In this document: positions 1 to 64,000 of the stretch, piece after piece
How positions within the stretch are numbered: the stretch's first letter is position 1
How the letters are laid out: each line of letters starts with the position of its first letter
Source of the DNA: Glycera tridactyla
Taxonomy: Eukaryota
Reading direction: 5' to 3'
DNA: 64,000 nucleotides
Assembly (NCBI GenBank): GCA_965644265.1
Contig: OZ286476.1
Span: forward strand, 20,026,001-20,090,000
The notes under the pieces: model-generated
The model's database searches: none
What the model was told of the DNA's origin: nothing
Seen by the model: the letters and a program-made list of their open reading frames with translations, nothing else
Translations under genes and position numbers: made by a program

Positions 1-694
1 TAGCCACTTCCCCAGTGAATCAGAGAAATCATTTTCCCTGGAAATATTTTACTCCAGAATTCTAGCTAAAACTTTTGTGAGTATCATGGTGTCAAACAGA
101 AAGCATCAGTGCCTTTTGGTGTGAAAACTGTCTACTCCCACCATCAATTTTCTGGATGCAGTGACTGTAATACAAGTACTGGGTGGTATAGGGGTGAATT
201 ATCAAAGTTCTGTTTCCACAGTGAATCTCATACCTTCTCATTCAATGATATGTTCCTTCCATAGAAATTATGGTTAAAACTTATATTCTGAGTGAAAGAT
301 TCGCACTCCCCTGTTGAGAGTGGGTTCAGCCATTTTACTCTCCCAGTTTTAGATTCACTTTTCCTGGGATTAGGGAGAGTGACCAAACTTGAAGACTGTC
401 ATAGGTAGGTCTGTGTTATTGAACACCAATGAGACAATCAACCAACCAATCAACCAATCAGTCTCAGCTCTATTATCTTAGACAGGTTCATTTGTATAAT
501 TGTAGGTAGGTAGAAATGTGTCAAACTGACTGCTACTTCCACTTGACTGCCTTTCTGGTTTCCCTTTATATTGTGTTTAGGGTTTGTGAGAGTGATACCT
601 GCAGTGGACAGAACATCTAACTCTCATGGATCAGGACACTTGCCATCCATAATGCTTCGAGTTGACACATGCTATCAAGCCCCAATCATCTGGC

Positions 695-895
695 CAGGGC
701 TCTACGTTGGCCAAGATATCAAACTGAAGTTGAAATTTTTGGTAGCCCATGCAAAATTTTGGTAGCCAGTCAATACATTGCCAGTTACAACCTCTCAAAT
801 TTTGGGGGCCACTGGCTTATAACTTTCAAAACATGGTAGCCAGAGGGTAAATTTGATAGCAATTGGCTACCTACAGGTAGCATTGTAAAGCCCTG
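695..895. mobile_element. hAT-like MITE (CAGGG termini) nested in a SINE-like repeat
   Basis: cagggctctac / gtaaagccctg TIRs; second copy at ~30815-31010. Confidence 0.7.
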
Positions 896-3550
896 CCGGC
901 CAACCAACCAACCAACCAACCACTGATTCATGGACTACATGACATCTAGTCCAGTACATTGTCACCCTGTGAACATGATATCAGTTCACATGGTCCCCAC
1001 TCTGCATCTTGGACATGACATGCTCTGTTAGATGAAATGACAGAACCATAATAACAGTTGCTTTTATTGACTATTCTTGCTTCTGACATGTCTTATTAAA
1101 ACTATTTCTTTGTAGAGCTCTTACACCATACTGCTCTGTTTATTGGCTGCATTTTCACTGTCATTGCTCGTTTACAACTGCTATTTACAATTCATTCTGT
1201 TTCAGCATTAGGTGCTCTCACCTATTTTCTGCTAGTTGTAGATGCTATCTTTGTTATCTTCTACATATGTAGATATAGTTGTGTATCCTGTATGGTTATT
1301 AATTATGGTGTCACAGATTACTTCTGATGTTCGTGCAGCATGTCAGTTATCACTGAACTTCTCTTGTCAGGTTGAAATTCACTTGGCTGTCTTCTTTCTG
1401 GGTCTGATTATGTTTTTTTTTTGTCTTGTGTATGCACAAAATTGGACTACAGTCAAACATATCATAAGCAGCCACACTCGGGAAGGGCAAAGGTTGGCTG
1501 CTTAGGACTGGTGAATGAATGCTTAGGGTAGGTGAGTTATAGTGAAAAATCTTCTGGTCGGTTATTCGAGTGGCTGGAGAGGCAGATGGCCACTCAGTTC
1601 AGTGGCAGCTTAGGACAGGTTAGATCTTACATAAGCATGTCATGAATAGATGCATTCATTTCATCATTAGGATGTCAGACAATATGTTTCATACTTTCTA
1701 CAGGGTATATCCTCATGAACTTTCAGCTGATTATGGCTGCAAAAACTGGCTCATGGCCACCGGATTCTTGAAATTTTCTGTAATGGAAGTGTGGCATGAA
1801 AGGGAGGTAACCCTGAATTGATCACTGATGATACTACACTTGTGGTGTGTCATAAAAGCAAGAACACTCCAATGTGATCATCATAATGATATCAACTGTC
1901 TAGTGGGATAACTTGCTCAGTCTTCTCTTAATTTCTGTGAAATATGACATGCTGGTAGTCTCTTCAGCAAGAAACTTGTCTTTAGCAACCTTTGTTCGGA
2001 ATCCCTTAGTCCTCTATGCTCAATACAGGTTCCCTATCATCATTATTTTGTATTCAAATTCTTATTCTTTTTCATTTTTGTCCCCAAAACACCCCAGTTC
2101 TTTGATTTAGATATCTTTCACTGAGTTCTGAGGTAGTTGCATCAAGAATAAACAGATAACGTTTCATTCAAATGTGTAGCAGTTTTACCGCAACTTGAAT
2201 GCCACAGGCATGTGAGTAGATCGGACCACCTCAGGAAATCTGAGGAATTTCTGTCAGGCTTGAGTGTAAACAGTTGTCAGCTACTTCCACATGACGACTG
2301 TTCTGATACCTCATAGCTTATGAGAGCAATGTCTTCTGAGGTCAGAGCGTGCAGGTTTCTCAAATCAGGAACACACTGCATACACAATTGATTGACTTAA
2401 CACATGTCACATACCTTCAATCTGGCTCAACATCATCTTGTGTTCAGGGCTTGTGAGGGTGAGGAGGATGAGTATGTAATTGCCAGGGCACACAGCGAGT
2501 TGATACATGCTGTTAACCCCAATTATTCAATCAATTGACAGTTAGTCATCCAGATGATGTGTGGTGAGATTGACGATAAAAATCTCTTGGTAATCCAAGG
2601 TTCAATGTTAAGGTTATCTGAGATGTACACATAGCCACCAAATGCAGGGCTTGGTTTGTGCACATGCAAGATCCATCCTGCTCTTTTCTTCAGGTTGATA
2701 ATCCAGTAGGGGTTGATGAGACATAGAATATAGTTAACCAATCAGGCAGTGACGTAAAACATTACTCAACCTATCAGTCAGCCATAGAACTTTAATAGCT
2801 GGGAGGAGGTACTCCAATTTGAGTTCTCCGCCATTTCTTCATAGCTCCGTCGATATTCTGAATGAAAGTTTTTTTCAGACACTTGGGGGACCAACTTGAC
2901 CTAAAAGATACCTTCTTCTTTTTGATGATGGATAAAAATCATATAGCTGATATTTTCTCTCAGCATCGCCTCTTTGACTGCTCAGTATCTCTTGCATTCC
3001 CATTCTAACCCACAGCTACTTGGCTGTCATTGCCAAGAAACTTGGATTCATTGCACATTCATGAACAAAGACCAAAGTATCCATTGTCAATTGTATATGA
3101 TTTGTCATAAATGCTATATGATCAGATAGATCCATGTACCCGATCAAATCATTGTTCCATGCTTGGCTTTTGTTATATGGTTAGCAGTTCTGCATGGTTG
3201 AAACTGAAATCTCCAATTCTAAATTTCCAGTTCACACTTCAATTTACATAGTTGTAGTTGAATGTTGCTACATCTAGGACATTCTTTTCTTTCTCATCTT
3301 CTGTTCTTTGATGGCATTTTGTATGCATGTATGTCTGTTGGGCAATAATGATGACAGCTTCTTCACATTCTGCTTCGACTTCTCTAGCGCTCATCTTTGC
3401 AGCTAGATAGACCCACAGAGCAGTTGTGTTCTGGTATCTCATTGTTTACACTGGTAATTTGGTCATCAGGTCTTATGCGTATGAAATATACATAAGTTAT
3501 TTCATGAATTCTCTGTTACTAATCATTGTTTCTCATCCCTGCCACTGCAG

Positions 3551-6500
3551 TTGAAGAAGAGTTCTTCGATGCACCAGCAGCAACTCAGGTGACTACCATG
3601 GTTGTACAGACAAAGCCACGTGAGGTGACTGAAGTAACAAAGGTTACTCAACAAGTAGGAATGGTTCCTAGTGAGATTGTCATGGAGATACCAGCACAAG
3701 AAACCAAAGTAACAACGATGGAGAAAATAAGTCGACATGTTAGAACTGTAACAATTGGGGACAAAACCATCACCCGGGTTTATGAGCAGCGGGGCGATCA
3801 GCAGCCAGAAATTGTTTCTGAAGTCATGACTCTGCCAACAGGAGAACAAGTACAGCCAGATGAAGTGACTAGAAGACTTGTCGAAGCTGAACTTCAGCTG
3901 ATTCCATCACAACCGCAGATGGTCCAGGAACAAACAACACTAATTAAGCAAGGTCAGGTCACTGAGATACAGGTCACTCCACAGCCACAACAGATTCAGG
4001 CCACTAAGGTCCGACGTGAAAGTAGAACAATGATCCTTGGTGACAGGAAGATTACAATTGTAACTGAACAGCGAGATGGACAAGAACCTGAGGTAGTATC
4101 TGAAGTGATGACCCTGCCATCTGGTGAGCAGGTTAAACCAGATGAAGTTACCATGAAAATGGTACGAGCTCAATTGCTTACTGGAACCCCAAGTATGGCC
4201 CAAGTGCAGACGACCATCCAGCAAACAGGACAGGTTGTGGAGATGGTGATTCCACCTCAGACTGAACAAGTCCAGGTCAGAGAAGTACACAGGGAAAGTA
4301 GAACCATTCACATAGGAGGAAAAACAATAACTCAGGTTATTGAACAGAGAGATGGTCAGGAACCAGAAGTGGTATCAGAAGTTATGACTTTGCCAACTGG
4401 CGAGCAAGTCAAGCCGGATGAGATCACCAAACAACTTCTACAAGCACAACTGAAAACAGGACCTCAGACTTTGGTGCAGGAACAGGTTACAGTCATGCAA
4501 ACGGGACATGTAGCTGAAGGTCTTAAGATGCCAGAACCTGAGCAGGTACAAGTGTCAAAGGTGCGTAGAGAGAGCCGAACAATTGTTATTGGTGATAAAC
4601 AACTCTCACAGATCTTGGAGCAGAAAAGCGGGCAAGAGCCTGAGGTTGTAGCTGAAGTGATGACATTGCCAACCGGTGAACAGGTGAAACCAGATGCAGT
4701 TACTCTCGAACTTGTTAAGGCTCAGTTTGGTGTCACTCCACAAATGTTGACCCAGGAAATACCCTCGAAAGAAGCTCCTGAGAAAGTTACTGAAGTGCTG
4801 ATCATGCCACCGAGTGAGGAAGTCAGGGTTTCAAAGATTCGTAGGGAGAGTAGGACAGTTATGATAGGTGATAAACAACTTACACAGATTATTGAGCAGC
4901 GTGGACAGCAAGAACCAGAAATAATATCAGAATTTGTCACATTACCTACTGGTGAGGAGGTCAAACCAGATACAGTGACCAAGAAATTGGCCAAGGCTGT
5001 TCTGGGACCTTCTCCCAAAATGATGAGTACTACACAGGTAGCACTTCAGCCTACAGAGCAGGTAACTGGTATGGTCATTGAACCCCAGGGTGAGGAAGTT
5101 ATTGTATCAAAGGTCCGTAGAGAAAGTAGAACACTCAAAATTGGTGACAAACAAATTCAGCTTGTCCTCGAACAGCGAGGTGATGCAAAGCCAGAAGTGG
5201 TGTCAGAGGTCATGACATTACCAACTGGTGAGGTGGTTAAAACAGATGAGGTGACTCATCAGTTAATCTTAGCCCAGTTTGGACCTGGCCCTGAAATGTT
5301 AGTTCAAGAACAGAAGGAAGAAGTCCAGCCTGAACAGATAACAGCAGTTTCAGTTCAAGTTTCACCTCCAACGCAGATTGCCAGAGGTGTCAAGGTTCAC
5401 AAGGAGACTAGAACAATCCAGATAGGTGATAAAGTAGTCACCCAAGTCGTTGAGCAGAAAGGTGATCGTCAGCCAGATATAGTTTCAGAATTTGTAACTT
5501 TACCATCAGGTGAACAGGTGAAACCAGATGAGGTCATACAGAAGCTTGTAAGAACTCATTTCCAGTCATCACCTGAGATGATGGTCAAGGAGCAAACATC
5601 AGAGGTTGGCCCAGAACAGATCACTAGTATTGTGGTCTGCCCTGAAGGTGAAGAAGTGCAGATGACTCGTGTCCGCAGGGAAAGCAGAACCCTTAGCATT
5701 GGTAACAAGAAAATTGTCCAAGTTATTGAACAGCGAGAGAACCGTACTCCTGAAGTTGTCTCTGAGGTGGTAACATTGCCTACTGGAGAGAATATCAAGC
5801 CAGACGAAGTCACTACCCAATTGATCAGGGCCCAGATAGCACCACAAGTAGTTGTGAAAGAGCAGCCTTTTGATCAGACTCCAGTCACAGAAATTAAGGT
5901 GACACCACAGCCGCCAAAGCGCATGGCAGGTAAAAAGATCAGTAGGGAAACCAGGACTGTAATTCTGGGAGACAAAACACTGACACAGATAGTCGAGGAG
6001 AAAGAAGGTCAGCAACCCACAATCATATCAACTGTGGTCACCTTGCCCAATGGCAAGGAAGTAAAACCAGATAAGTCAACAATGGAAATGTTTGAGACTC
6101 AGTTGAAGAAGCAGACAACCATGGTCCTTGAGACCAAGCCAACAAAGGTTCCTGCCCCCAAAGACAAAATCTCTGAAGTAACAATTGTTCCAAAAGGAGA
6201 ACATACAGTTGCTGAAACAGTTCACAAAGAAACTAAAACAATTACTCTCGGTAATAAAACTGTTACTCAGGTGATTGAGAAGCGTGATCAAAGAGAACCA
6301 GAAGTTGTTTCCACTGTAGTCACTTTGCCCTCAGGTGAACAGGTACAGCCTGACGAGGAAACAATGAAAGTGATCAAAATGCAACTCCCACAACAACCGA
6401 TGGTCTTGGAGCCACTCATTCCAGAGAAAGTCACTGAGATTGTTATTCAGGCAACACCAGAGGAAGTTAAACCTGTAACTGTCCATAGGGAAACTAGGAC

Positions 6501-9500
6501 ACTTGTGATTGGTGATAAAGTAGTTAAGCAGGTTCTTGAACAAAAAGGTGATCAAGCCCCTGAAGTAGTGTCTTTGCTAATGCAGTTGCCTAGTGGAGAA
6601 CAGGTCCAGCCTGATGAGGCAACTATGCAAATGCTATCAGCACAGATTAGCGCAGTCCCACAGATGATGGTTAAAGAACAGCCAACTGAATTAATCCCAG
6701 ACAAAGTTACCGAGGTTGTTTTTGCTACTGCTGAACCGAAGCAAGTTCGCGGTGCAACAGTGAAACGTGAGACTCGTACTGTAACCATCGGTGACAAGGT
6801 TGTTACCCAGGTTCTTGAACAGAAAGGAACTGAGCAGCCAAAGCTTGTCTCCGAAATTGTGACACTCCCGTCAGGTGAGAAAGTGAAACCTGATGAAGTT
6901 ACAAAACAACTTTTGGAGGCACAATTTACAATTGGTCCTCAGATGATGGTGCGAGAGCAGAAGGCTGATGTGGCACCTCAGAAGATCACTGCAATTGTTG
7001 CTATACCTGAAGGAGAGCAAGTGCAGGTATCAAAAGTTCGCAGGGAAAGTCGAACAGTGACCATTGGTGAAAAGAAGCTCACCCAGGTGATTGAGCAGAA
7101 GGCTGAGAAAGAACCAGAAATTGTTTCAGAGTATGTGACTCTTCCATCTGGTGTGCAAGTCAAACCAGATAAGGTTTTGAAAGAACTTGTTCAGGCACAG
7201 GTTGGTACCACTCCACAAATGATGGTGCATGAGCAGCCAGAAGATATACCAGAGAAGGTCACCTCTGTCAAGGTCAAACCTATGGTTAAACGTGTTGCTG
7301 GCAAGAAAGTTCGCTCTGAAACTCGCACTGTAGTTATTGGAGATAAGACCATAACCCAAGTGGTTGAGCAGAGGGAAGGGCAAGAACCTGTCATTTCATC
7401 AACTACTGTTACACTCCCAGATGGCAAGAAAGCTAAACCAGACAAAGCCACGATGGAAGTATTTGAAGCCACAGTTAAACTACAGCCAACAATGCTCGTA
7501 CAGGAGGAGCCCAAGTTGGTCAAAACGCCAAAAGACAAAATATCAGAGATTGTGGTTGAGCCTAAAGGTGAGCAAGTAAGCATGGAGAAAGTCCACAGAG
7601 AAAGCAGGAAGATTACTCTTGGTGGTAAGACCATAATACAGGTTATAGAGCAGAGGGGGGATACAGCCCCAGAGGTCGTTTCTGAAGCGGTGCTCCTGCC
7701 CAGTGGCGAGCAGGCAAAACCAGACAAAGCAACTTTGAAGATGTTGCATGCCCAACTCCAAGAACAACCAGAGTTGACTGTGCATGAGTTAGTTCCAGAA
7801 GAAATATCGCAGGTCAAAGTTTCAATGCCCCAGTTTGAGCAGGTGAAAGGTGTGACAATGAGACGTGAAACTAGGACAGTGACAGTTGGAGATAAAACTA
7901 TCACTATGGTAATTGAGCAGAAGGGAGATCAGCAACCTGAAGTTGTCTCAGAATTTATGACATTGCCCTCAGGGGAAAAGGTAAAACCTGATCAAGTCAC
8001 AATGCAAATGCTCAAGGCTCAAATGACCCGTCAACCTGTGATGACACAGGAGCAAGTTGCTGCCATGCCAGCAGGTCAGCTGAGTGAAATCATCATCTCC
8101 CCAGAGCCAGAGACAATCCAGCCTCAGAGGACACGCAGAGAATCCAGGACCATTGTCATTGGTGACAAGACAGTGTCTCAGGTTATCGAACAGAGAGATG
8201 ATCGCCAACCTGAGATAGTTTCTGAGGTAGTGACTCTGCCCATGGGTGAACAGGTTAAACCAGATGAGGTGATAATCAATGTTCTAGAAGCACAGAAGCT
8301 TCGAGAACCAAAAATGATGGTGCCAGAACAAATGCTGCAGGTTTCACCAGAAGGTGTGGCTGAGTTAGTATTCCACCCACAGCCAGAACAGGTTAGTGTG
8401 CAGAAGATCCGGAAGGAGAGTCGTACAGTTACCATTGGTGACAAGACACTCACACAGGTTATTCAACAGACAGGTGACCAGGCTCCAGAAGTCGTCTCTG
8501 AAATATTGACTTTGCCAACAGGAGAGCAAGTTCAGCCAGATGAAACAACTAAACAAGTTCTGGAAGCCAGTATCAAAATGGCTCCACAGCTGATGGTGCA
8601 GGAGCAGGCCACTGTTTCTGAACCAGAAAAAATCACTGGTATCCTTGTAGCTCCTGAACCAGAAGAAGTCAAAGTGTCCAAAATTCGTAGAGAGAGTAGA
8701 ACTTTGACAATTGGAGATAAGAGAATCTCCCAGGTCATTGAACAAATGGATGAACGCCAGCCTGAAATTGTAGAGGAATTTGTGACACTTCCATCAGGCG
8801 AACATGTAAAGCCAGATGAAGTGACTAGAAAATTAGTTCAAGCACAGATGGGTGAAGTTCCTGAAATTATGGTTCTGGAACAGCCTGCTAACAAAGATCA
8901 GGTTAGTGAAGTTGTTGTCATACCACAAGTCAAACGCATAGCTGGTAAGAAAGTCCGCAAAGAAGTCAAGACAATTATGATTGGTGATAAGACGGTCACT
9001 GTGACAGTTGAGCAGAAAGAGAAACAGGAACCCCAAATCCTGAATGTGGTTGTCAAGTTGCCGAATGGTAAAGAGGTAAAGCCAGATAAGGAGTTGTTAG
9101 AAATTCTTGAGTCGCAGATAAAGTTGGAACCTAAAATGCTCATCAAAGAGCAGCCAACTATTAAACCATCTGAAAAAATCACAGAGATGATATTCGCTCC
9201 AGAGGAACCTCGAACACAGACTGTTAAGGTTCGTAAGGAGAGCAGAACTATCACCATGGGTGGTAAAACTATCAAGCAAGTCATCGAGAAGGTTGGTGAT
9301 GGGGAACCAGAGGTTGTCACTGAAATTGTGACTCTGCCAACTGGTGAAGTTGTCCAACCAGATGAATCTGTGAAGCAGATTCTACTGGCACAGATCAACC
9401 TGAAGCCAGAGATGATTGTTGAAGAGGAGCCTGTTCCAGAGCCTGAGCAAGTGACTGGTGTATCTGTCAGTTCTGAGACAAAGACTGTCAAGGGGCTGAA

Positions 9501-12500
9501 GGTTAAGAGAGAAACAAAAACTATCCGTGTGGGTGATAAGATCATCACCCAGGTCATTGAGCAGAAAGGTAGGAAGAAACCTGAGGTGGTATCATGTATA
9601 TTGACACTACCTTCAGGAGAACAGGTGGAGCCTGATGAAGCTACACTGAAGATAGTTGAATTCCATCTCAAGCCTGAATTCACACCGGAACAGATTTCTG
9701 AAATCAAATATGTGCCTACTGAAGAGGTTCAGGTCAAGAAAGTCCGCAGGGAGAGTAGGACGGTTGTCGTTGGTGACAAGAAAGTAACTCAAGTTATAGA
9801 ACAATCTGATGATCAAGAGCCACAGGTCGTCTCAGAGATTATGACCCTCCCAACAGGCGAAACTGTGAAGCCTGATGAGATTACAAAGAAAGTGGTTGAG
9901 GCACAGTTGAAGCAACAGCCACAGCTTAAAGCTGCAGAGCAAGTTGCACCTGGCTTTGAACAAATCACTGGAATCTCGTTTGCACCAATTACAGAAGAAG
10001 TCAAGGTTGAGAAAACCAAAGTGAGTAAACAGACCAAGAGTTTTACCATTGGGGATCAAACATTGACACAGGTCATTGAACAAGTAGGAAATGGACCAGC
10101 TGAGGTTGTTTCCGAAGTTGTAACTTTGCCATCTGGAGAGCAGGTTGTTCCGGATAAGATCATGCTTGAAATGTTCCATGCACAAATGCAGCAGGAACCT
10201 CAGCTGAGAGTTCAGGAACAGACCACAGTTTTGGCCCCAGGACAAGTCCAAGAGATAATTATACCACAGCCAGAGCAGGTTGGTGTTGGACAGATTCGAA
10301 GAGAAACCAAATCGGTGACTATTGGTGATAAGACCATTACTAGAGTAATTGAACAGAAAGGTGACAAAGAGCCAGAGATCATTTCTGAGATTATGACTCT
10401 GCCTACAGGTCAAGTTGTTGAGCCTGATGAGGTGACTCGTAGACTTGCTGAGGCTGAATTCAGGGAACCACAGATGATGGTTCAAGAACAAACAACTGTT
10501 CTCCAGCCAGACCAGGTTCAGGAGATCTCCATCATGCCGATTGAGCAACAGGTCCAGGCTGGTCAAGTTCGCCAAGAGACCAAGTCTGTAACAATTGGAG
10601 ATAAAACTGTTACACAGGTGATAGAACAGAGAGATGGTAGGGAGCCAGAGGTTATTTCGGAGGTCTTCACACTTCCAAGTGGTGAACAGATAGTACCTGA
10701 TGAGGTGACAAAACAAATGTTCCATGCAATGCTGAAAGGTGAACCACAAACCATGGTTCAAGAACAGATGACAATGTTCGCCCCAGGACAGGTGCAGGAA
10801 ATAATTGCACTACCCAGAGAAGAGCAAGTTCAAGTTGGCCAAGTACGACAGGAAACTAGGTCAGTGACTTTTGGCGATAAAACTGTCACTCAGGTAATCG
10901 AGCAGAGGGAGGGGAAAGAACCAGAAGTAGTGTCAGAAGTGTATACACTGCCGACAGGTGAACAGATTGTCCCCGATGAGGTAACAAAGCAGACCTTCAA
11001 GGCTATCTTGAGTGGTGAGCAGCCACAGATGTTAGCTCAAGAACAGACAACTGTTCTTGCTCCCGGTCAAGTGCAGGAGATTGTCATGATGCCTCAAGAG
11101 GAACAGGTACAGGTTGGCCAAGTGCGCCAAGAGACCAGATCCATAACTCTTGGAGACAAAACCATCACTCAGGTGATTGAACAGAGAGACGGTAGAGAGC
11201 CTGAAGTAGTATCAGAAGTATTCACTCTTCCAACTGGTGAACAAATTGTTCCTGATGAGGTCACAAAACAGACTTTGAAGGCAGTTATTAGTGGTGAGCA
11301 GCCACAGATGTTAGCTCAAGAACAGACAACTGTTCTTGCTCCCGGTCAAGTGCAGGAGATAGTCATGATGCCTCAAGAGGAACAGGTACAGGTTGGCCAA
11401 GTGCGCCAAGAGACCAGATCCGTAACTCTTGGGGACAAGACTATCACTCAGGTGATTGAACAGAGAGACGGTAGAGAGCCTGAAGTAGTATCAGAAGTAT
11501 TCACTCTTCCAACTGGTGAACAAATTGTTCCTGATGAGGTCACAAAACAGACTTTGAAGGCAGTTATTAGTGGTGAGCAGCCTCAGATGTTAGCTCAAGA
11601 ACAGACAACTGTTCTTGCTCCAGGTCAAGTGCAGGAGATAGTCATGATGCCTCAGGAGGAACAGGTACAGGTTGGCCAAGTGCGCCAAGAGACCAGATCT
11701 GTAACTCTTGGAGACAAAACTATCACTCAGGTGATTGAACAGAGAGATGGTAGAGAGCCTGAAGTAGTATCAGAAGTATTCACTCTCCCAACTGGTGAAC
11801 AAATTGTTCCTGATGAGGTCACAAAACAGACTTTGAAGGCAGTTATTAGTGGTGAGCAGCCACAGATGTTAGCTCAAGAACAGACAACTGTTCTTGCTCC
11901 CGGTCAAGTGCAGGAGATAGTCATGATGCCTCAGGAGGAACAGGTACAGGTTGGCCAAGTGCGCCAAGAGACCAGATCTGTAACTCTTGGAGACAAAACT
12001 ATCACTCAGGTGATTGAACAGAGAGATGGTAGAGAGCCTGAAGTAGTATCAGAAGTATTCACTCTTCCAACTGGTGAACAAATTGTTCCTGATGAGGTCA
12101 CAAAACAGACTTTGAAGGCAGTTATTAGTGGTGAGCACCCACAGATGTTAGCTCAAGAACAGACAACTGTTCTTGCTCCCGGTCAAGTGCAGGAGATCGT
12201 CATGATGCCTCAAGAGGAACAGGTACAGGTTGGCCAAGTGCGCCAAGAGACCAGATCAGTAACTCTTGGGGACAAGACTATCACTCAGGTGATTGAACAG
12301 AGAGACGGTAGAGAGCCTGAAGTAGTATCAGAAGTATTCACTCTCCCAACTGGTGAACAAATTGTTCCTGATGAGGTCACAAAACAGACGTTGAAGGCAG
12401 TTATCAGTGGTGAGCAGCCTCAGATGTTAGCTCAAGAACAGACAACTGTTCTTGCTCCAGGTCAAGTGCAGGAGATTGTCATGATGCCTCAAGAGGAACA

Positions 12501-13825
12501 GGTACAGGTTGGCCAAGTGCGCCAAGAGACCAGATCCGTAACTCTTGGGGACAAAACCATCACTCAGGTGATTGAACAGAGAGACGGTAGAGAGCCTGAA
12601 GTAGTATCAGAAGTATTCACTCTTCCAACTGGTGAACAAATTGTTCCTGATGAGGTCACAAAACAGACTTTGAAGGCAGTTATTAGTGGTGAGCAGCCAC
12701 AGATGTTGGCTCAAGAACAGACTACAGTTCTCGCCCCTGGTCAAATTCAGGAGATGGTCCTGATGCCACAAGAGGAGCAAGTCCAGATCGGCCAAGTGCG
12801 TCAGGAAACCAGGTCAGTTACTATTGGTGATAAGACTATGACTCAGGTTATTGAACAAAGGGAGGGCAGAGAGCCTGAAGTTATTTCCGAAGTTCTCACT
12901 CTCCCGACTGGTGAACAAATCCAGCCTGATGAGGTAACTAAACACATGTTTGAGGCACAGCTTAGAGGGGAACCACAGATGATGGTACAGGAGCAGGTGA
13001 CTACACTTGCCCCTGGTCAGGTTCAGGAAATGGTCATTGCACCTCAGGAGCAACAGGTATCACCTTTCCAGATCACTACTGAGATCCAACAAGCATCTAC
13101 GAGTCAACTTCCTACTGAAGTACATGAGCAATTGACCCCCCAGTCTGTAGAGGTCATCACAGAGGGTCTTGTTCCAGTTGCCCCAGAGCAAGTTGCACCA
13201 AGTCAAATAACTGTGGATACTACCCATGCAGGTGTAACTCTTCCACAGCCTGCTCAAGTGTATGAACAGGTCAGTCAAATGCCAACTGAAATGGCCACAC
13301 CTGAAGAAGAATTTCATGATGCACCTGAAAAGATGGCTCCTTCCACAGTACCTACAGAGACAATTGTTGCAGTCACACAGCAGCCACAAATTACTCAGAT
13401 TGGTGAGCAACCCGTGATTGATCAGCCCAAGGAAGTGATAACTGAGCAGGCACCACTTCAGCCAGAAGGTATACAGCCACAGGAAGTAGTTGCTCCCGCT
13501 GCTCAGCCACAGCCCCAAGTCACAGAACAAGTTGTTCTTAAGAAGGAACCAGTACCTGAACAACCAAAGCAAGAAGTCATGGAAGATGTCTCCATGATCA
13601 TTCAACAGCCTGTACAACCGCAGCAGGTGATGGAGGAAGTCTCCATGGTCATGGCACCAGAACAACCTCAACCAACACAAGTTACTGAAGATGTCACCAT
13701 GCAAGTAGTGCAGCAGCCGACAGAAGTAACCCAAGATGTGAGCATGATGATTCAACAAGAACAGAAGCCTCTTGATGTTATCGACTCGGCACAGATGACA
13801 GTGTTGACTCCACAGCAGCAGCAAG
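3551..13825 (+). CDS. Giant internal exon (10,275 nt, phase 1-1) encoding a ~90-aa repeat array
   Basis: 3446-aa ORF; TACTAAT branch-like motif 3517-3523; acceptor ctgcag|TT at 3550/3551; donor CAAG|gtatct at 13825/13826; length divisible by 3. Confidence 0.93.
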
Positions 13826-14420
13826 GTATCTACTACTGGCATGCTGCTTCCCTCAGCAGCGCATGAACATAGACAAGCTTGCATGGAGACCACCATCATG
13901 ACAATAAACCCATATTTGCAGAAATGCTACAATAGTATGCAGTTTTAACAATGTGTTTGAATGCTACAGAATGCCTTAGATAGATTTTTTTTCTTTCTTT
14001 TGATATTAAACACTTGAATGAGCACTTGTCAGTTGAATAACATCTTTTGTTTATTTTCATTTCATTTCATTTCAAATATTGATGTGCGCTTTGCATTTTA
14101 GTAAATATGTGGCACATGGTACATCAACCAAGTTGCATATTTATCTGTCAGTATTAGATGTTTTTTCTGTACGCAGTGCATACTAAAGTTTCACAGAAAC
14201 AAACTTAACTTGTACATGCTCTTTTAATGGTTTCATTCCATGTTATTGATGCCTATTTACTCACATAAATTTTTCATTCTTTTTCTGTTGCTATGTTGCT
14301 ATATGTTCATGCATCTTAAATCTTTCCGTCCTTGAATCATTCCATACTTAAGTATATATCACTGTTACTCCACCCTTGTTTCAATCATTTCAACCTTATT
14401 CTTTATGGACATACTCAACA

Positions 14421-14457
<37 letters not shown>

Positions 14458-17400
14458 GCCAAACAAATGTGATATCCCTGAAACCTATCATGAGTATGGC
14501 AGTAAAAGCTTGTTTCATGCTCTGTAGGTGCTCATATTCCGGCATTTCCGGATGATGTATAAATGAAAGAACAGCGTCTTAAATTGGGCATTCTTTTTGT
14601 GGTGTACCGCGGATAAAGTTCTGTGTGCAGCCAGCATTAACTGTACCTGCTTGATACCAGGAATCAAAATTTCTTGTTTGAAGTTCTTTGTCCTATCACA
14701 TGAAATGAGATTTCAGTGTAACAAATTTGTTATAATTATTGGGCAGTGAGGAACATATTCATGAACAGAAGTCATTAATCTTCATGTCATCTCTTTTCAC
14801 GTCTAGCCCAGTTATAAGCATATGATCAGTTTGTTCAGGTAGCAATTCAACATTCATTCTGTTCATCAAATGACACCATATTCCTATTCTCCTGCCTCTC
14901 ATCAGAAATGTATTCTGTTGGAAAAATGGGAACATCCGGTCCCATGGATTTGTATTGATGATAGTCATGTTATCTGTGAATGACAACAAGAAAGAATACA
15001 TCAAATTTTTGTTAGGAGGATCTTAAGTCCCAAATTTTTAGATGTCCAAATATTAGTCATATCCAGTGATGGAGGTGATTTTCATAATGTGATTGGCTAT
15101 AAAAGGGTGAACCACCTGAAATTGCTGCATCTGAATTGGTTCCTCAATCCAAATGCTTCAGATCACACTTGAGTGTGTGACTTCTGTAGACTTTTTTTGT
15201 GAAGCACTATGTCTTCCATTACATTATCATAACTCTAGAGTATTGTGCATGAAGCATTGTACCATTGCCTTACTGTTTGCATCCTGATATAGCTTCAGTT
15301 ATGATCTGCTGTGTTTTAGATAAGTAATATGAAGTAATATCAAATCTTGTCAATGGTCACTATATATAATTCTGTTTAGTATTTATTCGTTTATCTATTT
15401 GTTTCAAAGTTAATTCTCTATGATATATATGATAGATAACGAACAGAATGTATCTATAGATCAAACTTTCAATAATTTATCGTAAAGTTGTCTCACTTGT
15501 ATATTTATATGAAATATGTAAATAATTGAATGACTAGATGATTTTATGTGGCAGCAATATCGTATTTGCTCTTACTAATCTGCTTCAGTTCTGTTTGACA
15601 GATGTGCAGAAGTCAATAGAGCTATTGACTTCAATGGCCCACTCGGCTCTTTCTGTAATGTTCTATCTGCTGGCTACTCTACATCTCTTATGATGCTCAA
15701 AATCTTCAAACTAATACAGTCATATCTTCCTTGTTGGAACTATACGCTTCATAGACAATATTATCAGTATCGCAATAAGATTTATCATCTGAATAGCTTT
15801 ATCATTGATTCGGAAATATTTTGATTGGATTCAGACTTTCTTGCACTAGTTGTCCTCAAGACTATTGCATGCAAAGTCAATCCAATCAGTCCAACAAATT
15901 TCATTCAGATTGTTTTCGATAGTGATATAAAACCAATGAGAATAATATGGTCTATTCACTTGAAGGCTTTCGATACAAAACTAACATGATACAATCAGCT
16001 ATCTTGGTAATATGCTCATGCCTTCATCATTGTTGCTATTCTTGTAACATTCTTGTAACATTCATCTCAATCATCTCTCTCGCTCTTCATCCTTCATCAC
16101 AATCATCCTCTCATACTGACAGCTGCTCTGCTCTTACACAGTAACACACATCTGCGAACCATGCACATAAGTGAAACAACTATTCAAGTAAATATACACA
16201 TAATCACACTCATCCGCAAGCCTATTAATGAAATTGATGGGTTTGTGGGCATACAATTATCATTCAGTCATCCATAATGTGTGACTGGACACATTTACTT
16301 CAAGGTACCCCATTTATTCCTCTTTCTATATTTACACATAAGGTATCCTTTTCCCATTAGTATTCAGCAAACACTTTGTTTATTTGGTATGGTTCCATTA
16401 TATTTAATGGAGCTTTCCATGATCATATTCAATATCATGTGGTATGTATAAACCTTTTGTACTATTAAATATCATTCTTTTTATCTTTGCATATTAAATT
16501 CAACCAATATATATTATGCGCTGCGAATATTTTCTTTCAATATTTAAATACATGTTGTTTCATCACCAATTTATTGTACACACAAACTTCTGCTTCTTCC
16601 AATTCTTTCTCTGTACCTTCCTTTTTGTGCTTCTAATATCCACAGTCTTGTTGGCCTGTCATCAATGATTTGGCTTGCTTTCTCGCATCTGCATTGCCTT
16701 TCTGAGAATGTTTCTTGTCTCAAATCGATCCCTTCCTAGAAACCCTCATGGCGATCATGGTGTCATGAGGTTGGGATCATCGTGTTGTTTATCTGTTGGT
16801 TATTCATTTGCTGATTAAGAATTCTTCTTTTCTTTTCTAATCATCTTGCTTATATTTGTATCTCTTGATTTCAGCATGTTATTTGCATGCCAGGTCTGTC
16901 AACCTGACTTAGTAATTTAATGCGCTTAGGACTGACTCAGCATGTGAATAATAACTCAGGATACTGCCACCATAAGAGTTGTATTCTCTAGCACTCAGGT
17001 GTAATCATTCAAAAATACATTCCTGTTGTGTAAATGGTTGCTTTGATGCAATGTGCTTTGTTTACAGCTGTTACCATGGAAACAGTGCAACAAGTTGTCG
17101 AGGTACCCACAACACAGGTTGGTGCCCAGCAGGTGCAGGTTACTATGAGGACTGCACAGCTCGTGGGACCAACCACAGTGCAGACAGTGCAACAACAGCA
17201 AGAAATATCAGCGGAGATGGTTGAAGCTGGTCTTACTCCTCAGACCCAGGAGTCGGCTACGTCTGGTCAAGTTACAATGCAGTTTGTTACATCAGAACAG
17301 ACCATGCCAGCAGAAATGCAGGCTATGATTCAGCAAGCTCAATTCCAAACTGGACAAATCGGCGAGATCTCTATCGATACGATCCCCGAAGGTGCTACAG

Positions 17401-20400
17401 AACAGCAGGTCACTACCATAATCAGGTCTGCAGAAGTTGTACAGCCGAAGCCACTTCAGGCTATGGAACAACAAGCCCAGTTCCAGATGGGACAGATGGG
17501 AGAATTCACTGTTGAGGCCATGCCAGTGGATGCAACTCAAGAGCAGGTTATGACACAAGTGACTACAGCTCAGGTCTTGCAACCTACCCAGTTACAGGCA
17601 ATAGAACAACAGGCACAGTTCCAGATGGGACAAATGGGAGAATTCACAGTTGAGGCAATGCCAGAAGAATCAACCCAAGAGCAGGTGATGACACAAGTCA
17701 CTACTGCTCAAGTTGTGCAGCCTGCGCAACTGCAAGCAATGGAACAGCAGGCCCAGTTCCAGATGGGACAGACTGGAGAATTCACAGTCGAAACAATGCC
17801 AGAAGAATCGACCCAAGAGCAGGTGATGACACAAGTTACTACTGCTCAAGTTGTGCAGCCTGCGCAACTGCAAGCAATGGAACAGCAGGCCCAGTTCCAG
17901 ATGGGACAGACTGGAGAATTCACAGTCGAGACAATGCCAGAAGGTGCAACTCATGGGGAAGTTCTGACTGAAGTAACAACAGCCCAAGTGATGCAGCCAA
18001 TGCAGATACAGGCGATTGAACAACAAGCTCAGTTCCAAGTGGGTCAAGTTGGAGAATTCGTTTCAGAGATGGTTCCTCAAGAAAGTACAACTGTTGAAGT
18101 CACTACAAAGGTGACCTCTGCTGAGGTACAACAGCCTATGCACATGCAGGCTATGGAGCAACAAGAACAGTTCCAAGTCGGTCAGGTACAAGAATTTGCT
18201 GTTGAAATGAAGCCAGAGGGTGTTACTCAGGAGGAGGTTGCACCAGAGGTTACCTCTGCCATGATCATTCAACCAACACAACAGCAGGCACTGGAACAAC
18301 AGGCACAGTTTGCTGTTGGACAGTTTGGTGAAATAGACACTGAAGTTGCGCCAGATGTTGTAGCACCGACTGATGTTACTCTTGATGTAGCACAAGCACA
18401 AGCCGAGCCTCAGATAATGACTCAAGTTGGTCTGCAACAAGAAGCCATGGCCTCTGAGGTGATTGCAGAAGGAATTCAAGAGCAGACACCTGAGCTGATT
18501 GCACCACAGGAGATTGCTGTTGATGTCACTATGGCGTCACAGGTGACACCTGCTGAAATTCGTGTTCAGGAGCAAATCTCGAGAGTTCTCTCTGAGGAAA
18601 GTCTTGAAGAGGAGTTTGTTGATGCTGCTGAAGAAGTGGCTGTACCTACCGAAATTGGTGTTGCCACAACCACAGCGCAAGTTGAAATGCCTCAAGCCAC
18701 ATTCCTAACAGAACAACAAGCACAGATGCAGATGGAAGTGACTGCTGAAGGTGTGGTGGCACCACAACCTGAAGAGATCATTGCTGGACAGGTTCAAGTG
18801 ACAGCTGTCACGGCAGAGATGGGTATCAAACCACAAACACTCGTTATGGAACAAGCACCAGAAGAAATGCCCAGTGAACAAATTGCAGAAGGTGTCCAAG
18901 CACCAGAAGGTGTGGTGATCGCTCCAGGAGAAGTGGCACCAATGGTTGTCACCGCAGAATTGAGTGGTGTACCACAAGTCCAAGCCATGGAACAAGCTCA
19001 AACAGTTCCAGGAGAAGAGGTGACCAGTGGAGTTATGGTTATTGAAGGTCAGACACTTGCACCTGAACAAGTCACAGGGGTCATGGATACTGCTACTGCA
19101 GCGTTGATGATGCCTTCCCAGATGCATGTTGTTGAACAACAGGGGCAAGTCACCACAGAAGTTATTGAGGAGTCTGTAACTCTGCCAACTGGTGAAACTG
19201 TTGTAACACAGAAAGTTATCACTAAAACGTCAACTGCAACACCACAGGAACCCATGGTCATGCAAGTCGGTCCACAGGAAGTAGTCATGACGAGTGAGCA
19301 AGTTGATACCGTTCAACCACAGCAGATCCAGGAAATGACAACGCAACAAGTCGTCACTACCTTGGGTACTGCAACTGCTGAGGGACAAACTACTTTGACC
19401 ACCGCCCAAGATTTCACCATGACTATGGAAGGTCAGCCACAAGAGATCACTATGGTAACAGATATGCAGATGATGGAGCCACAGCAGGTTACTACCGAGA
19501 TGGATTCCGCCATGGTTACCGTCCCGAGTATGATGGCGACTGAAGTTGTCTCAGAAGGTATAACCATGGATGTGACACAGCCGACACAAGGTAACGGTCA
19601 CGCATGGTGTGACGCTAGCGAAATGGCATCCTTCTTTGCATACTTTTTATACTTCATGTGATGCATGTCTCATTCGATTACTATCATTATTATTAGTACA
19701 ATTAAATGTATTGCATGAATTATGAATTAAAATTTGCATGTTACTTAATAACTTTAATTTGATTTGTGTGTATTCTTGTTATTAGTTTAAGTCACATTTT
19801 TATTTTGCTCTTAATTCTTTTCTTCTGTTTGGTCTATTCTGCAGCCACTCATTCTAAGCTATGTCTTGCATTTGAACACTCCGAGTGTTTCTGTTGCTTA
19901 GAATGCATTCATCTCATTTTAACATTATGATACGTCTTGCTTTTCTTTTCTGGATAACTGCTCTTGATTTGTATTCCTGTTATGGAATCAAGAGATGTGA
20001 TATCTAGCTACTAGCGCTGATATTCTTTTTCAGTTTTTGCTCAAATATAAGTTGCATGTGGCATGATGCTGCATCCTAATATAGTGATAATTTGTACTTT
20101 TTATGTGTGTTTTGTATGTAGTCAAGTCACTTATCAGAGGGCGGAACATCTAGCTCTCTTCAATCTGAAACACAATGCATATGTTAACCTGTGGATAGAT
20201 ACATGCCGTTGAACTATCAACCAACCAACCTTTCAGAGATGATGACATTATCTAGTTTTGACTCTCGGAAGTATTTCTTCTGTTTGAGATCACTAGAAAC
20301 GAATGTGATTCAGAGACTGCGCATTGCAAAGAGTGTAAGATGTGTGTATTCAGCAACAACAGAGCCTTATCCTTTGCAGCAAATCTGCAAAAAGTTTTCA

Positions 20401-22200
20401 GGAAGGAGGATATCAGCCTCACTCAAACTTGGGCTTTGAGATTTCATCAAATTCTCTGTTGACACCAACTTGCGGCTATGAAAAGCTTGTAGAATCACAG
20501 GTTTTGATTCTTCTATCTCAAATATGCTACCTGATCTGGTAGCTAATGGTGTCAGTTGCAGTGAGTGAGTGGAATTCTTTATAACCTGTTATTGAAAAAA
20601 TATATGATAAAGTCCATGATCTTGCAGGGAATTCCTCCATATGCAGGACATATTGCTTCATATGTAGTACTGGTACCTGATATATAGTGCAAAGCCGAAA
20701 GGAGATCAAAAAGAATAGTGGTGTTTCAGCTCATCCTCAACAGATATGCATATTCTTATCTCATGTGTGCTGCTTTTGCGACTGCTCGTGCCTTGCGAAG
20801 CGCATGCGTTGAAGATTGTGGAGTGATTTAATTAACATATTTATTTTATCTTTCAGGTGGTTTGAGGCATGTGATATTTCAGCATCATTCTGTACTGTGA
20901 ATTTTCTGAAATAATTCAGATTATCCATCCAGGATCTTGGGTCCAGGAGGATTATGTAAAATGAGTATCTATAGATGGGTGAGAGGATATGCTGGCCCCT
21001 GTCTCGGTTCAGTTCATCCACATCTATTTCTCAGCTCCCTGGTTTAGTTGAGATATAATCATGTCCTTGTAATTTGACTTCGTATAGATAGTTTGCAGTA
21101 CAGAATGGTGAATCATACACTGTTTCGAGGTCTGTTGACTCCTGAAATGGCAGAAAAGATTAACTCAATTGTGGAATATGTATACTGAAGAAGGCTTCAT
21201 AGGGGCACTAAGTGATGATTTCACCACAAAATGTCTCGCATCTACTACAGGCATAAAGAAAAATACCCATAAAATACCACATTTGATTGATACAGTAAAA
21301 CAAAAAGTGGTCTCTCAAGACAGGTGGTCTCTCATTGAGGGTATTTTTGACTATGTCAAATAGAAAAGAGCCGATAAAGAGCGGTCTCCCATTAGAGGGT
21401 GGTCTCCCAAAAGAGGGGTCTCCCAAGACAGGTTTCACTGTATTATCAGATCTTCAGCATTCAAGAGTATCATTCAAAATTGTAGGAAACCAGATATATG
21501 CTGTAATATATAAAAAGTGATATGGTAACAGTCCTATGAGTATCTGATTTATCCACTTTCAAATCAATATTCATTTAGGATATCCCTGATGTGGCATATC
21601 TCTACTGAAACATATCAAGATATGTGGAAATTTCCCCACAAGATATTATGGATTAATCAGCACTGCCTAGTGTGTACCATTGAAAATATTGCTGATTGAT
21701 ATTCTTAGGCATTCATAAAGTTAGTCGTTACAAAAATTACAGAATTCTTATATGTGGATTCCAGTCAGAGTGAGAGGAAGAAATCTCACTTTTGTCTTAT
21801 CCTAGTGTTATTGGGATGAAAGACATTTCCACAACAGTTTCACCTTTTCCTGCCTTTTCAGTTATTTCAGCAGCTGATTCAAAGAGTTAATTAAATGTAA
21901 CCAAATGTGTGGTTGAACTTCATGATTGTACAAGCAGCATTCCGCGGTCTTCATCATTTAGATCTATAACGTATTCACCATGGGATATAGAGCCGCTGTT
22001 TTTTCTCAGACCTTGATTGATGATCTTTTCACTCTTTGACCAATGAAAACCACTGAGAACAACTTCCAGTGAATAATGGGCCAGAAAGGTAAAAATGTGA
22101 GCCACGGGCCGAGGCCCACCAGAAATCTGAAGCTCTGGGGCCATCCATTTCTTTAGTCTCATATAATCTAACTTTGGACCATAGAGATGTTGGGCTCTAC

Positions 22201-22264
<64 letters not shown>

Positions 22265-23397
22265 CTGATCAGATCAAGCCATCATGGCCTGAAACAAATT
22301 GGGATATTCAAAGTGTAAGAATATGCGCTTTGGATATCAAATCACTCTAAAATATGAGGTATTTTCTTTCCAAGAATGTTGCTTGACAATTTGGTAGTTC
22401 AGCCACAGATTATAGTTTGTGTCAGATTCTTGTTTTGTATTGGTGAAAAAAAATTGACGGGATATTGTTATGAATTATGACCAGAAGAGTAGTATTCCTT
22501 CAGGTAGAGTTCATTCTTACTTTTATCTGGTAATTTCTTACGCCATTTGAAATGTACACATACTACCAAACAAAATATTGACCATTCAATCTTTGACTTT
22601 GATACTTTCTGATTTGTGATTGATATGGCCAAAGATTGGTGACTTCCATGGAACTATGTACTTTCCATGATGCTGTCCTCGAATGTTTCTTTTGAATTTT
22701 TGTTTTAACAATTATTTTGTGCTTCTCCTCGATCAAAAATATACAGAAGACTGGTCAATATACAAAGACTGGTCATTAAAATTCAAGCCGTTTTCTTCAT
22801 TTGTCCAATAGGAATTACAAAATTCTGTGTTCATTTCAATCTGAATCTTTCAGTTCTTGGATCTTAGAGATTCAATATTTGTCTGGGTAATTCATGAATG
22901 ATTCTACATAGCATACAATTCCGGATTCCACCAGACAAGACAAGATTTTTGATGCTCACTCAAGTACAATAAGATGTACACTTTATGCAGGGATGTGATT
23001 CTTCCACGGTCAGTGTTTTTGTTTGTGAGCCAATCACATCCCTGTTTATGGCGCGTTTCTTTTCAATTGTACATTATGATTTCATTCATTGTGTTGTGCC
23101 TCAAATCCCATTCATTATCTCGTACTTTAGATCCCTACCTAATTCTTCACAACATAGGAACACACTACCTTGTTTTACACCTATACTGATGGTATATGTG
23201 ATTCTAACACACACATAAGTTGAAAGATACTAGGCTAATAGTCTGTCATATCAACCGGGCAATCCAGTAGTCTGCCCTTTGGTCGGGAGGGTGGTTCGGA
23301 TTCTTCATCTCCAGGCTCCGTATTTAGTTCATTTGACCACATACATGTATGATGCAGATGCACACACATGCGTGCACACATATGTGAGCTTACACAC

Positions 23398-23445
<48 letters not shown>

Positions 23446-26400
23446 TTTTTTAGTGATAGGAATCATGTCAGAGACATATTTCCAGATTGTACTGGCAACA
23501 GGTCCATGAAATGTGTTCCAAATGCCCAAATTATTTTTTGGCTTGTATGGGATTTGAACCATCAACCTTCCAGTTTGGCACCCTTGCCAGCAACAAACTG
23601 CCAGCGCTCTTGTCCNNNNNNNNNNNNNNNNNNNNNNNNNNNNNNNNNNNNNNNNNNNNNNNNNNNNNNNNNNNNNNNNNNNNNNNNNNNNNNNNNNNNN
23701 NNNNNNNNNNNNNNNNNNNNNNNNNNNNNNNNNNNNNNNNNNNNNNNNNNNNNNNNNNNNAAGCATCTGCATCCATAATGGAACTCCATAATAGTTGCCA
23801 GACGATGAGTTGATACTTCATACATTCCAACTAAGGTGTACAATAGTATGCGCACTCATTGAAGTCTGAGGGGTAACTGGAAAATATCAATAGAGACACA
23901 AGTCGTCCATGATTCTGGCAGGTGTTTGCCATGGGTTATCATATAAGGGTGCTCACGGTATTTGGTCATATCATTAGTTGTGTAAACATCCAATAGCATG
24001 TGTAGGGAGACATATGTGATCATGCCCCTCTCACACACCAATACACACACACACACACACATACACACACACACACACACATTTGCGTGCATGCAAACAA
24101 ACAAGCAACACAGACTCACACACACACATTGATCGCTACATTCCAGCTACATTCCGAAGTTCTGCGCTGAAAACTGATGTTGGCTCATTTCAAATATGTG
24201 ACATTCCCCGCATCACTTTCATCATTCCCCCATCATTCCATCCATCATCTCATCTCGTCATTCATCATCCATAATATCATTTCTATGTTATTGTGATCAT
24301 TTTTGACATGGTCAAAGGTCTGTGCAAGTGTTTTATTTTTGGATCTGTACTTTTGAAGATTTTGATGATCAAAAGTACCGATTCAAATCTGCAAATGCTA
24401 CCCCAGATCTCGGCCATGCACTGCGGCTTTGGACACATCAAAGTGTCTATTCTGCAACTTTGAATGTTTGACTGATTGTTTTTTTTCTCTTTTAATTTAT
24501 TTTATCTGATGCTGTGTCTTCTCCAGAAGTGCAAGAGGGTATGACAATCTCGTAAGTTGGTTTACTTCTATTATTGTCTCAACCAAAAGGAAACAAATAT
24601 CAGTCATTTTCTCTAAATATAAAGCAGCAAATGCTTAGGTGATTCGATGTGATGTTGGAATTTCAATTGTTCAGGCAAGTTGAATATGCCTAGTGAATTT
24701 CATCAGTATTCCGCTTCACTGAAATGTCAGTAACTTTTAAGTGCAATTTCTTTCATGCCAAAGATTTTGTTGTTTTAAATCAAGATCATTTGTAACAAAT
24801 TGGAGGGTTAGTGTAATTATATGCCTTGTGTTTCATGACACATGACATCTGCTCAAAGCACATAAGGTTATCGCTGATATGCCGAAAAGCACCCATGGTT
24901 TCAATATACTCTTAATGGCTCATAAAAAAAGCACAGAGCCATTTGCGGTGTTCTTGAAAGTATCTTGCTAAAATCTAATGAAATTTTTCAACTAGACGAG
25001 TTGTGCTTTACTACCTATCATCCTCCAAATGTGAATAGTTACTTCTTTGGAGGCAGTGAGGGGTTTTGCTATGTGCTCTGCCCAAGCAAGTAATTCCTTA
25101 CTGAGAAATGCTCAGCGTGAACAGACCTTTGAAAATATTTTATCATAAAGTTGGGTGAAGTTTGGTCCCAGACTGAACATCATACTTTGATACCCATGAC
25201 GATAGACCCCTCGGTGAGAGACCACCTGTGACGAGAGATTGCCTCGAATGTCAGTAAATAGTAGTCTCCTGAAAGAGATGGTCTCTCATTGGATGTATAT
25301 TTGACTATGTCAATTAGAAAAGCTGCCCTGATAAAGCAATCTTCGTCAGAGGTGGTCCCTCATCAAGGGTCTGTCATTGGTGGTTTGACTGTATCATCCA
25401 GGGATGTGATTCTTCTGTGAATCCGCATATTCCCGACAATCAGCAGGCCATGTGCATGACAGCAAAGAGCCTTCTCTGCTGAGTATATTGGCTTTTAGAT
25501 CATGAAAATTGGACCAGTATTAGTGGGGATAGAGCACAATGTTTGTATGGAGTTCTGGTAGCCTTCAGTCACCAGTTGTTTGGGTTTGTTGATCCACAAA
25601 ATCTTAGTGTAAGTGCTACCGGTCAGGTTTTCAGTGTTTTTGTTTGTGAGCCAATCACATCCCTGATCATCACAGGTTTGACTGTATATTTACATTTTCA
25701 CATCCTGTGTTTCATCTCATTATAGTTTGACCAGCCAGCAGCAGGTGATCACTGAAGATACCACTGACCTGACTGTCATTCCTGGTAAGTACAAACCTTT
25801 CAGTGTCTACCCTTATCATTGTATGTATGTACGATGTAGTACAGTTTTCATTTGTAATGAATCAACCCCACCCCCACCTCCCTCCATTATAATTCTCCTG
25901 GTGGCTGCCATCTGGCCTTCCTTGGCTACTTTTATTGTCAGATCAGGGGTGAAGAAGTTTGTCCTGGAAAGTGTCATGTGCGATAATGACAATCAAACAA
26001 TTTTAACTTTGGAGGGATAGCACTGCTTTTAAATTTTGAAGGATAGCACTTATCGTGAATTATCGAAGAATTTGGTGAAATTTCTTAGCCTATAAGATTT
26101 TGATTCAACTGAAACGAATCAGTCCCTTATTTGAATCTTCGTATGAGTGTGCGATGCCTCCGGTTACTCGAGCTTCTAGATTGTAAAGTGAATATTTGAT
26201 TAGGAGATACATATAGAGCAGTCTTATATACTTGCCTCTTTCAAATTACCAATAAATTTGGATTTGCCAGCATTTGAATTTTTCATATTCACAATGCCGT
26301 TGTACCGACTGGTCTCTCCCTGCATTCAATGAATTATTCTCATATTGAGAATGAAACTGTGTTTAATAATACACCATTGCAATGTACAAATTACATCCTC

Positions 26401-29400
26401 AGAAATCATCTGATTTCTTGTGGATTTGAACGAGGATCTCTGCCTAGCCTTTGAAGAAGCAAGCTGTCTATCTCCATGTGCCTATATTATTCCTTTATAT
26501 GCTCAGACACTGTCAGGGTTTCTTTTGGAGATTGATTTAGCTTATTTCATGATTGTGCTCAAAATCATCCAAGTTATGTGGTATGTGAGTTGATCCCTGT
26601 CTTGGTTTTCCACTACTGAGACTAGCGACTGTATCAGGTTCATTCTCTGAACAGCACATCCAAGGAAATATATTACAGTCGAAAGCCACATCATGCAATT
26701 GCTGGTCTATTTTGTAATTGATCAGCCATATCTCATTTGTACAAGGAAGCCAGGTGCCACCCAACCAATTTTGTGGAAGTAATAATGTTGTTTGGTGTGT
26801 GCTCAGTTCTGTGCATGTCTTTTACTGCATCTTATTCCCACCTTATCTGCATTCAATGTTTGTGCACTTCAGTGTTGAAGGATTTCATCTGGGTAATGCA
26901 AATGTGCAGGGTGTTGTATTCAAGGCAAGGGTGCAAAGTATCAAAGATTATGGGGAAGGAAATTCAAGAGTGTATTTTTCTGCACCAAAATGGGTGGTAC
27001 ATGTTGAGCATTTGGCCATCCTCGGCCAGTTTCCACTCTACTGAAAATGCTGAATTCAAGAATTTATCCAATGATATAATGAACTGAACCATTTCAGTCA
27101 TAAACACCAGAAATGGAAAAGATTCTGCTATTGTGATGGCGTAATTCATCGAAATAACAAAAAAAAAGAGCAGAAAATTCTACACAGTAGAGATGTAGAT
27201 AACACATATTTCTACTCCACAGCTGCTCTGTGTTTGAATTCCATCTCAGTGGCAACTCGTAAAAAGTAAATAATGTTTGGAATCGCATAATTTACTTTAT
27301 CAGGTGAAAGTTATCTTGGCTATGGTACTTGCTTATCATAAATATCGTCTCAGAACAGACTCATGTATCCATCCATTGACGAACTTCACGATTCTCAGTA
27401 ACTTGATTTTCAGTACCCTTTTTAGGGGTCAGGGATTTCAGTTCACTTTATCCCGCAATTGGGTCTATGGAAAACTACACTTTGGCTTGGTTCCCTGGCA
27501 CATAAATGGAAATCTTCTTGGTTCTGCACAAACAGTTTACGACTCATTTTTGACTTTGGTGTGTGTTGCATGTTTTTATTTGCTTGCATGTCCTCTCTGT
27601 GTGAATTACAGATGAGCAGAGACAACGTAAGCGAGAGCGTGAATTTTCCCTGTCAAAGCTACGAGAATTGCGTGAACGCAGTCCCCGAAAGTTGGAACCA
27701 GCATTGAGGTTGAAATTTGAGAAGACCAAAACAATTGCCTCCCCAGATGTTCAAGATGCTGGCAGTGTTAAAGTGGGAGTTGTCCCAAAAACAGTCCAAA
27801 AAGATGAGGAATTACCTCAGAAGAAGCAGGAAAAATCTTTCTCTGAGATAGAAGTTAGGTCAACCTCCTCGGTCTCATCTATAGAAGACACTGATCCCGT
27901 GGAGGAGGAGGTTGTGAGTGCTACTGAAGTGACTAAACCAAACTCCAATATTGACTTCTCCAACATCAAAATGACTGTGCCACTACAAGCACAGAGCATC
28001 TCAGTGGTTGAAACTTCCCATTCAGTAATTGATGATGACGCAAAGCAAGCAGTCGTTACACCAATCCAAGAGAGGAATCCTTTGGAGGTTACCATTAGTG
28101 AAGTTAAAACTATGAAAGAGCCAGTTGTGATACGTGCAAGATATCCAATTGATGATGGAGATGAATTACCGACACGTAAAAGAGAGAAAGTTGTGAAAAA
28201 GGTAGAATCAATAATCATGGCCAATGGTGAATCAGGGCCTAAACCCCCTTACAGGACATTAGTCGATATCAAATCTGATGATGTACCAAAGCCAGTGGTT
28301 CCAGAAGTGGAAGCAAAACCTCAGCGGAAGACGCGAATATGGTGGACAGAACTTGATGATGAGGAAAGTCGGCTTGCTCAAAATGCTCTCGAATCTTCAT
28401 CAGAAGTTCCTCCGAAGGAGATTCAAATTCCTGAGCAAAAACTGGAAGAGCCAGTGCCAGTTACAGCAGAGGAAATGCCATCGCAGTCTGAGGAAAATCA
28501 GCTGCTTCAATATATTGCCACGATCACCTCTACCGACTCATTCGAGACAGCTCTTTCTGAACAACTACAAGGTGATAAATTTGGACGCAAGCTATCTGAA
28601 TCAAGCTCAAGCACCTCAGAATCAAGTGATGGCGGAAGTTCAGTCATAGACACATCTGATATTGATTCCAAATACAAAATAAGTCAATTGGTGAAAGAGA
28701 AAACTGATGTCAAACGGGATGTTCTGTCACCAATCAAATCACCAGTGACAGAATCTGAATCTGAAGAGAGTATCAAAAGTGTGGAAATGAAAGAAATTCC
28801 CAAAAAAGACGAAGATCCTCTGTCTGATACTCAGACATCAGATCATACTCAGGATCATTACGATTCAACCGAAGATGTGAAAGATGTTGCACATCAGGAT
28901 GACCATGTTAGGGAAACAACTACTGATGATCAAGATCCGTCTCCAGACGAAGACGATCTTCGAGATACAGACAATAGTAGATTCGCTGATCAGTCAGCTG
29001 AAGCATTCTCATCAGATGATGATGAAGATGAAATATCGCAAGAATCGAAACCGATGACTCCGATTATTGTCGTGGAAGAGGAGTACAATGTTCATGCCAC
29101 ACCACATGGAGTACCGCCACTTGACCTTGAGCAGTTGGATAGTAGCGAGAACGGGTGGTCAACCAAGGACGATGATGAAGATGAGGAGCTGGAGCTGTTG
29201 AAAGAGGATGAGGATGATGATGATTTCACGGAGGAAGATCTCCCGCCTGTTGTTGGGCAACCCCCACCCTATGTCCCATCAGCAACTGAATCGGACGAAG
29301 ATGGTGAGGAGTATACGGAAACCGTCATAGAGAGCAATGTAACAGAGCAAGTTTACAATATGCAATCATCTGATGGGGAATGGACTAATGGTATTGCTCA

Positions 29401-32400
29401 ATATACACGCAAAGTAATAGACAAATATGACCAACAAATGCCTTCCCCCGGTGAGAATGGGATAAATCTTACAGAAACATCAATTGTCACCAATGAGATA
29501 CCATCTGAGATACCGCAGACCAACACTGTTACAGAGAGAGGGCGACATGCCATCATAACCAAAACAGAACCTAGTGTTTTGGAAACGATTAAAATTGAAG
29601 CTCACATCATCAGAGATGACAAAGCTTCACCAAAGTTTTCAGTTTTCAAATCTTCAACTGAAAAAGGATCAGAGGAAGCTGGTGATTATGAGGTCCAGAC
29701 ACGAGAGATCCATCCTGAGGAAGATGAGACCACATATGAAGTGAATGTCAGGCCCGAGACCCTCCTTGATTGGCAGCAACAACTCCAACGGGGCTCTCAC
29801 CTCAAATATGAAGCAGATAAAACCGTCAGAACAGAAGAAATGCAAATACTTGATGAGGTAACGGTTGAAACCAAGGTCAAGCAGGTCAAAACAATAAAGA
29901 TGGAGATGACGAATACAGGAGACTTTTCTGTTGAAGAAACCACAGAAGTTCAGACAGACACCGATATGTCTGAACACCGTCAGAGCAAAGAACGAGAACA
30001 AACTGTCATCCTCCACACCGTGGCTGATAAGTCAGAAGGTAGCCATCTTGACCTGCCCGAGATCATTCCAGCTCTCACTGGACGCAGTGATGCTTCAGAT
30101 TTTTCAGCGCGTAGTGACATTTCTGCACAGAGTGATCACAGTGGAGATCGATCATTCAGTAACCTTAGCAACCATGGTGCGTCACTAAGCAACCAGTCTG
30201 ACCACTCATCACTCAACAGCGAGAACGTCCCATTTGAGGAGTTCAAAACAATCATTGATGCATCTGATTCTTCTGAAGAGCCTTATGTGTGTATCGCAAT
30301 CAGTTCATATGACCCTGAGAATGCTGAGGTCATGTCACTACATGAAGGTGAAAAGGTCGAGGTACTCGACGATGTTCAAGATGACTGGTGGTATGTGCGG
30401 AAGCTATTTGACCAGCGGGAAGGATGGGTGCCGGGACAGTTCCTACGAGAACGCGACGTGTTTGAAAACATGGTGGACTCCCAGCTCAAGCAAGCTATAG
30501 ATACTCTGCCATCTCAATCAAGTAAGAACCTCCATAATGGATCCAATAATACATTTATAATGACAGCAGGAATAAGTTTTAGACAAGAAATCTCTGTAAT
30601 GTACATTTTTCATTGAAGCACAAGCACCACACTATCACAAGTGTTGTACAGTCCACTCTATCTATCTTCTGATCTATTTTTTCCTCCAATATTTCAAGAA
30701 TTAGGACTGCACAGGCTGTGGTGTAACTTTTCCTAAATTTCGGAAAAATTATTAGTGTTGCGCAGTAGAAATATCATCATAAGTCAAGTGTCTTAGTTTT
30801 ATTGTTTTATGGTCAAGGGCCCTACATTGGCCAAACTATTCAGGAGCAGGCTGGCCCCTGAGTTGATATTTTTGGTAGCCAATCAGTACATTGTGAATGA
30901 CAACATCTCAAAATTTCAGGCCCCTTGGTTTCTGACTTTTGAAATATGGTAGCCAGAGGGTAGATTTGGTAGCCATTGGCTACTCACAGGTAGCAAGATA
31001 AAGAGCCCTGTGGTTCATGTGAGACTATGCTCAAAGTCAAAATCCATCATCATATAATGAAATCCATCCATCCAATCAATGTTGATGGAAATTCTCGAAA
31101 ATCATCTTCATTCAAAAGTAACAAACGATAGAAAACTATTAGTATTATTAAGATACGAGGTTTATCCCTTGGCCTCCTGGATTGAAGAAACATTCAGCAT
31201 CAATTGATCAGTTAGTCAATCAATCAATCAATCAATCACTCAATCCTTGTCTTTAGCTCTTCATGTTAGGTTTCCATCCAGGATGGATCAAAAAGGTGAT
31301 GAGTGACGAGGGTCACAAGGAAAGTGGAGCTGAACTTGCTTTGATATATTAATCATTCAAATTTCTTGGCTCATGGTTCCTTTAATTGTGGAATATGTTG
31401 CACAGGGTTGAGGTTAGTGAGCAGTTGATTGCTTTGGCACTCTGGTTCTCAACAGATCCTTTTGTATCTCTATGGATGGTTCAGGTGTTTGAATATTGTC
31501 TCAGCACTCTATTCAAAAAGCATTTCAAATGTCATGTGCTTCTGAGTGTTTTGGAGATGGAACTATATCTTCTCAATCGAAGATCCAATGAGATAAGGAT
31601 TATATCTGTCAAAGGAAAGACCTTATAGATAAAATTATTTCATGTGATTAAAAACCATAGAGATTAGGTTTATTTCATGTTAATGGAAAACCATCTATAT
31701 AAGGATGATATCACATTTGAGGCATGTTTAAAGAAATAAGTGCAATTGTNNNNNNNNNNNNNNNNNNNNNNNNNNNNNNNNNNNNNNNNNNNNNNNNNNN
31801 NNNNNNNNNNNNNNNNNNNNNNNNNNNNNNNNNNNNNNNNNNNNNNNNNNNNNNNNNNNNNNNNNNNNNNNNNNNNNNNTGTTTGTGTGTGCATATTTAA
31901 ACCTTGTGAATACTAACATGTCTGTCTGTCCCCCGATCCTGTTATCCACAGAGGAAGATTTTGAGGGTGAACCGCTAGCCCCCGAGATCGGCCGGCCTCT
32001 TTCTGGCATGCATGCACCAGATGGCAGCGAGGTGCAGTTTGATTGCATTATCACCGGCAACCCCGCGCCAACCATCGCCTGGTTTCACGAGAGCTCTCTG
32101 ATCTCACCCGGGGACGATTTCATTCAGAGCTATGATGAAGAGAACAAAAAATGTACTCTTATTATCCGTGAAGTGTTCCCCGAAGACACTGGCCGCTATA
32201 CGGTTGTTGCGAAAAATCTTATGGGTACGGCAACCTGCTCTGCTGAGCTCATTGTCGAGGAAGGTGAGCGTAAATCTTGACTCTCACGAGTGTAATCTCA
32301 ATGGCAATCTCACAAATATCTACATTTAAAAAAATTGGAAGTTTTTCCCTCTGAGAGAAAGAGATTCACTGGGAATCTGGGTTCACCCATGGGAGGATTC

Positions 32401-34005
32401 CATGTTAATTCAGGTGAAATGAAAGTCTCGGTTTATTTGAATGCATGTTTTCCAGTTTGTGCTTATCATTGTTTAGATTTATTTAATCCATCTTGCATGG
32501 TGTGATTTTTTTAATGTGTGCTTGTAATTGTATTCCCTCCTGATATAATGGCTTTCTTAAGTGTTTGTTTTATGTGAACTTGAGAGTAGCATGGTTAGTG
32601 TTCCTTACCTTCTCAGGTATGAGTCCATGACCTTGGGACAATCATAAGAATTCACAAGATAGACCCTTGTAGTAATTCCACGATCAGGTCCACTATGTGA
32701 TGTCCCTATTCAAGTCCTTAGATATTGCTCATATGTTTGTGAATTAGTGTTGTGAAACTAGTTTCCCTCATTATCTATAAGCTAACTACTCAATATCATA
32801 TATATGTATAGTCATAGATTATTGATAAGTTGGTCTATGCTGTTGATATCTAGAATTTTACAGCTTTTTTATACCCCTGTTTTTTTCTCATGTTTTCTTG
32901 AATTGCTCAGCTGATGATGATTCATGTATTGTTCATTCACAATGAAAACTTTCTTACTCTATTTGTTAGTGTTAGGGAATAATATTAGGATAATGAGCAT
33001 CTGGACATATTTCAATTGATTTTGATATCATAATCAATGTTTAGTCAACATTTTGAAAAGAAAGATTTAATGTATGTGTGTTGACTGGTGTGGATATAGG
33101 AGTGGGAGATTTTGTATTGAATATGCTCGGAAAGCAGTCTCCTGTCTGCAGCAGGTCCTTTATCCCACTTGACAACCCTTCAGGTTCCCTATCATCTTGT
33201 GTTCAGGGTTTGTGAGAGTGATGCCTGCAGGGGAGAGAATATCCAGCTTTCATTAACCAGGAACACACGGCATACAATTATAATTGCGGTGTTTTTGGCT
33301 CAAGTAAAAGACAATATGGCTTATTTGTTGTTCTTCCTGTGATTTTTTTCAGCACCCGAGCAGCAGGTGGTGGAGGGTATGGCACCCCAGTTGGTGCAGA
33401 AACCTAAACCACAGGTCGTCAACGAGGGCGAGGATGTTACATTCGAATGTCGTCTCGTTGCTAACCCCCAACCAGAGGTTGGTCAATGTTTTATTGTTGC
33501 TTGACTGTTACTTGTGGATGATTATGTTTATCAAGCTGCCCTCATCTATTGCAAATCCATTAGATGCTTATTGTATGACAGCATTCATGATAGCCCTGAA
33601 AATGAACGTCTTATAATGGGTAGAACAACACATTTCAGTATACAGACAGAAAGCCAACACATTTTCATTGAATCTAANNNNNNNNNNNNNNNNNNNNNNN
33701 NNNNNNNNNNNNNNNNNNNNNNNNNNNNNNNNNNNNNNNNNNNNNNNNNNNNNNNNNNNNNNNNNNNNNNNNNNNNNNNNNNNNNNNNNNNNNNNNNNNN
33801 NNNNNNNNNNNNNNNNNNNNNNNNNNNNNNNNNNNNNNNNNNNNNNNNNNNNNNNNNNNNNNNNNNNNNNNNNNNNNNGTGAATTTCTTCCATGCTATTG
33901 TACATGGCTATCTAAGTATACACATGTATGCATGCACATGCATTTATACAGAAGTGTGTACAAGCGTATACATGCATGCATGGATATGCTCTCTGTCTGG
34001 CTCTT

Positions 34006-34045
<40 letters not shown>

Positions 34046-34078
34046 GGTCTCTTTCTCTGTCTCTCTGTCCACACAATA

Positions 34079-34117
<39 letters not shown>

Positions 34118-37100
34118 ACCACACACACACACACACACACACACCCCAGTTTTTCATGGCTTCTTTTTCATGCTTCAGATGCAATGGTGCAAGGAGGATC
34201 TGATTATCTTCACAACCGAAGGTCGTTACAAGGTCGAGGTGACACAGGATGTCCACATGTACACCGTAACCTTGATCATCTACAAGGTCACCCAGCAAGA
34301 TAGTGGAAATTACACTCTCACAGTCCGTAACGATTATGGTGAACTCAGAGCCAATGTGTCTCTTGCCCTTCACCGTAAGTTGAACATTTTATGTATTGAT
34401 TAATTCTCTTTACTTTGAATCCCATAAGTCATTACTCTGATTGAGAGAAATACAATGAAGTCTGCGCTCCTGATGCATTCACTTGTACTACATTTTGAGA
34501 TAACGCAGTCAGTTATATCATCAGTAGCACCATTTGTAGTTTTGTATGTAGGTAGAGGTGTTTCTGAGCTTACATTCATTTTCGACAAGCTTTCTTGTTC
34601 CTCATTACTCTGTGTTCAGGGCTTGTGAAAGTGATGCTCACATGGGACAGAGCATCCAGCTCTCGAATATCTGGAACATGCAGCATGCAATCAATCAATC
34701 AATCAATCAACCAATTAGTCAATTTCAACGAATCCTCGCCCCTACCTATATTTTCTCTGTATATTTTGCTGAAGTTACTGAAATTTCACTCCTGAAAAGT
34801 GCATCTTTCAATGGTGTTGTAAATCAGCTGGTTAATTCAGTGGCAAATGTCACCAAAGCCTTTTCCCCACAACCAATTCCATACTGGGCTTTTTGTAGAC
34901 CAAAATAGTATTGTCAAACCTGTATAAACCAGCCAGTCCCAGAAGGGCAGAGAGTGGTTGCTCAAGACATGTGAAGTTATTGTGAAATTATTCTAGCAGG
35001 AAATCAGAAGTTGTTACACATGGTTGCTCAATCCAAGTTCAACAGTAGTCTGTTATTTTTCCTTTTTTTTTTTGGGGGGGGGGGGGGACATTCATATTGC
35101 ACAATTCAATTACATGTGTTAGAAACACATTGAATCTTATATGTTTCTCTCTGATTTGCAGATGTTGAGAAGACAGTTGAGCTCCAAAAGTAAGTTATCA
35201 TTATTAGTTTTTTCTTCAAGTATATGCAATATATTGAATTTGTTCTGGTTTTGACTGTGTGCACAACACAACTTATAATTTTTGGTAAACTGCTCAACTT
35301 TTATGCGAATATTTATACTCGTTCACAAATAAAAGATCCATTACATGTATCCTCAAAAGAGTAGGGGATTAACCTCAGACAGAAATGCTTTTCTCTCACA
35401 GTATCACTCTTATAAAACAGTATAAATCTGGATTAAAATATCTGAATCAAAATCAGCTTAAAACTCTTAATTTTATGAACATTGATATCCCAACTCCCTT
35501 CCCTTTGCTGGAAGGTACATAAGGTTGAAAATGTATCATGTTCTCATATGAACTATCATTATGTGTTGTTAGTTCAGTTCATTTGCCTGGCATGCAAGGG
35601 CAGAGCCCAGGAAATGTTCAGCCTGCCTTTGTGGCTCAGTGGTGATGTACTGGGCCGGCGTGCGATGGGTCTGGGGTTCGAACACCAGTCCTACCATGCA
35701 GAAACGTTTCACCCTTCATCTTCGATCCTCCTTGGCAGGTGGTCTGATTTAGCCTACTCAAGTGCAGAAAGTGGACCTAAAACCTCAACATTTCCATTAC
35801 TGAAACATGAGATGCATACTGAAAAGATGCATAGAGGATTACAGTGGTAATGGCGTCAGTTTGAGCAGTTTACCAATGATCAAACCTAGCTTGTTACCAG
35901 AATGAATTCATATAGACATTACTGCCTGCTTTTAGATTGCTCCTTGCTTATGATATTGAGCCATATATTATGCTTTTGCATTATATTCACCAAATTGAGT
36001 CACTTAAATCACATGATGAGGATATGCCTTATCATTCAATCTATTACAGGTTTATATAACCCTGTCTGGATTGGAGGGATGTGAAGCATTACTCGGTCAA
36101 TCAAACAATCAATTCATAACAATGTATCTGATAATTGACCCATCCATTCAACCTAATAAAATCCTAGTATTTGGTGTCTTGGATGATATTGTAGAATATA
36201 TAAATGGTCTATCAGATGTACATTGTATTTACTGCTCGGCAATCATATATTTACCACTCTAGTATTTCACATTATGTTGTATACCTTTGTAATAATTCTC
36301 ACAAAATATCTGTTCCGAGGTATTATATGTCAGTGGGCCACCATCTCGCTGTGTTTATCCCACCAGCAATCACAGCCAGGTATCTCTGACCTGTAATAAA
36401 TGCATACCAAGAAATATCTATGTACAATGATTAAAAAAATTCATCACCATTGAATATCAAAAATGATTTTGTCGAATCATTAAAATGAAGATCAATATTT
36501 TGCTTGCATTAATTGCATGGTTTTGTTAGAAGTAGATTGTTTTGTTTCATTGTTGGGATTTGTATTTTGATGAGAATCATTCATGTATCTTTGTGAGCTT
36601 TTCTCTGCCTTTGCTCTCACAGTGTTCTACCAAAGACATCAATATATGTCTGTTATACTCTCTTAGTCAGTATGACAATTCTGCTAGCTTTTTAATTTTT
36701 CACTTAATGGAACAGGCTCGTATGATCCAATTCAGGCTGATCGCATTGGCATCTCAATCGAGCCCAGATAATGCACGATGGGGTACAGCCCCAAACAAAG
36801 TCTGAATACTGCTCTGCTTGGAAGCTACCTGTCTCCAGCGAGTAGCATATTAAGGGTAAATTGGAGGTTGTATATAGTACCACTATATGCATTGCAATCC
36901 CCCTATGACTTGCTACATGGGTGCATACCTATTTACTAGTCTCTGTTCCTAGTGTCGTGAGGATTTTGAATGGACCTCTCATGTACTTTGGTTATTGAGA
37001 AAATCAGCTTCAGTTGCATTCAACTGAATCTCAATTAAAACTTTTTCATCATTGATGATCGACTTACTATCATAAGATAATCCAAGATTCAGTGGTAAAA

Positions 37101-40100
37101 TAGTCTGAGGAGAGGATCGATAGAAATTGAATCACAACTTCTATCTGACATCCAGATGTTGGAAGGTGGAATAGAAATTGAATTACAACTTTTATCTGAC
37201 ATCCAGATGTTGAAAGGTGGAACACTGTTACAATCCTCACCAGCTTCTCTTATAATCACTCTCGCATTGACAGCACATTGCATGCTTTTCATCAGCATTC
37301 ATCATTATCTTAACCAATGACAGTCTTAACATTTTCATATTGCATGCATATCATTAACATACATTAAATCATGCATCTACTAAACCAATCAGGGACCCCT
37401 TTCTTCATGGAGCTACTTCAAAACTGTCAACTCTCTGCTCTGGTTTAAAAACTGACTGAATATGTAGCTGATAAATGTGTAATTTTCAAATTACCCTTTA
37501 TCAGGAGAAATGTGGATTCTCTCCGGAGTAATCGCTCACAAAAAGATTACCGAGGGATTCTGAAATACTCGGATGAAGCTCATGGAGGTGTTGGATATCG
37601 GACACAACAACGAGAGCAACAAAGACTTTTCAAATCCACAGATAAGGCAGAATATGATATGCCTTCTCAAAAAGTAGAAGATGGCGATTTTACCAGGATG
37701 TTGCATCGCAAAACTAAAACAAAGGAAGGCGTAAGATTTGAAACAGAACAAAAGGACTTTCGTTCAATTTTGAAAAAGTCCAAACCAACAAAGGAGGGTG
37801 TCATTCATGGCACAGAACAGAAAGACTTTCGAAGTCACCTCACGCATCCAACAAAAACCAAAGAGGGCATCCGTCATGAAACGGAGCAACTCGACTTTCG
37901 TGATCAGTTGAAGAATCCAATAGATACTAAAGTGGGTGAGACTTTTGAGTCAAAACAGAAGGACTTCCGTGGAGTACTTAAGGGGTTTGGTAAAACGCAG
38001 AGCAAGTAAGTACAACGCACAAAGAAGTCTGATTGTCATAGTAACCGAATCACAGATACACACTTGCACTTACATTGGTGCTTACACTCTTTGCAGTAGT
38101 TTTTCACTTTTAGTAATTTGCATGCTTTAGTATTCATAATTTAGCTTCAGATGTAGATTGATTTTTGCATGGTTTGAAGTTCACCTTACCTGGATTGAAA
38201 TCAATATTCATGGATTTGTTTATAAAAAACGGATTTCTCAAATTCCCAGTTGCTATATAGCCCATGCGGTTTTTGCTCACCTACTGTAGATATCTGTGAT
38301 GCAATGAATCTTGAGGTGCTTATGAATTCTAGTATCACACATCATATACAAATTGAGTGGGAACATATTCAAAGCAATATGGTATATATTTGGCTTTGGG
38401 ATTTTGTTTTCATTTAAGACACCTCAATCTATCTTCATATTGGTGTTCAAAGATGCATCCAGGGAGATTTCATGTCACTATCGGTGTATTGGATGCATCT
38501 TGGGAGTGCAGAATTTTTATTTTGGGGTACTCGAAGGCATCATATTCATATTTCACTATGTTGGTTTGATTGGAAGGATGTGGTAGTCAAACCTGTTCTA
38601 ATTAGCTGTCCTTGGGAATGGCAAAAAAAGGCACACTGTGAAAAGAACCTCTGGTGGGAACTCTAATTGTGACTCCTTGACCAGTGGTCAAGGAATTTTA
38701 TGCAGGAACAAGGTCCCTACTCTGTCAAATTTTGGGACAACCGCAATCCGAGATGTAACCCTGTGTTTGGATGGTATAGTGTTGTGATTTATGAATTCCC
38801 TGAAACTGCATTACTTTTTGAATTCAGCCTCTCCCCGAAAAGCAAAAACCAACAACTTGAGCCTGATCACGAAAAACGGATGATTTAAAAAAAAATGTGA
38901 TTTGTACATTTCAATGGTGCATTGTGAAACATAGTTTCATTCTAACGTTGAATCATGTCCGAGTTGTGGATTTCTTTCGTTGTGTTTAAGTGTTCATTTT
39001 TCCCTCTGTTTAGGACTGAGATGACAACAACGCAGATTATTCAGGGTCCAACTGACCAGGTTGTCCACGAAGGTGAGGCAGCGTATTTCTCTTGTGTTGT
39101 GCATGGTGTGCCTCCACCGCATGTTGCATGGTATTTTGAAGGCGACCCCATCGGCGACAGCGACATCTATCGGTTCGACGAGCATCCAGAAGAGGGTCGC
39201 TACACGCTGCACATCCCGGAGGCATTCCCCGAGGATGCCGGGGAGTATACTGTGCGCGTTCAGAATGAGCATGGTTCTCGTGAAGCATCCGCTACGCTCA
39301 CCGTCGAGGGTGAGTGTGTGGTCTTAGCTGTAACCCTTCCCCAAATGATTACAGAAAAACCCATCTTAGGAGACCAGCCCAAACGCTATGTACAAGCTGT
39401 CTCTCAAGACCGGTGGTCTCTCATTGGAGGTATACTGACCATACCGATAGAAAATAAGTAGCAGTGTCTCTGAAGAGGGCAGTTTCCCAAAACAGGGGTC
39501 TCTCAAAACAGGTTCCACTGTACCTACAGTATTATATGAAATTCAAATGATAGTGGAGTGTCAGTGGAGTAGAAATCACCATTCGATTTTCATGAAATTC
39601 CATCCTCTATTGGAGGTCCTCAAGAAGGAATCAAGAATTCTTTCATACCATATATAGGATACGTAACAGACCGTAAAATACTGGAAAAAATGCCAATAAC
39701 ATTTCTTTTACAAACTCATCCATGTGTGATGTGATGAGAAATGGTAATGAGCTGAGGCTCACCCAAAAACTTGATTTGATTTCCATTCTTGATACAGTAA
39801 AACCTGTCTTGGGAGACCGCCCCAAATGCCAACGAAAGGTGGTCTCTCAAGACAGGTGGTCTCTCATTAGAGGTATATTTGACTATGTCAATTAGAGAAG
39901 AGCCGATAAAGAGTGGTCTCCCATTAGAGGGTGGTCTCCCAAAAGAGGGGTCTCCCAAGACAGGTTTCACTGTAGTATCAAAAACAGGGGGGAAAATTCC
40001 TTCCGTGTTTCTTGGAGGTAGGTCAAGGTGAGCTGACGGTCACATCCATTGGCAACACTTTTACTTCCTCATCATCTTGTGCTCAGGGTTTGTGAGAGTG

Positions 40101-43100
40101 ATGCCTGCAAGGGACAGATCATCCAGCTCTCACAGACCCGGAATTTCATCCCACAAGAAGGAATCAGGAATTCTTTCATACCATACCCATATATGGTCAC
40201 CCTCATATTTCCCATATATAGGATAAGTAACACACAGCAAAATACTGGGAAAATGGCAAAATCCTATGGGTTGATGGATGCCATTGTATTCTACTCAATC
40301 AATCAATCAATCAATCAATCATCCATCTTTCGTATACCCATTAGCAGATGTAATCTCTCTGAAAAATTGGTCACATTGGGAGTAGATGACATGGCTGGAT
40401 GGAAATATTCTACAATTATCCTACAATATTAACAGAGGTTGATTTATTTTATGAGACTCAGTCCTCAGTGAAGGATTTTTCATGATGTGATCAAGTAAGT
40501 TGAAGTAAGATATCTATGCGTTGTAGAATCCCGATTCTTGTTGTTGTCCATGCATGTTTCCCTCGTACGTATTGAAGTGTTACTGGCACCTACCTCATGC
40601 AATGATATGTGTGAAAGCAATTTTATTTCAATTCATTCTTCAAACTAGTAATTTTAGCATGTTGACTTGCTTATAATCAAGAAATTTCTTTGGAGTGTGA
40701 AATTCGACTGAACATGACCATCCAAATCTGCATGTGTGTCGTTATGTGTAGATAAACTGGCATGTATAGTACGTCCAAATGTTTATCTGTTTCTTGATTC
40801 AGTATTGTAGGTTAGACTCCCTTTGCTTGGTGTACCTTACCTTTTAATTGAATTATTTCTTGTGATACAAATAATCCTGAATTTGTCACATCAAATCTCT
40901 ATTTAGCAGATCTATTGAGAATCAAATAATGTTCTAATACTGGACAGATCCTGTCTGCACTTCTATTAGTCCAAGCTATGATTTGGTCCATCTCGTATTT
41001 ATAACATTGCACATGTTCTTTTCTACTTGAGAAAATGGATGATAGACCTCTTTCCCACCAGGGGTGTTGCAGTCATTTAGAATCATAATGATATGACTTC
41101 ATGATCTAATTTACCCCTGCAATTTCCAAGGCCATTAAGATACCTTTCAGTTTAGAAACAATTCTCTCATGAACTACACCATCTATGAACTCCAAATTTG
41201 TCTGACACCTAGAGGGATAAAAATTCCCAGGAGCATTTTCCAGATGTGCAAAATATTTCTTGTCTATCTTCACATCTGCACTTGCACTGATTTATTTACT
41301 ATATTCATTGTTTATTCTTACAAACATTTTATATGGCCGTATTCTCAATACTTTTTTGGACAGATCACCGTGAATCAAATCAAATCAAAAGTTAGGAGCT
41401 ATCAATTCGCATCTAAGCTCTCCTTGAATGAATATTAACAGTTTTCGCTAAGATACTCTAGAAATAAATCCATGTCTATTTCATGGATGAGGTTAATGAT
41501 TGTTGTTTTATCTCATTTCAGAGCTGTTTGCGGAAACCACAACTGAGGTGATTGGTCACCAACAAGAGGAAGCAGCTGTCAAGATTCAGGCGGCGTTCCG
41601 CGGAATGCAGGCTCGTGAGAAAGTGAAGGTCATGAAGGCCGAACATGAGCAGGTCAGAGACTCGGGCCACAAGGTCACAAAAACAACACCCGCACCGTTT
41701 GAGTTGTTATACCAGCATGTTTCACCCGTTTACGATTCCTCAATGCATGATGGGGAATTCAGCGAGGATGGAGTCGAGGTGGATGACTTACCGTCACCAC
41801 CACCACTTCCTCCTGACGATTTCACTCTGCCCTGCATGACTGACGTTGATTTCCCACCACCACCTCCCAGTCTTGACCAAGTTCTCCAGGAGGTCATCTC
41901 GCCATCTAGTGAGGAATCGCTGACATCATTCAATGAACATAACCAGCAGAGCAGGACAGATCCTAAGTCTTTAGGTTTACCTGATAAATGCAGCACAAAT
42001 CAGCTACAGAAAGAGAGGGAGAATGTGATGTTACCTGAACAGACTCTTGGAATCAGTAGTGAGTCGGATGAGGGTGGTGTATACATGGACATGTCAGGCA
42101 CCTATATGATGCCAGTGAGAATGGAGCACAGGACTGAGATTCACCGAGTAGCCTTGATACCAACCACTCCTGATTCAGAGGTACGATAGTCAACATTAAA
42201 ACGGCATCCAAACTATAAATATATTAAAAAGCACGTACAACCATGAATATCCAAACTCTGTGCCTTGTGCTGAAAGGCACAAAACAGATGAAAAAAGCAC
42301 ATACAGCAATTTATAATGTGCCCAAAAGCGACATACAACTGATTGTACACGGATAAGATGACAGTTTTTGGCTCATAATATGTTTTAAGGCCCATACAGT
42401 TCCCTGAATTGGGAAATTTCTGCATCAAAACGATAGCTCATTTATGAGAGGGAAACAAGCTCAGGAATATGAGACATTTGGACATGCCTCACAGCATCTC
42501 ATAGAAAATTTGATTGGATTTTGCTCTCAGATCACCTAATCAACTGTCCCAGATGTTTACGACTATATTAGGAAACCTGCGACAACACTCACCCTACATG
42601 ACCACCTACACTTGGAGACCTCATCTGCAGGGCAGGTTCTTTTTCTGAGATAGTGAAATTTACCCCCAAGATGACATTTAGGGAGGTCTCTTGTTGCAAG
42701 TTGCAAGTTTTCAATTTTCCTAACGAGATAGTCTGAGACCATGTCTTTTTGACAAAACGTGGCTGTTATATTGGAATTCGATCTAGGTGAATGATTCAAG
42801 TTCTTCACATGGATTTTCACTTTTCAATCCTGTATTGTGTGATTTCCTCACATTTGCTCTTTGCTTTTGCATGAATACATTTATACAGTCGAACCTCCTC
42901 TAAAGACCACCCTGAACTGCGACCATGGTACCATTTTCTACAGTAAATGACCTCTCTATAAAGACCACCTCCCCATAAAGGCCACTTTTTGGTGCGACCG
43001 AAGGCAGTCTTCATAGGGAGGTTCGACTGTATGTTTGTTTTTCCTTTTGACTCATTCATGGCTGTGATAAGTGATCAACATGAACTGTGGAAATCATTTG

Positions 43101-46100
43101 AACCCAGAACCATTCTGGAAACAAATTTACCATGTTCAGACTAGCTTCAACATGGCATTTTTGATGTCCTCTGCAAATTTCAGGCACAAAAGTTGCCCTA
43201 AAGATGGATTAGAAATAGAGATTCAAATTTCGGAATGAGTAATAGAGCTGAATTTTGGTATTTGTCACTTTTTATCAGTTACTTCAGCTATGCTAAGAGT
43301 GGTTGAGAAATTGCAGCATTTGAATGAGTCCTGCATGCAATTGGTTTGTGGTTTGTTTATTTCAGTTTGTGCATGTTGGTGATGATGACGAAAAGGTGGT
43401 GCTTCCGGAAGCCATTGTGGATTCTGGGAGTCAGACTGATCCCTCTGACGATGAACACCATTACGAGAACTCCCCTCCAGCCTTTCATGATAGACTCACA
43501 ACCTTAATGAACCGTCCAAAACTTATCTCTGGATTTTCCATTGAATCTGATGTATCAGCTGTCTCGACAAATACATACGAATCGTTTGCATCTGGGCCTG
43601 TCAAAGATTCAGAAGAAAGTGCATCTGCAATTGATCTCAGCGATGAACGAATACAAGACTTTGATGACTTTGCCATTGAAACTTCTGGCGATGTATACGA
43701 AGATATACCGTCTGATATTATAGATTCTCATATTGTGCAAAACGAAACCCCGCCTGAAATTCCACCCAGATCTGTCAACAGTGTGTCTATAACTGATGAA
43801 GAAAAACTCAAAAATAAAGAAATATTGGAAGAAAGAGAAGCAGAGGCAGACTCTGATAGTGACAGTGATATTAGTAGTCTCTATGAGCATATCAATGCAG
43901 CACGACAGCAAATGCAACGCCAGGAGTCTTTCCAACCACTCATCAAAATATCTAGCCCAGCTGACGACACACCCTCTGATACCTCAAAAGAATCTTCGCA
44001 AGAGGATTTTTTGGAGACGCATGAGGAAGAAGATGCAGCCAGTTCATATGGTTCTGTAGTTACCGTAGTGGAAAAGACAGTTGTTGACCTCAACAAAGAA
44101 TCTGATTATGTTAATGTTGATTTTGTGAACAATGTAAAAAAGCCTCCATCAGAAACAAACAGTCATGAATCTTCAGAGGATGATTACCTGGAGCCTATTA
44201 GCTCTGATAGTTCTCAAAATTTGGATGAAAGTGAGCTGTACGAGCCGGTGAATTTATCGGATGTAGATCTGTGGCATATTGCTGATCTGCTAGTCTCAGA
44301 AGCTATGAGATCAGCTTTGGAAGAGTATCGCAACGCAATGCCACACTTACTGAAGGATTCATTGAATGTTGATATAAAATTACACTATGATGACGAAGAG
44401 GGGGACTATGTGGAAATAGTAGATAAGCCTGATGATGGGTTCTGTAAGAATGAAGCAGATCCCGACTATATCGATATAATAACTCAAGATGAATTTGTCT
44501 CAACGATGCATAGGGATAGGAATGATCCGGATTATATTGAAATAATCAGTAAGGACGAGTTTCCTTCAAAACATTTATCACAATTGCTATCTTGTGGTGA
44601 TGAAACGAAGTTGGATGAGCCTTTGAAAGATGACAGTCAGACACTGGATATCATAACTCCTGTCCAATCGCAGAAAATCTTCCTCACCCAAAGAGGAGTA
44701 ACTGAGATGCATGCTGGGAAGAATATTGCAGCATGGGAGGTGGCTGAAAAGATTGTTAACATCGCTACGGAGAATGCATTGTATGAATTTTCATCCCACC
44801 GGGTAAGATCCTGCATGTTCTGACATTCCTGCTTGCATTTTTCTGCCTTTGTCTTGACACAAAATCCATCCCTCACTATTTTCTGTCCTCAAATCTTGAC
44901 ACACTCCTGCTTTGACATAGATGTGAAATTGTGTTTAATCCCTATTTACACATGTATACTTGGAAGAGAATTGTATTCACATGCACATGCACCCAATATT
45001 TTGCTCACAAATACACACGCACAAGAAAAAAATAGTTATGTACAGATATTTTGAGGATGGGTGAGTTGCAGTTAGCAATCTAGTAAATTTGGTTGCTGAT
45101 TAGGGAGAATCAATATTTACACATGAATGAAAAACCACATGCTGTTCTCAAAATAATGGTCATTTCCAGTATCATGATACTCTCTCAATCTGCCAGTATT
45201 TCATGAATTGTCATGTGCATTGAAATAATACACAGTACTTTGTTTTACACAGTAATTGTTTTAATGTCTTCTCAGCCCAAGCTGGATCATTTAAAACAGA
45301 GAAAATGAGTCAATTCTCAAATATTGTTTGAACAATATTCAGATGAGCAAGCCAAGCCCCATTCATCGGTGTCACATGGAAAACAGGATTTTATGGTGTG
45401 ATCAGACTCAGTGATTTGTATTGGGTGTATCACAAATTCTCTCTTCGATGCTTAACCGAGAGGTGTGTCTGAACTGTTAGCAACTTCCACTTGACAACCT
45501 TTGTGGCTGTCTTATCTCATGCATGCTATGACTCCAGCCAACCACGCAACCTGAATCAGTTGATTCTTGTTACAGGGCATTTCATATTTGCATTTTGGTA
45601 ATGAACTATTTATCAGGGTTAACTTTTATATTAACATTTGAGGACTGATGTTTTCAGGTGCCGGGTGAAGCGCCGTTCTTCGTCACAGTTCCTGCTCCAA
45701 TCAGTGTAATTGCTGGTGACACCGCTGTCATTGAGGCGACAATTGGTGGATCGCCGCGTCCAAACGTCACCTGGTTACATCACAACATGGAACTGCCGAT
45801 TAGCGAGCGCTACTTGTAAGTACAACTTTCAATCTCATCCTGTATTACATTATCAAAATATCCCAAAATATTCAAGCAATATGGTCCTCATCCCTTAACT
45901 GACACCTATGTGTATATTCATTCTCATGTGGAATGTATCAATTTTACTTTTGTCTCCTTTATTCTTGTAAATGATCCCCCAACTACCAATATAATGCGAT
46001 ATTCAAGTGTTTGTATTTCCATCTTTACCTGGAATGTATCGATTTTACTTTTATGTCTGTTATAATAGTAAATGATTATCAAGCTAAATGTAATATCATA

Positions 46101-47958
46101 TTTTAAGTGTTTGACCCACACTCTTGACCTATTCAAGTATTTTATCACCTTCCCCACCTCTTGGTCCTTGTTGGGAGATCCAGCTAGATATTATGTGAAA
46201 TATTTGAGTGTTTTACCCACACTCTTGACCTTTTCAAATATTTCACCACCTTCCCCACCTCCTGGTCCTTGTTGGAAGACCCAGTCCTATGAGTTTGAAG
46301 CCTTACCTTCTTTAAACGTCAGTGTCAAATGAATCTGTCAAGTACATGTATATAAAATTAAGTAAAATCAGTATGTAATTGATAAATAGCTGCTTTGAGT
46401 TGATATATATTGATTTCAAATATACTGTAGAGATGTCCTGATGATCAGATAAGATAATGCAAATTGTATGATGACTTGTAGGTTTAGCCTGGGCCCCGAA
46501 CCCAGCTTCCAAGTCCTCAGGTAATGGGGATATCAAAGTGTGGATGTGTTCTTCACAATGCATATATCACAAATGCTTAGCTCAGAATGAATATCTTATG
46601 TTCTGTAGTCATAATATTGTAGGAGCTTATTTGCTTATACTGCCACATAGTCAGTATGAGCTAGTTGTTGTTGAATAGCAAAGCTTGACATTGTTTCTGT
46701 AGATATGCATCATTTATTTGATGGCTAATTGTTTGCACAATATATCAAATTTTATGATTTTTGATATTTTTATCGGTGACTTAATGGTCATCAGAAATTT
46801 CATCAGCTAAATTTCCCAAAATGATCAAATGAGGAAATCATGAGATTTTTCTGTATTCACTCAATTGAAATATTGGTTGACCATATATCTAATCAGTCAT
46901 TCAATATTTTCAGTCACTTGTAATCTACTATGGATTGAAGCAATGTAAAATACCACTTAGTTATTCAATTCATCGATCACTTCTTGATGTTATTCACAAA
47001 AGCAGTGATCCTATATATTCTCCAACGACAACCGCCAAAATCGGGTGGAGATCGGGGGTTGGAGATTGTGCCGATCTCCAACGCTGTGCGACGAGCCTAG
47101 TTTTCTGCATCGCCCCTGGGTGGCGCTTTATGTATTCGCCCGACCTACGATTTTTCGAATGTGAAGACGTTTCACACAATTATACCATTTCTGTCAGGAA
47201 TATGGAGGATATAGATGAACGAATTTGATGAGAAATCAGTAGATATAATTTCCTTTCGTTATAACTCATGCCTCGGTCATTTCCTCGAATGAAAAAAGAT
47301 TGAAATGTCACACATATATAATGATCTGTGAGTGTTCATGACCCTAAAATAGAAACCATTTGGACGCTGGCTGAAGCTTTGAAATCGAACAAATTCTTCA
47401 TAGAATACACACGTCAAACTCAATCTTTATTTTGATAATAGTTACACAAAGCCAGCTCCCGCCATTTTGTTCAATAATACTGTTATCGATGTCTGGGCTA
47501 TTTATTTCCATTATACAAGTCGTTGGAGAAAAACAAGAACCAATGAACGTGGGCGATCGTCACATCTCCAACTTGGCAGCCGCCAGCAGCGTCCGTCACT
47601 CGGCCTGCGGCCTCGTGACGGACGCCGCTGGCGGCTGCCTCGTTGGAGATTGTGCCGATCGCCCACGCTCATTGGTTCTTGTTATAATCATTCAATTTAT
47701 CTTGACTGCTGAATTAGCACAAATTTTGCTGTACATACAGATTTTGCACAAATTTTTCTTTCTGTTTATCAATTGTATGCTAGCCTTGGAAGTATGTACA
47801 GATATTGAAATTTTGCATCCCAATCTGTACACTGATAATGATATACATGTATTTCTAAAAATCAAAAAGATTATATGTTGCATGTCACCATATCGAGCTT
47901 GATCACATCAGGCACATTTTTACCTCGTCTCAACGAAGTTGAGGGGAGGTATTGCGGT

Positions 47959-48012
<54 letters not shown>

Positions 48013-51000
48013 CTCATCTGCGTTAAGGTCAGCGTTAAGGTCATGTTGAAGTCCCTTTGCTCAGCAACTAGAGGGCCTAGCTCCATATAATTGGGCACAC
48101 ATATACTTCAGTACATTTGCTATTGAATCCAGCCATCATCAAGGTGCCATCTCATTGTTCTGCTTGATTAATTTTGGGTTGAAACTTGTGTTTTCTGAAG
48201 TGATGGGACTCTGTCATTGGGGGCAATGTTGAAGTCATGTTAAAGTCACATTGCTCAGCAACTAGAGTGCCCAGCTCCATGGAATTTGGCATGCATATAC
48301 TTCAGTACATCTACTAATGAATCCAGCCATCATCAAGGTAGCATCCCAGTGTTCTGCTTGATTAATTCTGGGATGAAAATTGGGTTTTTTGAAGTGATGG
48401 GACTTGGCCATCTATGAGCTATTTCTGATGATCAGATTTATTCATGTTCAGTTTGCAGTTGATTCTCCACATGTGTCTTCATCCCCTGTGATTGTATATT
48501 GCCCATGAAAGACTGATATGTGCGAGATGGTGATTTTGGGGCAAAAAATCACTTTTTTGAAATGAATGAACTTAGTCATTTCTGGTGAGTTTTTCAGTAC
48601 CCGGCCACCCCAAACCTGATACAGAGGGATCTCATAGCATTCCTTAATGAATGAAAGTCATGGATGGGGTCTCCCAAGAGGCCTGGTTCGTTTTGGGGTG
48701 AAAATTGGTTTTTCAGAAATGGATTTTTCTAAAGATGTTGGCCGTCCGTAGCCACACCAAACTTGGCATAGATGCAGTTCATAGCATTCCCTAATGAATG
48801 CTAGCCACAGATTGGGTCTCCCAACAGGCCTGGTTGGTTTTGGGGTGAAAATTGGTTTTTCAGAAATGGACTTTTCTAAAGAAGGTGGCTGTCCATAGAC
48901 AGTCCAAATTTGGCATGGATGCAGTTCATAGCATTCCTTGATGAATGCTAGCCATAGATGGAGTCTCCTAACAGGCCTGGTTGGTTTTGGGGGGAAAATT
49001 GGTTTTTCAGAAATGGATTTTTCTAAATAAGGTCACTGGCCATAGCCACACCATACTTGGTACAGATGTACTTGATAGCATTCCCTAATGAATGCTAGCC
49101 ATAGATAGGGTCTGCCATTAGGCCTGGTTGGTTTTGGGGTGAAAATTGGTTTTTCAGAAATGGACTTTTCTAAAGAAGGTGGCTGTCTGTAGCCTCAGCA
49201 AACTTAGCATGGATGTAGTTCATAGCATTCCCTAATAAATGCTAGCCATAGATGGGGTCTCCTAACAGGCCTGGTTGGTTTTGGGGTGAAAATTGGTTTT
49301 TCAGAAATGGATTTCTCTAAAGAAGGTCGCTGGCCGTAGCCACACCATACTTGGTACAGATGTACTTGATAGCATTCCCTAATGAATGCTAGCCATAGAT
49401 GGGGTCTCCCATTAGGCCTGGTTGGTTTTGGGGTGAAAATTGGTTTTTCAGAAACGGATTTTTCTAAAGAAGGTGGCTGTCCATAGCCTTGCCATACTTG
49501 GTACAGATGTATGTAATAGCATTCCCTGATGAACTCAAGCCATAGATGGGGTCTCCCATTAGGCCTGATTGGTTTTGGGGTGAAAATTGGTTTTTCAGAA
49601 ATGGATTTTTCTGAAGAAGGTCACCGGCCATAGCCACACCACACTTGGTACAGATGTACTAGATAGCATTCCCTAATGAATGCTAGTCATAGATGGGGTC
49701 TCCCATTAGGCCTGGTGGGTTTTGGGGTGAAAATTGGTTTTTCAGAATCGGATTTTTCTAAAGAAGGTGGCTGTCCATAGCCTTGCCATACTTGGTACAG
49801 ATGTATGTAATAGCATTCCCTGATGAATTCAAGCCATAGATGGGGTCTCCCATTAGGCCTGATTGGTTTTGGGGTGAAAATTGCTTTTTCAGAAATGGAT
49901 TTCTCTAAAGAAAGTGGCTGTCCATAGCCACACCATACTTGGTACAGATGTACCTAATAGCATTTCCTAATGAATGCTAGCCATAGATGGGGTCTCCCAA
50001 CAGGACTGGTTGCTTTTGGGGGGAAAATTGGGGGGATTTTCAGAAATAGATTTTTCCTAAAAATTGTCGCTGCCCCTAGCCACACACTAAACTTGACACA
50101 GATGCCTTTCATAGCATTCCTTCACAAATGCCTGCGATGGATGTGGACCGATGACAACCTTGCTTGTTTTTGGGGACAAAAATGTAAATGTGAACCAGAC
50201 GTGGCTTCTGATGTGCATCAGCTGATGGATCCAACTTTGGTTTGAAAATTGTTTTTTTATTTTAAATTGATTTCCACAGCATGAGTTGGGTCATCTATGT
50301 GTTACATATATTCGAGGCGTTCGAGTTGGCTTCGTTGAGACGAGGTCCGCCTTCAGTGAAGGCTATGTTTATAATTTACCACTACTAATGTTGTACTTTT
50401 ACCTACTTACTTCGTGTGCTGTTGGATTGTCATGTATTGTGAATTGTAATTGACCAATATTGAGACAGGTATTGTGCATGCTGGAGTAAAATTGGCTACT
50501 AAGAAAGAATAACTTGTTCATTAGATAGTAAATACTAGTAAATAGCTAGTCATTGGCTAGTGTGTCATGCAGCATTCATCAAAGTCATTTCGGGAATTCA
50601 TCATTTCAGATCGCTCATTCAGAATTCACAGAGCTGCATCATTCTCGCTGAACTTGAAATCTCTCAGTATCTTCTTTCATTCATCAGTCATTGGTTATTT
50701 TGATACTGATCATTTGAACATCCATGTATAATGATGGTGCCCGATGACTTCCTTTTGTCTTATGCAATAGGCCCCAAATATTGCAGGCTATTTGGCTTTG
50801 CTGATTATTTTGTGCTTTGCTCAATATGAAAACATTGCTATCTGGCTTGAATGTCAGCTTTCGCTGAGTTACATAGTTAGAAATGCAGTGATGCAAGTTT
50901 TCAGTAAATTTCCTGATTTTAGGAAATTTGTCAAGAAATTCAAAATCGAAGAGTTTCTAGAGTCAGCCTGGAACTTAAAAATATGATGCTTTTGGAAGTA

Positions 51001-53739
51001 TAGGGGGTTAGTTTCAGGAAATTTGGTCAGGTTTCAGGAAATTTTGTCTTAATGCACTTGCATCACTGAAAATGCCGTTGATGGGTCCATCAAGGTCAAT
51101 TTGAGGCATGTAGGGATTTACCAGAATAGTCAGCTACTTTAAGTTGACGTCCTCTCTGGTTCCCCATCATCTTGTGTTCAGGGATTGTGTGAGTGATGCT
51201 TGCAAGGAACTGAGCATGTAAGTCCCATAGATCAAGAATGCACAGTATACATTATAATTTGGGTTGATTCATGCCAGCTAACACAATCTCAATCGACCAA
51301 CCAACATCCGGTAATGGCAGAGCTGTACTGTGTTATGCGATGTTACATGTTTTGCATGTCTTGTTCAAACGATTTGTGTCTGTGACTCAATAATGATATG
51401 ATTTTTGTGTGTATTGTCAACATTTTCCATCGTGCATATCATCCAACATTTTCAGAAACTCCCCAAATGTCAACTCTTATTTGTGTTAATAATATACAGT
51501 ATAATGAGCACAATTATCATGAAAATATAGGACATCATTCCATGATTAATATTCATGGAGGAGCATTCAAAGGGGAAATGAGACAATTACCAGACAGAAA
51601 TCCATCTTGGCCCCATTTTTTCCAGTTATAGGCTCGAGATCCCGCCATATTTTTGGCTACATCTACATCGTTGCAGCTTTCATTGACTGGTGCAGTATTC
51701 TGTGAAATTATTAAGGATCAGGAATGTCTGCTCAACATTGTCAACATTATTGTTGGGAAATCTTGCTTGATGTCTCCTATTCAAAGGAAACAAATAAGGG
51801 ATATCCTATGATCATTTTGCAGTAATGATTGGGGAAAAATGCTTTCTCCACGGCATATGTAAATCCATTGCTTTTTCCATGACATCTGTCAATCGACTTT
51901 TTATCAAGATTCTTCATGTAGGTGTGGCTTTGCACAAATATGCGCAGTTCAGATACAGTACAATTTTGTACTAAGCATGACTTTTATTATGCAATTACAT
52001 TGTACTTGTTCGAGGCGACATCTCTTCATATTTCCCATCCAAGTATTTATCACTATGCTCGACCTGCAGTAAGCAAGAACTTGTTCTAAGTGCAGATATG
52101 CCATCATTAGATTCACTCTAATCATGAAGAGTAGGTAGAGGTGTGTCTGAACTGTCAGCTACTTTTATTTGACACCTTTGAGGTCCCCATCATCTTGTGA
52201 TCAGGGTTTGTGAGAATTATGTCTGCAAGGGACAGAACATCTAGCTTTCATTGACCAGGAACACATGGCATACATAATCCTGTGGGTTGATACAGGCCGT
52301 TAAACCTCAAACAAGCAAACAAACAAGCCTATTGATTTCTTTGTATCCGTGCTTGGAAGAATTACATCCGTGTTTGCTTTCACTGTACTTAGATGTTCGA
52401 CACTCACTTACCTGTTTTGTTTTGTTTTTTGTTCTGCAGCTCAACTTACACAGAAGAGATGACAGTTTCACTCACAGTTCACAATGTCACCCTCGAGGAT
52501 CAAGGCGACTACACAATCCGACTCTTGAATGACTTCGGAATGTCGGAGTATACTGTCACTCTGACGATCGACGTTGAGGCGCCAGCATTCATCATGCCAC
52601 TGCATGACGTCGAGATCACACTCAGCCAGACCGTAACTCTGGAGTGCACATTCGCTGGACGTCCCAAGCCTGAAATCAAGTGGACAATCTTTGGTATGGA
52701 AATTATCCAGTCGGAGAAATACATCATTGAAATCGAGGAATACACGACGCGATTACATATTACGAGTGTCACGCTGGATGACACGGAAATGACGTATACT
52801 TGTATCGCTCGCAACCCCGGTGGCCAAGCGGAGACAAGTGCTCATCTCATCCGTCCACAAGGTTTGTTAACGAGTTGCCGTTCTGAGTTGGGTACGCAAT
52901 GGCCCGTTACCCCATGCATGTTATGCATTTAGTGGACCCATCCCATTGATCAAAAAGAGCTTGCATGTTTAGGACTGTTACACCCATTCTTGCAACTTAT
53001 TTCCCATGCAGTTTGACTACTTGTGCATATTTGTGTAATTCTACCAAGACTTAGTTGTGCTTGTGTGACCCTCTGGCTTCCATATTTTCTGGATGTCAGA
53101 TACTGCATGAAGCAGCTCTTTTAACATGAAGATGCTTGCCTAAACTGAAATATGTCAAAATTTATGAGCTGTTGTAAATACTGCCTGCTTTCTGTTGGAT
53201 ATATGCAGATTTCAACAAATTAACAAGTATAATTTGCCCACTGTTCCATTCGATTTCATACAAAAAATCACGTTAGATTCATGAAAAACAAATTTTGATT
53301 GTACAGCTACTCAATATATGGTATTACCTCTGCTGTAAGTCCATCTCCTATATTTGAGATGAACAATGGCGTATCCTCACTTTCGGGTTATGTTAGTAAG
53401 AAATTATCATTTTACTACCTTATCCCATAAGGAAATGAAATCAAATAAGAAACTATGTTACCCTACAATTATGTCAGTCAAGAGGATGTGGAGCATTCCT
53501 ATATTCTATGCCTTTCAACCAAAGAATTCATGATCATGCAAAACATTTCCATCATGGGAATATTGATGAAACCTCATGAGTTATGCTCAGCATTAGATCA
53601 GACCTCATATTGAATCGAATCTTGCGAAGGAATGTATTTTCCAACTGGGTGTTGTACACATTGTAAATCCCTGACCTGTACGCTTACATGTTTCTCATAC
53701 AGGGTTGCATCCAGAGGGACACTAGGGCCATGATGCCAC

Positions 53740-53770
<31 letters not shown>

Positions 53771-56700
53771 AAAAAAGAATAAATAAATAGATATATTATC
53801 GAGATGGTTGCATTTAATCCATATTGACTGACCTATTTTGAATGAATTTAGGTGGCGAGTGCCCCCGATTCTGGAAATCCTGGATGCCTCCCTGCTCATA
53901 TGGATGAACATGATTCATGATATTCTTCAATGAACATCTTTCATAAAATTTCATTCTGAAGTTCTTACCTAAATCAGAGTTTACCTATGTATTGAAATTC
54001 TTATCCTACCAAATCAAACTTGAATGCCATCCAAGTTGGTTCTCTTTAGCGAATATGGGTTAGTCTTTTAAATGCATATTCATGCAGTATCAAGTCTGAT
54101 ACTGAATTACATGTATATGGATCTCTTAAATTCTTCTCCAACAGTTTGAATATCATCAAATTGGGTTCATTCATCATGTTTGGGTCAGCTGCTTCTGCTT
54201 TTATTTTTCAGTTGTAGCAGAATTTCTGTAGAAGTAGTATTAGTAGTTGAGCTTGCTTGTGTATGTTGTTGAGCATCACAGTACATGTGATGAGATGCTT
54301 GCAGAATTCATATTTCAACTTTCATTTCATCAAATTTACCGCCTTTATCATCAGTCATCGGCGTATATTGAAGCTCTCTAAAATATTCATTTCAATTACG
54401 AACATTTCTGTCAAAATCTTTGCAGTATTTACCTGTAAGATATTACATCCTATGCAGGAATATATCACTTTTGATTTATTCACGATCAGAATTTATTGAT
54501 ACAATTACTAACTATCATCTAGTGATGATAGTTTTGAGGGAATGGGTACATGCTATCAAAACTGTTTGATGTTTTATGGGAGCATATATTCATATCTTTG
54601 AGATCCTATTCACTCATCAGGGCTATTCACTGATCAGGGATGTCCTTCTTACATGGTATCTGAAAGAATATTATCGATGAAATTCACGATTCGGATTTGT
54701 CCATCATTTGTTTGAAGAATGATTATGTGTTCAGACCACATCAAAAGAGTACATGATACTGACTAAAGTCGGTCAAGCTCTATTGTGGCGGGTACGTTTT
54801 TCGCCTTAGCATCGCATATTCACTTCAGATTGAAATGTAACTTGCAGACAGACCTTGCTAAGATCTCCGACGACTAGAACTGCGATCACACCAAAGTACA
54901 CTTGTTTATTTCACCCTTGAACGCAGAATATGTCGATTTCACGCTGGTTTTGCGGCATGTGCAGCGGCCGTATCGCCACTGTTTCGTATACAAATATTTG
55001 CCAATAATGGCGGCGGATTCATCATGAAAATGCAATGAAATGATGGCGTAATCGTCTTCTAAAGCATGCAGACCACCCGAAACTAGGTTCGATAATCGCC
55101 GGAAGTCCTGTACAATCCATTTATGCCATTAGGAGTAAACTTGGACAAGAAATGGCGAAGTTAGCCATACCCGCCACATTTGGATTTGACAGAGTTTAAT
55201 GTAAAGCATGGTATGCTAGTATGCTAACGGGTATATACCTGGAATGTCCGTATGTTTGTGAGCACTTGCACAGTGCATGGTTGATGTTGGTGTCTGATGG
55301 GCACATTGCACCACTGCATGGATACTCTGCATGCTTGGGTAATTTTCACTTTCACGGTCATGATCACTTGCTCTCGGGATACTTCCGGTTGGAGTACAAG
55401 TCAACGTATGTAATTTTTTTCCTCATTCTACCTGCCATACTAATTCTAGCTTTCGCAAACCAAGAATCTGTCATAGTAAATGGCTACACCCTCCATGAAT
55501 AATGTTTGGCAGTAGTCGATCAAATGTTGAAATTATGTTAAAAAGTTCTTCATTAATTAACAGAAGTATAAAATACAAAATACAATGTGTTATCAACAAG
55601 AATTCAAGCATATTTGTAATTCATCTTCTCACCCATTGATTGTTGAATATACGCATATTACCATATATGCAGACCTAGAAATAGTATGGCATTTTTTATT
55701 ATCAGTAGTATCTGAAGTAGTTTTGAACTATGAAGGTGGCTCGGGTGAGTCTGAGATATTCAGTATCACTGAGACATGGTGAGTTTTTAGAAGCGATGTT
55801 TTGGCTAGAAAATGAATGTGGATCATCATCAACACGCCTGAAATGCTGCCTATTCGGTACTCAACCACTATTTGGATGATTTCATAGTTGACCCATGCAC
55901 GGATAGTGTTGGAATATAAAGTTAGTACCTGTCCAAAGATGCACCGAAGATTCTACAAAACCTACTATGATCGTTCAGCCAGTTACGTGATTTAAGTTGT
56001 CCCATCAACCAGTCCACCAATTCTTAAAAAACTGTATGCATATTAGATTCAATTTTCTGTGATAGTTGCACCCTCGAATGCCTTATAAAACTTACACAAG
56101 ATGAAGAAACAACATTCAGTCTAAGAACAAACATAGAGTCTGGTGATTAGGTACAGTGACATTCAATGCCTTATCGAATAACACTCTTTTTTCCTGGGAT
56201 ACCATTTGTCTATCTATTGCTGTCGTTCATATGTCCGAACTTGTGCATTTTGTCTCAGTTTGCATGTTGCTATGGTGACACCTCTTTGGAATGCCAAATC
56301 CTCTTGTGATGCATTGAACTACTGACTGGACACATCCTTTCACTTATTTCATAAGCTGTCTTGCTTCAAGTTTAGTTACGCTTGATTCTTGTTGTTAGCC
56401 TTTCTAGTATTGCATGCTATGCTCACATTTAACACAGTTCACTAATGCCCTATCCCATCCTGTCAAGTTGTAATACATCAATCAATCATGTGATCCACAT
56501 CTCTTTACCATCATTCATCATCATGGATTAGGATTTTCGAAAATTGAAATATTCTAGATGATGCAAAAGGATTGTGATTTTGATATGAAAATGTTTTAGT
56601 TTATTGATAATAGAATCCCAAATAATGACTATGATAAGTTCAATTCGCAACTGATCATGACAATAGGCACAAGTTTCTGTTTGATACTGAGGATTACATA

Positions 56701-57548
56701 TGTACCAGTTAATAGGTAATTATTTGTCAAGAATTGGTATCTTATTGATGGTTCGATTTTGCAATGAAAAAGATTGTTCAAATCGGTGATGGTGAAGAGT
56801 ATTTGGATCACTTTAGTATATATAAGCTAACACTGCATCAATTTTATGTGTGTTTCATGGATTTCATAAATTTGTTAATATAACAATAGATAATTCAAAG
56901 AAAGCATTGGGTAAATCTGTCATCCTGGGACCGTCTTCAGAGCAGATCATAACTTTCAAGATTATAGCATTGAGAGATGCTGGTAGTTATTTGGTACATA
57001 GGCATTTGTTATATTAGCATAGAAGGATAATGATCTTGTTAATATAATGCCTCTAATTGTATTGTCGCAAATCTCTGGAAATGTTTCAAAGGAAGATTCC
57101 CAGATAGTTCACTTCATTTTAATCAGCATCATAGATTTCCCAATGAATCATAAGAGTAGACACAGTGGGACCTGCAATAAGCAAGTATTTCTAAATCATA
57201 GAAACATTCTGGAAAAAAGCATTTGCTCATAGCAGGTGCTCGCTCTCCATGAGCTTGCTCATTGCAGCTTCCACTGTACTAATTGTTGGTTTGACTAGAT
57301 GAAGTATTTTTGCAGTGTAGTAGCAGTAATTTTTTTATGAATAACCCACCTTGCACACACCTTGTTTGTCGTTTTTTCCAGGTCAGCAGGAAAACTATGA
57401 CTCGAAAATTGTGCATCCCGAAGTGATAGCTTATGCCATACTTGCCGGAATTCTCATGCTTAAGGCCCTCCAATCGACCAGCTTTTTCCTTGTCCTGTTG
57501 TTCGCGCTCATTGCCTTGGTGTATGGGCTCCTTATCAAAACCACCTAG
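3551..57548 (+). CDS. Multi-exon titin/Sallimus-like giant muscle protein gene, partial (5' end upstream of window)
   Basis: Phase-compatible AG/GT exons join into one frame (20,078 nt + 1 upstream nt = 6,693 codons including stop; needs the candidate 13-nt exon at 36367). Encodes SH3, five I-set Ig domains, IQ and long E/V/Q/P/T-rich regions. Orthology not established. Confidence 0.85.
3730..13030 (+). repeat. 34 tandem coding repeats of ~85-95 aa (core RRESRTxxIGDKxxTQVIEQ...PEVVSEVxTLPxGEQVKPDEVT)
   Basis: Counted manually from the ORF translation: 34 GDK-like and TLPxG core pairs. Confidence 0.9.
11018..12720 (+). repeat. Six near-identical 279-bp (93-aa) units inside the giant exon
   Basis: gtgcgccaagagaccagatc recurs at 11122, 11401, 11680, 11959, 12238, 12517; more diverged flanking copies at 10843 and 12796. 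Confidence 0.95.
13903..13908 (+). promoter_or_regulatory. AATAAA after the read-through stop (13864-13866); possible intronic poly(A) signal
   Basis: Hexamer 37 nt after TGA with U-rich sequence downstream; common by chance in AT-rich DNA. Confidence 0.3.
14424..14454. repeat. (TA)n microsatellite
   Basis: Direct reading. Confidence 0.95.
15602..15693 (+). CDS. Candidate alternative terminal or poison exon (DVQKSIELLTSMAHSALSVMFYLLATLHLL*)
   Basis: TACTAAT 15573-15579, pyrimidine tract, ttgacag acceptor; phase 1 matches the upstream donor; stop at 15691-15693. Confidence 0.35.
17068..19590 (+). CDS. Large internal exon (2,523 nt, phase 1-1), Q/E/T/V/M/P-rich and basic-residue poor
   Basis: 875-aa ORF; acceptor tttacag|CT; donor CAAG|gtaacg; divisible by 3. 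Confidence 0.9.
17319..18422 (+). repeat. Eight 138-bp (46-aa) coding repeats (QAMEQQAQFQMGQxGEFxVExxPE...)
   Basis: Units start at 17319 + 138n through 18285 with no indels. Confidence 0.92.
21293..21440. mobile_element. Internally deleted copy of the 39795 MITE
   Basis: Near-identical 3' ~140 bp; TA-flanked CAGT/ACTG ends. Confidence 0.85.
22201..22263. repeat. (TCAA)n microsatellite
   Basis: Direct reading. Confidence 0.95.
22988..23044. mobile_element. 57-bp deletion derivative of the 25399 element
   Basis: Same 13-bp TIRs; tttatg duplicated on both flanks. Confidence 0.8.
23392..23444. repeat. (CA)n microsatellite (another at 24043-24081)
   Basis: Direct reading. Confidence 0.95.
23540..23615 (-). 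mobile_element. tRNA-like SINE head truncated by an N-gap
   Basis: Minus strand carries the B-box-like ggttcaaatccc. Confidence 0.4.
23616..23760. other. Assembly gap (N-run)
   Basis: 145 N. Confidence 1.
24527..24551 (+). CDS. 25-nt microexon (phase 1-2), EVQEGMTI(S)
   Basis: Long pyrimidine tract plus ctccag; gtaagt donor at 24552; restores frame only together with 25726-25784. Confidence 0.7.
25399..25665. mobile_element. 267-bp DNA transposon derivative with 13-bp TIRs and 6-bp TSD
   Basis: cagggatgtgatt / aatcacatccctg; atcatc on both flanks. Confidence 0.8.
25726..25784 (+). CDS. 59-nt exon (phase 2-1), LTSQQQVITEDTTDLTVIP
   Basis: ttatag acceptor; CCTG|gtaagt donor; composition matches flanking exons; 25+59=84 nt. 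Confidence 0.75.
27612..30521 (+). CDS. Acidic, low-complexity exon (2,910 nt, phase 1-1) ending in an SH3 domain
   Basis: Acceptor ttacag|AT; extends the 982-aa ORF 5'; donor CAA|gtaaga. Confidence 0.92.
30281..30451 (+). other. SH3 domain
   Basis: AISSYDPENAEVMSLHEGEKVEVLDDVQDDWWYVRK...EGWVPGQFL shows the ALYDY-like, LxxGD/E, WW and GxxP signatures. Confidence 0.92.
30815..31010. mobile_element. Second copy of the 695-895 MITE family
   Basis: Shared tggtagccagaggg...ttggctac...caggtagc...gccctg 3' end. Confidence 0.7.
31750..31879. other. Assembly gap (N-run), 72 bp upstream of the Ig1 exon
   Basis: 130 N. Confidence 1.
31952..32263 (+). CDS. Exon encoding I-set Ig domain 1 (phase 1-1)
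   Basis: ccacag acceptor; GAAG|gtgagc donor; FDCIITGNPAPTIAW...EDTGRYTVVAKNLMG. Confidence 0.95.
33353..33477 (+). CDS. Exon encoding N-half of Ig domain 2 (phase 1-0)
   Basis: tttttttcag acceptor; APQLVQKPKPQVVNEGEDVTFECRLVANPQPE; GAG|gttggt donor. Confidence 0.93.
33678..33878. other. Assembly gap (N-run) in the intron splitting Ig2
   Basis: 201 N. Confidence 1.
34005..34144. repeat. Compound (CTGT)n/(CT)n/(CA)n microsatellite just upstream of the 34179 exon
   Basis: Direct reading. Confidence 0.9.
34179..34374 (+). CDS. Exon encoding C-half of Ig domain 2 (phase 0-1)
   Basis: cttcag acceptor; MQWCKED...QDSGNYTLTVRNDYG; C|gtaagt donor. Confidence 0.93.
35622..35695 (+). mobile_element. 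tRNA-derived SINE head or tRNA pseudogene
   Basis: A-box TGGCTCAGTGG 35632-35642 and B-box GGTTCGAACAC 35675-35685; no convincing cloverleaf. Confidence 0.55.
36367..36379 (+). CDS. Candidate 13-nt microexon (phase 1-2), PITA(R)
   Basis: A 1-to-2 phase bridge is required between 34374 and 37505/39014; tgtgtttatcccaccag acceptor and CAG|gtatct donor fit. Confidence 0.5.
37120..37221 (+). repeat. 51-bp tandem duplication
   Basis: atagaaattgaat...gatgttg(g/a)aaggtgga occurs twice. Confidence 0.85.
37505..38005 (+). CDS. Symmetric exon (501 nt, phase 2-2) with DFRxxL-type repeats
   Basis: ctttatcag acceptor; AA|gtaagt donor; motifs at 37545, 37686, 37755, 37824, 37893, 37962. Confidence 0.85.
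39014..39309 (+). CDS. Exon encoding I-set Ig domain 3 (phase 2-1)
   Basis: ctgtttag acceptor; FSCVVHGVPPPHVAWY...EDAGEYTVRVQNEHG; G|gtgagt donor. Confidence 0.95.
39352..39520. mobile_element. Diverged copy of the same MITE family
   Basis: ta-cagaaaaacccatcttaggagacc ... aaaacaggttccactg-ta. Confidence 0.7.
39795..39972. mobile_element. Tc1/mariner-type MITE (CAGT termini, TA TSD)
   Basis: cagtaaaacctgtcttgggagacc ... ggtctcccaagacaggtttcactg flanked by TA on both sides. Confidence 0.85.
41522..42180 (+). CDS. IQ-motif exon with Pro-rich extension (phase 1-0; alternative donor possible at 41652)
   Basis: catttcag acceptor; GAG|gtacga donor at 42180; CAG|gtcaga at 41652 is also phase 0. 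Confidence 0.85.
41572..41628 (+). other. IQ calmodulin/light-chain-binding motif
   Basis: AAVKIQAAFRGMQAREKVK matches IQxxxRGxxxR. Confidence 0.85.
42886..43029. mobile_element. Related Tc1/mariner-type MITE
   Basis: Perfect cagtcgaacctcc / ggaggttcgactg TIRs with TA TSD. Confidence 0.85.
43366..44802 (+). CDS. Acidic symmetric exon (1,437 nt, phase 0-0) rich in Tyr motifs
   Basis: ttatttcag acceptor; 499-aa ORF; CGG|gtaaga donor. Confidence 0.85.
45658..45815 (+). CDS. Exon encoding N-half of Ig domain 4 (phase 0-2)
   Basis: ttttcag acceptor; APFFVTVP...GGSPRPNVTWLH; TT|gtaagt donor. Confidence 0.92.
45900..46290 (+). repeat. Degenerate ~100-bp tandem duplications
   Basis: ggaatgtatc(a/g)attttactttt twice and cactcttgacc...ttccccacct...ggtccttgttgg twice at ~100-bp spacing. 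Confidence 0.6.
47532..47683. repeat. GC-rich long inverted repeat (~68-bp arms, 15-nt loop)
   Basis: Arms 47532-47599 and 47615-47683 pair with about 5-6 mismatches or gaps. Confidence 0.9.
47917..50368 (+). mobile_element. Non-autonomous Helentron-type element (HINE/DINE-1-like)
   Basis: T-rich start; 17-bp subterminal inverted repeats acctcgtctcaacgaag 47922-47938 / cttcgttgagacgaggt 50330-50346; (GTCGGC)n at 47961-48012; central tandem array; 3' hairpin gccttca-g-tgaaggc 50349-50363. Confidence 0.85.
48600..50250 (+). repeat. 147-bp tandem repeat array (~11 units) inside the HINE
   Basis: ttttgggg anchor at 48691, 48838, 48985, 49132, 49279, 49426, 49573, 49720, 49867, 50014; degenerate at both ends. 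Confidence 0.95.
52128..52325 (+). mobile_element. Dispersed SINE-like repeat, representative copy (others at ~502-690, 2262-2535, 20136-20230, 33150-33285, 34544-34714, 40016-40145, 45458-45520, 51125-51305)
   Basis: Shared core catcatcttgtgttcagggtttgtgagagtgatgcctgcaagggacagaacatccagct in most copies, some ending in (AATC/AACC)n tails. Confidence 0.7.
52440..52861 (+). CDS. Exon encoding C-half of Ig domain 4 and Ig domain 5 (phase 2-1)
   Basis: Strong T-tract plus ctgcag; EDQGDYTIRLLNDFG, then APAFIMPL...LECTFAGRPKPEIKW...YTCIARNPGG; G|gtttgt donor. Confidence 0.95.
54767..55195. mobile_element. Imperfect-TIR element with TTAA-like flanks (Kolobok-like MITE)
   Basis: agtcggtcaag...tgtggcgggta versus tacccgccaca...ttgacagagt; ctaa/ttaa flanks; same 3' end at ~62485-62512. 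Confidence 0.5.
55706..55778 (+). CDS. Candidate small exon VVSEVVLNYEGGSG(ESEIFSITET) with two GTGAGT donors (after 55744, phase 1; after 55778, phase 2)
   Basis: attttttattatcag acceptor in phase 1; two consensus donors 34 nt apart. Confidence 0.45.
57382..57548 (+). CDS. Stop-containing terminal exon encoding two hydrophobic helices (putative membrane hairpin anchor)
   Basis: ttgtttgtcgttttttccag acceptor in phase 1 with the 52861 donor; GQQENYDSKIVHPEVIAYAILAGILMLKALQSTSFFLVLLFALIALVYGLLIKTT*; C-ending codon usage resembles the Ig exons. Confidence 0.7.
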
Positions 57549-58293
57549 ACGGGACACCCACGCAGGCACCACTGTGATATATCCATCCGCTTTTTGTTCA
57601 CGGAATTCTGTCGGAATATGCATTGGTGCCCATTATGGTACATCCGTATGTGCATTCCAATGTCCATAGATGAAGTCCTCAAAGTGCAAAAAAAAATTAG
57701 TCAGTTCTTGTGTTCGTCTCAAAACTGATCTGGAATATCTTAATCTTTGCCCTGCATTTTCGCAATTTTTTCGGGGGTTGACAGTCATTGGTGTGATTAG
57801 TAATAGCATACCGAAAACAGTAGTCATGCGGTCTGGGACAAGATAAATGGTAACACCACGATTCATTTTCCCAGCCACATGGTAACCCCAAATTCAATAA
57901 TTTTATGCTCAATTGAAACAGAGTGGATCAGGCATCATTGTGGAGTTCTCATTGAGCTTCATAGTATTCTAGAAATTCTGATTGTCTTCTGTACTTACTC
58001 CATAGATTTTCAAATTTGCTTCAGAATCGTGGAGGAGCTGGTCTTTTCACACTTTCTGAAGGATGTTTGAGAAGTTTTGGGTATGAATGAGAGCATTTTT
58101 GCTGGACAGGGATTATCATATAAAAATCAAAGATATTTGGGATTTATAGAAATGCTGGATTCATACAGTCATAGCTACAATGACCTAATGATTCCAGAAT
58201 TTTTAAGACTCTCCTCACGTCAAACTCTTTAATTTGACAAAAGGTGACTTCTGTAAATTTACTTGACATGCATGTATGTCTAAATCTCTGTAT

Positions 58294-58299
58294 AATAAA
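58294..58299 (+). promoter_or_regulatory. AATAAA, possible poly(A) signal for the membrane-anchor isoform
   Basis: Canonical hexamer ~750 nt after the stop; not distinguishable from chance without transcripts. Confidence 0.25.
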
Positions 58300-59134
58300 A
58301 TCCAACAGAGAATCCATAACATAGTTTCAAAGAACTTTTTATTGTGTGATAACATCTGTTTTTGTTGTAGAATCTTTGCAATGATGTGCCAAATTTTGCA
58401 CTTTGAGGACTGATATCCACACCTGCACTATGTGCTCATGTATGCTTTTCTTGTGTAGCACAGTGTGAAATGGGGCAACCCACACTCCCTGAGGGATCCA
58501 AATTCCTGTGTTGCTCCCTTTGTGCTAATGGACATTCCAGTTATGTATACTCCTCGTGATCAAAATGGTCATCTTAGATGCATCAGACTTCATCCACAGA
58601 TGTGAAATTCACGGCGCAAAAAGTGAAGTTATTCTAATCTGCATTGGTGAAAATCTAGTGATCGATCATGTTTAATATGAGGAATAATGTGACAAATGCC
58701 CACATATCATGCAAGTGTTGAACGTTTTGCTTGAAATGCACCAAAAATTTATTTTAAAAGATCAATAGAATGAGTCATACATTTCCTATCATGAGTGTGG
58801 GAGGAGGTTTGAATATCTTGTTTGTTAAGGATATGGTTGCAAGATTTGTCACGTTTCCGCAGCTGGTCAGTGATCCCTGTGTGGCACACTATTTGTGTGA
58901 AATGCTGGCTCAAATATTGTTGAAACAGAATGATTTTCGAACTCCTATTCCCAAATTGATTACATTACTGGTTCCCAGTGGGCAGTCTTTTGATTGAGTT
59001 GTCACATATCAAGGCCAATTGATGCCTGGCATCTTTGTTAAAAGTTCAAGCAAAGAGCCTATTGACTACCTATTGCTAGCTTGCAGAGACTGTCATTTCA
59101 AGAAGCCAAAAGGTTTCTCCCTACCTGGTACATC

Positions 59135-59320
59135 CTATGATCATGTGATCCTAGTACTATGGTCATGTGATCCTGCTACTATGATCATGTGATCCTAGTA
59201 CTATGGTCATGTGATCCTGCTACTATGATCATGTGATCCTGGTTCTATGGTCATGTGATCCTGGTACTATGATCATGTGATCCTGGTTCTATGGTCATGT
59301 GATCCCGGTACTACGATCAC
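59135..59320 (+). repeat. 22-bp minisatellite, 8.5 units, alternating A/B variants
   Basis: ctatg(a/g)tcatgtgatcc... starts at 59135 + 22n. Confidence 0.95.
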
Positions 59321-62300
59321 TTTTGGGTCACAGGACTGAGCAGCAGTGCGGTAGGCACCAAGGAGATGAAGGAATTCAGATGTATTTCTGAAAGCTTTCA
59401 ACAAATGAGCCTGCTTTGAGTACAGTGAAATTTCAAAATAACCATACTCACTACCGGTTCAATAATTGCTGTTTCAACAAAGCCTTATTAGCATGTGGCA
59501 ATTTGTCTCATAATGTGCGATTTCAATTCCTATGGATGCTGACCAGACTTGGGATTCATTTTGTAGACGATAACCAGGAGTTAATTAGTGTGGACACTAA
59601 CCAATATAGTGTTAACTGATATAACCAACAATTCTTACGCAAACCTCAAAGAGGTCTGAACCATGCAAAGCATGCATAAACCAGGTTGATTGCTTATGTT
59701 GCAGTCACGATGTGAAATTTGTGTCGACCATGTTGAAATTAGTGGATTTCAATATTTTGCGATAGGAGAGATAGATTGAGTACTGAGAGCTCTTCACTGA
59801 TCTGCCACTATATTTAAGGGATTTTGAACTGCCATGGCGAGCTTTTATGATATTGAATTAGTCGGAGTAACAAAATTTTGTTGGGCATGTCATGTGTGAA
59901 GATTGAGAGTTCATGTGTTTTAATGTGTTGGCTGCATGGTGGCATATCATGATATTCGAATGGTTCTTGTGTTTTGTGAGTCATTTGTTTCACTGGGAAT
60001 CCCTTACACTGAACCAGAGGTCAAATATCTATGGTGCTTATGCTATCCAAGTCAAGTGTGTTTGCTAGCTCCGAGTTTTCAAAGTATCATTTGGTTGAAA
60101 AACTCACCCTTGGTCCAATTGCCTGGTGCCTTGACCATTTCAATTCTGCATATTTTTTGGTTGAGCTCTTTACCGATTGGATAGACTGATGTGTGACCAG
60201 TCTATTTATGTGTTACTGGTTCATTGGATGGTTCATTGCTTGGCTTGAAGGGAAACTTTGTTCAATTAATCAATTGATGGATGCACTCATGTGTGACCAG
60301 GCCATCATTCAAGCAATCACTCAAGTGCTTATGAGCATTTCAACACTGATGTCGCATTATTTGAGAAAAAAAAAAGGCTTGTAGTTGAAAACGTACCTAA
60401 AAATTCTTGAGACTGAAACTTGACATTGGAATAGCGCGGGATGATATATTCAATGTCAATACTATGTTATTCCCAATATGAGGGAACTATCTCCTGGTAT
60501 GTTTTTTCCATTCTGCCCATGCACGGGGACACCAATAAGCACCCACCAGCAACCTAATCAAAACCTAGGTGTGCGTCTTTTGTGAATGTGTGTTTATATG
60601 TGTGTACTGAACTAATAACATTCCTTTGGGTGATCAATAATCGCATGAAGTGATGTGAAATTTGAGAATGAATTTGCGCAAGCAACTTGTTTCTCCCCAA
60701 AAAAAGTTTACATTGCATTGTTCAAAAACATATAACTAATTTTATCGGGAAATCAGCTAAAACTTTGTGAGTACTAATCACAGATGGAGAGTTTCACAAC
60801 ACTTAGTTTGGTGTGTATGCGTTTCCTTCACTATGTTTCCATGTTTTACACCATGCTCTGTCTTATGTGTAATAACATAGTCATTCTCGAACAAATGACC
60901 TTAAAACCGATTCAGAACATCCATGTAATATTCAAAGATGATCAAAGACCGGGAGCTCAATTAGAGAGATGCCTTGCAGATTATAAGAACCTTTGTCCAC
61001 AAATCAATCGAAACTGTCAATTATTTTTCATCAATATGTATTTCCAATTATTCAGTATTTTTTCAAACAAAAGATTGAGCTAACGATTTGGATGTTTATT
61101 TTTTTGGGAAGGATTCCAAGAATTTCTAGTGCTGAGATTTCCGGTAAAAAAGATATGCATGCATTAAAACTATACAATGGTCAATAATGAATATCAGGAT
61201 ACTGATGAATTGTGCACATGTATGTAAAAATTTATTATTATGTAAGATTTGCACAAGGAAGTTTGACTTGATTAGTATGAGAGTCCACAAGTAAAAACCT
61301 CATCTCCAATAGCAGCAATAATCAATACAATTGATGACTATAAATGTCAGAATCTTGCCAAAGGATCAGGATATGTCATCAAAATTTCAATTCACAAATT
61401 TATAATTTATCATTACAGAAATCTGGATACTCAAATTCATAGTTTTTCTTCAACAAAACTGTGTTTTGTGCCCTGTGTATCCTGGTTCACGAGAAGTAAA
61501 GTCTTGCGAAATATTGCACCAGATCAAAAGCAGTAAGCACTTCTATTCACTCATCAGAAATATATGAGCAAATGTGGAAGAATAAGAGGTATTGGATGCT
61601 ACATTTATGATCAATTTGCGTCCATATGGAGTCTATTTTCATACTGCAAGATATAAGTAGTATTTCAGTATGTTTTTTATCTGAGTATCATCGCCAGGAA
61701 CTTCCTTTATGACTACCGACCAGAATATTATTCACTTGATATTGGAATGAAAGTACATTACATAATGTACCATTGAAATGTACATATTACTTTCGTAGAA
61801 ATCATCTGATTTCTTGTGTGTTTGAACTTGGAACGCAGTATGGCAAAGATCCATTTTGCACAAAGAAACTCATGATTTTAACTTATTTTTATGTGGTTTT
61901 ATTGACTATGTTGTACAGGTATAGGGTAGGACTGACACTTGATAAACTGCCTTAATCTATTTTATAATGTAACAGTCCTAATAAGAGGTCATGATATCAT
62001 GATTATGATTCTTTAATTGTATATAGAGTTATTAAATGACCTGATAGTTGGACAGTAATGAGTAGATAATGTGGGATAGGTGTGAAATAATATGATAATC
62101 CAGCTAAAGTTCTTCAAATCCAATTAGGACAGGTATATTTCAAGCCCTCACTTAACAGATCTGCTTCTGAACTGAAATGAACCTCGCAAAGAAAATCTAG
62201 AAAAAAATGATCACCATGAAGTTCACTTGTATAGTTGGCCTGACCATGCCAAATATGTGAATATGATGCACTTTTTATAGCGAAAGTGGTGGTCAGTTCC

Positions 62301-63300
62301 CAATCGTTTCTTACATGACAGTCAGTCGATAGTATCAGTAGGTTCACTGTATAAATGCAATGGAATCAATGTGAATCCTAGACAACAACTAATGACTACC
62401 TAGGTTTGATTATCATAGGCTGACATTCACAATCATGTTATGAAATTGATCAGATGGGAATGACAACATTAGCATTCTGAACATACCTGTCACATTTGGA
62501 TTTGACAGACTTTAGCTCATATGGTTTCTCTGTATCGAGATTGTGCTTAAAATGGATTTTAGATTTTGCACCATTTTCGTCTTTAGAGTTTTGCAATTTT
62601 AATTGCATCTTTTATATTTGACAGATTAACAATATTTTTCTAATCAATATTCACTTGATTATTGGATGAGAGATATTCATTTAGAAATCAGATAATTTTA
62701 TAGAAAATTAATGCAATATCGAGTTTTATACGTTGCTTGACATTATGTATAAAATTTGTGATATTCACAAATCAGCATTCCAAAATTGATTGAATATCGC
62801 AGCTTTCAGAGGTGCAAGGTCCAGCTTTCATTTTATCTCCCACTTTCTCTTGTACTATTTCGTTTTCAAGTCCTGGACTATTTTACATGATGTGTCCCCT
62901 GCATTTGAATATGTGACCCTCCTTTTGCATATGGTGTTTGATTTGCATATGACCTGTGTTCCTGCTTGGTGAATGGGCATGAATTTTTCGTGAGGAATGA
63001 TGATGTTTGATTATGTCTTCCAGTTGTGTTACCATGGTAACGAGAATGCAAATAAAGAGCAGCTTTTTTCCATTTAAAATACCGAGTTGTCTTTTGCTTT
63101 CTCACAACAAGCATTAACTCCCGATGTTTGAGTTGTGTGAATTTCTCGTTGCATTTAGTTTTTGCCTTGCTTTAGCCTCGCATGCTCTTTCAAAACCCAA
63201 ATTTCAAGTTTGTCTCAGTTTTGTGTCGAGATTTGGTACTTGTATTTGCTTTAGCTGACTGAACGTTCATCCTCCTCCTCTTCCTCCTTCTTGTGGATAG

Positions 63301-63351
63301 TGAGCTTTTTTGAACATCTGGTTGAAATTCTCTTGAGAAAGCCACAAATAG
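63301..63351 (+). CDS. Candidate 51-nt symmetric exon (phase 1-1), VSFFEHLVEILLRKPQI
   Basis: ctgac branch-like motif, long C/T tract, tggatag acceptor, ATAG|gtcagt donor, open frame. Confidence 0.35.
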
Positions 63352-64000
63352 GTCAGTTCATCCCAGGCATCTTCTTTGGGAAATTTCATCTCAGAAGGAC
63401 TCGTAGGGCCTTGCCTATTCAAATTACTTAGAAGTCAAGTTTGGAATATGTCCTACCTCTTTGAATTATTTGTTGAATCCTGGGCTATTTTGATGTTTCG
63501 AGGAATATGTGTTGAATTATCTTGATCGATTTCTGCCTGCTTCCTTGGAAATTTGTCGCCCCCCAAAGAATGTTATACAAGCTTGTATCATTGTGGGGAA
63601 ATTGATGATTTGGAAATTGCTTCATGCTTTTTAGACTGCTGCTTCCAAAACCTGCTGAATATCCCCTCCCCCTTCTGATCCCTGGGCTCCTGCTGTACAC
63701 ACACCACAAATTTTACCAACATTGAACTCACTTCTGAAGCTACAGATACTAGGAACTCATTCATTTTCAGTCATATTCACTGGAGAGTCATCATGGATGG
63801 AAGAAGCCAAGGCACTGTTTAATCAATTGTTTTGAAAATGGTTATTGAATTCAAAAATTTTCATTCACAATATCTCCATCTCTGTGAAGTTCATATATTT
63901 ATTCAAAAGCATTCATTGTGAATGAATACATATTTCCAGGGATCATCATTTGAACTTTTATCTCTTTCTGATCTAGCTTGAATTACCTATTATTGAAGAC

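What the first reader, a model, noticed from the sequence alone, without database searches (positions are those of the whole stretch)
3551..57548. Hypothesis: a membrane-anchored, FFAT-bearing, PKA-anchoring titin-like scaffold linking sarcomere/actin to ER/SR
Seen: one frame combines titin/Sls-type Ig and SH3 modules with three FFAT-like motifs, DFRxxL repeats, an IQ motif, two AKAP-like helices, a Tyr-motif exon and a two-helix hydrophobic C-terminus. Most of these sit on frame-preserving cassette exons. Established: FFAT motifs bind the MSP domain of ER VAP proteins; DFRxxL binds F-actin in smooth-muscle MLCK; obscurin reaches the SR only indirectly via small ankyrin-1. Titin/Sls-class proteins are normally soluble. 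Inference: a splice-tunable giant tether and signalling hub at sarcomere-SR contacts, an architecture I do not recognise as described.
Basis: partly seen in the sequence, partly recalled or inferred. Interest (0 to 1): 0.9.

Follow-up and report, generated by a model that had tools for sequence, protein, structure and literature searches.

The report
Titin-like gene with ER-binding motifs
The window holds the middle of a giant titin-like muscle gene of an invertebrate whose spring region carries three good copies of the motif that binds the ER protein VAP. It may also have an alternative last exon ending in a membrane anchor, but whether that exon is ever used is unproven.

Summary
Observation: largely confirmed. 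Fourteen + strand exons, one of them a 28-nt micro-exon I had to add, chain in phase into one 6,668-codon frame. All three N gaps fall in introns.

Pfam confirms five I-set Ig domains, one SH3 and one IQ motif. Three EEEFxDA (FFAT-like) motifs occur against 0.06 expected. Four strict DFRxxL motifs lie exactly 23 residues apart. Acidic YxxΦ motifs are enriched in one exon. The loose AKAP pattern is not enriched, although the two helices are clear paralogues.

The exon at 57382 has a strong acceptor in the right phase, no donor, 54 codons and a 19-residue hydrophobic segment three residues from the stop. No intronic control ORF looks like this. It has no homologue and no transcript evidence.

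Unchecked notes from this scan place further titin-like exons 45 kb upstream and 61–368 kb downstream on the same piece. The exon at 57382 is therefore at best an alternative, novex-3-like end, not the gene's terminus.

Interpretation: partly supported. The titin-class scaffold with linear-motif modules stands. VAP binding is plausible. The membrane anchor and PKA anchoring are untested inference. No homologues were found in any protein search.

The parts
3551..13825 (+). Giant symmetric exon (10,275 nt, phases 1-1). It encodes 34 repeats of about 92 aa and a P/Q/E/V-rich tail.
   Evidence: ORF and splice sites. Repeat alignment. A 279-bp tandem array lies at 10468-12944. No Pfam family.
3559..3579 (+). 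FFAT-like motif 1. Core is EFFDAPA, preceded by EE, at the very start of the giant exon.
13309..13329 (+). FFAT-like motif 2. Core is EFHDAPE, preceded by EE, after the repeat array.
17068..19590 (+). Symmetric exon (2,523 nt, phases 1-1) with Q/E/M/V-rich repeats of about 46 aa.
   Evidence: Tandem repeat of 138-bp period.
18612..18632 (+). FFAT-like motif 3. Core is EFVDAAE, preceded by EE.
27612..30521 (+). Symmetric exon (2,910 nt, phases 1-1). It is an acidic, probably disordered region ending in an SH3 domain (30290-30445).
   Evidence: Pfam SH3_2 E 3.6e-11 and SH3_1 E 6e-10. PDB sequence hits to p47phox and Fyn SH3. Splice sites.
31952..32263 (+). Ig exon (I-set, phases 1-1).
   Evidence: Pfam I-set E 2.3e-22
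33353..33477 (+). First half of an Ig domain (phases 1-0).
   Evidence: Found by a phase-constrained exon search. Pfam I-set profile positions 1-31.
34179..34374 (+). Second half of the same Ig domain (phases 0-1).
   Evidence: Pfam I-set profile positions 33-89
35162..35189 (+). Predicted 28-nt micro-exon (phases 1-2) that restores the reading frame between the Ig exon and the DFRxxL and next Ig exons.
   Evidence: Best-scoring candidate of a splice-matrix search. Acceptor scores 9.9 and donor 9.7. Context is ttgcag|...AA|gtaagt. In silico only.
37505..38005 (+). Symmetric exon (501 nt, phases 2-2) with the DFRxxL array. Strict copies lie at 37755, 37824, 37893 and 37962; degenerate copies at 37545 and 37686.
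   Evidence: Expected 0.006 by chance.
39014..39309 (+). Ig exon (I-set, phases 2-1).
   Evidence: Pfam I-set E 2.6e-24
41522..42180 (+). Exon (phases 1-0) with an IQ motif IQAAFRGMQAR (41584-41616), two polyproline stretches and a YMDM motif.
   Evidence: Pfam IQ 23.3 bits against a cut-off of 20.3..
43366..44802 (+). Symmetric exon (1,437 nt, phases 0-0). It is acidic and Ser-rich with 14 Tyr, many of them in acidic-YxxPhi context. It holds two paralogous amphipathic helices (44266-44328 and 44728-44790).
   Evidence: Helices also appear in a low-confidence AF2 model.
45658..45815 (+). First half of an Ig domain (phases 0-2).
   Evidence: Pfam I-set profile positions 1-47
52440..52861 (+). 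Second half of that Ig domain plus a complete I-set Ig (phases 2-1).
   Evidence: Pfam I-set E 2.9e-27 with two stretches. Titin is the top PDB sequence hit.
57382..57548 (+). Candidate alternative 3' terminal exon. It has a phase-1 acceptor, 54 codons plus a stop, and hydrophobic segments at 57423-57461 and 57480-57536. The second segment ends 3 residues before the stop.
   Evidence: The acceptor scores 12.4 when left out of matrix training, third best of all non-exon AG sites. There is no usable donor. Hydropathy and null. GC is 47% against 36-41% in the flanks. The sequence is unique in the window. No homologue.
58294..58299 (+). The only AATAAA within 850 nt after the stop. It is a possible polyadenylation signal, giving a 3' UTR of about 750 nt.
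   Evidence: This is weak evidence, because the hexamer is common in AT-rich DNA.

Best explanation
The window is the central 'spring and signalling' part of a very large titin/Sallimus/connectin-class muscle gene of an invertebrate, transcribed on the + strand.

Large exons whose lengths are multiples of three encode lineage-specific elastic arrays:
- 34 copies of a roughly 92-residue unit, each a small three-strand-plus-helix module joined by Q/P/E/V-rich linkers;
- a set of roughly 46-residue Q/E-rich repeats.

Between five I-set Ig domains lie short docking modules:
- an SH3 domain;
- an MLCK-type DFRxxL array, likely F-actin binding;
- an IQ motif, likely binding calmodulin or a light chain;
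- an acidic Tyr-motif region;
- two paralogous amphipathic helices.

Three EEEFxDA motifs sit in the linkers that flank the repeat arrays. They are most simply read as FFAT motifs that let the filament bind VAP on the ER/SR surface. This step is inferred.

A terminal-type exon at 57382 can follow the last Ig exon in phase. It would give a truncated isoform, analogous to titin novex-3 or Sls/kettin, that ends in a tail-anchor-like hydrophobic segment. This step is also inferred. The main transcript probably runs on to the Ig/Fn3 super-repeat exons that other readers noted downstream.
For: - One frame of 6,668 codons results from splice sites chosen by strength, with 12 of 13 junctions in phase at first pass.
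- Pfam finds I-set x5, SH3 and IQ, and the top PDB sequence hit of the last Ig is titin.
- EEEFxDA occurs 3 times against 0.06 expected, and DFRxxL 4 times at exact 23-residue spacing. DFRXXL is the F-actin-binding repeat of MLCK (PMC2196421).
- The FFAT core is defined as an acidic tract plus EFFDAxE (PMC7705450).
- The repeat unit folds with a core pLDDT of 84-94.
- The exon at 57382 has a rare strong acceptor, the right phase and no donor. Its tail-anchor-like hydropathy is seen in 0 of 13 intronic control ORFs.
- Scan notes place titin-like exons up- and downstream on the same piece (these are unchecked leads).
Against: - There is no transcript evidence for any junction.
- No homologue was found for the giant exon, the SH3 exon, the last Ig exon or the terminal exon, so conservation of any motif is untested.
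- The micro-exon is a prediction.
- The terminal exon has a neutral codon score (-0.03 per codon against 0.25-0.70 for the others). Its synonymous-codon score is only weakly above null (9% of controls reach it).
- Continuity with the downstream titin-like exons rests on unchecked notes, whose strand I could not see.
- Muscle expression is assumed from the family.
Confidence: 0.6

Rival explanations
1. One reading: a single protein that is constitutively membrane-anchored by the 57382 exon. It binds VAP through FFAT motifs, anchors PKA through two AKAP helices and binds actin through DFRxxL, so it acts as a splice-tunable sarcomere-SR tether and signalling hub.
For: All the named elements exist and can be chained in one frame. 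The FFAT-like motifs and the hydrophobic exon are both beyond chance. The two helices fit the PhiPhiXX periodicity of RIIa-binding helices described in PMC3494852.
Against: - It needs four untested bindings and one untested splice to hold together.
- The loose AKAP pattern is not enriched (6 against 8.6 expected), and such helices also bind Dpy-30-type domains (PMC3494852).
- The gene very probably continues downstream, so the anchor would mark a minority isoform.
- A protein anchored in the ER by its own tail has less need of FFAT motifs, which usually recruit proteins from elsewhere to the ER.
Confidence: 0.12
2. The exon at 57382 is not an exon but a decoy acceptor followed by a chance open frame. 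The protein is a purely myofibrillar elastic filament, and the EEEFxDA motifs are lineage-specific linker sequences or bind something other than VAP.
For: The exon has no homologue and a neutral codon score. The phase match has a 1 in 3 prior. T-rich DNA translates to hydrophobic peptides. No other titin-class protein is known to carry a membrane anchor, and no paper in the library links FFAT and titin.
Against: Only three non-exon AG sites in the window score 12 or more, and the other two are followed by stops within 19 codons in every phase. None of 13 control ORFs reaches the hydropathy. There is a GC bump like that of true exons. Three copies of a seven-residue pattern matching the FFAT consensus are not a linker accident.
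Confidence: 0.3
3. The window holds two or more adjacent genes, for example a repeat-protein gene (3551-30521) and an Ig/IQ scaffold gene (31952-57548), not one transcript.
For: The introns are long (up to 8 kb) and contain gaps. There is no transcript evidence. The two halves differ strongly in composition.
Against: Every exon from 3551 to 32263 is phase 1-1, and the whole series chains without a stop. No exon has a start-codon context or a terminal-type structure before 57382. No polyadenylation-type end or donor-less exon was seen in between.
Confidence: 0.07

Closest known systems
Titin / Drosophila Sallimus (Sls, kettin) / C. elegans TTN-1 / crustacean connectin
   Same: It is a giant gene with I-set Ig domains of the muscle type. 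Very large symmetric exons encode unique-sequence elastic arrays between Ig blocks. Truncated isoforms by alternative 3' ends are known (titin novex-3, about 700 kDa, cited in PMC12812942; kettin, from my own knowledge). That Sls has an SH3 is also my own knowledge and was not checked here.
   Different: The repeat units here have no Pfam family and no fold match, and they are not PEVK in composition. No member of the class is known to carry FFAT motifs, a DFRxxL array together with an IQ motif, or a hydrophobic C-terminal exon. Fn3 and kinase parts are not in this window.
Obscurin / UNC-89
   Same: Ig domains are combined with an SH3 and an IQ motif. Obscurin is the known sarcomere-to-SR link (PMC12812942).
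   Different: Obscurin reaches the SR indirectly, through its C-terminus binding the membrane protein small ankyrin-1. Here the proposed contact is direct, through a tail anchor and/or VAP. No DH-PH or kinase domain is found in the window. Here the SH3 precedes the IQ and stands without a RhoGEF.
Smooth-muscle/non-muscle MLCK N-terminus
   Same: There are tandem DFRXXL motifs next to Ig domains. MLCK has three (short form) or five (long form) copies that bind one actin monomer each (PMC2196421).
   Different: There are four strict and two degenerate copies on one symmetric exon of a titin-like gene, and no kinase nearby in the window. Actin binding is untested.
FFAT-motif clients of VAP (OSBP, CERT, Nir2, VPS13 and others)
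   Same: There is an acidic tract followed by E-F-F-D-A-x. Motif 1 differs from the EFFDAxE consensus only at position 7. All three motifs lie in probably disordered linkers.
   Different: Known clients are lipid-transfer proteins, channels or organelle tethers. None is a sarcomeric filament protein. Motifs 2 and 3 have His or Val at position 3. I could not compute published FFAT scores because the matrix was not available.
Tail-anchored SR/ER proteins of muscle (junctophilins, SLMAP, phospholamban, VAP itself)
   Same: There is one hydrophobic segment of about 19 residues ending 3 residues before the C-terminus, and no signal peptide upstream.
   Different: A second, shorter hydrophobic stretch (13 residues) precedes it, so a hairpin or in-plane helix is possible. 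The tail would sit on a protein of more than 6,600 residues. There is no sequence relative.

Membership tests
Titin/Sallimus-class giant muscle proteins | Tandem intracellular I-set Ig domains | tested here: met
   Five I-set domains, Pfam E 1e-22 to 3e-27. Titin is the top PDB sequence hit for the last one.
Titin/Sallimus-class giant muscle proteins | Long unique-sequence elastic segments between Ig blocks, on large exons | tested here: met
   Exons of 10,275, 2,523 and 2,910 nt, all phase 1-1, encoding tandem repeats or disordered acidic sequence. The composition is not PEVK (P+E+V+K is 36%).
Titin/Sallimus-class giant muscle proteins | Ig/Fn3 super-repeats and a C-terminal kinase | not testable with these tools
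   None in the window. Other readers' unchecked notes place Ig-Ig-Fn3-Fn3-Fn3 super-repeats 248-368 kb downstream on the same piece.
FFAT-motif VAP clients | Core EFFDAxE with an upstream acidic tract | tested here: met
   The three motifs are EE-EFFDAPA, EE-EFHDAPE and EE-EFVDAAE. E[FY]xDA occurs 3 times against 0.06 expected, and 0 of 2000 shuffles reach 3. The consensus is as given in PMC7705450. No published score was computed.
FFAT-motif VAP clients | [quoted passage not shown] | not testable with these tools
   The motifs lie outside the folded core of the repeat and in linker sequence. Binding needs a pull-down or ITC.
Tail-anchored membrane proteins | A single C-terminal transmembrane segment with a very short luminal tail | tested here: inconclusive
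   A 19-residue segment with KD 2.82 ends 3 residues before the stop. Whether the exon is expressed and joined to the Ig exons is unknown. A second 13-residue hydrophobic stretch complicates the topology. No dedicated TM predictor was available.
A-kinase anchoring proteins | Amphipathic helix with PhiPhiXX periodicity that binds the RIIa docking domain | tested here: inconclusive
   Two helices fit the pattern and are paralogous. However, the loose pattern occurs 6 times against 8.6 expected by chance. Their hydrophobic moment is only at the 76th-81st percentile of the protein. There is no PDB sequence hit. Such helices also bind Dpy-30-type domains (PMC3494852).
MLCK-type DFRXXL actin-binding arrays | Three or more tandem DFRXXL motifs | tested here: met
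   Four strict copies at 23-residue spacing plus two degenerate ones. The motif definition is from PMC2196421. Actin binding is untested.
Obscurin/UNC-89 | SH3 followed by DH-PH (RhoGEF) and tandem kinases | tested here: not met
   SH3 and IQ are present, but no DH, PH or kinase hit appears in any exon of the window.

The most novel reading that the evidence does not exclude
An invertebrate titin-class gene produces a truncated isoform whose C-terminus is inserted into the SR/ER membrane by a tail anchor. Its spring region also binds VAP through three FFAT motifs. Together these would give a direct, stretch-bearing filament link between the sarcomere (Ig domains, DFRxxL-actin) and the SR. In vertebrates that job is done indirectly by obscurin and small ankyrin-1, and for invertebrates no molecule is known.
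Probability: 0.15. Interest if true: 0.8.

Novelty: new variant of a known kind. Interest (0 to 1): 0.55.

Why it matters
How myofibrils hold the sarcoplasmic reticulum in register is known only for vertebrates, where obscurin's C-terminus binds small ankyrin-1. For nematodes the review PMC12812942 states that the linker is unknown.

A titin-class filament that carries VAP-binding motifs would be a simple, testable candidate for that link in invertebrates, the more so if one isoform has its own membrane anchor. It would also be the first sarcomeric client of the VAP/FFAT contact-site system.

Even without the membrane story, the locus shows a titin-like spring built from a new small folded repeat, and it packs actin-, calmodulin- and SH2/SH3-type docking motifs onto exons that can be skipped in frame.

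Tried and rejected
Homology searches, all blank:
- SH3 exon, giant exon and last Ig exon in the 5.8-billion-protein index. This index is length-limited, so longer gene models would be missed.
- Terminal exon against 1.84 billion representatives.
- ESM Atlas look-alikes of the terminal exon were only generic small membrane proteins below 0.8.

Because of these blanks, no test of conservation or of the 52861|57382 junction through transcript-derived proteins was possible.

Other negative or inconclusive results:
- PDB sequence searches with the two helices gave nothing at E of 10 or less.
- The published FFAT scoring matrix is in a supplement that is not held, so I give pattern statistics instead of FFAT scores.
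- The codon log-odds score does not support the terminal exon. However, it is confounded by amino-acid composition, and a synonymous-only score has little power in this gene.
- Single-sequence AF2 of the helix region was low confidence (pLDDT 34).
- Fold searches with the repeat model gave no match with TM of 0.5 or more.
- I rejected an alternative acceptor at 37468 that would fix the phase without a micro-exon, because its matrix score is -8.3.
- I rejected the strong acceptor-like sites at 54212 and 14528 as exons, because stops follow within 19 codons in all phases.
- No further Ig exons or coding-like segments were found outside the model on either strand.
- One paper search was wasted on a prefix match to 'twitching'.
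Full report
**What is in the window**

The window is AT-rich metazoan DNA (40% G+C) with three N runs, at 23616-23760, 31750-31879 and 33678-33878. The + strand carries a series of long open segments. I placed exon boundaries by splice-site strength only, and then asked whether the intron phases agree.

| Exon | Phases | Content |
|---|---|---|
| 3551-13825 | 1-1 | giant repeat exon |
| 17068-19590 | 1-1 | Q/E-rich repeats |
| 27612-30521 | 1-1 | acidic region, SH3 |
| 31952-32263 | 1-1 | Ig |
| 33353-33477 | 1-0 | first half of an Ig |
| 34179-34374 | 0-1 | second half of that Ig |
| 37505-38005 | 2-2 | DFRxxL array |
| 39014-39309 | 2-1 | Ig |
| 41522-42180 | 1-0 | IQ |
| 43366-44802 | 0-0 | Tyr motifs, two helices |
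| 45658-45815 | 0-2 | first half of an Ig |
| 52440-52861 | 2-1 | second half of that Ig, plus a full Ig |
| 57382-57548 | phase-1 acceptor, then stop | hydrophobic tail |

Twelve of the thirteen junctions fit at first pass. The single break lies between 34374 (phase 1) and 37505 or 39014 (phase 2).
- A 28-nt micro-exon at 35162-35189 closes it. This was the top candidate of a search with splice matrices built from the gene's own sites, and its context is ttgcag|...AA|gtaagt.
- An alternative acceptor at 37468 scores -8.3 and was rejected.

**The assembly gaps**

All three N runs lie in introns of this model.
- The first is in the 8-kb intron after 19590.
- The second ends 72 nt before the acceptor at 31952.
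- The third lies between the two halves of an Ig domain. Those halves match Pfam I-set profile positions 1-31 and 33-89, so nothing is missing from that domain.

No frame has to be read across a gap. An extra symmetric exon hidden in a gap cannot be excluded.

**Domains**

- Pfam finds five I-set Ig domains (E 1e-22 to 3e-27). Two of them are split across exons into complementary profile halves.
- Pfam finds one SH3 (E 4e-11).
- Pfam finds one IQ motif above the curated cut-off: IQAAFRGMQAR, 23.3 against 20.3 bits.
- The last Ig's best solved relative by sequence is titin.
- The SH3 is nearest to the p47phox and Fyn SH3 domains, which says little.
- No Fn3, kinase, DH or PH domain is present.
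- An Ig profile built from the window finds no further Ig exon on either strand.
- A coding-score scan finds nothing else exon-like.

**The repeats**

The 10,275-nt exon encodes 34 units of about 92 residues. Six of them are nearly identical 279-bp copies, so the copy number may be recent or mis-assembled.

With the 30-unit alignment, AlphaFold gives a confident core (pLDDT 84-94) of three beta strands and one helix, flanked by low-confidence linkers. Neither the PDB nor AlphaFold DB clusters hold a convincing match, with all TM scores under 0.5. The unit has no Pfam family. It is a lineage-specific module. The exon is therefore a chain of small folded beads on flexible linkers, not PEVK-like random coil.

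**Short motifs**

All counts are on the spliced translation.
- **FFAT-like motifs.** E[FY]xDA occurs three times against 0.06 expected, and no shuffle out of 2000 reaches three.
  - All three share EEEFxDA: EEEFFDAPA at 3559, EEEFHDAPE at 13309 and EEEFVDAAE at 18612.
  - The first differs from the FFAT consensus (an acidic tract followed by EFFDAxE, PMC7705450) only at the last position.
  - All three lie in linkers that flank repeat arrays.
- **DFRxxL.** It occurs four times at exactly 23-residue spacing, with two degenerate copies upstream. DFRXXL is the F-actin-binding repeat of MLCK (PMC2196421).
- **Tyr motifs.** Acidic-YxxPhi motifs in the 43366 exon number six against 1.9 expected (p about 0.005). 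They could equally be SH2 docking sites, LC3-interacting motifs or sorting signals.
- **AKAP-like helices.**
  - The loose AKAP signature occurs 6 times against 8.6 expected, so by itself it is no evidence.
  - What stands is that the two helices (44266-44328 and 44728-44790) are each other's best 21-residue match in the whole protein (score 37, next best 23).
  - They also fit the PhiPhiXX periodicity of RIIa-clan ligands, a class that also binds Dpy-30-type domains (PMC3494852).
  - Their close likeness to the D-AKAP2 helix is my recollection and could not be checked.

**The hydrophobic exon**

Evidence for:
- Its acceptor scores 12.4 when left out of the training set. That is the third best of all non-exon AG sites in about 40 kb.
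- The two stronger sites are followed by stops within 19 codons in every phase.
- The phase fits the preceding Ig exon (G|GT gives Gly).
- The frame stays open for 54 codons.
- There is no usable donor before or after the stop (best score 2.9 against 6.2-9.7 for true donors). It is therefore a terminal-type exon, with one AATAAA 746 nt downstream.
- G+C rises to 47% against 36-41% in the flanks.
- The last 19-residue window has Kyte-Doolittle 2.82 and ends three residues before the stop. None of 13 intronic phase-1 ORFs of 40 or more residues reaches 2.5.
- The sequence is unique in the window.

Evidence against:
- It has no homologue among 1.84 billion representatives.
- Its composition-dependent codon score is neutral.
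- Its synonymous-codon score is reached by 9% of controls.
- There is no transcript evidence.

My estimate is that a real, at least occasionally used exon is somewhat more likely than not (about 0.55).

**Context**

Other readers' unchecked notes on the same piece describe:
- Ig-spacer-Ig modules 45 kb upstream;
- about 50 copies of a 40-44-residue module ending 2 kb before the window;
- a titin-like gene with three giant skippable exons 61 kb downstream;
- Ig-Ig-Fn3-Fn3-Fn3 super-repeats 248-368 kb downstream.

If these lie on the same strand, the window is the I-band-like middle of one gene of about half a megabase. The donor at 52861 would normally splice onward, and 57382 would be an internal alternative end. 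Titin has such a truncated isoform, novex-3, as described in PMC12812942. Kettin, a truncated Sls isoform, is a second example from my own knowledge.

**Mechanism**

Shown:
- one titin-class reading frame;
- its domains;
- the non-random motifs;
- a terminal-type hydrophobic exon in phase.

Inferred:
- The filament is elastic and splice-tunable, because five of the motif-bearing exons are symmetric.
- It binds actin through DFRxxL and a calmodulin-like protein through IQ.
- It touches the SR/ER through VAP-FFAT contacts.
- A truncated isoform inserts its tail into the membrane.

FFAT binding does not depend on the tail exon. It is the better-supported half of the membrane story. PKA anchoring is the weakest element.

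**Comparison and novelty**

The locus meets the tested features of the titin/Sls class. It fails the obscurin test, having no RhoGEF or kinases in the window.

Vertebrates link the sarcomere to the SR through obscurin and small ankyrin-1. For nematodes the linker is stated to be unknown (PMC12812942). No paper in the library links FFAT with titin or with a sarcomeric protein.

I file it as a new variant of a known kind. It is a titin-class gene with a new repeat module, an unusual set of linear motifs and a possible anchored isoform.

**Limits**

The species is unknown to me. None of the protein searches found a relative, so conservation, the most informative computational test, could not be run.

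Noticed in passing
window 35162-35189 (+): Predicted 28-nt micro-exon (peptide VEKTVELQ) with a strong acceptor and an AA|gtaagt donor. It is the only way found to keep the frame between the Ig exon ending at 34374 and the exons at 37505 and 39014.
   Followed up: partly
window 41791-41871 and 42082-42093 (+): The IQ exon also carries two polyproline stretches (PSPPPLPP and FPPPPPS), which are possible SH3 ligands. It also has a YMDM motif, the classic YxxM context of PI3K p85 SH2 ligands; that link is from my own knowledge.
   Followed up: no
window 28502-28564 (+): A third, weaker copy of the helix motif of the 43366 exon (LLQYIATITSTDSFETALSEQ). It is the next-best match after the two paralogous helices, with score 23.
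   Followed up: no
window 10468-12944 (+): Within the giant exon, about nine 279-bp units form a tandem array, and six of them are nearly identical. This indicates either recent amplification or an uncertain assembled copy number.
   Followed up: partly
window 39793-39980, 21299-21448, 39350-39522, 25224-25336: A dispersed element of about 150-190 bp occurs in several introns at 74-93% identity. It is probably a SINE-like repeat. Short inverted fragments also occur.
   Followed up: partly
window 23400-23500, 24000-24130, 34000-34145, 47920-48050: Long (CA)n/(TG)n and related dinucleotide microsatellites occur, some of them abutting the assembly gaps. This probably explains why the assembly broke there.
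   Followed up: no
window 7191-13899 (-): Long antisense ORFs (237-309 aa) lie opposite the giant repeat exon. They are most simply a by-product of the repeat's codon composition and not genes.
   Followed up: no

What the first reader, a model, noticed from the sequence alone, without database searches (positions are those of the whole stretch)
3559..18632. Three FFAT-like motifs, two bracketing the 34-repeat array
Seen: EEEFFDAPA (core 3559-3579, first residues of the giant exon), PEEEFHDAPE (13309-13329, just after the array) and SEESLEEEFVDAAEE (18612-18632, exon 2). Established: the FFAT consensus is EFFDAxE after an acidic tract; OSBP has EFFDAPE, so the first two differ from it at one position each. 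Inference: VAP-binding sites about 3,250 aa apart, with the array acting as a spacer; skipping these exons would remove ER tethering.
Basis: partly seen in the sequence, partly recalled or inferred. Interest (0 to 1): 0.8.

Follow-up and report, generated by a model that had tools for sequence, protein, structure and literature searches.

The report
FFAT-like motifs in worm titin-like gene
A giant muscle-protein gene of an annelid-like worm carries three copies of a short peptide signal that closely matches the tag other proteins use to dock onto the endoplasmic reticulum, which suggests, without proving, that this filament protein is fastened to the muscle cell's calcium-storing membranes.

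Summary
The cores are EFFDAPA (3559-3579), EFHDAPE (13309-13329) and EFVDAAE (18612-18632). Each follows EE, and the first two bracket a 34-copy, ~93-aa repeat array in a 10,275-nt exon.

Supported:
- **Not chance.** EF.DA is expected 0.0125 times in these 4,276 residues (the two exons plus 11 upstream residues) and occurs three times.
- **FFAT scores.** By the published 2012 penalty table they score 2.5, 2.5 and 1.0. No other site in the two exons scores 3.0 or better.
- **Context.** All three sit in regions predicted to be unstructured, beside repeat arrays.
- **Expression.** The giant exon is spliced into transcript-like contigs from two studies. These supply the upstream flank of motif 1 (..QEMKV), which is only weakly acidic.
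- **Host.** The gene is titin-like, with titin-type Ig, SH3 and IQ exons downstream.

Qualifications:
- **Not independent.** Motifs 2 and 3 lie in paralogous post-array segments, and motif 1 probably does too. This looks like one ancestral linker element kept in three diverged copies.
- **Conservation untestable.** No orthologues exist in the searched databases.
- **VAP binding is untested.**

Verdict: a credible new FFAT-bearing protein and a plausible sarcomere-to-SR tether, still only predicted. Another first-reader note on this same stretch raised the same idea; the scan has no such note on other DNA.

The parts
3551..13825 (+). Giant exon 1: 10,275 nt, 3,425 codons, enters and leaves in phase 1
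   Evidence: Splice signals read. Transcript-like contigs of four runs from two studies align from 3549 onward, with no cover of the intron at 2601-3400 (none to about 3548 by contig placement) and a spliced-on upstream sequence.
3553..3579 (+). Motif 1, EEEFFDAPA (core EFFDAPA 3559-3579), at the first codons of the exon. Score 2.5 with the flank EMKVEE, which is supplied partly by the upstream exon.
   Evidence: AF2 gives no secondary structure and pLDDT about 55.
3646..12996 (+). Array of 34 repeats of about 93 aa. Each is a roughly 60-aa folded unit of three strands plus a helix, followed by a roughly 33-aa disordered linker.
   Evidence: HMM domain table, alignment A1, AF2 pLDDT about 90 for the cores and below 50 for the linkers. 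No Pfam match and no clear fold match.
12997..13825 (+). Post-array tail of exon 1, predicted disordered. It is paralogous to the post-array part of exon 2.
   Evidence: AF2 pLDDT 30-40 with no secondary structure. Local alignment to exon 2 scores 259 at 31% identity.
13303..13329 (+). Motif 2, EEEFHDAPE (core EFHDAPE 13309-13329), 105 aa after repeat 34. Score 2.5.
17068..19590 (+). Exon 2 (an alternative donor would end it at 19557), phase 1 at both ends. It holds at least seven copies of a repeat with an exact 46-aa period, then a tail that carries motif 3.
   Evidence: Splice signals. Repeat anchors with an exact 46-aa period. About 0.43 of the sampled words of 13000-20000 are held by the same runs, close to the exonic share of about 0.48.
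18606..18632 (+). Motif 3, EEEFVDAAE (core EFVDAAE 18612-18632), with the flank EESLEE. Score 1.0, the strongest of the three.

Best explanation
The three sites are copies of one short linear motif of the FFAT type (consensus EFFDAxE after an acidic tract). They sit in disordered linker segments that follow repeat arrays in the extensible part of an annelid-like worm's titin-like muscle protein.

[quoted passage not shown] The acidic EE(E) run would make the first electrostatic contact. Phe at position 2 and Asp-Ala at positions 4-5 would then fit the FFAT groove.

The sites lie about 3,250 aa and about 690 aa apart along one filament, so they would engage separate VAP dimers. That would fasten reticulum membrane to the filament at several points.

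Shown here: the sequence, its statistics, the scores, the predicted disorder, the presence in spliced transcript-like contigs, and the paralogy. Inferred: the cytosolic location (from the titin-like context), VAP binding, and any SR-tethering role.
For: - Exact motifs at the stated places.
- They are the only three sites scoring 3.0 or better in exons 1 and 2, using Mikitova & Levine's Table S2A (PMC3261905 supplement).
- My implementation reproduces 8 of 11 printed scores of confirmed VAP binders and is stricter on the other 3 (scores from PMC9213790 Table 1).
- Motif 3 scores 1.0. Only 15 human motifs scored 1 or better, and 12 of those were already known FFATs.
- The motif 1 core EFFDAPA differs from VPS13A's confirmed EFFDAPC only at position 7.
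- Non-aromatic residues at position 3 are tolerated: protrudin's EFKDA-E binds VAP (PMC3261905).
- Enrichment: 0 of 2,000 shuffles reach three.
- Predicted unstructured context for motif 1 and motif 2.
- Exon 1 is spliced into transcript-like contigs in two studies, and exon 2 is probably present too.
- In the alignment of the paralogous tails (31% identity), the best-scoring 9-residue window is exactly the motif, with 7 of 9 identical. The conserved codons differ at synonymous sites, so the match is kept at the protein level rather than by recent copying.
- Intracellular, titin-like context: an Ig exon whose best PDB match is titin (2.9e-38), plus SH3 and IQ exons.
Against: - No binding data exist, and no VAP sequence from this species was examined.
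- Motifs 1 and 2 score 2.5. In the 2012 yeast assay, losing 2.5-3 elements abolished targeting. Their flanks carry Lys or few acids, and motif 2 has Lys just after the core.
- The three copies are paralogous, so the recurrence is not three independent events.
- The motif window is only marginally the best-conserved block of the paralog alignment (32 against 30, 30 and 28).
- No orthologues were found, so cross-species conservation, a standard criterion for FFAT-like motifs (PMC8306308), is untested.
- No paper in the library links FFAT with titin or the sarcomere.
- That exons 1 and 2 belong to the same transcript as the Ig and SH3 exons was not shown directly.
Confidence: 0.55

Rival explanations
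1. The EEEFxDA block is a conserved element of a duplicated inter-array linker with a different role. It could be a docking site for another sarcomeric or signalling partner, or a structural cap next to the arrays. On this reading its likeness to FFAT is coincidental.
For: All three copies appear to descend from one linker segment. Other blocks of that segment, such as (V/I)AP..I.VD, are conserved almost as well (scores 30 against 32). Two of the three motifs have weak acidic flanks. In the AF2 model a strand at residues 13-18, right after motif 1, packs onto repeat 1, though at low confidence.
Against: No other known short motif fits E-F-x-D-A, whereas every FFAT-defining position (1, 2, 4, 5) is kept in all three copies and only the tolerant positions 3, 6 and 7 vary. 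Motif 3 scores as well as confirmed binders.
Confidence: 0.27
2. The motif arose once by chance in acidic low-complexity sequence and was copied with its surroundings when the linker segments duplicated. It has no function.
For: The sequence is rich in Glu (12.5%). Paralogy explains the recurrence without selection. The exons are lineage-restricted and seem to evolve fast.
Against: Even one EF.DA is expected only 0.0125 times in this composition, and no shuffle produced a site scoring 1.0 or better. The tails have diverged to 31% identity, yet 7 of 9 motif residues persist, with synonymous differences between the copies. For a window chosen in advance, a binomial estimate at 31% identity gives P of about 0.005 (my calculation).
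Confidence: 0.1
3. The motifs bind an MSP-domain protein other than the canonical ER VAP, such as a MOSPD2-like or a lineage-specific MSP protein. The filament would then be linked to a different compartment or partner.
For: MOSPD2 also binds conventional FFAT motifs, and MOSPD1/3 bind related FFNT motifs (PMC7705450; PMC8306308).
Against: Nothing in the window bears on this. Conventional acidic FFATs bind VAP-A/B best in the systems studied, and MOSPD2 is also an ER protein, so the cell-biological outcome would be similar.
Confidence: 0.08

Closest known systems
Conventional FFAT motifs of lipid-transfer proteins: OSBP EFFDAPE, VPS13A EFFDAPC, CERT EFFDAVE (PMC9213790 Table 1)
   Same: The core residues E1, F2, D4 and A5 are identical. 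Motifs 1 and 2 also share Pro at position 6 with OSBP and VPS13A. All have an acidic run directly upstream and lie in a disordered cytosolic segment. Scores are 1.0-2.5, against 0-1.5 for these classic binders.
   Different: The host is a giant titin-like filament protein, not a membrane-bound lipid-transfer protein. There are three motifs per chain, hundreds to thousands of residues apart. Position 3 is H or V in two copies and position 7 is A in one. The upstream tracts of motifs 1 and 2 are weaker. No binding has been shown.
Protrudin FFAT-like motif EFKDA-E (binds VAP despite a non-aromatic position 3; PMC3261905)
   Same: It shows that E-F-x-D-A-x-E with a polar or charged residue at position 3 can still bind VAP, as is proposed here for EFHDAPE and EFVDAAE.
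   Different: Protrudin is itself an ER and endosome membrane protein with one motif. By the 2012 table its core alone costs 1.5.
Obscurin-small ankyrin-1 (sAnk1.5) link between sarcomere and SR in vertebrates (general knowledge, not tested here)
   Same: The proposed outcome is the same: a giant sarcomeric protein holds the SR in register with the myofibril through a short binding site in a disordered region.
   Different: The molecules are entirely different: ankyrin-binding sites and a small SR ankyrin, rather than FFAT and VAP. There is no sequence relationship.
Titin and sallimus-type elastic regions built from giant exons of tandem repeats
   Same: Titin-type Ig exons lie downstream. The gene has giant symmetric exons with long tandem arrays and disordered linkers.
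   Different: The 93-aa and 46-aa repeats match no Pfam family. In 1.84 billion proteins the 93-aa repeat has only two marine metatranscriptome fragments as relatives, and a word search with exon 2 found none. No paper in the held library pairs FFAT with titin or with sarcomere.

Membership tests
FFAT / FFAT-like VAP-binding motif | Seven-residue core close to E-F-F-D-A-x-E, with few sub-optimal elements. The cut-off is 2 or fewer in the 2012 table; below 3 counts as 'strong' with the later matrix. | tested here: met
   Scores are 1.0 (motif 3), 2.5 (motif 1) and 2.5 (motif 2) by Table S2A of PMC3261905. The implementation was calibrated on 11 confirmed motifs. Motifs 1 and 2 pass only the looser cut-off (PMC8306308).
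FFAT / FFAT-like VAP-binding motif | Acidic tract in the six residues upstream of the core | tested here: inconclusive
   Motif 3 has flank EESLEE, charge index 4.5, which is optimal. Motif 2 has MATPEE (2.5) and motif 1 has EMKVEE (2.0, using the flank read from the transcript contigs). Each of the latter two costs one penalty unit.
FFAT / FFAT-like VAP-binding motif | Lies in an unstructured, accessible part of the protein | tested here: met
   In the AF2 models motif 1 has no secondary structure and pLDDT about 55. Motif 2 lies in a 265-aa stretch with pLDDT 30-40 and no secondary structure, while the neighbouring repeat folds at pLDDT about 88 in the same run. Motif 3 was not modelled, but it lies in the paralogous segment.
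FFAT / FFAT-like VAP-binding motif | Faces the cytosol | not testable with these tools
   Inferred only. Downstream exons on the same strand encode titin-type Ig, SH3 and IQ elements, which are typical of intracellular sarcomeric proteins.
FFAT / FFAT-like VAP-binding motif | Key residues conserved across species better than the flanks | tested here: inconclusive
   No orthologues were found: a word search of exon 1, an exhaustive phmmer search (giving only two repeat fragments from a marine metatranscriptome), and a word search of exon 2. As a substitute, in the paralogous tails the motif is the best-conserved 9-mer, but only narrowly.
FFAT / FFAT-like VAP-binding motif | Binds the MSP domain of VAP, and binding is lost in the K87D/M89D-type mutant | not testable with these tools
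   No complex prediction or binding assay was available. Sequence searches of the Protein Data Bank with 30-aa motif peptides found nothing, as expected for such short queries.
Titin-family giant muscle protein (host gene) | Tandem I-set Ig (and Fn3) domains of titin type on the same transcript | tested here: inconclusive
   I-set Ig exons at 38955-39461 and 52393-52932 have titin as their best PDB match (6fwx, 2.9e-38). Continuity of these exons with exons 1 and 2 in one mRNA was not shown. Earlier unchecked notes place titin/twitchin-like super-repeats further downstream.

The most novel reading that the evidence does not exclude
A titin-family filament is fastened to the sarcoplasmic reticulum at several points through VAP. 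This would be an invertebrate solution to the sarcomere-SR registration problem that vertebrates solve with obscurin and small ankyrin. The docking sites sit on symmetric giant exons, so alternative splicing, or the choice of the exon upstream of motif 1, could set how strongly a given muscle couples its reticulum to the filament.
Probability: 0.3. Interest if true: 0.75.

Novelty: new member of a known kind. Interest (0 to 1): 0.55.

Why it matters
VAP-FFAT docking is the general way eukaryotic cells attach other organelles to the ER. Its known clients are mostly membrane-associated lipid-transfer, signalling and channel proteins.

A giant elastic sarcomere protein as a client would extend the system to a cytoskeletal filament. 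It would also offer a concrete, testable answer to how invertebrate muscle, here the ordered reticulum of annelid obliquely striated fibres (PMC2107334), keeps its calcium store aligned with the contractile lattice.

The test is cheap: three peptides and one recombinant MSP domain. If it fails, the motifs still mark a conserved element of a previously undescribed inter-array linker.

Tried and rejected
- **Newer FFAT matrices.** The Slee & Levine 2019 paper is not held, and Table EV4 of Di Mattia 2020 is not held as text. I used the 2012 table and checked it against scores printed in a 2022 review.
- **Orthologue searches.** A word search with the whole giant exon found no hits. An exhaustive phmmer search with its first 1,200 aa found only two marine metatranscriptome fragments carrying the repeat, plus an unrelated C2-repeat protein. 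A word search with exon 2 found no hits.
- **Pfam.** Nothing significant on either exon.
- **PDB sequence search with 30-aa motif peptides.** Nothing.
- **Fold searches with the two-repeat model.** No clear match. Foldseek's best E-value was 0.01 with TM 0.15. VIA's best Z was 7.1, to the C-terminal subdomain of sulfatases, which is within the stated noise range. Atlas gave TM of 0.28 or less.
- **Other short motifs considered from memory and rejected on pattern.** FxDxF (AP2), LIR, B56 LxxIxE, RVxF, clathrin box. None fits E-F-x-D-A.
- **Chance.** Rejected by shuffles.
Full report
**What is there**

The window carries, on its + strand, part of a large eukaryotic gene. An uninterrupted reading frame runs from 3526 to 13866. 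Splice signals bound an exon at 3551-13825: acceptor ctgcag|TT and donor CAAG|gtatct. That is 10,275 nt, entering and leaving in phase 1.

- EEEFFDA at 3553-3573, core EFFDAPA 3559-3579.
- EEEFHDA at 13303-13323, core EFHDAPE 13309-13329.
- EEEFVDA at 18606-18626, core EFVDAAE 18612-18632.

An HMM built from the repeats finds 34 copies of about 93 aa at exon residues 32-3148. Motif 1 therefore lies about 25 aa before the array and motif 2 lies 105 aa after it. The two are 3,250 aa apart.

Exon 2 begins at 17068 (tttacag|CT, correct phase) and ends at 19590 or 19557; both ends preserve the frame. It holds its own array with an exact 46-aa period (seven spaced anchors). Motif 3 lies some 75-100 aa after that array.

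The three runs of N (23616-23760, 31750-31879, 33678-33878) were left untouched.

**Is it more than chance?**

The two exons are rich in V, Q, E and T and poor in F (1.3%) and D (2.8%). The shuffles used the two exons plus 11 upstream residues, 4,276 aa in all. In 2,000 composition-preserving shuffles EF.DA occurs 0.0125 times on average and never three times. EEEF.DA never occurs at all. The same holds when only the 1,195 non-repeat residues are shuffled.

**FFAT scoring**

The newer position matrices were not retrievable. I implemented the penalty table of Mikitova & Levine 2012 (Table S2A, PMC3261905 supplement). I checked it on 11 experimentally confirmed motifs whose scores are printed in a 2022 review (PMC9213790 Table 1). 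Eight scores are identical and three come out stricter with my version.

| Motif | Flank and core | Score |
|---|---|---|
| 3 | EESLEE\|EFVDAAE | 1.0 |
| 2 | MATPEE\|EFHDAPE | 2.5 |
| 1 | EMKVEE\|EFFDAPA | 2.5 |

These are the only three positions scoring 3.0 or better in exons 1 and 2.

For scale, only 15 human motifs scored 1 or better in 2012, and 12 of them were already known FFATs. A score below 3 is the cut-off later used for 'strong' FFAT-like motifs (PMC8306308). Confirmed binders include VPS13A EFFDAPC, which is motif 1's core except at position 7, and protrudin EFKDA-E, which has a non-aromatic residue at position 3.

On the other hand, the 2012 yeast assay found that losing 2.5-3 elements abolished targeting. 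Motifs 1 and 2 are therefore borderline on sequence alone, and motif 3 is the strong one.

**The flank of motif 1**

Motif 1 starts at the exon's first codon, so its acidic tract depends on the upstream exon.

In each run one long contig (4.2-7.6 kb) aligns from 3549 to 6000. There is no cover of the intron in the bins 2601-3400, and the contig placement shows none up to about 3548. In three of the four runs (X1, X2, X6) the listed loose end before 3549 is the same foreign sequence, ...GCAGGTGCAGGTTGCTAAGCAGGAGATGAA; the loose-end table was truncated, so the fourth run may show it too.

Read in frame, this gives ..QVQVAKQEMK-V-EEEFFDAPA. That confirms the acceptor and shows the exon is spliced into transcripts. 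The runs are labelled only 'RNA?', but the exon-only cover argues for RNA. The flank turns out to be weakly acidic and contains Lys. The upstream exon is not in the window.

The same runs hold about 0.43 of the sampled words of 13000-20000. The exonic share of that stretch is about 0.48, so the figure fits expression of the exon-1 tail plus exon 2, allowing for some words lost to sequence differences.

**Structural context**

AF2 was run on motif 1 plus two repeats, using 27 repeat pairs as the alignment (A1). Each repeat gives a confident core of about 60 aa, three strands plus a helix, at pLDDT about 90. The cores are separated by linkers of about 33 aa at pLDDT below 50. Motif 1 has no secondary structure and pLDDT about 55.

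AF2 was also run on repeat 34 plus the tail. The repeat folds (pLDDT about 88), but the 265-aa tail that contains motif 2 has pLDDT 30-40 and no secondary structure.

The criterion of an unstructured context is therefore met by prediction. The repeat domain itself has no Pfam match and no convincing fold match.

**The motifs are paralogous copies**

The exon-1 tail and the post-array part of exon 2 align over about 340 columns (score 259, 31% identity). A 100-aa window around motifs 2 and 3 gives z of about 11 against shuffles. The best 9-residue window of that alignment is EEEFHDAPE/EEEFVDAAE, with 7 of 9 identical. It scores 32, only just ahead of neighbouring blocks at 30, 30 and 28.

The conserved codons differ at synonymous sites: GAA/GAG for Glu and GCA/GCT for Ala between motifs 2 and 3, with TTC/TTT for Phe in addition against motif 1. 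The identity is therefore kept at the protein level and is not due to recent copying.

The spliced flank of motif 1 (QVQVAKQEMKV) weakly resembles that of motif 2 (QVSQMPTEMATP).

The layout is best described as arrays, each followed by a related disordered linker that carries the motif. This lowers the statistical independence of the three sites. It adds a modest argument for constraint: for a window chosen in advance, 7 of 9 identities at a 31% background has a binomial P of about 0.005 (my calculation).

**Host gene**

Downstream exons on the same strand encode an SH3 domain, two I-set Ig domains and an IQ motif. The best PDB match of the Ig exon is titin (6fwx, 2.9e-38).

Earlier unchecked notes of this scan call the animal an annelid-like worm. 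They place further titin/twitchin-like super-repeats downstream and another novel repeat array just upstream. I did not show that all these exons share one mRNA.

**Conservation**

- The giant exon has no relatives of comparable length.
- An exhaustive phmmer search of 1.84 billion representatives with its first 1,200 aa found only two short fragments carrying the repeat, from a marine eukaryote metatranscriptome, and neither has a motif.
- Exon 2 has no relatives.

The exons are lineage-restricted or unsampled.

**Literature**

No paper in the library pairs FFAT with titin. The single paper holding FFAT together with both 'sarcomere' and 'sarcoplasmic reticulum' is a general review of ER-mitochondria contacts. 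Annelid obliquely striated muscle has a prominent, ordered SR (PMC2107334 abstract). A filament-to-SR link would therefore have something to organise; that is context, not evidence.

**Verdict**

These are credible FFAT-like motifs by sequence, statistics, predicted disorder, expression and retention in paralogues. Binding to VAP, the cytosolic SR-tethering role, the 'spacer' role of the array and regulation by exon skipping are all inference.

I put about 0.55 on at least one of the sites being a functional VAP (MSP-domain) docking site. Motif 3 is the best candidate. This would be a new member of a known kind of motif in an unexpected host.

No such note exists for other DNA in the scan.

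Noticed in passing
window:44005-44025 (+), in the acidic exon about 43324-44823: A possible fourth FFAT-like site, KESSQE|DFLETHE, score 2.5. In shuffles of that exon a site this good appears 5% of the time, so on its own it is not significant.
   Followed up: partly
window:3646-12996: The 93-aa repeat is predicted to fold as a small domain of about 60 aa (three strands plus a helix) followed by a disordered linker of about 33 aa. It has no Pfam family and no clear match in PDB or the ESM Atlas. Its only sequence relatives among 1.84 billion proteins are two fragments from a marine eukaryote metatranscriptome (ERR1712168).
   Followed up: partly
window:10759-12996: The last eight or so copies of the 34-repeat array are almost identical to each other, whereas the first 25 or so have diverged to 40-50% identity. 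This suggests recent amplification or homogenisation at the 3' end of the array.
   Followed up: no
window:12997-13825 and window:18300-19590: The tail of exon 1 and the post-array half of exon 2 are paralogous over about 340 aligned columns (31% identity). The gene region seems to have grown by duplicating 'array plus linker' modules and then replacing the arrays.
   Followed up: partly
window:17330-18390: Exon 2 contains at least seven copies of a repeat with an exact 46-aa period (..QAMEQQAQFQMGQMGEFTVEAMPE..TQEQVMTQVTTAQVVQP..). It matches no Pfam family apart from a sub-threshold RRP5 OB hit.
   Followed up: no
window:401-1000 and 2401-2600: Short stretches in the intron upstream of the giant exon are covered at very high depth by many small contigs, with odd joints to each other. 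They look like dispersed repeats or transposon fragments expressed elsewhere in the genome, not exons of this gene.
   Followed up: no
window:3985 and 4522: The transcript contigs of one study lack 3 nt at 3985, an in-frame indel. All four runs read G instead of C at 4522. These are probably allelic differences from the assembled individual.
   Followed up: no

What the first reader, a model, noticed from the sequence alone, without database searches (positions are those of the whole stretch)
3730..13030. Unrecognised ~90-aa repeat domain x34, neither Ig, Fn3 nor PEVK
Seen: a conserved ~55-aa core with alternating hydrophobic strands and turn motifs (RRESRTVxI-GDK-TITQVIEQ, xDGxEP, EVVSEVxTL-PTG-EQVKPD) and a helix-like EVTKQLLEAQ, joined by variable Q/E/P/V/M linkers. 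It has no Trp and almost no Cys, so it lacks the Ig core. Inference: a small folded beta-meander plus helix in a beads-on-a-string spring or ruler, possibly a new elastic module.
Basis: partly seen in the sequence, partly recalled or inferred. Interest (0 to 1): 0.8.

Follow-up and report, generated by a model that had tools for sequence, protein, structure and literature searches.

The report
New repeat module in worm titin
One giant exon of a titin-like muscle gene in a worm-like invertebrate encodes 34 copies of a roughly 92-residue building block that matches no catalogued protein family and is predicted to be a small folded bead on a flexible tether, probably a new kind of spring or spacer segment.

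Summary
A single 10,275-nt exon (3551-13825, + strand) encodes 34 tandem units with a median length of 92 aa. Each unit has a core of exactly 56 aa and a linker of 24-38 aa. There is no Trp and there are 2 Cys in 3,116 residues. Transcript contigs from two studies cover the exon, are absent from the intron, and are spliced at the predicted acceptor. Near-identical units differ almost only at synonymous sites, so the protein sequence is under selection.

No known family fits. Pfam, a PDB sequence profile, three fold searches and the ESM Atlas gave nothing. An exhaustive profile search of 1.84 billion proteins found relatives only as fragments from Tara Oceans eukaryotic metatranscriptomes, all from one alternating A/B array.

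AlphaFold2 reproducibly predicts a three-strand beta-meander plus helix (pLDDT 71-90). The linkers score low and neighbouring units do not pack.

One addition: the 92-aa unit is an old duplication of a ~46-aa half, so the "linker" is a decayed half-unit and is not free filler.

The spring or spacer function is inferred from the titin-like context. The scan has noted this same stretch under other titles, and a different unrecognised module array in the exon just upstream.

The parts
3551..13825 (+). Single giant coding exon of 10,275 nt (3,425 codons), phase 1 at both ends and therefore skippable in frame.
   Evidence: The AG acceptor and GT donor were read directly. RNA contigs start matching at 3549 and carry unrelated exon sequence upstream; none lies in 2600-3548.
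3634..12981 (+). Array of 34 tandem units, about 92 aa each.
   Evidence: Anchor spacing and alignment; HMM scores of 94-125 bits per unit.
6946..7221 (+). Unit 13, the example unit folded alone.
   Evidence: AlphaFold2 gives pLDDT 84-90 over residues 31-86 and below 50 over residues 1-19.
7036..7203 (+). Predicted folded core of unit 13, columns 31-86: three 8-10-residue strands, a short bridge and an 11-residue helix.
   Evidence: The core length is invariant at 56 aa in all units.
10480..12981 (+). Young sub-array, units 26-34. Units 28-33 (11029-12702) are nearly identical.
   Evidence: Tandem Repeats Finder reports 279 bp x 8.9 copies. Units 28-33 differ by 3-11 nt of 279, almost all synonymous.
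12982..13236 (+). Degenerate 35th unit.
   Evidence: HMM score 14.9 bits.
13237..13825 (+). Tail of the exon, rich in Q, P, V and E, with no recognisable unit.
   Evidence: Translation and composition.
18708..19241 (+). Two decayed copies of the unit in the next large exon.
   Evidence: HMM scores 21.5 and 19.8 bits, E 1e-5 and 3.5e-5 within the window.

Best explanation
This is a real, transcribed array of 34 copies of a protein module that is in no catalogue. It lies in one giant exon that can be skipped in frame, within the non-Ig (I-band-like) part of a titin-family giant muscle gene. Each module is about 92 aa. It most likely consists of a 56-aa mini-domain (a three-strand antiparallel beta-meander, a short fourth strand and an amphipathic helix, with an aliphatic-only core) followed by a roughly 36-aa acidic tether rich in Q, E, V and P. 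The tether is itself a decayed copy of half the module. The units do not pack on each other. Shown here: the array, its transcription and splicing, purifying selection on it, the absence of a known family, and relatives in one other marine animal. Predicted: the fold and the beads-on-a-string arrangement. Inferred: the segment works as a series elastic or spacer element. The tethers would give entropic extension at low force, about 0.4-0.45 micrometre of contour. The mini-domains, pulled from strand 1 and the helix in a peeling geometry, would yield at modest force and release up to about 0.6-0.7 micrometre more.
For: Array and invariant core length. Transcription and splicing: contigs from 4 runs in 2 studies cover 3549-8599 continuously, give no coverage in the intron, and carry spliced upstream sequence that keeps the reading frame open; that upstream sequence is absent from the window. 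Selection: units 28-33 have pS 0.03-0.16 against pN 0-0.009. Among the older units pN is 0.29 in the core against 0.47 in the linker, with saturated pS of 0.79. Indels occur only in the linkers, including an in-frame 3-nt polymorphism at 3985. Fold: the same strand and helix positions appear in three units over two AlphaFold2 runs, with core pLDDT 84-90 for the single unit and 71-82 for the pair. Gly41, Leu66, Pro67, Gly69 and Asp75 are invariant and sit at predicted turns or the helix cap, and hydrophobic positions alternate in the strands. Gly41, Lys43, Glu50, Gln51, Pro57, Leu66, Pro67 and Gly69 are also kept in the Tara relatives. No packing: pTM 0.34 and linker pLDDT 28-37. Context: I-set Ig, SH3 and IQ exons lie on the same strand downstream.
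Against: Folding rests on AlphaFold2 with a shallow alignment of paralogous units only. There are no aromatic residues for a core, and a 56-aa domain with three strands and one helix may be only marginally stable. The linker is fairly hydrophobic (29% V/I/L/M/F) and carries conserved positions, so it may be structured in a way the model misses. No data here show muscle expression, position in the sarcomere or elasticity. I did not show that this exon and the Ig exons lie on one transcript. Many conserved positions are charged and predicted to be on the surface, which fits a binding role as well as a structural one.
Confidence: 0.6

Rival explanations
1. The whole array is an intrinsically disordered, PEVK-like entropic spring. 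On this view the predicted hairpins and helix are only transient, and the conservation reflects composition, recent duplication, or short linear motifs.
For: The composition is rich in V, E, Q, T, P and K, with no Trp and almost no aromatic residues. The ESM-based recognition score is low. pLDDT drops to 71-82 in the two-unit model. The flanking exons are low-complexity sequence of similar chemistry.
Against: The core is exactly 56 aa in all 34 units and in 40 distinct units from the other species, and indels are confined to the linkers. Gly and Pro are invariant at predicted turns and the strands show an alternating hydrophobic pattern. Constraint is stronger on the core than on the linker. 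The fold is predicted reproducibly and with confidence. P+E+V+K is 41% and the period is 92 aa rather than about 28 aa.
Confidence: 0.15
2. The array is a periodic binding scaffold or ruler. Each unit would present a conserved charged surface to a filament or to another repeated partner, as nebulin or the kettin region does along actin, rather than acting mainly as a spring.
For: Many of the best-conserved positions are polar or charged: Glu34, Arg36, Lys43, Glu50, Gln51, Glu58, Ser61, Thr65, Glu70 and Asp75. Basic strand 1 and acidic strands 2-3 are kept in the distant relative. The core is invariant in length and the period is regular. Basic units recur every 5-6 units, at units 9, 14 and 20.
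Against: No known actin- or myosin-binding motif is present, for example no SDxxYK. Linker length varies from 24 to 38 aa, so the spacing is not exact. The super-repeat signal is weak. The conserved charges can equally be cross-strand salt bridges or edge-strand protection in a domain with a poor hydrophobic core. No partner is known.
Confidence: 0.15
3. Neighbouring units, or a unit and its linker strand, pack into larger blocks or a rod, as PUR repeats or polo boxes pair. The array would then be a semi-rigid spacer of about 17 two-unit domains.
For: PUR-alpha/beta and polo-box structures are the recurrent weak shape matches. The number of units is even, and the Tara relative is built as a strict A/B two-unit alternation. 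The linker keeps a strand-like motif homologous to strand 3.
Confidence: 0.07

Closest known systems
Titin PEVK and N2B unique-sequence spring elements; C. elegans TTN-1 PEVT and other tandem-repeat regions; crayfish I-connectin SEK and 68-residue repeats (compared from my own knowledge; the crayfish paper was not held)
   Same: A long, tandemly repeated, non-Ig segment rich in E, V, P and K (here also Q and T). It is encoded by a very large exon that can be skipped in frame, inside the extensible part of a titin-family protein. The presumed role is a series elastic element.
   Different: The period is 92 aa with an invariant 56-aa core that is predicted to fold, whereas those elements are short disordered repeats. 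There is no sequence match to Pfam PPAK or any other family. P+E+V+K is 41%.
PUR repeat (PUR-alpha/beta; Whirly-like beta-beta-beta-beta-alpha repeat)
   Same: The secondary-structure order is the same (antiparallel meander followed by one helix) and the repeat size is similar. It is the top or a recurrent weak hit in all the shape searches.
Ig I-set and Fn3 modules of titin-family proteins
   Same: Units of about 90-100 aa strung in long arrays in the same gene. I-set exons lie downstream in this window.
   Different: There is no Pfam match and no Trp. Three to four strands plus a helix are predicted rather than a 7-9-strand sandwich, and only 56 of the 92 residues are predicted to be ordered.
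Unnamed array in Tara Oceans eukaryotic metatranscriptomes (MERC fragments P0001, P0002, P0005-P0030)
   Same: True homologues. The core has the same length and the same conserved residues (Gly41, Lys43, Glu50, Gln51, Pro57, Leu66, Pro67, Gly69). The period is about 90 aa and the fragments are pure arrays.
   Different: The array is a strict alternation of two unit types, A and B. Strand 1 is Lys-rich and has no Ser/Thr. The helix is shifted and Asp75 is not kept. The organism is unknown.

Membership tests
Ig I-set / Fn3 (canonical titin modules) | Match to the Pfam I-set, Ig or fn3 profiles | tested here: not met
   hmmscan over the whole 3,446-aa product at E up to 1 lists only sub-threshold noise with no passing stretch. 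The same scan finds I-set in downstream exons.
Ig I-set / Fn3 (canonical titin modules) | Seven- to nine-strand beta-sandwich with a conserved core Trp | tested here: not met
   0 Trp in 3,116 aa. AlphaFold2 gives three long strands, one bridge and one helix.
PEVK / PPAK-type disordered spring | Short repeats of about 26-28 aa dominated by P, E, V and K (from my own knowledge of titin PEVK) and no stable fold | tested here: not met
   The period is 92 aa. P+E+V+K is 41%. There is no PPAK Pfam hit. The core is predicted with pLDDT 84-90 and has no indels. The linkers alone resemble this class.
PUR domain (PF04845) | Sequence match to the PurA profile | tested here: not met
   No hit in Pfam or in the PDB sequence profile search.
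PUR domain (PF04845) | Two beta-beta-beta-beta-alpha repeats that intertwine into one globular domain | tested here: not met
Polo box | Pfam POLO_box match and a six-strand sheet plus helix, paired | tested here: not met
Nebulin-type actin ruler repeat | Helical repeat of about 35 aa with an SDxxYK motif (from my own knowledge) | tested here: not met
   The period is 92 aa, the units are mostly beta, and the consensus has no such motif and only 4 Tyr in all.
Titin-family giant muscle gene (context, not the module) | I-set Ig exons and accessory SH3 and IQ elements on the same strand | tested here: met
   I-set at 34080-34400, 38952-39458 and 52393-52929; IQ in 41500-42186. SH3 at about 30290-30451.
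Titin-family giant muscle gene (context, not the module) | The same transcript carries this exon together with Ig/Fn3 super-repeats and a kinase | not tested
   Those parts lie outside the window and are known only from earlier scan notes.
The new module itself (this array plus the Tara fragments) | 56-aa core with Gly41, a fixed 25-residue distance to Leu66-Pro67-x-Gly69, and Glu50-Gln51 and Pro57-Glu58 | tested here: met
   Met in all 34 units and in 40 distinct Tara units.

The most novel reading that the evidence does not exclude
The module is a new autonomous mini-fold that evolved from a low-complexity 46-aa repeat inside a titin-like gene. It would work as a low-force unfolding element whose stiffness is tuned by phosphorylation. 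Strand 1 carries an RRx[S/T] or [R/K][R/K]x[S/T] basophilic-kinase consensus in about half of the units, so a kinase could loosen many beads at once. That would be a phospho-tunable folded spring restricted to one spiralian lineage.
Probability: 0.15. Interest if true: 0.75.

Novelty: new variant of a known kind. Interest (0 to 1): 0.55.

Why it matters
Titin-family springs are understood almost entirely from vertebrates, flies and nematodes, where they are built from Ig domains and disordered PEVK-like sequence. Here a third kind of element fills more than 3,000 residues of a spiralian titin-like protein: a small, aromatic-free beta-plus-helix bead on a tether. It has no counterpart in Pfam or the PDB, and within 1.84 billion proteins it was found only in fragments from one other planktonic animal. 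If it folds as predicted, it offers a new and very small mechanical domain to study. It would also be an apparent case of a folded domain arising from, and decaying back into, low-complexity repeats. Finally, it may help explain the large working range of worm muscle. It is a lineage-restricted module with no tested function, so its interest is moderate.

Tried and rejected
- Mutual-information covariation among the 29 non-redundant cores was tried as an independent test of the hairpin register. It was dominated by subgroup history and gave no usable signal.
- The exact 46-aa x 7 repeats of the next exon were compared with either half of the unit. The hhalign score was 15.9, at the level of the best column shuffles, so this is not significant. 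The equal period is only suggestive.
- PUR-like pairing of units is not supported.
- ESM Atlas feature search gave no usable hit.
- The look-up of encoding contigs for the Tara fragment P0001 found nothing on record, so there is no genomic context or taxon for the relatives.
- The word search with the giant protein itself, limited to candidates of 1,895-6,030 aa, gave none.
- P0003 (bacterial repeats sharing a short TVTIGDKT-like strand) and P0004 (FG-GAP-like repeats sharing LPGGEVVKPD) are chance short-motif matches.
- Four literature searches found no description of such a module. The connectin evolution paper PMC12198301 does not treat annelids or this repeat. The crayfish I-connectin paper was not held.
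- A simple charge-hydropathy plot puts 32 of 34 cores on the folded side and the linkers on the border. This is consistent but weak.
Full report
**What is there.** The + strand holds one open frame from 3526 to 13866 (3,446 codons). Read against the splice signals, the exon is 3551-13825. It has a polypyrimidine tract and AG in front and GT behind. That is 10,275 nt, or 3,425 codons, in phase 1 at both ends, so it could be skipped without breaking the frame.

A turn motif used as anchor occurs 34 times, 80-94 residues apart, with a median of 92. A profile HMM of the units scores each of the 34 at 94-125 bits. It also finds a decayed 35th copy (12982-13236, 14.9 bits) and two decayed copies in the next large exon (18708-19241).

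Pairwise identity averages 49%. It is 45% among units 1-25 and 88% among units 26-34. Units 29, 30, 32 and 33 are identical as proteins. Tandem Repeats Finder sees only this young part, as 279 bp x 8.9 copies.

**It is a real, expressed coding sequence under selection.** Contigs of four public runs from two studies were laid on 2600-8599.
- They cover 3549-8599 without a break and leave the intron 2600-3548 empty.
- At 3549 they continue upstream into sequence that is not in the window. That sequence keeps the reading frame open into the first residues of the exon.
- The runs therefore hold spliced transcripts, and the acceptor is confirmed.
- The contigs run for about 7.5 kb, which would end them near the start of the near-identical units.

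Units 28-33 differ from each other at 3-11 of 279 nucleotides, almost all synonymous (pS 0.03-0.16, pN 0-0.009). Among the old units, synonymous sites are saturated (0.79), while pN is 0.29 in the core and 0.47 in the linker.

The differences between the transcripts and the window fit this picture. Three are at third codon positions. One is a Leu/Val change in a linker. One is an in-frame 3-nt deletion in a linker.

**Anatomy of the unit.**
- Columns 31-86 are exactly 56 residues in all 34 units. All indels lie in the 24-38-residue stretch between cores.
- Invariant residues are Gly41, Leu66, Pro67, Gly69 and Asp75.
- At least 90% conserved are Glu34, Lys43, Glu50, Pro57, Pro74 and Pro90.
- Hydrophobic positions follow a strand-like pattern at 31, 38, 40, 45, 48, 49, 59, 60, 63, 64, 66 and 72. 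They follow an amphipathic-helix pattern at 77, 81, 82, 84 and 86.
- The linker is not free filler. Positions 14, 17, 19 and 26 are 90-100% hydrophobic and Pro21 is 86% conserved.

**Predicted structure.** AlphaFold2 on unit 13, with 29 units as the alignment, gives strands at 31-40, 43-52 and 58-65, a bridge at 71-72 and a helix at 76-86. pLDDT is 84-90 there and below 50 for residues 1-19.

A two-unit construct (units 12 and 13, aligned with 28 other neighbouring pairs from the array and two Tara pairs) reproduces the same elements in both units at pLDDT 71-82. The linkers score 28-37 and pTM is 0.34. The units are therefore predicted to be independent beads on flexible tethers.

The topology is a 1-2-3 meander covered on one side by the helix. 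The chain ends lie at the start of edge strand 1 and the end of the helix. I infer that this is a peeling rather than a shearing geometry, and so of low mechanical stability.

**No known family.**
- Pfam at E up to 1 returns only noise with no passing stretch.
- A profile search of all PDB sequences gives E of 0.3 or worse.
- Foldseek against the PDB has a best E of 0.15.
- ESM Atlas structures give TM of 0.50 or less, and ESM features give nothing.

The two named folds share only the generic "meander plus helix" order. Both work as pairs, which is not predicted here. The identity between units also shows no period of two.

**Relatives.** The unit profile, scored against every one of 1.84 billion representative proteins, gave four hits at E up to 0.001. 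Two are real: P0001 at 1.6e-29 and P0002 at 2.9e-18. Two are chance matches to short motifs in bacterial repeats.

A word search with the two-unit alignment then returned 20 proteins, all from the MERC catalogue of marine eukaryotic transcripts. Together with their cluster members they come from at least five Tara Oceans runs. All are fragments of one array type, a strict alternation of two unit types of about 90 aa.

The core length is identical in these fragments, and Gly41, Lys43, Glu50, Gln51, Pro57, Leu66, Pro67 and Gly69 are kept. Strand 1 is Lys-rich and the helix differs. The module therefore exists in at least one other animal of unknown identity. It was not found in any annotated proteome in that library.

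The 92-aa unit is itself an old tandem duplication of about 46 aa. The profile of columns 1-46 aligns with the profile of columns 47-92 in exact register (2-35 on 2-35). The hhalign E is 1e-5 and the score is 25.9, against 9.3 +/- 2.0 (maximum 15.8) for 60 column shuffles.

The "linker" is thus a decayed copy of the segment that forms strand 3, the turn and strand 4. The next exon carries seven copies of an exactly 46-aa repeat (17454-18419), but its similarity to either half is not significant. Together with the decayed copies at the array's edges, this suggests that the folded module and the surrounding low-complexity sequence rich in Q, E, V and P share an origin. This is inference.

**Context.** Downstream on the same strand lie:
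- the 46-aa-repeat exon;
- an acidic, Ser-rich exon ending in an SH3 domain (about 30290-30451);
- I-set Ig exons at 34080-34400, 38952-39458 and 52393-52929;
- an exon of DFRxxL-like motifs;
- an IQ motif.

Earlier notes of this scan place titin-type Ig/Fn3 super-repeats 250-300 kb further on, and another unrecognised module array in the exon just upstream. They also guess that the animal is an annelid. I did not test these points, and I did not show that all these exons lie on one transcript.

**How it most likely works.** The steps below are inferred, not shown. There are 33 inter-core linkers of about 36 residues, which give about 0.4-0.45 micrometre of contour length that can extend entropically at low force. 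There are 34 cores of 56 residues, which would add about 0.6-0.7 micrometre if they unfold. The whole array is about 1.1 micrometre when fully extended. This suits a long-range, low-stiffness series spring or adjustable spacer in the I-band-like part of a titin-family protein. The symmetric exon would allow isoforms that lack it.

The conserved charges could be internal salt bridges and edge-strand protection in a domain with a small aliphatic core, or they could be a binding surface. Strand 1 is basic, strands 2-3 are acidic, and the mean net charge is about -4 per unit.

About half of the units carry an [R/K][R/K]x[S/T] site in strand 1, and 11 carry RRx[S/T]; shuffled sequence gives 0.9 of the latter. 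The site is absent from the youngest units and from the Tara relative. Regulation by phosphorylation is therefore only a possibility.

**Rivals.**
- A fully disordered PEVK-like spring: argued against by the indel-free core and the turn residues.
- A periodic binding scaffold: not excluded.
- PUR-like pairing into blocks: argued against by the two-unit model and the lack of a two-unit period.

**Verdict.** This is a new module family inside a known class of protein, so a new variant of a known kind. Interest is moderate. Four full-text searches found no description of it. That library is incomplete, and the crayfish I-connectin paper could not be read.

The N runs at 23616-23760, 31750-31879 and 33678-33878 were left untouched.

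Noticed in passing
window 3553-3573, 13303-13323 and 18606-18626: An acidic EEEF-x-DA motif (FFAT-like) occurs three times. It sits at the very start of the giant exon, about 320 nt after the last good unit, and in the next exon just before the two decayed units. It therefore brackets the array.
   Followed up: partly
window 17454-18419: Seven copies of a Q/E/M-rich repeat with an exact 46-aa (138-nt) period lie in the next large exon. The period is exactly half the 92-aa unit, but the sequence similarity to either half-unit is not significant.
   Followed up: yes
window 5857-6123, 7222-7494 and 8869-9138 (units 9, 14, 20): A distinct basic subtype of unit has net charge +3 against a mean of -4. 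It has a K-R-x-A-G-K-K stretch before the core and an N-G-K turn. It recurs every 5-6 units, and the units that follow also pair up (8/13/19, 10/15). This looks like a relic super-repeat of 5-6 units.
   Followed up: partly
window 3634-12981, column 32-35 of each unit: RRx[S/T] is present in 11 of the 34 units (0.9 expected from shuffles) and [R/K][R/K]x[S/T] in 17. It lies at the start of predicted strand 1. It is absent from units 26-34 and from the Tara relatives.
   Followed up: partly
window 37449-38006: An exon-like ORF holds several DFRxxL-like motifs about 23 aa apart, reminiscent of the actin-binding motifs of smooth-muscle MLCK and twitchin (from my own knowledge). It has no Pfam hit.
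   Followed up: no
window 27668-30616 and 43324-44823: Two large acidic exons rich in Ser, Asp and Glu. The first ends in an SH3 domain at about 30290-30451, whose closest solved relatives by sequence are p47phox and Fyn SH3 domains.
   Followed up: partly
window 4522, 6015 and 3985: All four transcript runs read G where the window has C at 4522 (Leu to Val in a linker) and G where it has A at 6015 (third codon position). One run lacks 3 nt at 3985, in a Pro/Gln linker. These are probably allelic differences. No DNA run of the same individual was compared, so the A-to-G case cannot be told from editing.
   Followed up: no
Tara fragments P0001 and P0002, residues 1-60: These two fragments begin with a non-repeat stretch followed by a degenerate unit, so they probably hold the start of the array in the other organism. 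All other fragments are pure A/B repeats.
   Followed up: no

What the first reader, a model, noticed from the sequence alone, without database searches (positions are those of the whole stretch)
37545..37979. Cassette exon of DFRxxL actin-binding repeats at exact 23-aa spacing
Seen: DFTRML, DFRSIL, DFRSHL, DFRDQL and DFRGVL every 69 nt, plus an upstream DYRGIL, in a basic context. Established: DFRxxL motifs, about 28 aa apart, mediate F-actin binding of vertebrate smooth/non-muscle MLCK (MYLK). Inference: an MLCK-type thin-filament clamp used as a switchable module in a titin-like protein; no kinase is seen in this window.
Basis: partly seen in the sequence, partly recalled or inferred. Interest (0 to 1): 0.75.

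Follow-up and report, generated by a model that had tools for sequence, protein, structure and literature searches.

The report
Skippable MLCK-type actin-binding repeat exon
A giant titin-like muscle gene of a worm carries an optional exon of six closely spaced copies of the short peptide that vertebrate myosin light chain kinase uses to grip actin filaments, so the worm may be able to switch a thin-filament anchor on or off in its muscle spring protein.

Summary
Window 37505-38005 (+) is a 501-nt, frame-preserving exon with AG/GTAAGT splice sites. It encodes DYRGIL, then DFTRML, DFRSIL, DFRSHL, DFRDQL and DFRGVL, the last five exactly 69 nt (23 aa) apart.

The repeats are homologous to the actin-binding repeats of smooth/non-muscle MLCK. 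A profile built from this exon and four relatives hits lizard and lamprey MLCK on their DFRxxL region (E 8e-12, 1e-9). A profile built from vertebrate MLCK repeats alone picks this exon as the only significant ORF of 1119 in the window (E 1.5e-11).

The gene is not the MLCK orthologue. The order Ig-Ig-DFR-Ig-IQ-Ig-Ig is collinear with Lottia, Owenia and other gene models, where the period is 23-24 aa. MLCK-type proteins, including a limpet one, have 26-30 aa and Ig-Fn3-kinase downstream.

RNA contigs from three runs join a 28-nt microexon (35162-35189) directly to the next Ig exon (39014). The main transcript therefore skips the exon. Inclusion is seen only as one low-depth, unspliced-looking contig in one run.

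AlphaFold predicts disorder with a one-turn helix on each FRxxL. F-actin binding is inferred, not shown. I found no paper describing this motif outside vertebrate MLCK, and the scan's notes on this genome hold no earlier DFRxxL finding.

The parts
37505..38005 (+). DFRxxL-repeat exon: 501 nt, 1 nt completing a split codon, 166 codons, then 2 nt. Basic and predicted disordered.
   Evidence: Open frame with acceptor tttatcAG| and donor |GTAAGT. No Pfam family. Relatives found. AlphaFold mean pLDDT 59.
37545..37562 (+). Variant motif DYRGIL
37614..37640 (+). Possible degenerate repeat copy (EQQ-RLFKST): EQ prefix kept, DFRxxL core lost
   Evidence: Read from the translation; inference
37686..37703 (+). 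Variant motif DFTRML (T for R; Owenia has DFTSQL at the equivalent place)
37755..37772 (+). Canonical motif DFRSIL (preceded by TEQK)
   Evidence: one-turn helix 85-88
37824..37841 (+). Canonical motif DFRSHL (preceded by TEQK)
   Evidence: helix 109-112
37893..37910 (+). Canonical motif DFRDQL (preceded by TEQL)
   Evidence: helix 131-134
37962..37979 (+). Canonical motif DFRGVL (preceded by SKQK)
   Evidence: helix 154-160
35162..35189 (+). 28-nt microexon (H-VEKTVELQ-K linker). It ends with 2 nt of a split codon, so it can join 37505 or 39014 in frame.
   Evidence: GT..AG joints 34374->35162 and 35189->39014 in all three runs at depth 18-22; phases
34177..34374 (+). Upstream exon holding the second half of an I-set Ig domain (true start 34177 or 34179)
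   Evidence: Pfam I-set; RNA contigs and joint at 34374
39014..39309 (+). Downstream I-set Ig exon. The main transcript joins the microexon directly to it.
   Evidence: Pfam I-set E 2.5e-24; joint 35189->39014 and contigs ending at 39309; 54% identical to the Owenia Ig that follows its DFR repeats
41500..42189 (+). Open frame containing the IQ calmodulin-binding motif exon (exon limits not determined)
   Evidence: Pfam IQ; 62-71% identical over 24-29 aa to the same position in Lottia, Owenia and P0032
31960..32268 (+). I-set Ig exon, first Ig of the conserved Ig-Ig-DFR-Ig-IQ block
   Evidence: Pfam; positional best hits in P0059, P0029 and P0032
27668..30616 (+). Large exon ending in an SH3 domain. 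The relative P0003 has the same order: SH3 exon, Ig, Ig, DFR exon.

Best explanation
Window 37505-38005 is a real, anciently conserved and optionally spliced coding exon of a giant titin-like muscle gene of a spiralian, probably an annelid. It encodes a basic, intrinsically disordered 167-residue linker between two Ig domains. The linker carries four canonical and two variant copies (plus one decayed copy) of the E-Q-x-D-F-R-x-x-L repeat, which is homologous to the F-actin-binding DFRXXL repeats of smooth/non-muscle myosin light chain kinase.

Inferred mechanism: each motif folds into a one-turn helix on contact and docks on one actin protomer. The array would then lie along about five or six successive protomers and tether this part of the titin-like filament to the thin filament. 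With the exon skipped, as in the main mRNA of the three RNA samples available, the two Ig domains are joined only by the 9-residue microexon linker and the tether is absent. Splicing would thus set whether this segment is a free spring or spacer, or is fastened to actin.

Shown: the exon, the motif array, homology to the MLCK repeats, conserved position in related genes, and skipping. Inferred: actin binding, stoichiometry, regulated inclusion and the physiological effect.
For: - **Exon and motifs:**
- **Relatives:** four relatives carry EQxDFRxxL at 23-24 aa.
- **Forward search:** the profile search of 1.84 billion proteins gave 105 hits. They include Varanus smooth-muscle MLCK at residues 862-959 (E 7.9e-12) and lamprey MLCK at 876-976 (E 1.1e-9), which is their DFRxxL region. 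A limpet protein with the MLCK architecture Ig-DFR-Ig-Fn3-kinase-Ig was also hit.
- **Reciprocal search:** a profile made only of vertebrate MLCK repeats finds this exon as the sole significant ORF of 1119 in the window, E 1.5e-11, with the next at E 2.5.
- **Collinearity:** Lottia XP_009049556.1, Owenia CAH1803275.1 and P0032 share the order Ig-Ig-DFR-Ig-IQ-Ig-Ig. P0003 shares the upstream SH3 exon.
- **Conserved exon design:** the orthologous exon in L002 is 312 nt with the same phase.
- **Skipping:** GT..AG joints 34374->35162 and 35189->39014 occur in three runs at depth 18-22. All joins keep the frame and encode K at the split codon.
- **Structure:** disorder with helices only on FRxxL.
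- **Motif function in MLCK:** high-affinity F-actin binding, one kinase per three actin monomers for three motifs, and stress-fibre targeting by five motifs 28-29 aa apart (PMC2196421, PMC2185581).
Against: - No actin-binding data exist for any 23-aa-period array.
- The period is shorter than in MLCK. The 17-residue spacers would have to be almost fully extended to reach the next protomer of the same long-pitch strand (about 55 A; my estimate).
- No junction read shows the exon spliced in. The only coverage is one 393-nt contig (37622-38014, depth 5.9) in one of three runs. It runs 9 nt past the donor, so it may be unprocessed RNA.
- Two of the six motifs depart from DFRxxL.
- The tissue of origin of the RNA runs is unknown.
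- The HMMER hit list also holds false positives such as C2H2 zinc-finger proteins, so low-scoring hits cannot be taken as family members.
Confidence: 0.6

Rival explanations
1. The array is a true relative of the MLCK repeats, but in this protein it binds a ligand other than F-actin. Candidates are calmodulin (an IQ motif lies one Ig further on), myosin or a Z-disc/dense-body protein. Alternatively it acts only as a charged flexible spacer.
For: The period differs from MLCK (23 against 28-29 aa). The segment is disordered and basic. An IQ motif is conserved next door. DFRxxL arrays also occur in Ig-free, otherwise unannotated proteins (P0008, P0016, P0017).
Against: The invariant residues across annelid, mollusc and vertebrate copies (Q-x-D-F-R-x-x-L) include the DFRXXL core that mutagenesis tied to actin binding in MLCK (PMC2196421, PMC2185581). 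A mere spacer would not keep them over such distances.
Confidence: 0.2
2. The window is part of the worm's own MLCK (MYLK) gene in a very long isoform. The repeats would then be the ordinary MLCK actin-binding region and not a module borrowed by a titin-like protein.
For: MLCK-type proteins with DFRxxL exist in spiralians (Patella P0093). Vertebrate long MLCK also has Ig domains on both sides of the repeats. The gene runs beyond the window, so a distant kinase cannot be excluded. Titin-family kinases belong to the MLCK branch (own knowledge).
Against: MLCK-type proteins have Ig-(Ig)-Fn3-kinase directly after the repeats, 26-30-aa periods and no IQ motif. Here the repeats are followed by Ig, IQ, a 499-aa acidic exon and Ig-Ig, with no Fn3 or kinase in 26 kb. 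The flanking Ig domains match positionally only the Lottia, Owenia and P0032 models. Upstream lie exons of 3446 and 875 aa, both domain-free repeats, and a 982-aa exon that ends in an SH3 domain.
Confidence: 0.1
3. The exon is a relic in this species. It is always skipped in mature mRNA, and the low coverage seen is only unspliced precursor.
For: Two of three runs have zero depth on the exon while the flanking exons are at depth 18-22. The single contig in the third run runs past the donor, and another low-depth contig lies inside the intron at 38449-38599.
Against: The 166-codon frame is intact and both splice sites are consensus. Four perfect motifs and the extended EQ..TK.G unit are kept although the DNA units have diverged to 39-61% identity. 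Exon coverage (393 of 501 nt at depth 5.9) is denser than that of the unique parts of the 3.8-kb intron. Annotated relatives carry the repeats in line.
Confidence: 0.07
4. The exon is an alternative last exon. Read-through of the donor gives K-stop (TAA 38007-38009) and would yield a truncated isoform ending in the repeat array.
For: The contig 37622-38014 crosses the donor. Read-through terminates at once.
Against: The stop follows automatically from a GTAAGT donor in this phase. The orthologous exon of L002 shows the same E-stop. There is no AATAAA or ATTAAA anywhere in 38006-39013, and coverage stops 9 nt after the donor.
Confidence: 0.03

Closest known systems
DFRXXL / DXRXXL actin-binding repeats of vertebrate smooth/non-muscle myosin light chain kinase (MYLK)
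   Same: Both have the core D-F-R-x-x-L with a preceding (E)Q-x, arranged as a tandem, regularly spaced array in a basic disordered stretch between Ig domains. The similarity is significant in both search directions. Long MLCK also has five motifs (PMC2185581).
   Different: The period is 23 aa here against 28-29 aa. The host is a giant titin-like gene (Ig-Ig-DFR-Ig-IQ), not an Ig-Fn3-kinase-telokin protein. Here the array is one skippable exon, whereas in MLCK the number of motifs differs between the long and short isoforms (PMC2185581; that these arise from alternative promoters is my own knowledge). Actin binding has not been tested.
Unstudied spiralian gene models: Lottia gigantea LOTGIDRAFT_173546 (XP_009049556.1), Owenia fusiformis CAH1803275.1 (partial), and UniParc UPI00065B97E4 (3654 aa)
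   Same: They share the domain order Ig-Ig-DFR-Ig-IQ-Ig. Flanking Ig domains are 42-54% identical, the IQ motif is 62-71% identical and the motif period is 23-24 aa. They are probably orthologues.
   Different: They carry fewer motifs (3-4). In them the first motif follows the Ig directly (..NKTxEExTDFRDQL). None is annotated or described, and their splicing is unknown.
Mollusc MLCK-type protein (Patella caerulea KAK6166183.1)
   Same: It carries DFRxxL motifs in a spiralian, so the motif is not confined to vertebrates.
   Different: It has the true MLCK architecture (Ig x n, DFR, Ig, Fn3, kinase, Ig), irregular and longer spacing (29-64 aa) and no IQ. It is a paralogous context and not the window's gene.
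Other thin-filament-binding segments of giant muscle proteins: kettin/Sallimus Ig-linker modules, the titin PEVK segment, nebulin SDxxYK repeats (own knowledge; PMC12295887 for PEVK)
   Same: Each is a periodic or disordered segment of a giant sarcomeric protein that lies along F-actin. Spring or anchor parts of such genes are commonly subject to exon skipping.
   Different: There is no sequence relationship. The unit lengths differ (about 35 aa in nebulin, Ig plus 35-aa linker in kettin). No DFRxxL motif has been reported in them.

Membership tests
MLCK-type DFRXXL actin-binding repeat array | Three or more tandem D-F-R-x-x-L motifs | tested here: met
   Four canonical motifs plus DFTRML and DYRGIL in one exon.
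MLCK-type DFRXXL actin-binding repeat array | Regular tandem spacing of the motifs (28-29 aa in vertebrate MLCK, PMC2185581) | tested here: met
   The spacing is regular, but the period is exactly 23 aa, not 28-29. Relatives in the titin-like context have 23-24 aa and MLCK-type hits 26-30 aa. The regularity is shared; the period value is a difference.
MLCK-type DFRXXL actin-binding repeat array | Sequence homology to the MLCK repeat region beyond the hexamer | tested here: met
   Forward profile: Varanus MLCK 862-959 at E 7.9e-12 and lamprey 876-976 at E 1.1e-9. Reciprocal vertebrate-only profile: E 1.5e-11, the only hit among 1119 ORFs. The (E)Q-x prefix is shared.
MLCK-type DFRXXL actin-binding repeat array | DFR-dependent high-affinity binding to F-actin, one motif per actin protomer | not testable with these tools
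   This needs co-sedimentation or microscopy. It is known only for vertebrate MLCK (PMC2196421).
Smooth/non-muscle MLCK (MYLK) orthologue | Ig-Ig-Fn3-protein kinase-telokin Ig downstream of the repeats | tested here: not met
   No Fn3 or Pkinase is present in the 26 kb after the exon. Ig, IQ, an acidic exon and Ig-Ig follow instead. MLCK-type hits do have this architecture. The gene continues beyond the window, so a far-downstream kinase is not excluded.
Smooth/non-muscle MLCK (MYLK) orthologue | Flanking Ig domains positionally orthologous to those of MLCK | tested here: not met
   The best positional matches are to Lottia, Owenia and P0032. Matches to MLCKs are weaker (30-40%) and fall on non-equivalent Ig domains.
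Titin-like (connectin/twitchin/Sallimus-type) giant muscle protein gene | Many I-set Ig exons interspersed with very large domain-free repeat exons on one strand | tested here: met
   Exons of 3446, 875 and 982 aa and five I-set hits lie on the + strand. The Ig is closest to titin Ig chains in the PDB.
Titin-like (connectin/twitchin/Sallimus-type) giant muscle protein gene | Ig/Fn3 super-repeats and a C-terminal titin-type kinase | not tested
   These lie outside the window. Earlier notes of this scan (s1-349735, s1-345380) report Ig-Ig-Fn3-Fn3-Fn3 super-repeats 248-370 kb downstream on the same piece. I could not check them or show that they belong to the same gene.
Cassette (alternatively skipped) exon | Length divisible by three, with the same phase at both ends | tested here: met
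   501 nt. All three possible joins encode K at the split codon. The orthologous exon of L002 is 312 nt with the same phase.
Cassette (alternatively skipped) exon | Transcripts that skip it | tested here: met
   The GT..AG joint 35189->39014 is present in all three runs at depth 18-22.
Cassette (alternatively skipped) exon | Transcripts that include it, shown by junctions at 37505 and 38005 | tested here: inconclusive
   There is only one 393-nt contig (37622-38014, depth 5.9, run X1), with no junction, and it passes the donor by 9 nt. The tissues sampled are unknown.

The most novel reading that the evidence does not exclude
The EQxDFRxxL array is an ancient bilaterian thin-filament-docking module, older than the split between MLCK and the titin-like giants. 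Spiralian titin-like proteins would keep it at a fixed site (Ig-Ig-DFR-Ig-IQ) as a splicing-controlled, possibly calmodulin-modulated clutch. The clutch would convert a stretch of the elastic filament from free spring to actin-tethered, which would be a way of tuning passive stiffness or catch-like holding in obliquely striated and smooth invertebrate muscle.
Probability: 0.3. Interest if true: 0.75.

Novelty: new variant of a known kind. Interest (0 to 1): 0.6.

Why it matters
The papers I could search treat the DFRXXL motif as a feature of vertebrate smooth/non-muscle MLCK, and C. elegans MLCK-1 is noted to lack it (PMC6232974). Three results here change that picture:
- The motif array is conserved in molluscan MLCK-type proteins.
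- It also sits at a fixed position in a separate, conserved titin-like gene of annelids and molluscs.
- There it has a tighter 23-aa period and is subject to exon skipping.

This dates the motif to before the protostome-deuterostome split. It provides a natural second spacing with which to test how one motif per actin protomer is achieved. It also suggests a simple, testable way in which invertebrate muscles could switch a titin-like filament between free and thin-filament-bound states.

Tried and rejected
- **Blank searches on the exon:** Tandem Repeats Finder found nothing because the units are too diverged. Pfam found no family. A PDB profile search found no solved relative of the repeat.
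- **Related loci:** DNA for the P0003 locus could not be fetched because the file is too large; only its gene table was usable. P0032 is not on record for context. Assembly GCA_022702835.1 could not be tied to a paper or organism.
- **Rejected, alternative last exon:** there is no poly(A) signal, and the stop is a by-product of the GTAAGT donor.
- **Rejected, MLCK orthologue:** see the rival explanations.
- **Rejected, chance motif cluster:**
- **Rejected, recent tandem duplication:** the units are 39-61% identical in DNA.
- **False positives:** the HMMER hits P0022 and P0069 are C2H2 zinc-finger proteins.
- **P0010:** when printed it proved to be a mammalian-type smooth-muscle MLCK fragment from a Logan contig of unknown, possibly human-like, origin. 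I did nothing further with it.
- **N runs:** the upstream half of the Ig domain at 34177 may lie in or near the N run at about 33668-33880. I did not try to fill it.
Full report
**1. What is in the sequence**

Reading 37300-38200 and translating shows an open frame bounded by a good acceptor (cccttt atcAG|G, AG at 37503-37504) and a consensus donor (CAA|GTAAGT, GT at 38006-38007). The exon is 37505-38005, 501 nt. It consists of one base completing a split codon, 166 codons, and two bases of the next split codon.

In that frame lie these motifs:

| Motif | Start | Note |
|---|---|---|
| DYRGIL | 37545 | variant |
| DFTRML | 37686 | variant |
| DFRSIL | 37755 | canonical |
| DFRSHL | 37824 | canonical |
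| DFRDQL | 37893 | canonical |
| DFRGVL | 37962 | canonical |

- The last five motifs are exactly 69 nt apart. No other DFRxxL exists in any frame of the window.
- Shuffles give about 1.35 scattered DFRxxL per window. Only 5 of 100,000 residue shuffles of the exon give two or more DF[RT]xxL.
- The repeated unit is really 23 residues: E-[TS]-[EK]-Q-x-D-F-R-x-x-L-x5-T-K-x-G-x-x-[HF]. The DNA units are only 39-61% identical and Tandem Repeats Finder sees nothing, so this is an old array held at the motif level.
- The peptide is basic (37 K+R against 27 D+E).
- An EQQ-RLFKST stretch between DYRGIL and DFTRML looks like a decayed copy.

**2. Surroundings**

On the same strand the window holds the following:
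- A 3446-aa exon of about 92-aa repeats and an 875-aa Q/E-rich exon.
- A 982-aa exon ending in an SH3 domain (27668-30616).
- I-set Ig exons at 31960-32268, 34177-34374, 39014-39309 and 52393-52932.
- An IQ-motif exon (within 41500-42189) and a 499-aa acidic exon (43324-44823).

There is no Fn3 or kinase domain. The Ig after the repeats is most like titin Ig chains in the PDB. Earlier notes of this scan call the gene titin-like and report Ig/Fn3 super-repeats 248-370 kb downstream. I could not check those.

**3. Relatives**

The word-index search with the exon alone found four short ORFs carrying EQxDFRxxL repeats.

- *P0003 (gene table).* Around P0003 the order is SH3 exon, Ig, Ig, DFR exon, the same as here.
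- *P0001 / L002.* P0001 lies on an NCBI assembly contig (L002), followed by an Ig exon closely resembling 39014-39309. Its DFR exon is 312 nt with the same phase as ours.
- *P0004 / L001.* P0004 lies in an Ig ... DFR-Ig ... Fn3 context, which is MLCK-like, with 26-30-aa spacing.

A profile of the five sequences (A2) was searched against 1.84 billion representatives and gave 105 hits at E<=1e-3. The named ones are listed below.

| Hit | Match | Source calls |
|---|---|---|
| Varanus komodoensis smooth-muscle MLCK | residues 862-959, E 7.9e-12 | 25-27 |
| Lamprey 1920-aa protein with MLCK architecture | residues 876-976, E 1.1e-9 | 25-27 |
| Frog and fish MLCK fragments | in the hit list | 31, 53 |
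| Patella caerulea protein, 7 Ig-DFR-Ig-Fn3-kinase-Ig | residues 667-777 | 25, 27, 28 |
| Lottia gigantea XP_009049556.1 | DFR 253-315 | 25, 31 |
| Owenia fusiformis CAH1803275.1 | DFR 722-778 | 25, 27 |
| P0032, 3654-aa UniParc entry | DFR 2893-2992 | 25, 27 |

- Printing the matched stretches shows the shared extended motif. Examples are AEQIDFRDIL and PQQVDFRSLL in the lizard, and AEQKDFRSVL in the lamprey.
- As a non-circular control I built a profile from vertebrate MLCK repeat regions only and scored all 1119 ORFs of at least 30 aa in the window. The DFR exon is the only hit (E 1.5e-11; next best E 2.5).
- The low-scoring end of the list holds false positives (C2H2 zinc fingers).

**4. 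Which gene**

BLAST of the window's exons against the retrieved proteins shows strict collinearity with Lottia P0059, Owenia P0029 and P0032.

| Block element | Identity to these three models |
|---|---|
| First Ig | 41-44% |
| Second Ig | matched; 29-44% over partial alignments (weak) |
| DFR repeats | present |
| Ig after the repeats | 46-54% |
| IQ motif | 62-71% over 24-29 aa |
| Ig-Ig | 30-38% |

- MLCK-type proteins give weaker matches that are not positionally equivalent, and they have no IQ.
- Motif spacing separates the two contexts: 23-24 aa in the titin-like block against 26-30 aa in MLCK-type proteins. The literature gives 28-29 aa for MLCK (PMC2185581).
- Spiralians therefore have the motif in two genes, an MLCK and this titin-like giant. 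The window belongs to the second.

**5. Splicing**

One study with three runs holds parts of this stretch; their contigs show GT..AG joints, so they are RNA.

- *Skipping.* In all three runs, at depth 18-22, exon 34177-34374 joins a 28-nt microexon (35162-35189, peptide VEKTVELQ). The microexon joins directly to 39014. The DFR exon is skipped.
- *Frame.* Phase arithmetic shows the microexon can join 37505 or 39014, and 38005 can join 39014, in frame. Each join makes a K codon.
- *Coverage of the exon.* It is zero in two runs. In the third it is a single 393-nt contig (37622-38014, depth 5.9, 2 mismatches) that passes the donor by 9 nt. A 151-nt contig at depth 2.4 lies inside the intron.
- *Reading.* Skipping is shown, but inclusion is not shown by a junction. 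The denser cover of the exon than of the unique intron, the intact frame and sites, and the in-line presence of the repeats in annotated relatives argue that it is used somewhere.
- *Alternative last exon.* This is unlikely. There is no AATAAA or ATTAAA in 38006-39013. The K-stop on read-through is a by-product of GTAAGT in this phase and is seen equally in L002.

**6. Structure**

AlphaFold2 with a 12-row alignment gives mean pLDDT 59 and pTM 0.14. The only secondary structure is a one-turn helix on each FRxxL: 64-66, 85-88, 109-112, 131-134 and 154-160. This picture fits a string of short linear motifs that fold on binding.

**7. Mechanism (inference)**

What is established for MLCK:
- The DFRXXL repeats bind F-actin with high affinity, and three motifs saturate at one kinase per three actin monomers.
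- Mutation of the motifs lowers binding.
- Five motifs suffice for stress-fibre targeting (PMC2196421, PMC2185581).

By homology, the worm array would lie along five or six actin protomers and fasten the segment between two Ig domains to the thin filament. Skipping removes the fastener and leaves a 9-residue linker. With 17 residues between hexamers the chain must be nearly extended to span about 55 A along one strand. The geometry is therefore possible but tighter than in MLCK (my estimate). The conserved IQ motif one Ig further on raises the untested idea of calmodulin control.

**8. Known or new**

Full-text searches for DFRXXL and DXRXXL return only vertebrate MLCK papers, plus one noting that C. 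elegans MLCK-1 lacks the motif. The related gene models exist in databases as hypothetical proteins. I therefore class this as a new variant of a known kind. The motif family is known. The new elements are the host (a titin-like giant), the period (23 aa) and the packaging as a skippable exon.

**9. Limits**

- The organism is coded. I accept 'spiralian, probably annelid' from the best matches (Owenia, Lottia) and earlier notes.
- The joined spliced protein was neither built nor searched.
- One hit (P0010) turned out to be a mammalian-type MLCK fragment of unknown, possibly human-like, source and was not pursued.
- No N run was filled.

Noticed in passing
window 35162-35189: A 28-nt microexon (VEKTVELQ) between two Ig exons, supported by GT..AG joints in three RNA runs. 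It corresponds to the ..NKTxEEKT linker that directly precedes the first DFR motif in the Lottia and P0032 models.
   Followed up: partly
window 39722-40100 and 35543-35940 (introns); also 21208-21438 (-): Interspersed repeats with very high summed RNA-contig depth (35,000-48,000 and 1,300-4,250) and many roughly 90%-identical contigs. ORFs at 39716-39970(-) and 21208-21438(-) begin with the same peptide (MKPVLGDPSFGRPPSNGRPLFIGS). This is probably an abundant transcribed mobile element.
   Followed up: no
window 41500-42189: The IQ calmodulin-binding motif (AAVKIQAAFRGMQAREKVK) is conserved at 62-71% identity at the same position, one Ig after the DFR repeats, in Lottia, Owenia and P0032. It is followed by a proline-rich stretch (PSPPPLPP, PPPPPS).
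   Followed up: partly
window 30260-30472: By sequence, the SH3 domain at the end of the 982-aa exon is closest to the p47phox (NCF1) and Fyn SH3 domains in the PDB (E 1.6e-15), not to SH3 domains of muscle proteins. No DH/PH exons follow it, so the arrangement is not obscurin/UNC-89-like.
   Followed up: partly
L001 8539-8898 and 9974-10735: In an MLCK-like locus of an unnamed ENA assembly, one more DFRAVL motif sits at the very end of the preceding Ig exon. The main DFR array is fused in one exon to the start of the next Ig domain. The exon packaging of the array therefore differs between the two gene types.
   Followed up: no
L002 1175-1393: The relative on GCA_022702835.1 appears to carry a fifth motif (EQVDFRDVL) on a separate small exon between the main DFR exon and the Ig exon. 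No such extra exon was found in the window between 38006 and 39013.
   Followed up: partly
proteins P0008, P0016, P0017, P0005: DFRxxL arrays of 6-9 copies occur in otherwise domain-free, acidic or serine-rich proteins of unknown organisms. The module may therefore be used by more protein families than MLCK and titin-like giants.
   Followed up: no

What the first reader, a model, noticed from the sequence alone, without database searches (positions are those of the whole stretch)
44269..44781. Two AKAP-like amphipathic helices (putative PKA anchoring)
Seen: LWHIADLLVSEAMRSAL (44269-44319) and AAWEVAEKIVNIATENAL (44728-44781) fit the A-x-x-(I/L)V-x-x-A-(M/x)-x-x-A register. Both resemble the D-AKAP2 helix AWKIAKMIVSD(I/V)MQQA as I recall it. 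Established: such helices dock PKA R-subunit D/D domains, some AKAPs also carry FFAT motifs, and PKA controls molluscan catch via twitchin. Inference: this protein localises PKA in muscle.
Basis: partly seen in the sequence, partly recalled or inferred. Interest (0 to 1): 0.7.

Follow-up and report, generated by a model that had tools for sequence, protein, structure and literature searches.

The report
PKA-anchor-like helices in optional titin exon
An optional, transcribed exon of a giant titin-like muscle gene encodes two short helices that closely resemble the helix by which the anchoring protein D-AKAP2 holds protein kinase A, so this isoform may tether the kinase to the filament, but binding is untested and I could not check conservation.

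Summary
Both peptides are in the sequence as described. They lie in one phase-0/0 exon (43366-44802, 479 aa) of a giant titin/obscurin-like gene with SH3, I-set Ig and IQ exons.

**For the anchoring reading**
- Helix 1 has a hydrophobic residue at all 8 docking positions of the published AKAP register. Helix 2 has 7 of 8.
- They hold the exon's only two Trp, in the same register.
- Scored against the D-AKAP2 helix, they rank 1 and 2 among about 128,000 peptides of the six-frame window.
- A profile of the two helices ranks the D-AKAP2 kinase-binding peptides first and second among 177,635 solved-structure sequences, though E is only 0.29 and 0.76.

**Expression**
- RNA contigs show the exon is spliced in together with an extension of the IQ exon, giving an in-frame optional 655-aa cassette.
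- Another form skips it.

**Limits**
- Likeness to AKAP-IS, Ht31 and RIAD is at chance level.
- No AKAP Pfam model matches, and AlphaFold confidence is low.
- No homologue of the exon was found, so conservation could not be tested.

**Verdict:** plausible PKA (RII-type or dual) docking helices, confidence 0.45. The catch/twitchin link is unsupported. The scan had noted this same stretch before (s1-322493, s1-322443), not other DNA.

The parts
44266..44319 (+). Helix 1, 18-residue register DLWHIADLLVSEAMRSAL (exon residues 301-318); docking face L-I-A-L-V-A-M-A
   Evidence: 8 of 8 hydrophobic docking positions; score 40 against the D-AKAP2 helix, rank 1 in the window; hydrophobic moment 0.385 against an exon mean of 0.206; DSSP helix at exon residues 302-332 in AlphaFold models (pLDDT below 50).
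44728..44781 (+). Helix 2, AAWEVAEKIVNIATENAL (exon residues 455-472); docking face A-V-A-I-V-A-T-A; ends 7 codons before the exon's donor site
   Evidence: 7 of 8 docking positions (Thr at position 14, Ile on the polar face at 12); score 34, rank 2 in the window; hydrophobic moment 0.34-0.35; DSSP helix at 454-477.
43366..44802 (+). Optional exon, 1437 nt, 479 aa, phase 0 at both ends. Acidic (D 60, S 59, E 54) and mostly disordered; carries both helices and six acidic Tyr motifs
   Evidence: Splice signals read. RNA joint 42178/80 to 43364/66 in 3 of 4 runs and contig cover ending near 44800. Composition. AlphaFold mean pLDDT 37.6.
41653..42180 (+). Optional 3' extension of the IQ exon (176 aa), used together with the exon above; proline-rich, with DFPPPPPS and GGVYMDMSG
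   Evidence: Internal donor at 41652/41653 and distal donor at 42180/42181. The joints show both donors in use. Motifs.
41522..41652 (+). Part of the IQ exon (calmodulin-binding-type IQ motif AAVKIQAAFRGMQAREKV) that the cassette-skipping form keeps, upstream of the internal donor
   Evidence: Pfam IQ at 23.3 bits, above the cut-off of 20.3. Acceptor AG at 41520-1. Contigs of all 4 runs join 41649/52 to 45655/58.
45658..45815 (+). Next exon downstream: first half of an I-set Ig domain. It is the acceptor of the cassette-skipping joint and is in frame with both 41652 and 44802
   Evidence: translation VPGEAPFFVTVPAP..., GTAAGT at 45816. The second half of the Ig domain and a further Ig domain are at 52393-52932.

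Best explanation
The two peptides are docking helices of the AKAP type, carried by an optional 655-residue splice cassette of a giant titin-like muscle protein. In isoforms that include the cassette, each helix would lie across the hydrophobic groove of the four-helix docking/dimerisation bundle formed by the N-termini of a PKA regulatory-subunit dimer. It would bury positions 2, 5, 6, 9, 10, 13, 14 and 17, as the D-AKAP2 helix does. Two helices about 150 residues apart in a disordered acidic linker could hold two holoenzymes, or one with higher avidity. That would place the kinase on the filament within reach of nearby substrates. Candidate substrates in the same molecule are the RRES sites in the core of the roughly 92-residue repeats. 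Splicing would decide whether the filament anchors the kinase. Helix 1 has Leu at position 2, which is the substitution that makes the D-AKAP2 peptide RII-selective. Helix 2 has Ala there, as in dual-specific wild-type D-AKAP2. Neither has the F/Y-A start of type-I-selective anchors. I therefore expect RII-type or dual binding. What is shown: the sequences, the register, the D-AKAP2 likeness, the predicted helicity, the transcription and the optional splicing. What is inferred: binding, stoichiometry, isoform preference and substrates.
For: The peptides are present and in frame. The register is met in 8 of 8 and 7 of 8 positions, using the positions given in PMC12083921. The helices rank 1 and 2 in the six-frame window against the D-AKAP2 helix. 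Shuffle P is 0/5000 and 0.009 against AKB-RII (peptide from Table 1 of PMC4526808). The top two PDB hits of a profile of the two helices are D-AKAP2 peptides from complexes with RI-alpha and RII-alpha docking domains. The only two Trp of the exon share one register, the helices share 7 invariant residues while their flanks are unrelated, and the DNA is 24/48 identical, so this is not a recent duplication. Both are predicted helices in an otherwise disordered exon, with no Pro or Gly in the core and net charge -2. The exon is spliced to the IQ exon of a gene with SH3 and Ig exons. There are 11 RRx[ST] sites in the repeat exon against 0.7 expected. Dual-helix AKAPs are known: SKIP and AKAP220 (PMC12083921).
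Against: There is no binding evidence of any kind. No homologue of the exon was found: the word searches and the exhaustive HMMER scan of 1.84 billion representatives found none. The scan gave only two spurious hits to multi-cystatin repeat proteins. Conservation of the helices is therefore unknown. The PDB E-values of 0.29 and 0.76 are not significant on their own. Similarity to AKAP-IS, Ht31 and RIAD is at chance level. No Pfam AKAP or RII-binding model matches, even at E up to 10. AlphaFold confidence is below 50 everywhere near the helices. Helix 2 has Thr at docking position 14, and its hydrophobic moment (0.34) is below that of known peptides (0.42-0.50). The AKAP pattern is degenerate, and such helices can serve other partners (PMC3494852).
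Confidence: 0.45

Rival explanations
1. The helices are real docking helices but for a partner other than PKA. One candidate is a non-kinase protein with an RIIa- or DPY-30-type dimerisation/docking domain, as for the two helices of flagellar RSP3. Another is an EF-hand domain (alpha-actinin EF3-4 or a calmodulin/light-chain-like protein) that reads a 1-4-5-8 hydrophobic pattern. A third possibility is that the two helices pack on each other or on a neighbouring domain.
For: PMC3494852 reports that the AKAP-type helices of RSP3 bind spoke proteins rather than PKA. The i, i+3, i+4, i+7 pattern of both helices is generic to amphipathic helices. An IQ motif lies in the neighbouring exon, so light-chain-like proteins may be nearby. 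The helices share conserved residues with each other, which argues for a common partner but does not name it. The 1-4-5-8 rule for alpha-actinin EF3-4 is from my own knowledge.
Against: The closest matches in the whole solved-structure set are specifically PKA-binding D-AKAP2 peptides. All eight docking positions carry small or aliphatic residues, as in D-AKAP2 and AKAP-IS. The net negative charge argues against binding to acidic calmodulin-like domains (inference).
Confidence: 0.3
2. The helices have no specific partner. They are chance amphipathic segments in a fast-evolving, weakly constrained disordered exon, and they were noticed because the reader looked for the D-AKAP2 pattern.
For: No homologue of the exon is detectable. 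In the one relative found, the disordered first ~620 residues of the nearby SH3 exon are already unalignable. Of the 19 differences between RNA and window listed in the exon, 11 change the residue, which points to weak constraint. The loose AKAP pattern occurs 0.55 times per shuffled exon.
Against: The two best D-AKAP2 matches of a 128,000-residue six-frame space fall 460 nt apart in one expressed exon. They share Trp, Ala, Val, Ala, Ala, Leu and Glu in register with unrelated flanks. The shuffle tests give 0/5000 and 0.009.
Confidence: 0.2
3. The stretch is not protein-coding, or is not part of the muscle gene, and the open frame is accidental.
For: None beyond the lack of homologues.
Against: There is a 479-codon open frame with canonical AG and GT boundaries in phase 0/0. 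GT..AG joints to the IQ exon are seen in contigs of 3 runs, and contig cover stops at the donor.
Confidence: 0.02

Closest known systems
D-AKAP2 (AKAP10) A-kinase-binding helix (PDB 3IM4, 3TMH, 2HWN) and its derivatives AKB-RII / AKB-RI
   Same: It has the same 18-residue register with Trp at position 3, Ala at 6, Val at 10 and Ala at 17. The docking faces are A-I-A-I-V-V-M-A in D-AKAP2, L-I-A-L-V-A-M-A in helix 1 and A-V-A-I-V-A-T-A in helix 2. These peptides are the top two PDB matches of the helix profile. Helix 1 has the Leu at position 2 that defines AKB-RII.
   Different: Only the helix is alike. D-AKAP2 has RGS-like domains, and its single helix sits near the C-terminus followed by a PDZ ligand (my own knowledge). 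Here there are two helices in a disordered optional exon of a titin-like gene, and Pfam found no RGS domain in any of the ten stretches it scanned. The charge is reversed on the polar face (net -2 against +1). This is likeness of a motif, not shown homology.
Dual-helix AKAPs: SKIP (SPHKAP) and AKAP220 (AKAP11)
   Same: They have two R-subunit docking helices in one polypeptide (PMC12083921), which allows two anchored holoenzymes.
   Different: According to that paper those proteins arose in vertebrates. SKIP is type-I selective with an F/Y-A start, which neither helix here has. There is no sequence or domain relation.
Flagellar RSP3, an 'AKAP' with two amphipathic helices
   Same: It has two AKAP-type helices in a structural scaffold protein.
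   Different: The RSP3 helices bind RIIa- and Dpy-30-domain spoke proteins, not PKA (PMC3494852). It is the model for the main rival reading.
Optional unique sequences of vertebrate titin (N2B, N2A) and sarcomere-associated AKAPs (myospryn, synemin, mAKAP); named from my own knowledge, not tested here
   Same: These are alternatively spliced, disordered inserts between Ig domains in the elastic part of a giant filament. They act as signalling hubs, and PKA regulates titin stiffness in vertebrates.
   Different: In vertebrates titin is a PKA substrate, while separate proteins do the anchoring. In the papers searched I found no report of a docking helix inside a titin-, obscurin- or twitchin-family protein.

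Membership tests
AKAP (functional class: anchors of PKA regulatory subunits) | 14-18-residue amphipathic helix with hydrophobic side chains at positions 2, 5, 6, 9, 10, 13, 14, 17 (PMC12083921) | tested here: met
   Helix 1 meets 8 of 8 positions. Helix 2 meets 7 of 8 (Thr at 14). Hydrophobic moments are 0.385 and 0.34-0.35 against an exon mean of 0.206.
AKAP (functional class: anchors of PKA regulatory subunits) | The segment actually forms an exposed helix | tested here: inconclusive
   Two single-sequence AlphaFold runs put DSSP helices at exon residues 302-332 and 454-477 in an otherwise disordered chain, but pLDDT is below 50. There is no Pro or Gly in the cores.
AKAP (functional class: anchors of PKA regulatory subunits) | Direct binding to the R-subunit docking/dimerisation domain, lost on proline substitution or competition by Ht31/AKAP-IS | not testable with these tools
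   This needs an overlay, pull-down or ITC assay, or a multimer structure prediction. The structure tool here folds single chains of window sequences only.
AKAP (functional class: anchors of PKA regulatory subunits) | A targeting part that fixes the anchor at a cellular site | tested here: met
   RNA contigs join the exon to the IQ exon. The other exons scanned on the same strand hold SH3 and I-set Ig domains and giant repeat exons.
AKAP (functional class: anchors of PKA regulatory subunits) | Helix conserved in orthologues while the flanks drift | tested here: inconclusive
   No homologue of the exon was found. The only relative of the gene found (P0003/P0004, ENA assembly) is served without DNA.
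AKAP (functional class: anchors of PKA regulatory subunits) | Match to a curated AKAP or RII-binding family model in Pfam | tested here: not met
   There is no such hit for the exon at E up to 0.1 or for the helices at E up to 10. Very short models are poorly served by HMMER's filters, so this is weak negative evidence.
D-AKAP2 / AKAP10 orthologue | RGS-like domains plus one C-terminal kinase-binding helix (architecture from my own knowledge) | tested here: not met
   Pfam finds no RGS domain in the exon or its neighbours. The two helices are internal to a giant Ig/SH3/IQ gene.
Type-I-selective AKAPs (smAKAP, SKIP and others) | F/Y at position 1 and Ala at position 2 of the helix (PMC12083921) | tested here: not met
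   Helix 1 starts D-L and helix 2 starts A-A.
Titin/obscurin-type giant muscle protein | Arrays of I-set Ig domains with SH3 and IQ modules and long unique or repeat exons | tested here: met
   I-set at 78-95 bits in three exons, SH3 at 43 bits, IQ at 23.3 bits. There is a 3446-aa repeat exon. Kinase and Fn3 parts, if any, lie outside the window and were not tested.

The most novel reading that the evidence does not exclude
One splicing decision turns an invertebrate titin-like filament into a kinase scaffold. The 655-residue optional cassette would bring two PKA docking helices, an Ena/VASP-type FPPPP ligand and a set of SH2-type tyrosine motifs into the elastic region. Anchored PKA would then act on the many RRES sites of the same molecule's spring repeats and tune stiffness isoform by isoform. 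This would be the first titin-family protein that anchors the kinase itself rather than only being its substrate.
Probability: 0.25. Interest if true: 0.65.

Novelty: new member of a known kind. Interest (0 to 1): 0.4.

Why it matters
PKA tunes the stiffness and relaxation of muscle filaments in vertebrates (titin N2B) and molluscs (twitchin); this is established knowledge and was not tested here. How the kinase is brought to the filament is known only for separate anchoring proteins. A docking site built into an optional exon of the filament itself would make anchoring a property of the splice isoform. It would also give a simple, testable handle, because two short peptides are enough for binding assays. 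More than fifty AKAPs are already known and the motif is degenerate, so without binding or conservation data this remains a candidate of moderate interest.

Tried and rejected
- **Homologues of the exon.**
  - The word search with the whole exon found nothing.
  - The word search with residues 292-479 at E up to 10 found nothing.
  - The exhaustive phmmer scan gave two hits at E 5e-9 and 9e-7. Both are multi-cystatin repeat proteins matching exon residues 66-115 and have no helix counterpart, so I rejected them as spurious.
- **Relative through the SH3 exon.**
  - P0003 and P0004 (one ENA sample, two contigs) are 56% identical over the last 335 residues and unalignable before that.
  - Their loci are served without DNA, so the orthologous region could not be read.
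  - The gene lists show non-domain ORFs of 233 and 311 aa, where our IQ exon would sit by my reading of the order of ORFs. Within 10 kb downstream they show no ORF of about 480 aa.
- **Solved structures with single helices.** phmmer with each helix alone found nothing. Only the two-sequence profile worked.
- **Pfam.**
  - Scans of the helices and of the exon extension gave nothing relevant.
  - A sub-threshold PB1 match is recorded under things noticed.
- **Structure prediction.** Both AlphaFold runs were single-sequence and of low confidence. I did not run fold searches on them, because matches to such models are meaningless.
- **Published regular expression for RII-binding helices.** A text search for it found nothing usable. 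The loose pattern used is from my own memory of Hundsrucker et al. 2010 and is marked as such.
- **Literature.** Searches for anchoring helices in titin, obscurin or twitchin found no relevant paper. The 'twitchin' hits were the word 'twitching'.
- **Tools and limits.**
  - The joint from 44802 to the next exon was not among the joints listed. The reads tool is capped at one call, so the 3' junction rests on the GT signal, the frame and the end of contig cover.
Full report
**The observation.** Both lie in the frame of one long open stretch. Its true exon limits are an acceptor AG at 43364-43365 and a donor GT at 44803-44804. This gives an exon of 43366-44802, 1437 nt, 479 codons, phase 0 at both ends. 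The product is acidic and serine-rich (D 60, S 59, E 54 of 479). It has only two tryptophans, and both are the Trp of these two peptides.

**The gene.** The window's + strand holds a giant muscle-type gene.
- A 3446-codon repeat exon lies at 3526-13866, and further long exons follow.
- An SH3 domain lies in the 27668-30616 exon.
- I-set Ig domains lie at 31885, 38955 and 52393.
- An IQ motif lies at 41500-42189.
- The exon after ours (45658-45815) encodes the first half of another I-set domain.

This is a titin/obscurin-like architecture. Earlier, unchecked notes of this scan call it a titin-like gene of an annelid-like worm that continues for hundreds of kilobases. I did not verify the taxon. 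The only relative I could find is unnamed.

**Expression and splicing.** Four small public runs of one study hold the exon. They were only guessed to be RNA. Their contigs carry GT..AG joints, and I take those joints as the evidence that the contigs are spliced RNA.
- One joint, seen in all four runs, links 41652 to 45658. It skips the rest of the IQ open frame and the whole exon.
- A second joint, seen in three runs, links 42180 to 43366. The IQ exon therefore has an internal donor (CAG|GTCAGA at 41652/3) and a distal donor (GAG|GTACGA at 42180/1).
- All boundaries are phase 0, so 41653-42180 plus 43366-44802 form an in-frame optional cassette of 655 residues.
- Contigs with the skipping joint have depth 15-26 and contigs with the inclusion joint 4.6-5.9. 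This hints that inclusion is the minor form, but the tool warns that contig depth cannot rank forms.
- Contig cover stops at about 44800. The joint from 44802 onward was not among those listed.

**Fit to the AKAP helix.** A 2025 analysis of 3,520 AKAP helices places the conserved hydrophobic docking face at positions 2, 5, 6, 9, 10, 13, 14 and 17 (PMC12083921).
- In that register helix 1 (D1...L18) has L, I, A, L, V, A, M, A, which is 8 of 8.
- Helix 2 (A1...L18) has A, V, A, I, V, A, T, A, which is 7 of 8.
- D-AKAP2 has A, I, A, I, V, V, M, A and AKAP-IS has I, L, A, I, V, A, I, A.
- Neither core has Pro or Gly, and both have net charge -2.
- Their hydrophobic moments (0.385 and 0.34-0.35) are 1.3-1.7 SD above the exon mean. 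They are somewhat below those of known peptides (0.42-0.50).
- Two single-sequence AlphaFold runs put helices at exon residues 302-332 and 454-477 in an otherwise disordered chain, but pLDDT is below 50.

**Is the likeness more than chance?** I used peptide sequences printed by tools, not recalled ones. They came from Table 1 of PMC4526808 and from the PDB alignment.
- Against AKB-RII (D-AKAP2 with Ala to Leu at position 2), helix 1 scores 37, which no shuffle of 5000 reached. Helix 2 scores 24 (P = 0.009).
- Against AKAP-IS, SuperAKAP-IS, Ht31 and RIAD the scores are at shuffle level.
- Against the natural D-AKAP2 helix, the two peptides rank first and second (40 and 34) among all 16-mers of the six-frame translation of the window, about 128,000 residues. 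The next best are 28 and 27, in non-coding frames.
- A profile of the two helices was searched against all 177,635 distinct solved-structure sequences. It returns as hits 1 and 2 the D-AKAP2 peptides crystallised on the RI-alpha and RII-alpha docking domains (3IM4/3TMH and 2HWN). The E-values are weak, 0.29 and 0.76.
- The two helices share W, A, V, A, A, L and E in register, while their flanks are unrelated and their DNA is only 24/48 identical. The likeness is therefore not a recent duplication.

The resemblance is real and specific to the D-AKAP2 type. It is a motif likeness and does not show homology: Pfam finds no RGS domain or AKAP family model.

**Conservation.** This could not be tested.
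- Two word searches found nothing.
- The exhaustive scan of 1.84 billion representatives found only two multi-cystatin proteins, which are spurious.
- The SH3 exon does find a relative, P0003/P0004. It is 56% identical over the last 335 residues, but the preceding ~620 disordered residues cannot be aligned.
- Failure to find the equally disordered helix exon is therefore expected and says nothing about the 18-residue helices.
- Within the species, 8 of the 19 listed differences between RNA and window in the exon are silent and 11 change the residue. This suggests mild constraint. None of the listed ones falls in a helix, but the list was truncated.

**Most likely mechanism (confidence 0.45).**
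- In cassette-containing isoforms, each helix docks into the groove of a PKA R-subunit dimer. The filament then carries one or two holoenzymes on a flexible acidic tether. [quoted passage not shown]
- Leu at position 2 of helix 1 is the change that makes the D-AKAP2 peptide RII-selective: 2.7 nM for RII-alpha against 2.5 uM for RI-alpha.
- Helix 2 keeps Ala there, as in dual-specific wild-type D-AKAP2. Neither helix has the F/Y-A start of type-I anchors. I therefore expect RII-type or dual binding. This is inferred from vertebrate subunits.
- Candidate substrates in the same molecule are the RRES sites in the repeat core, with 11 RRx[ST] against 0.7 in shuffles. They may be structural instead.
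- All binding steps are inference.

**Rivals.**
- *Another partner (0.3).* The helices may dock a different protein. Candidates are an RIIa/DPY-30-domain protein, as for the two helices of RSP3 (PMC3494852), or an EF-hand domain. They might also pack intramolecularly.
- *Chance (0.2).* They may be chance helices in a fast-evolving exon.
- *Non-coding (0.02).* This is contradicted by the RNA joints.

**Comparison and novelty.** This would be a new member of the known class of AKAPs. It is not an AKAP10 orthologue. In the literature I could search, I found no paper describing an R-subunit docking helix inside a titin-, obscurin- or twitchin-family protein. That library is incomplete.

**Context.** The rest of the cassette looks like a signalling hub. 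It has an FPPPPP Ena/VASP-type ligand, a YMDM motif of the p85-SH2 type, YVNV of the Grb2-SH2 type, and a duplicated DPDYI(D/E)II motif. This fits a scaffold reading but proves nothing about PKA. The scan had already noted this same stretch under two other headings (s1-322493, s1-322443).

Noticed in passing
window 41653-42180 (+): The optional extension of the IQ exon is proline-rich. It holds DFPPPPPS (the Ena/VASP EVH1 ligand type), LPSPPPLPP, and GGVYMDMSG, which looks like the YMxM docking site of the PI3-kinase p85 SH2 domains. The motif classes are from my own knowledge.
   Followed up: partly
window 43366-44802 (+): There are six acidic tyrosine motifs of the form Y-[IVEL]-[DENP]-[IVL], among them YVNV (Grb2-SH2 type) and a duplicated DPDYI(D/E)II(T/S)xDEF pair 22 residues apart. 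They could be SH2 or LIR-type ligands. Another first-stage note (s1-322493) reads the exon as a phosphotyrosine platform.
   Followed up: partly
window 44353-44469 (+): There is a sub-threshold Pfam PB1 match (17.8 bits, cut-off 23.6) over exon residues 330-368. The sequence IKLHYDDEEGDYVEIVDKPDD resembles the acidic OPCA motif of PB1 domains and is modelled as a beta-hairpin just after helix 1.
   Followed up: no
window 3526-13866 (+): The core of the roughly 92-residue repeats reads (K/R)(V/I)RRESRT. This gives 11 RRx[ST] and 22 [RK][RK]x[ST] sites, against 0.7 RRx[ST] in shuffles. They are possible PKA-type sites, or simply conserved structural residues.
   Followed up: partly
window about 42900-43030 and 45459-45502: Short intron stretches on both sides of the exon attract RNA contigs at summed depths of 30,000-48,000, and some contigs join them to each other. 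They are probably copies of an abundant transcribed repeat.
   Followed up: no
relative's loci (ENA ERZ26052378; locus coordinates): The related assembly shows a similar order of ORFs in less space: an SH3 ORF, an I-set ORF, then non-domain ORFs, the largest of 233 or 311 aa (I take that one for the counterpart of our IQ exon). One contig also shows I-set ORFs further on. On neither contig is there an ORF of about 480 aa in the 10 kb after the SH3 ORF. The optional exon may be shorter, farther away or absent there.
   Followed up: partly
window 23440-23600, 31760-31890, 33680-33880 (approximate): Runs of N appear as X in the ORF translations.
   Followed up: no
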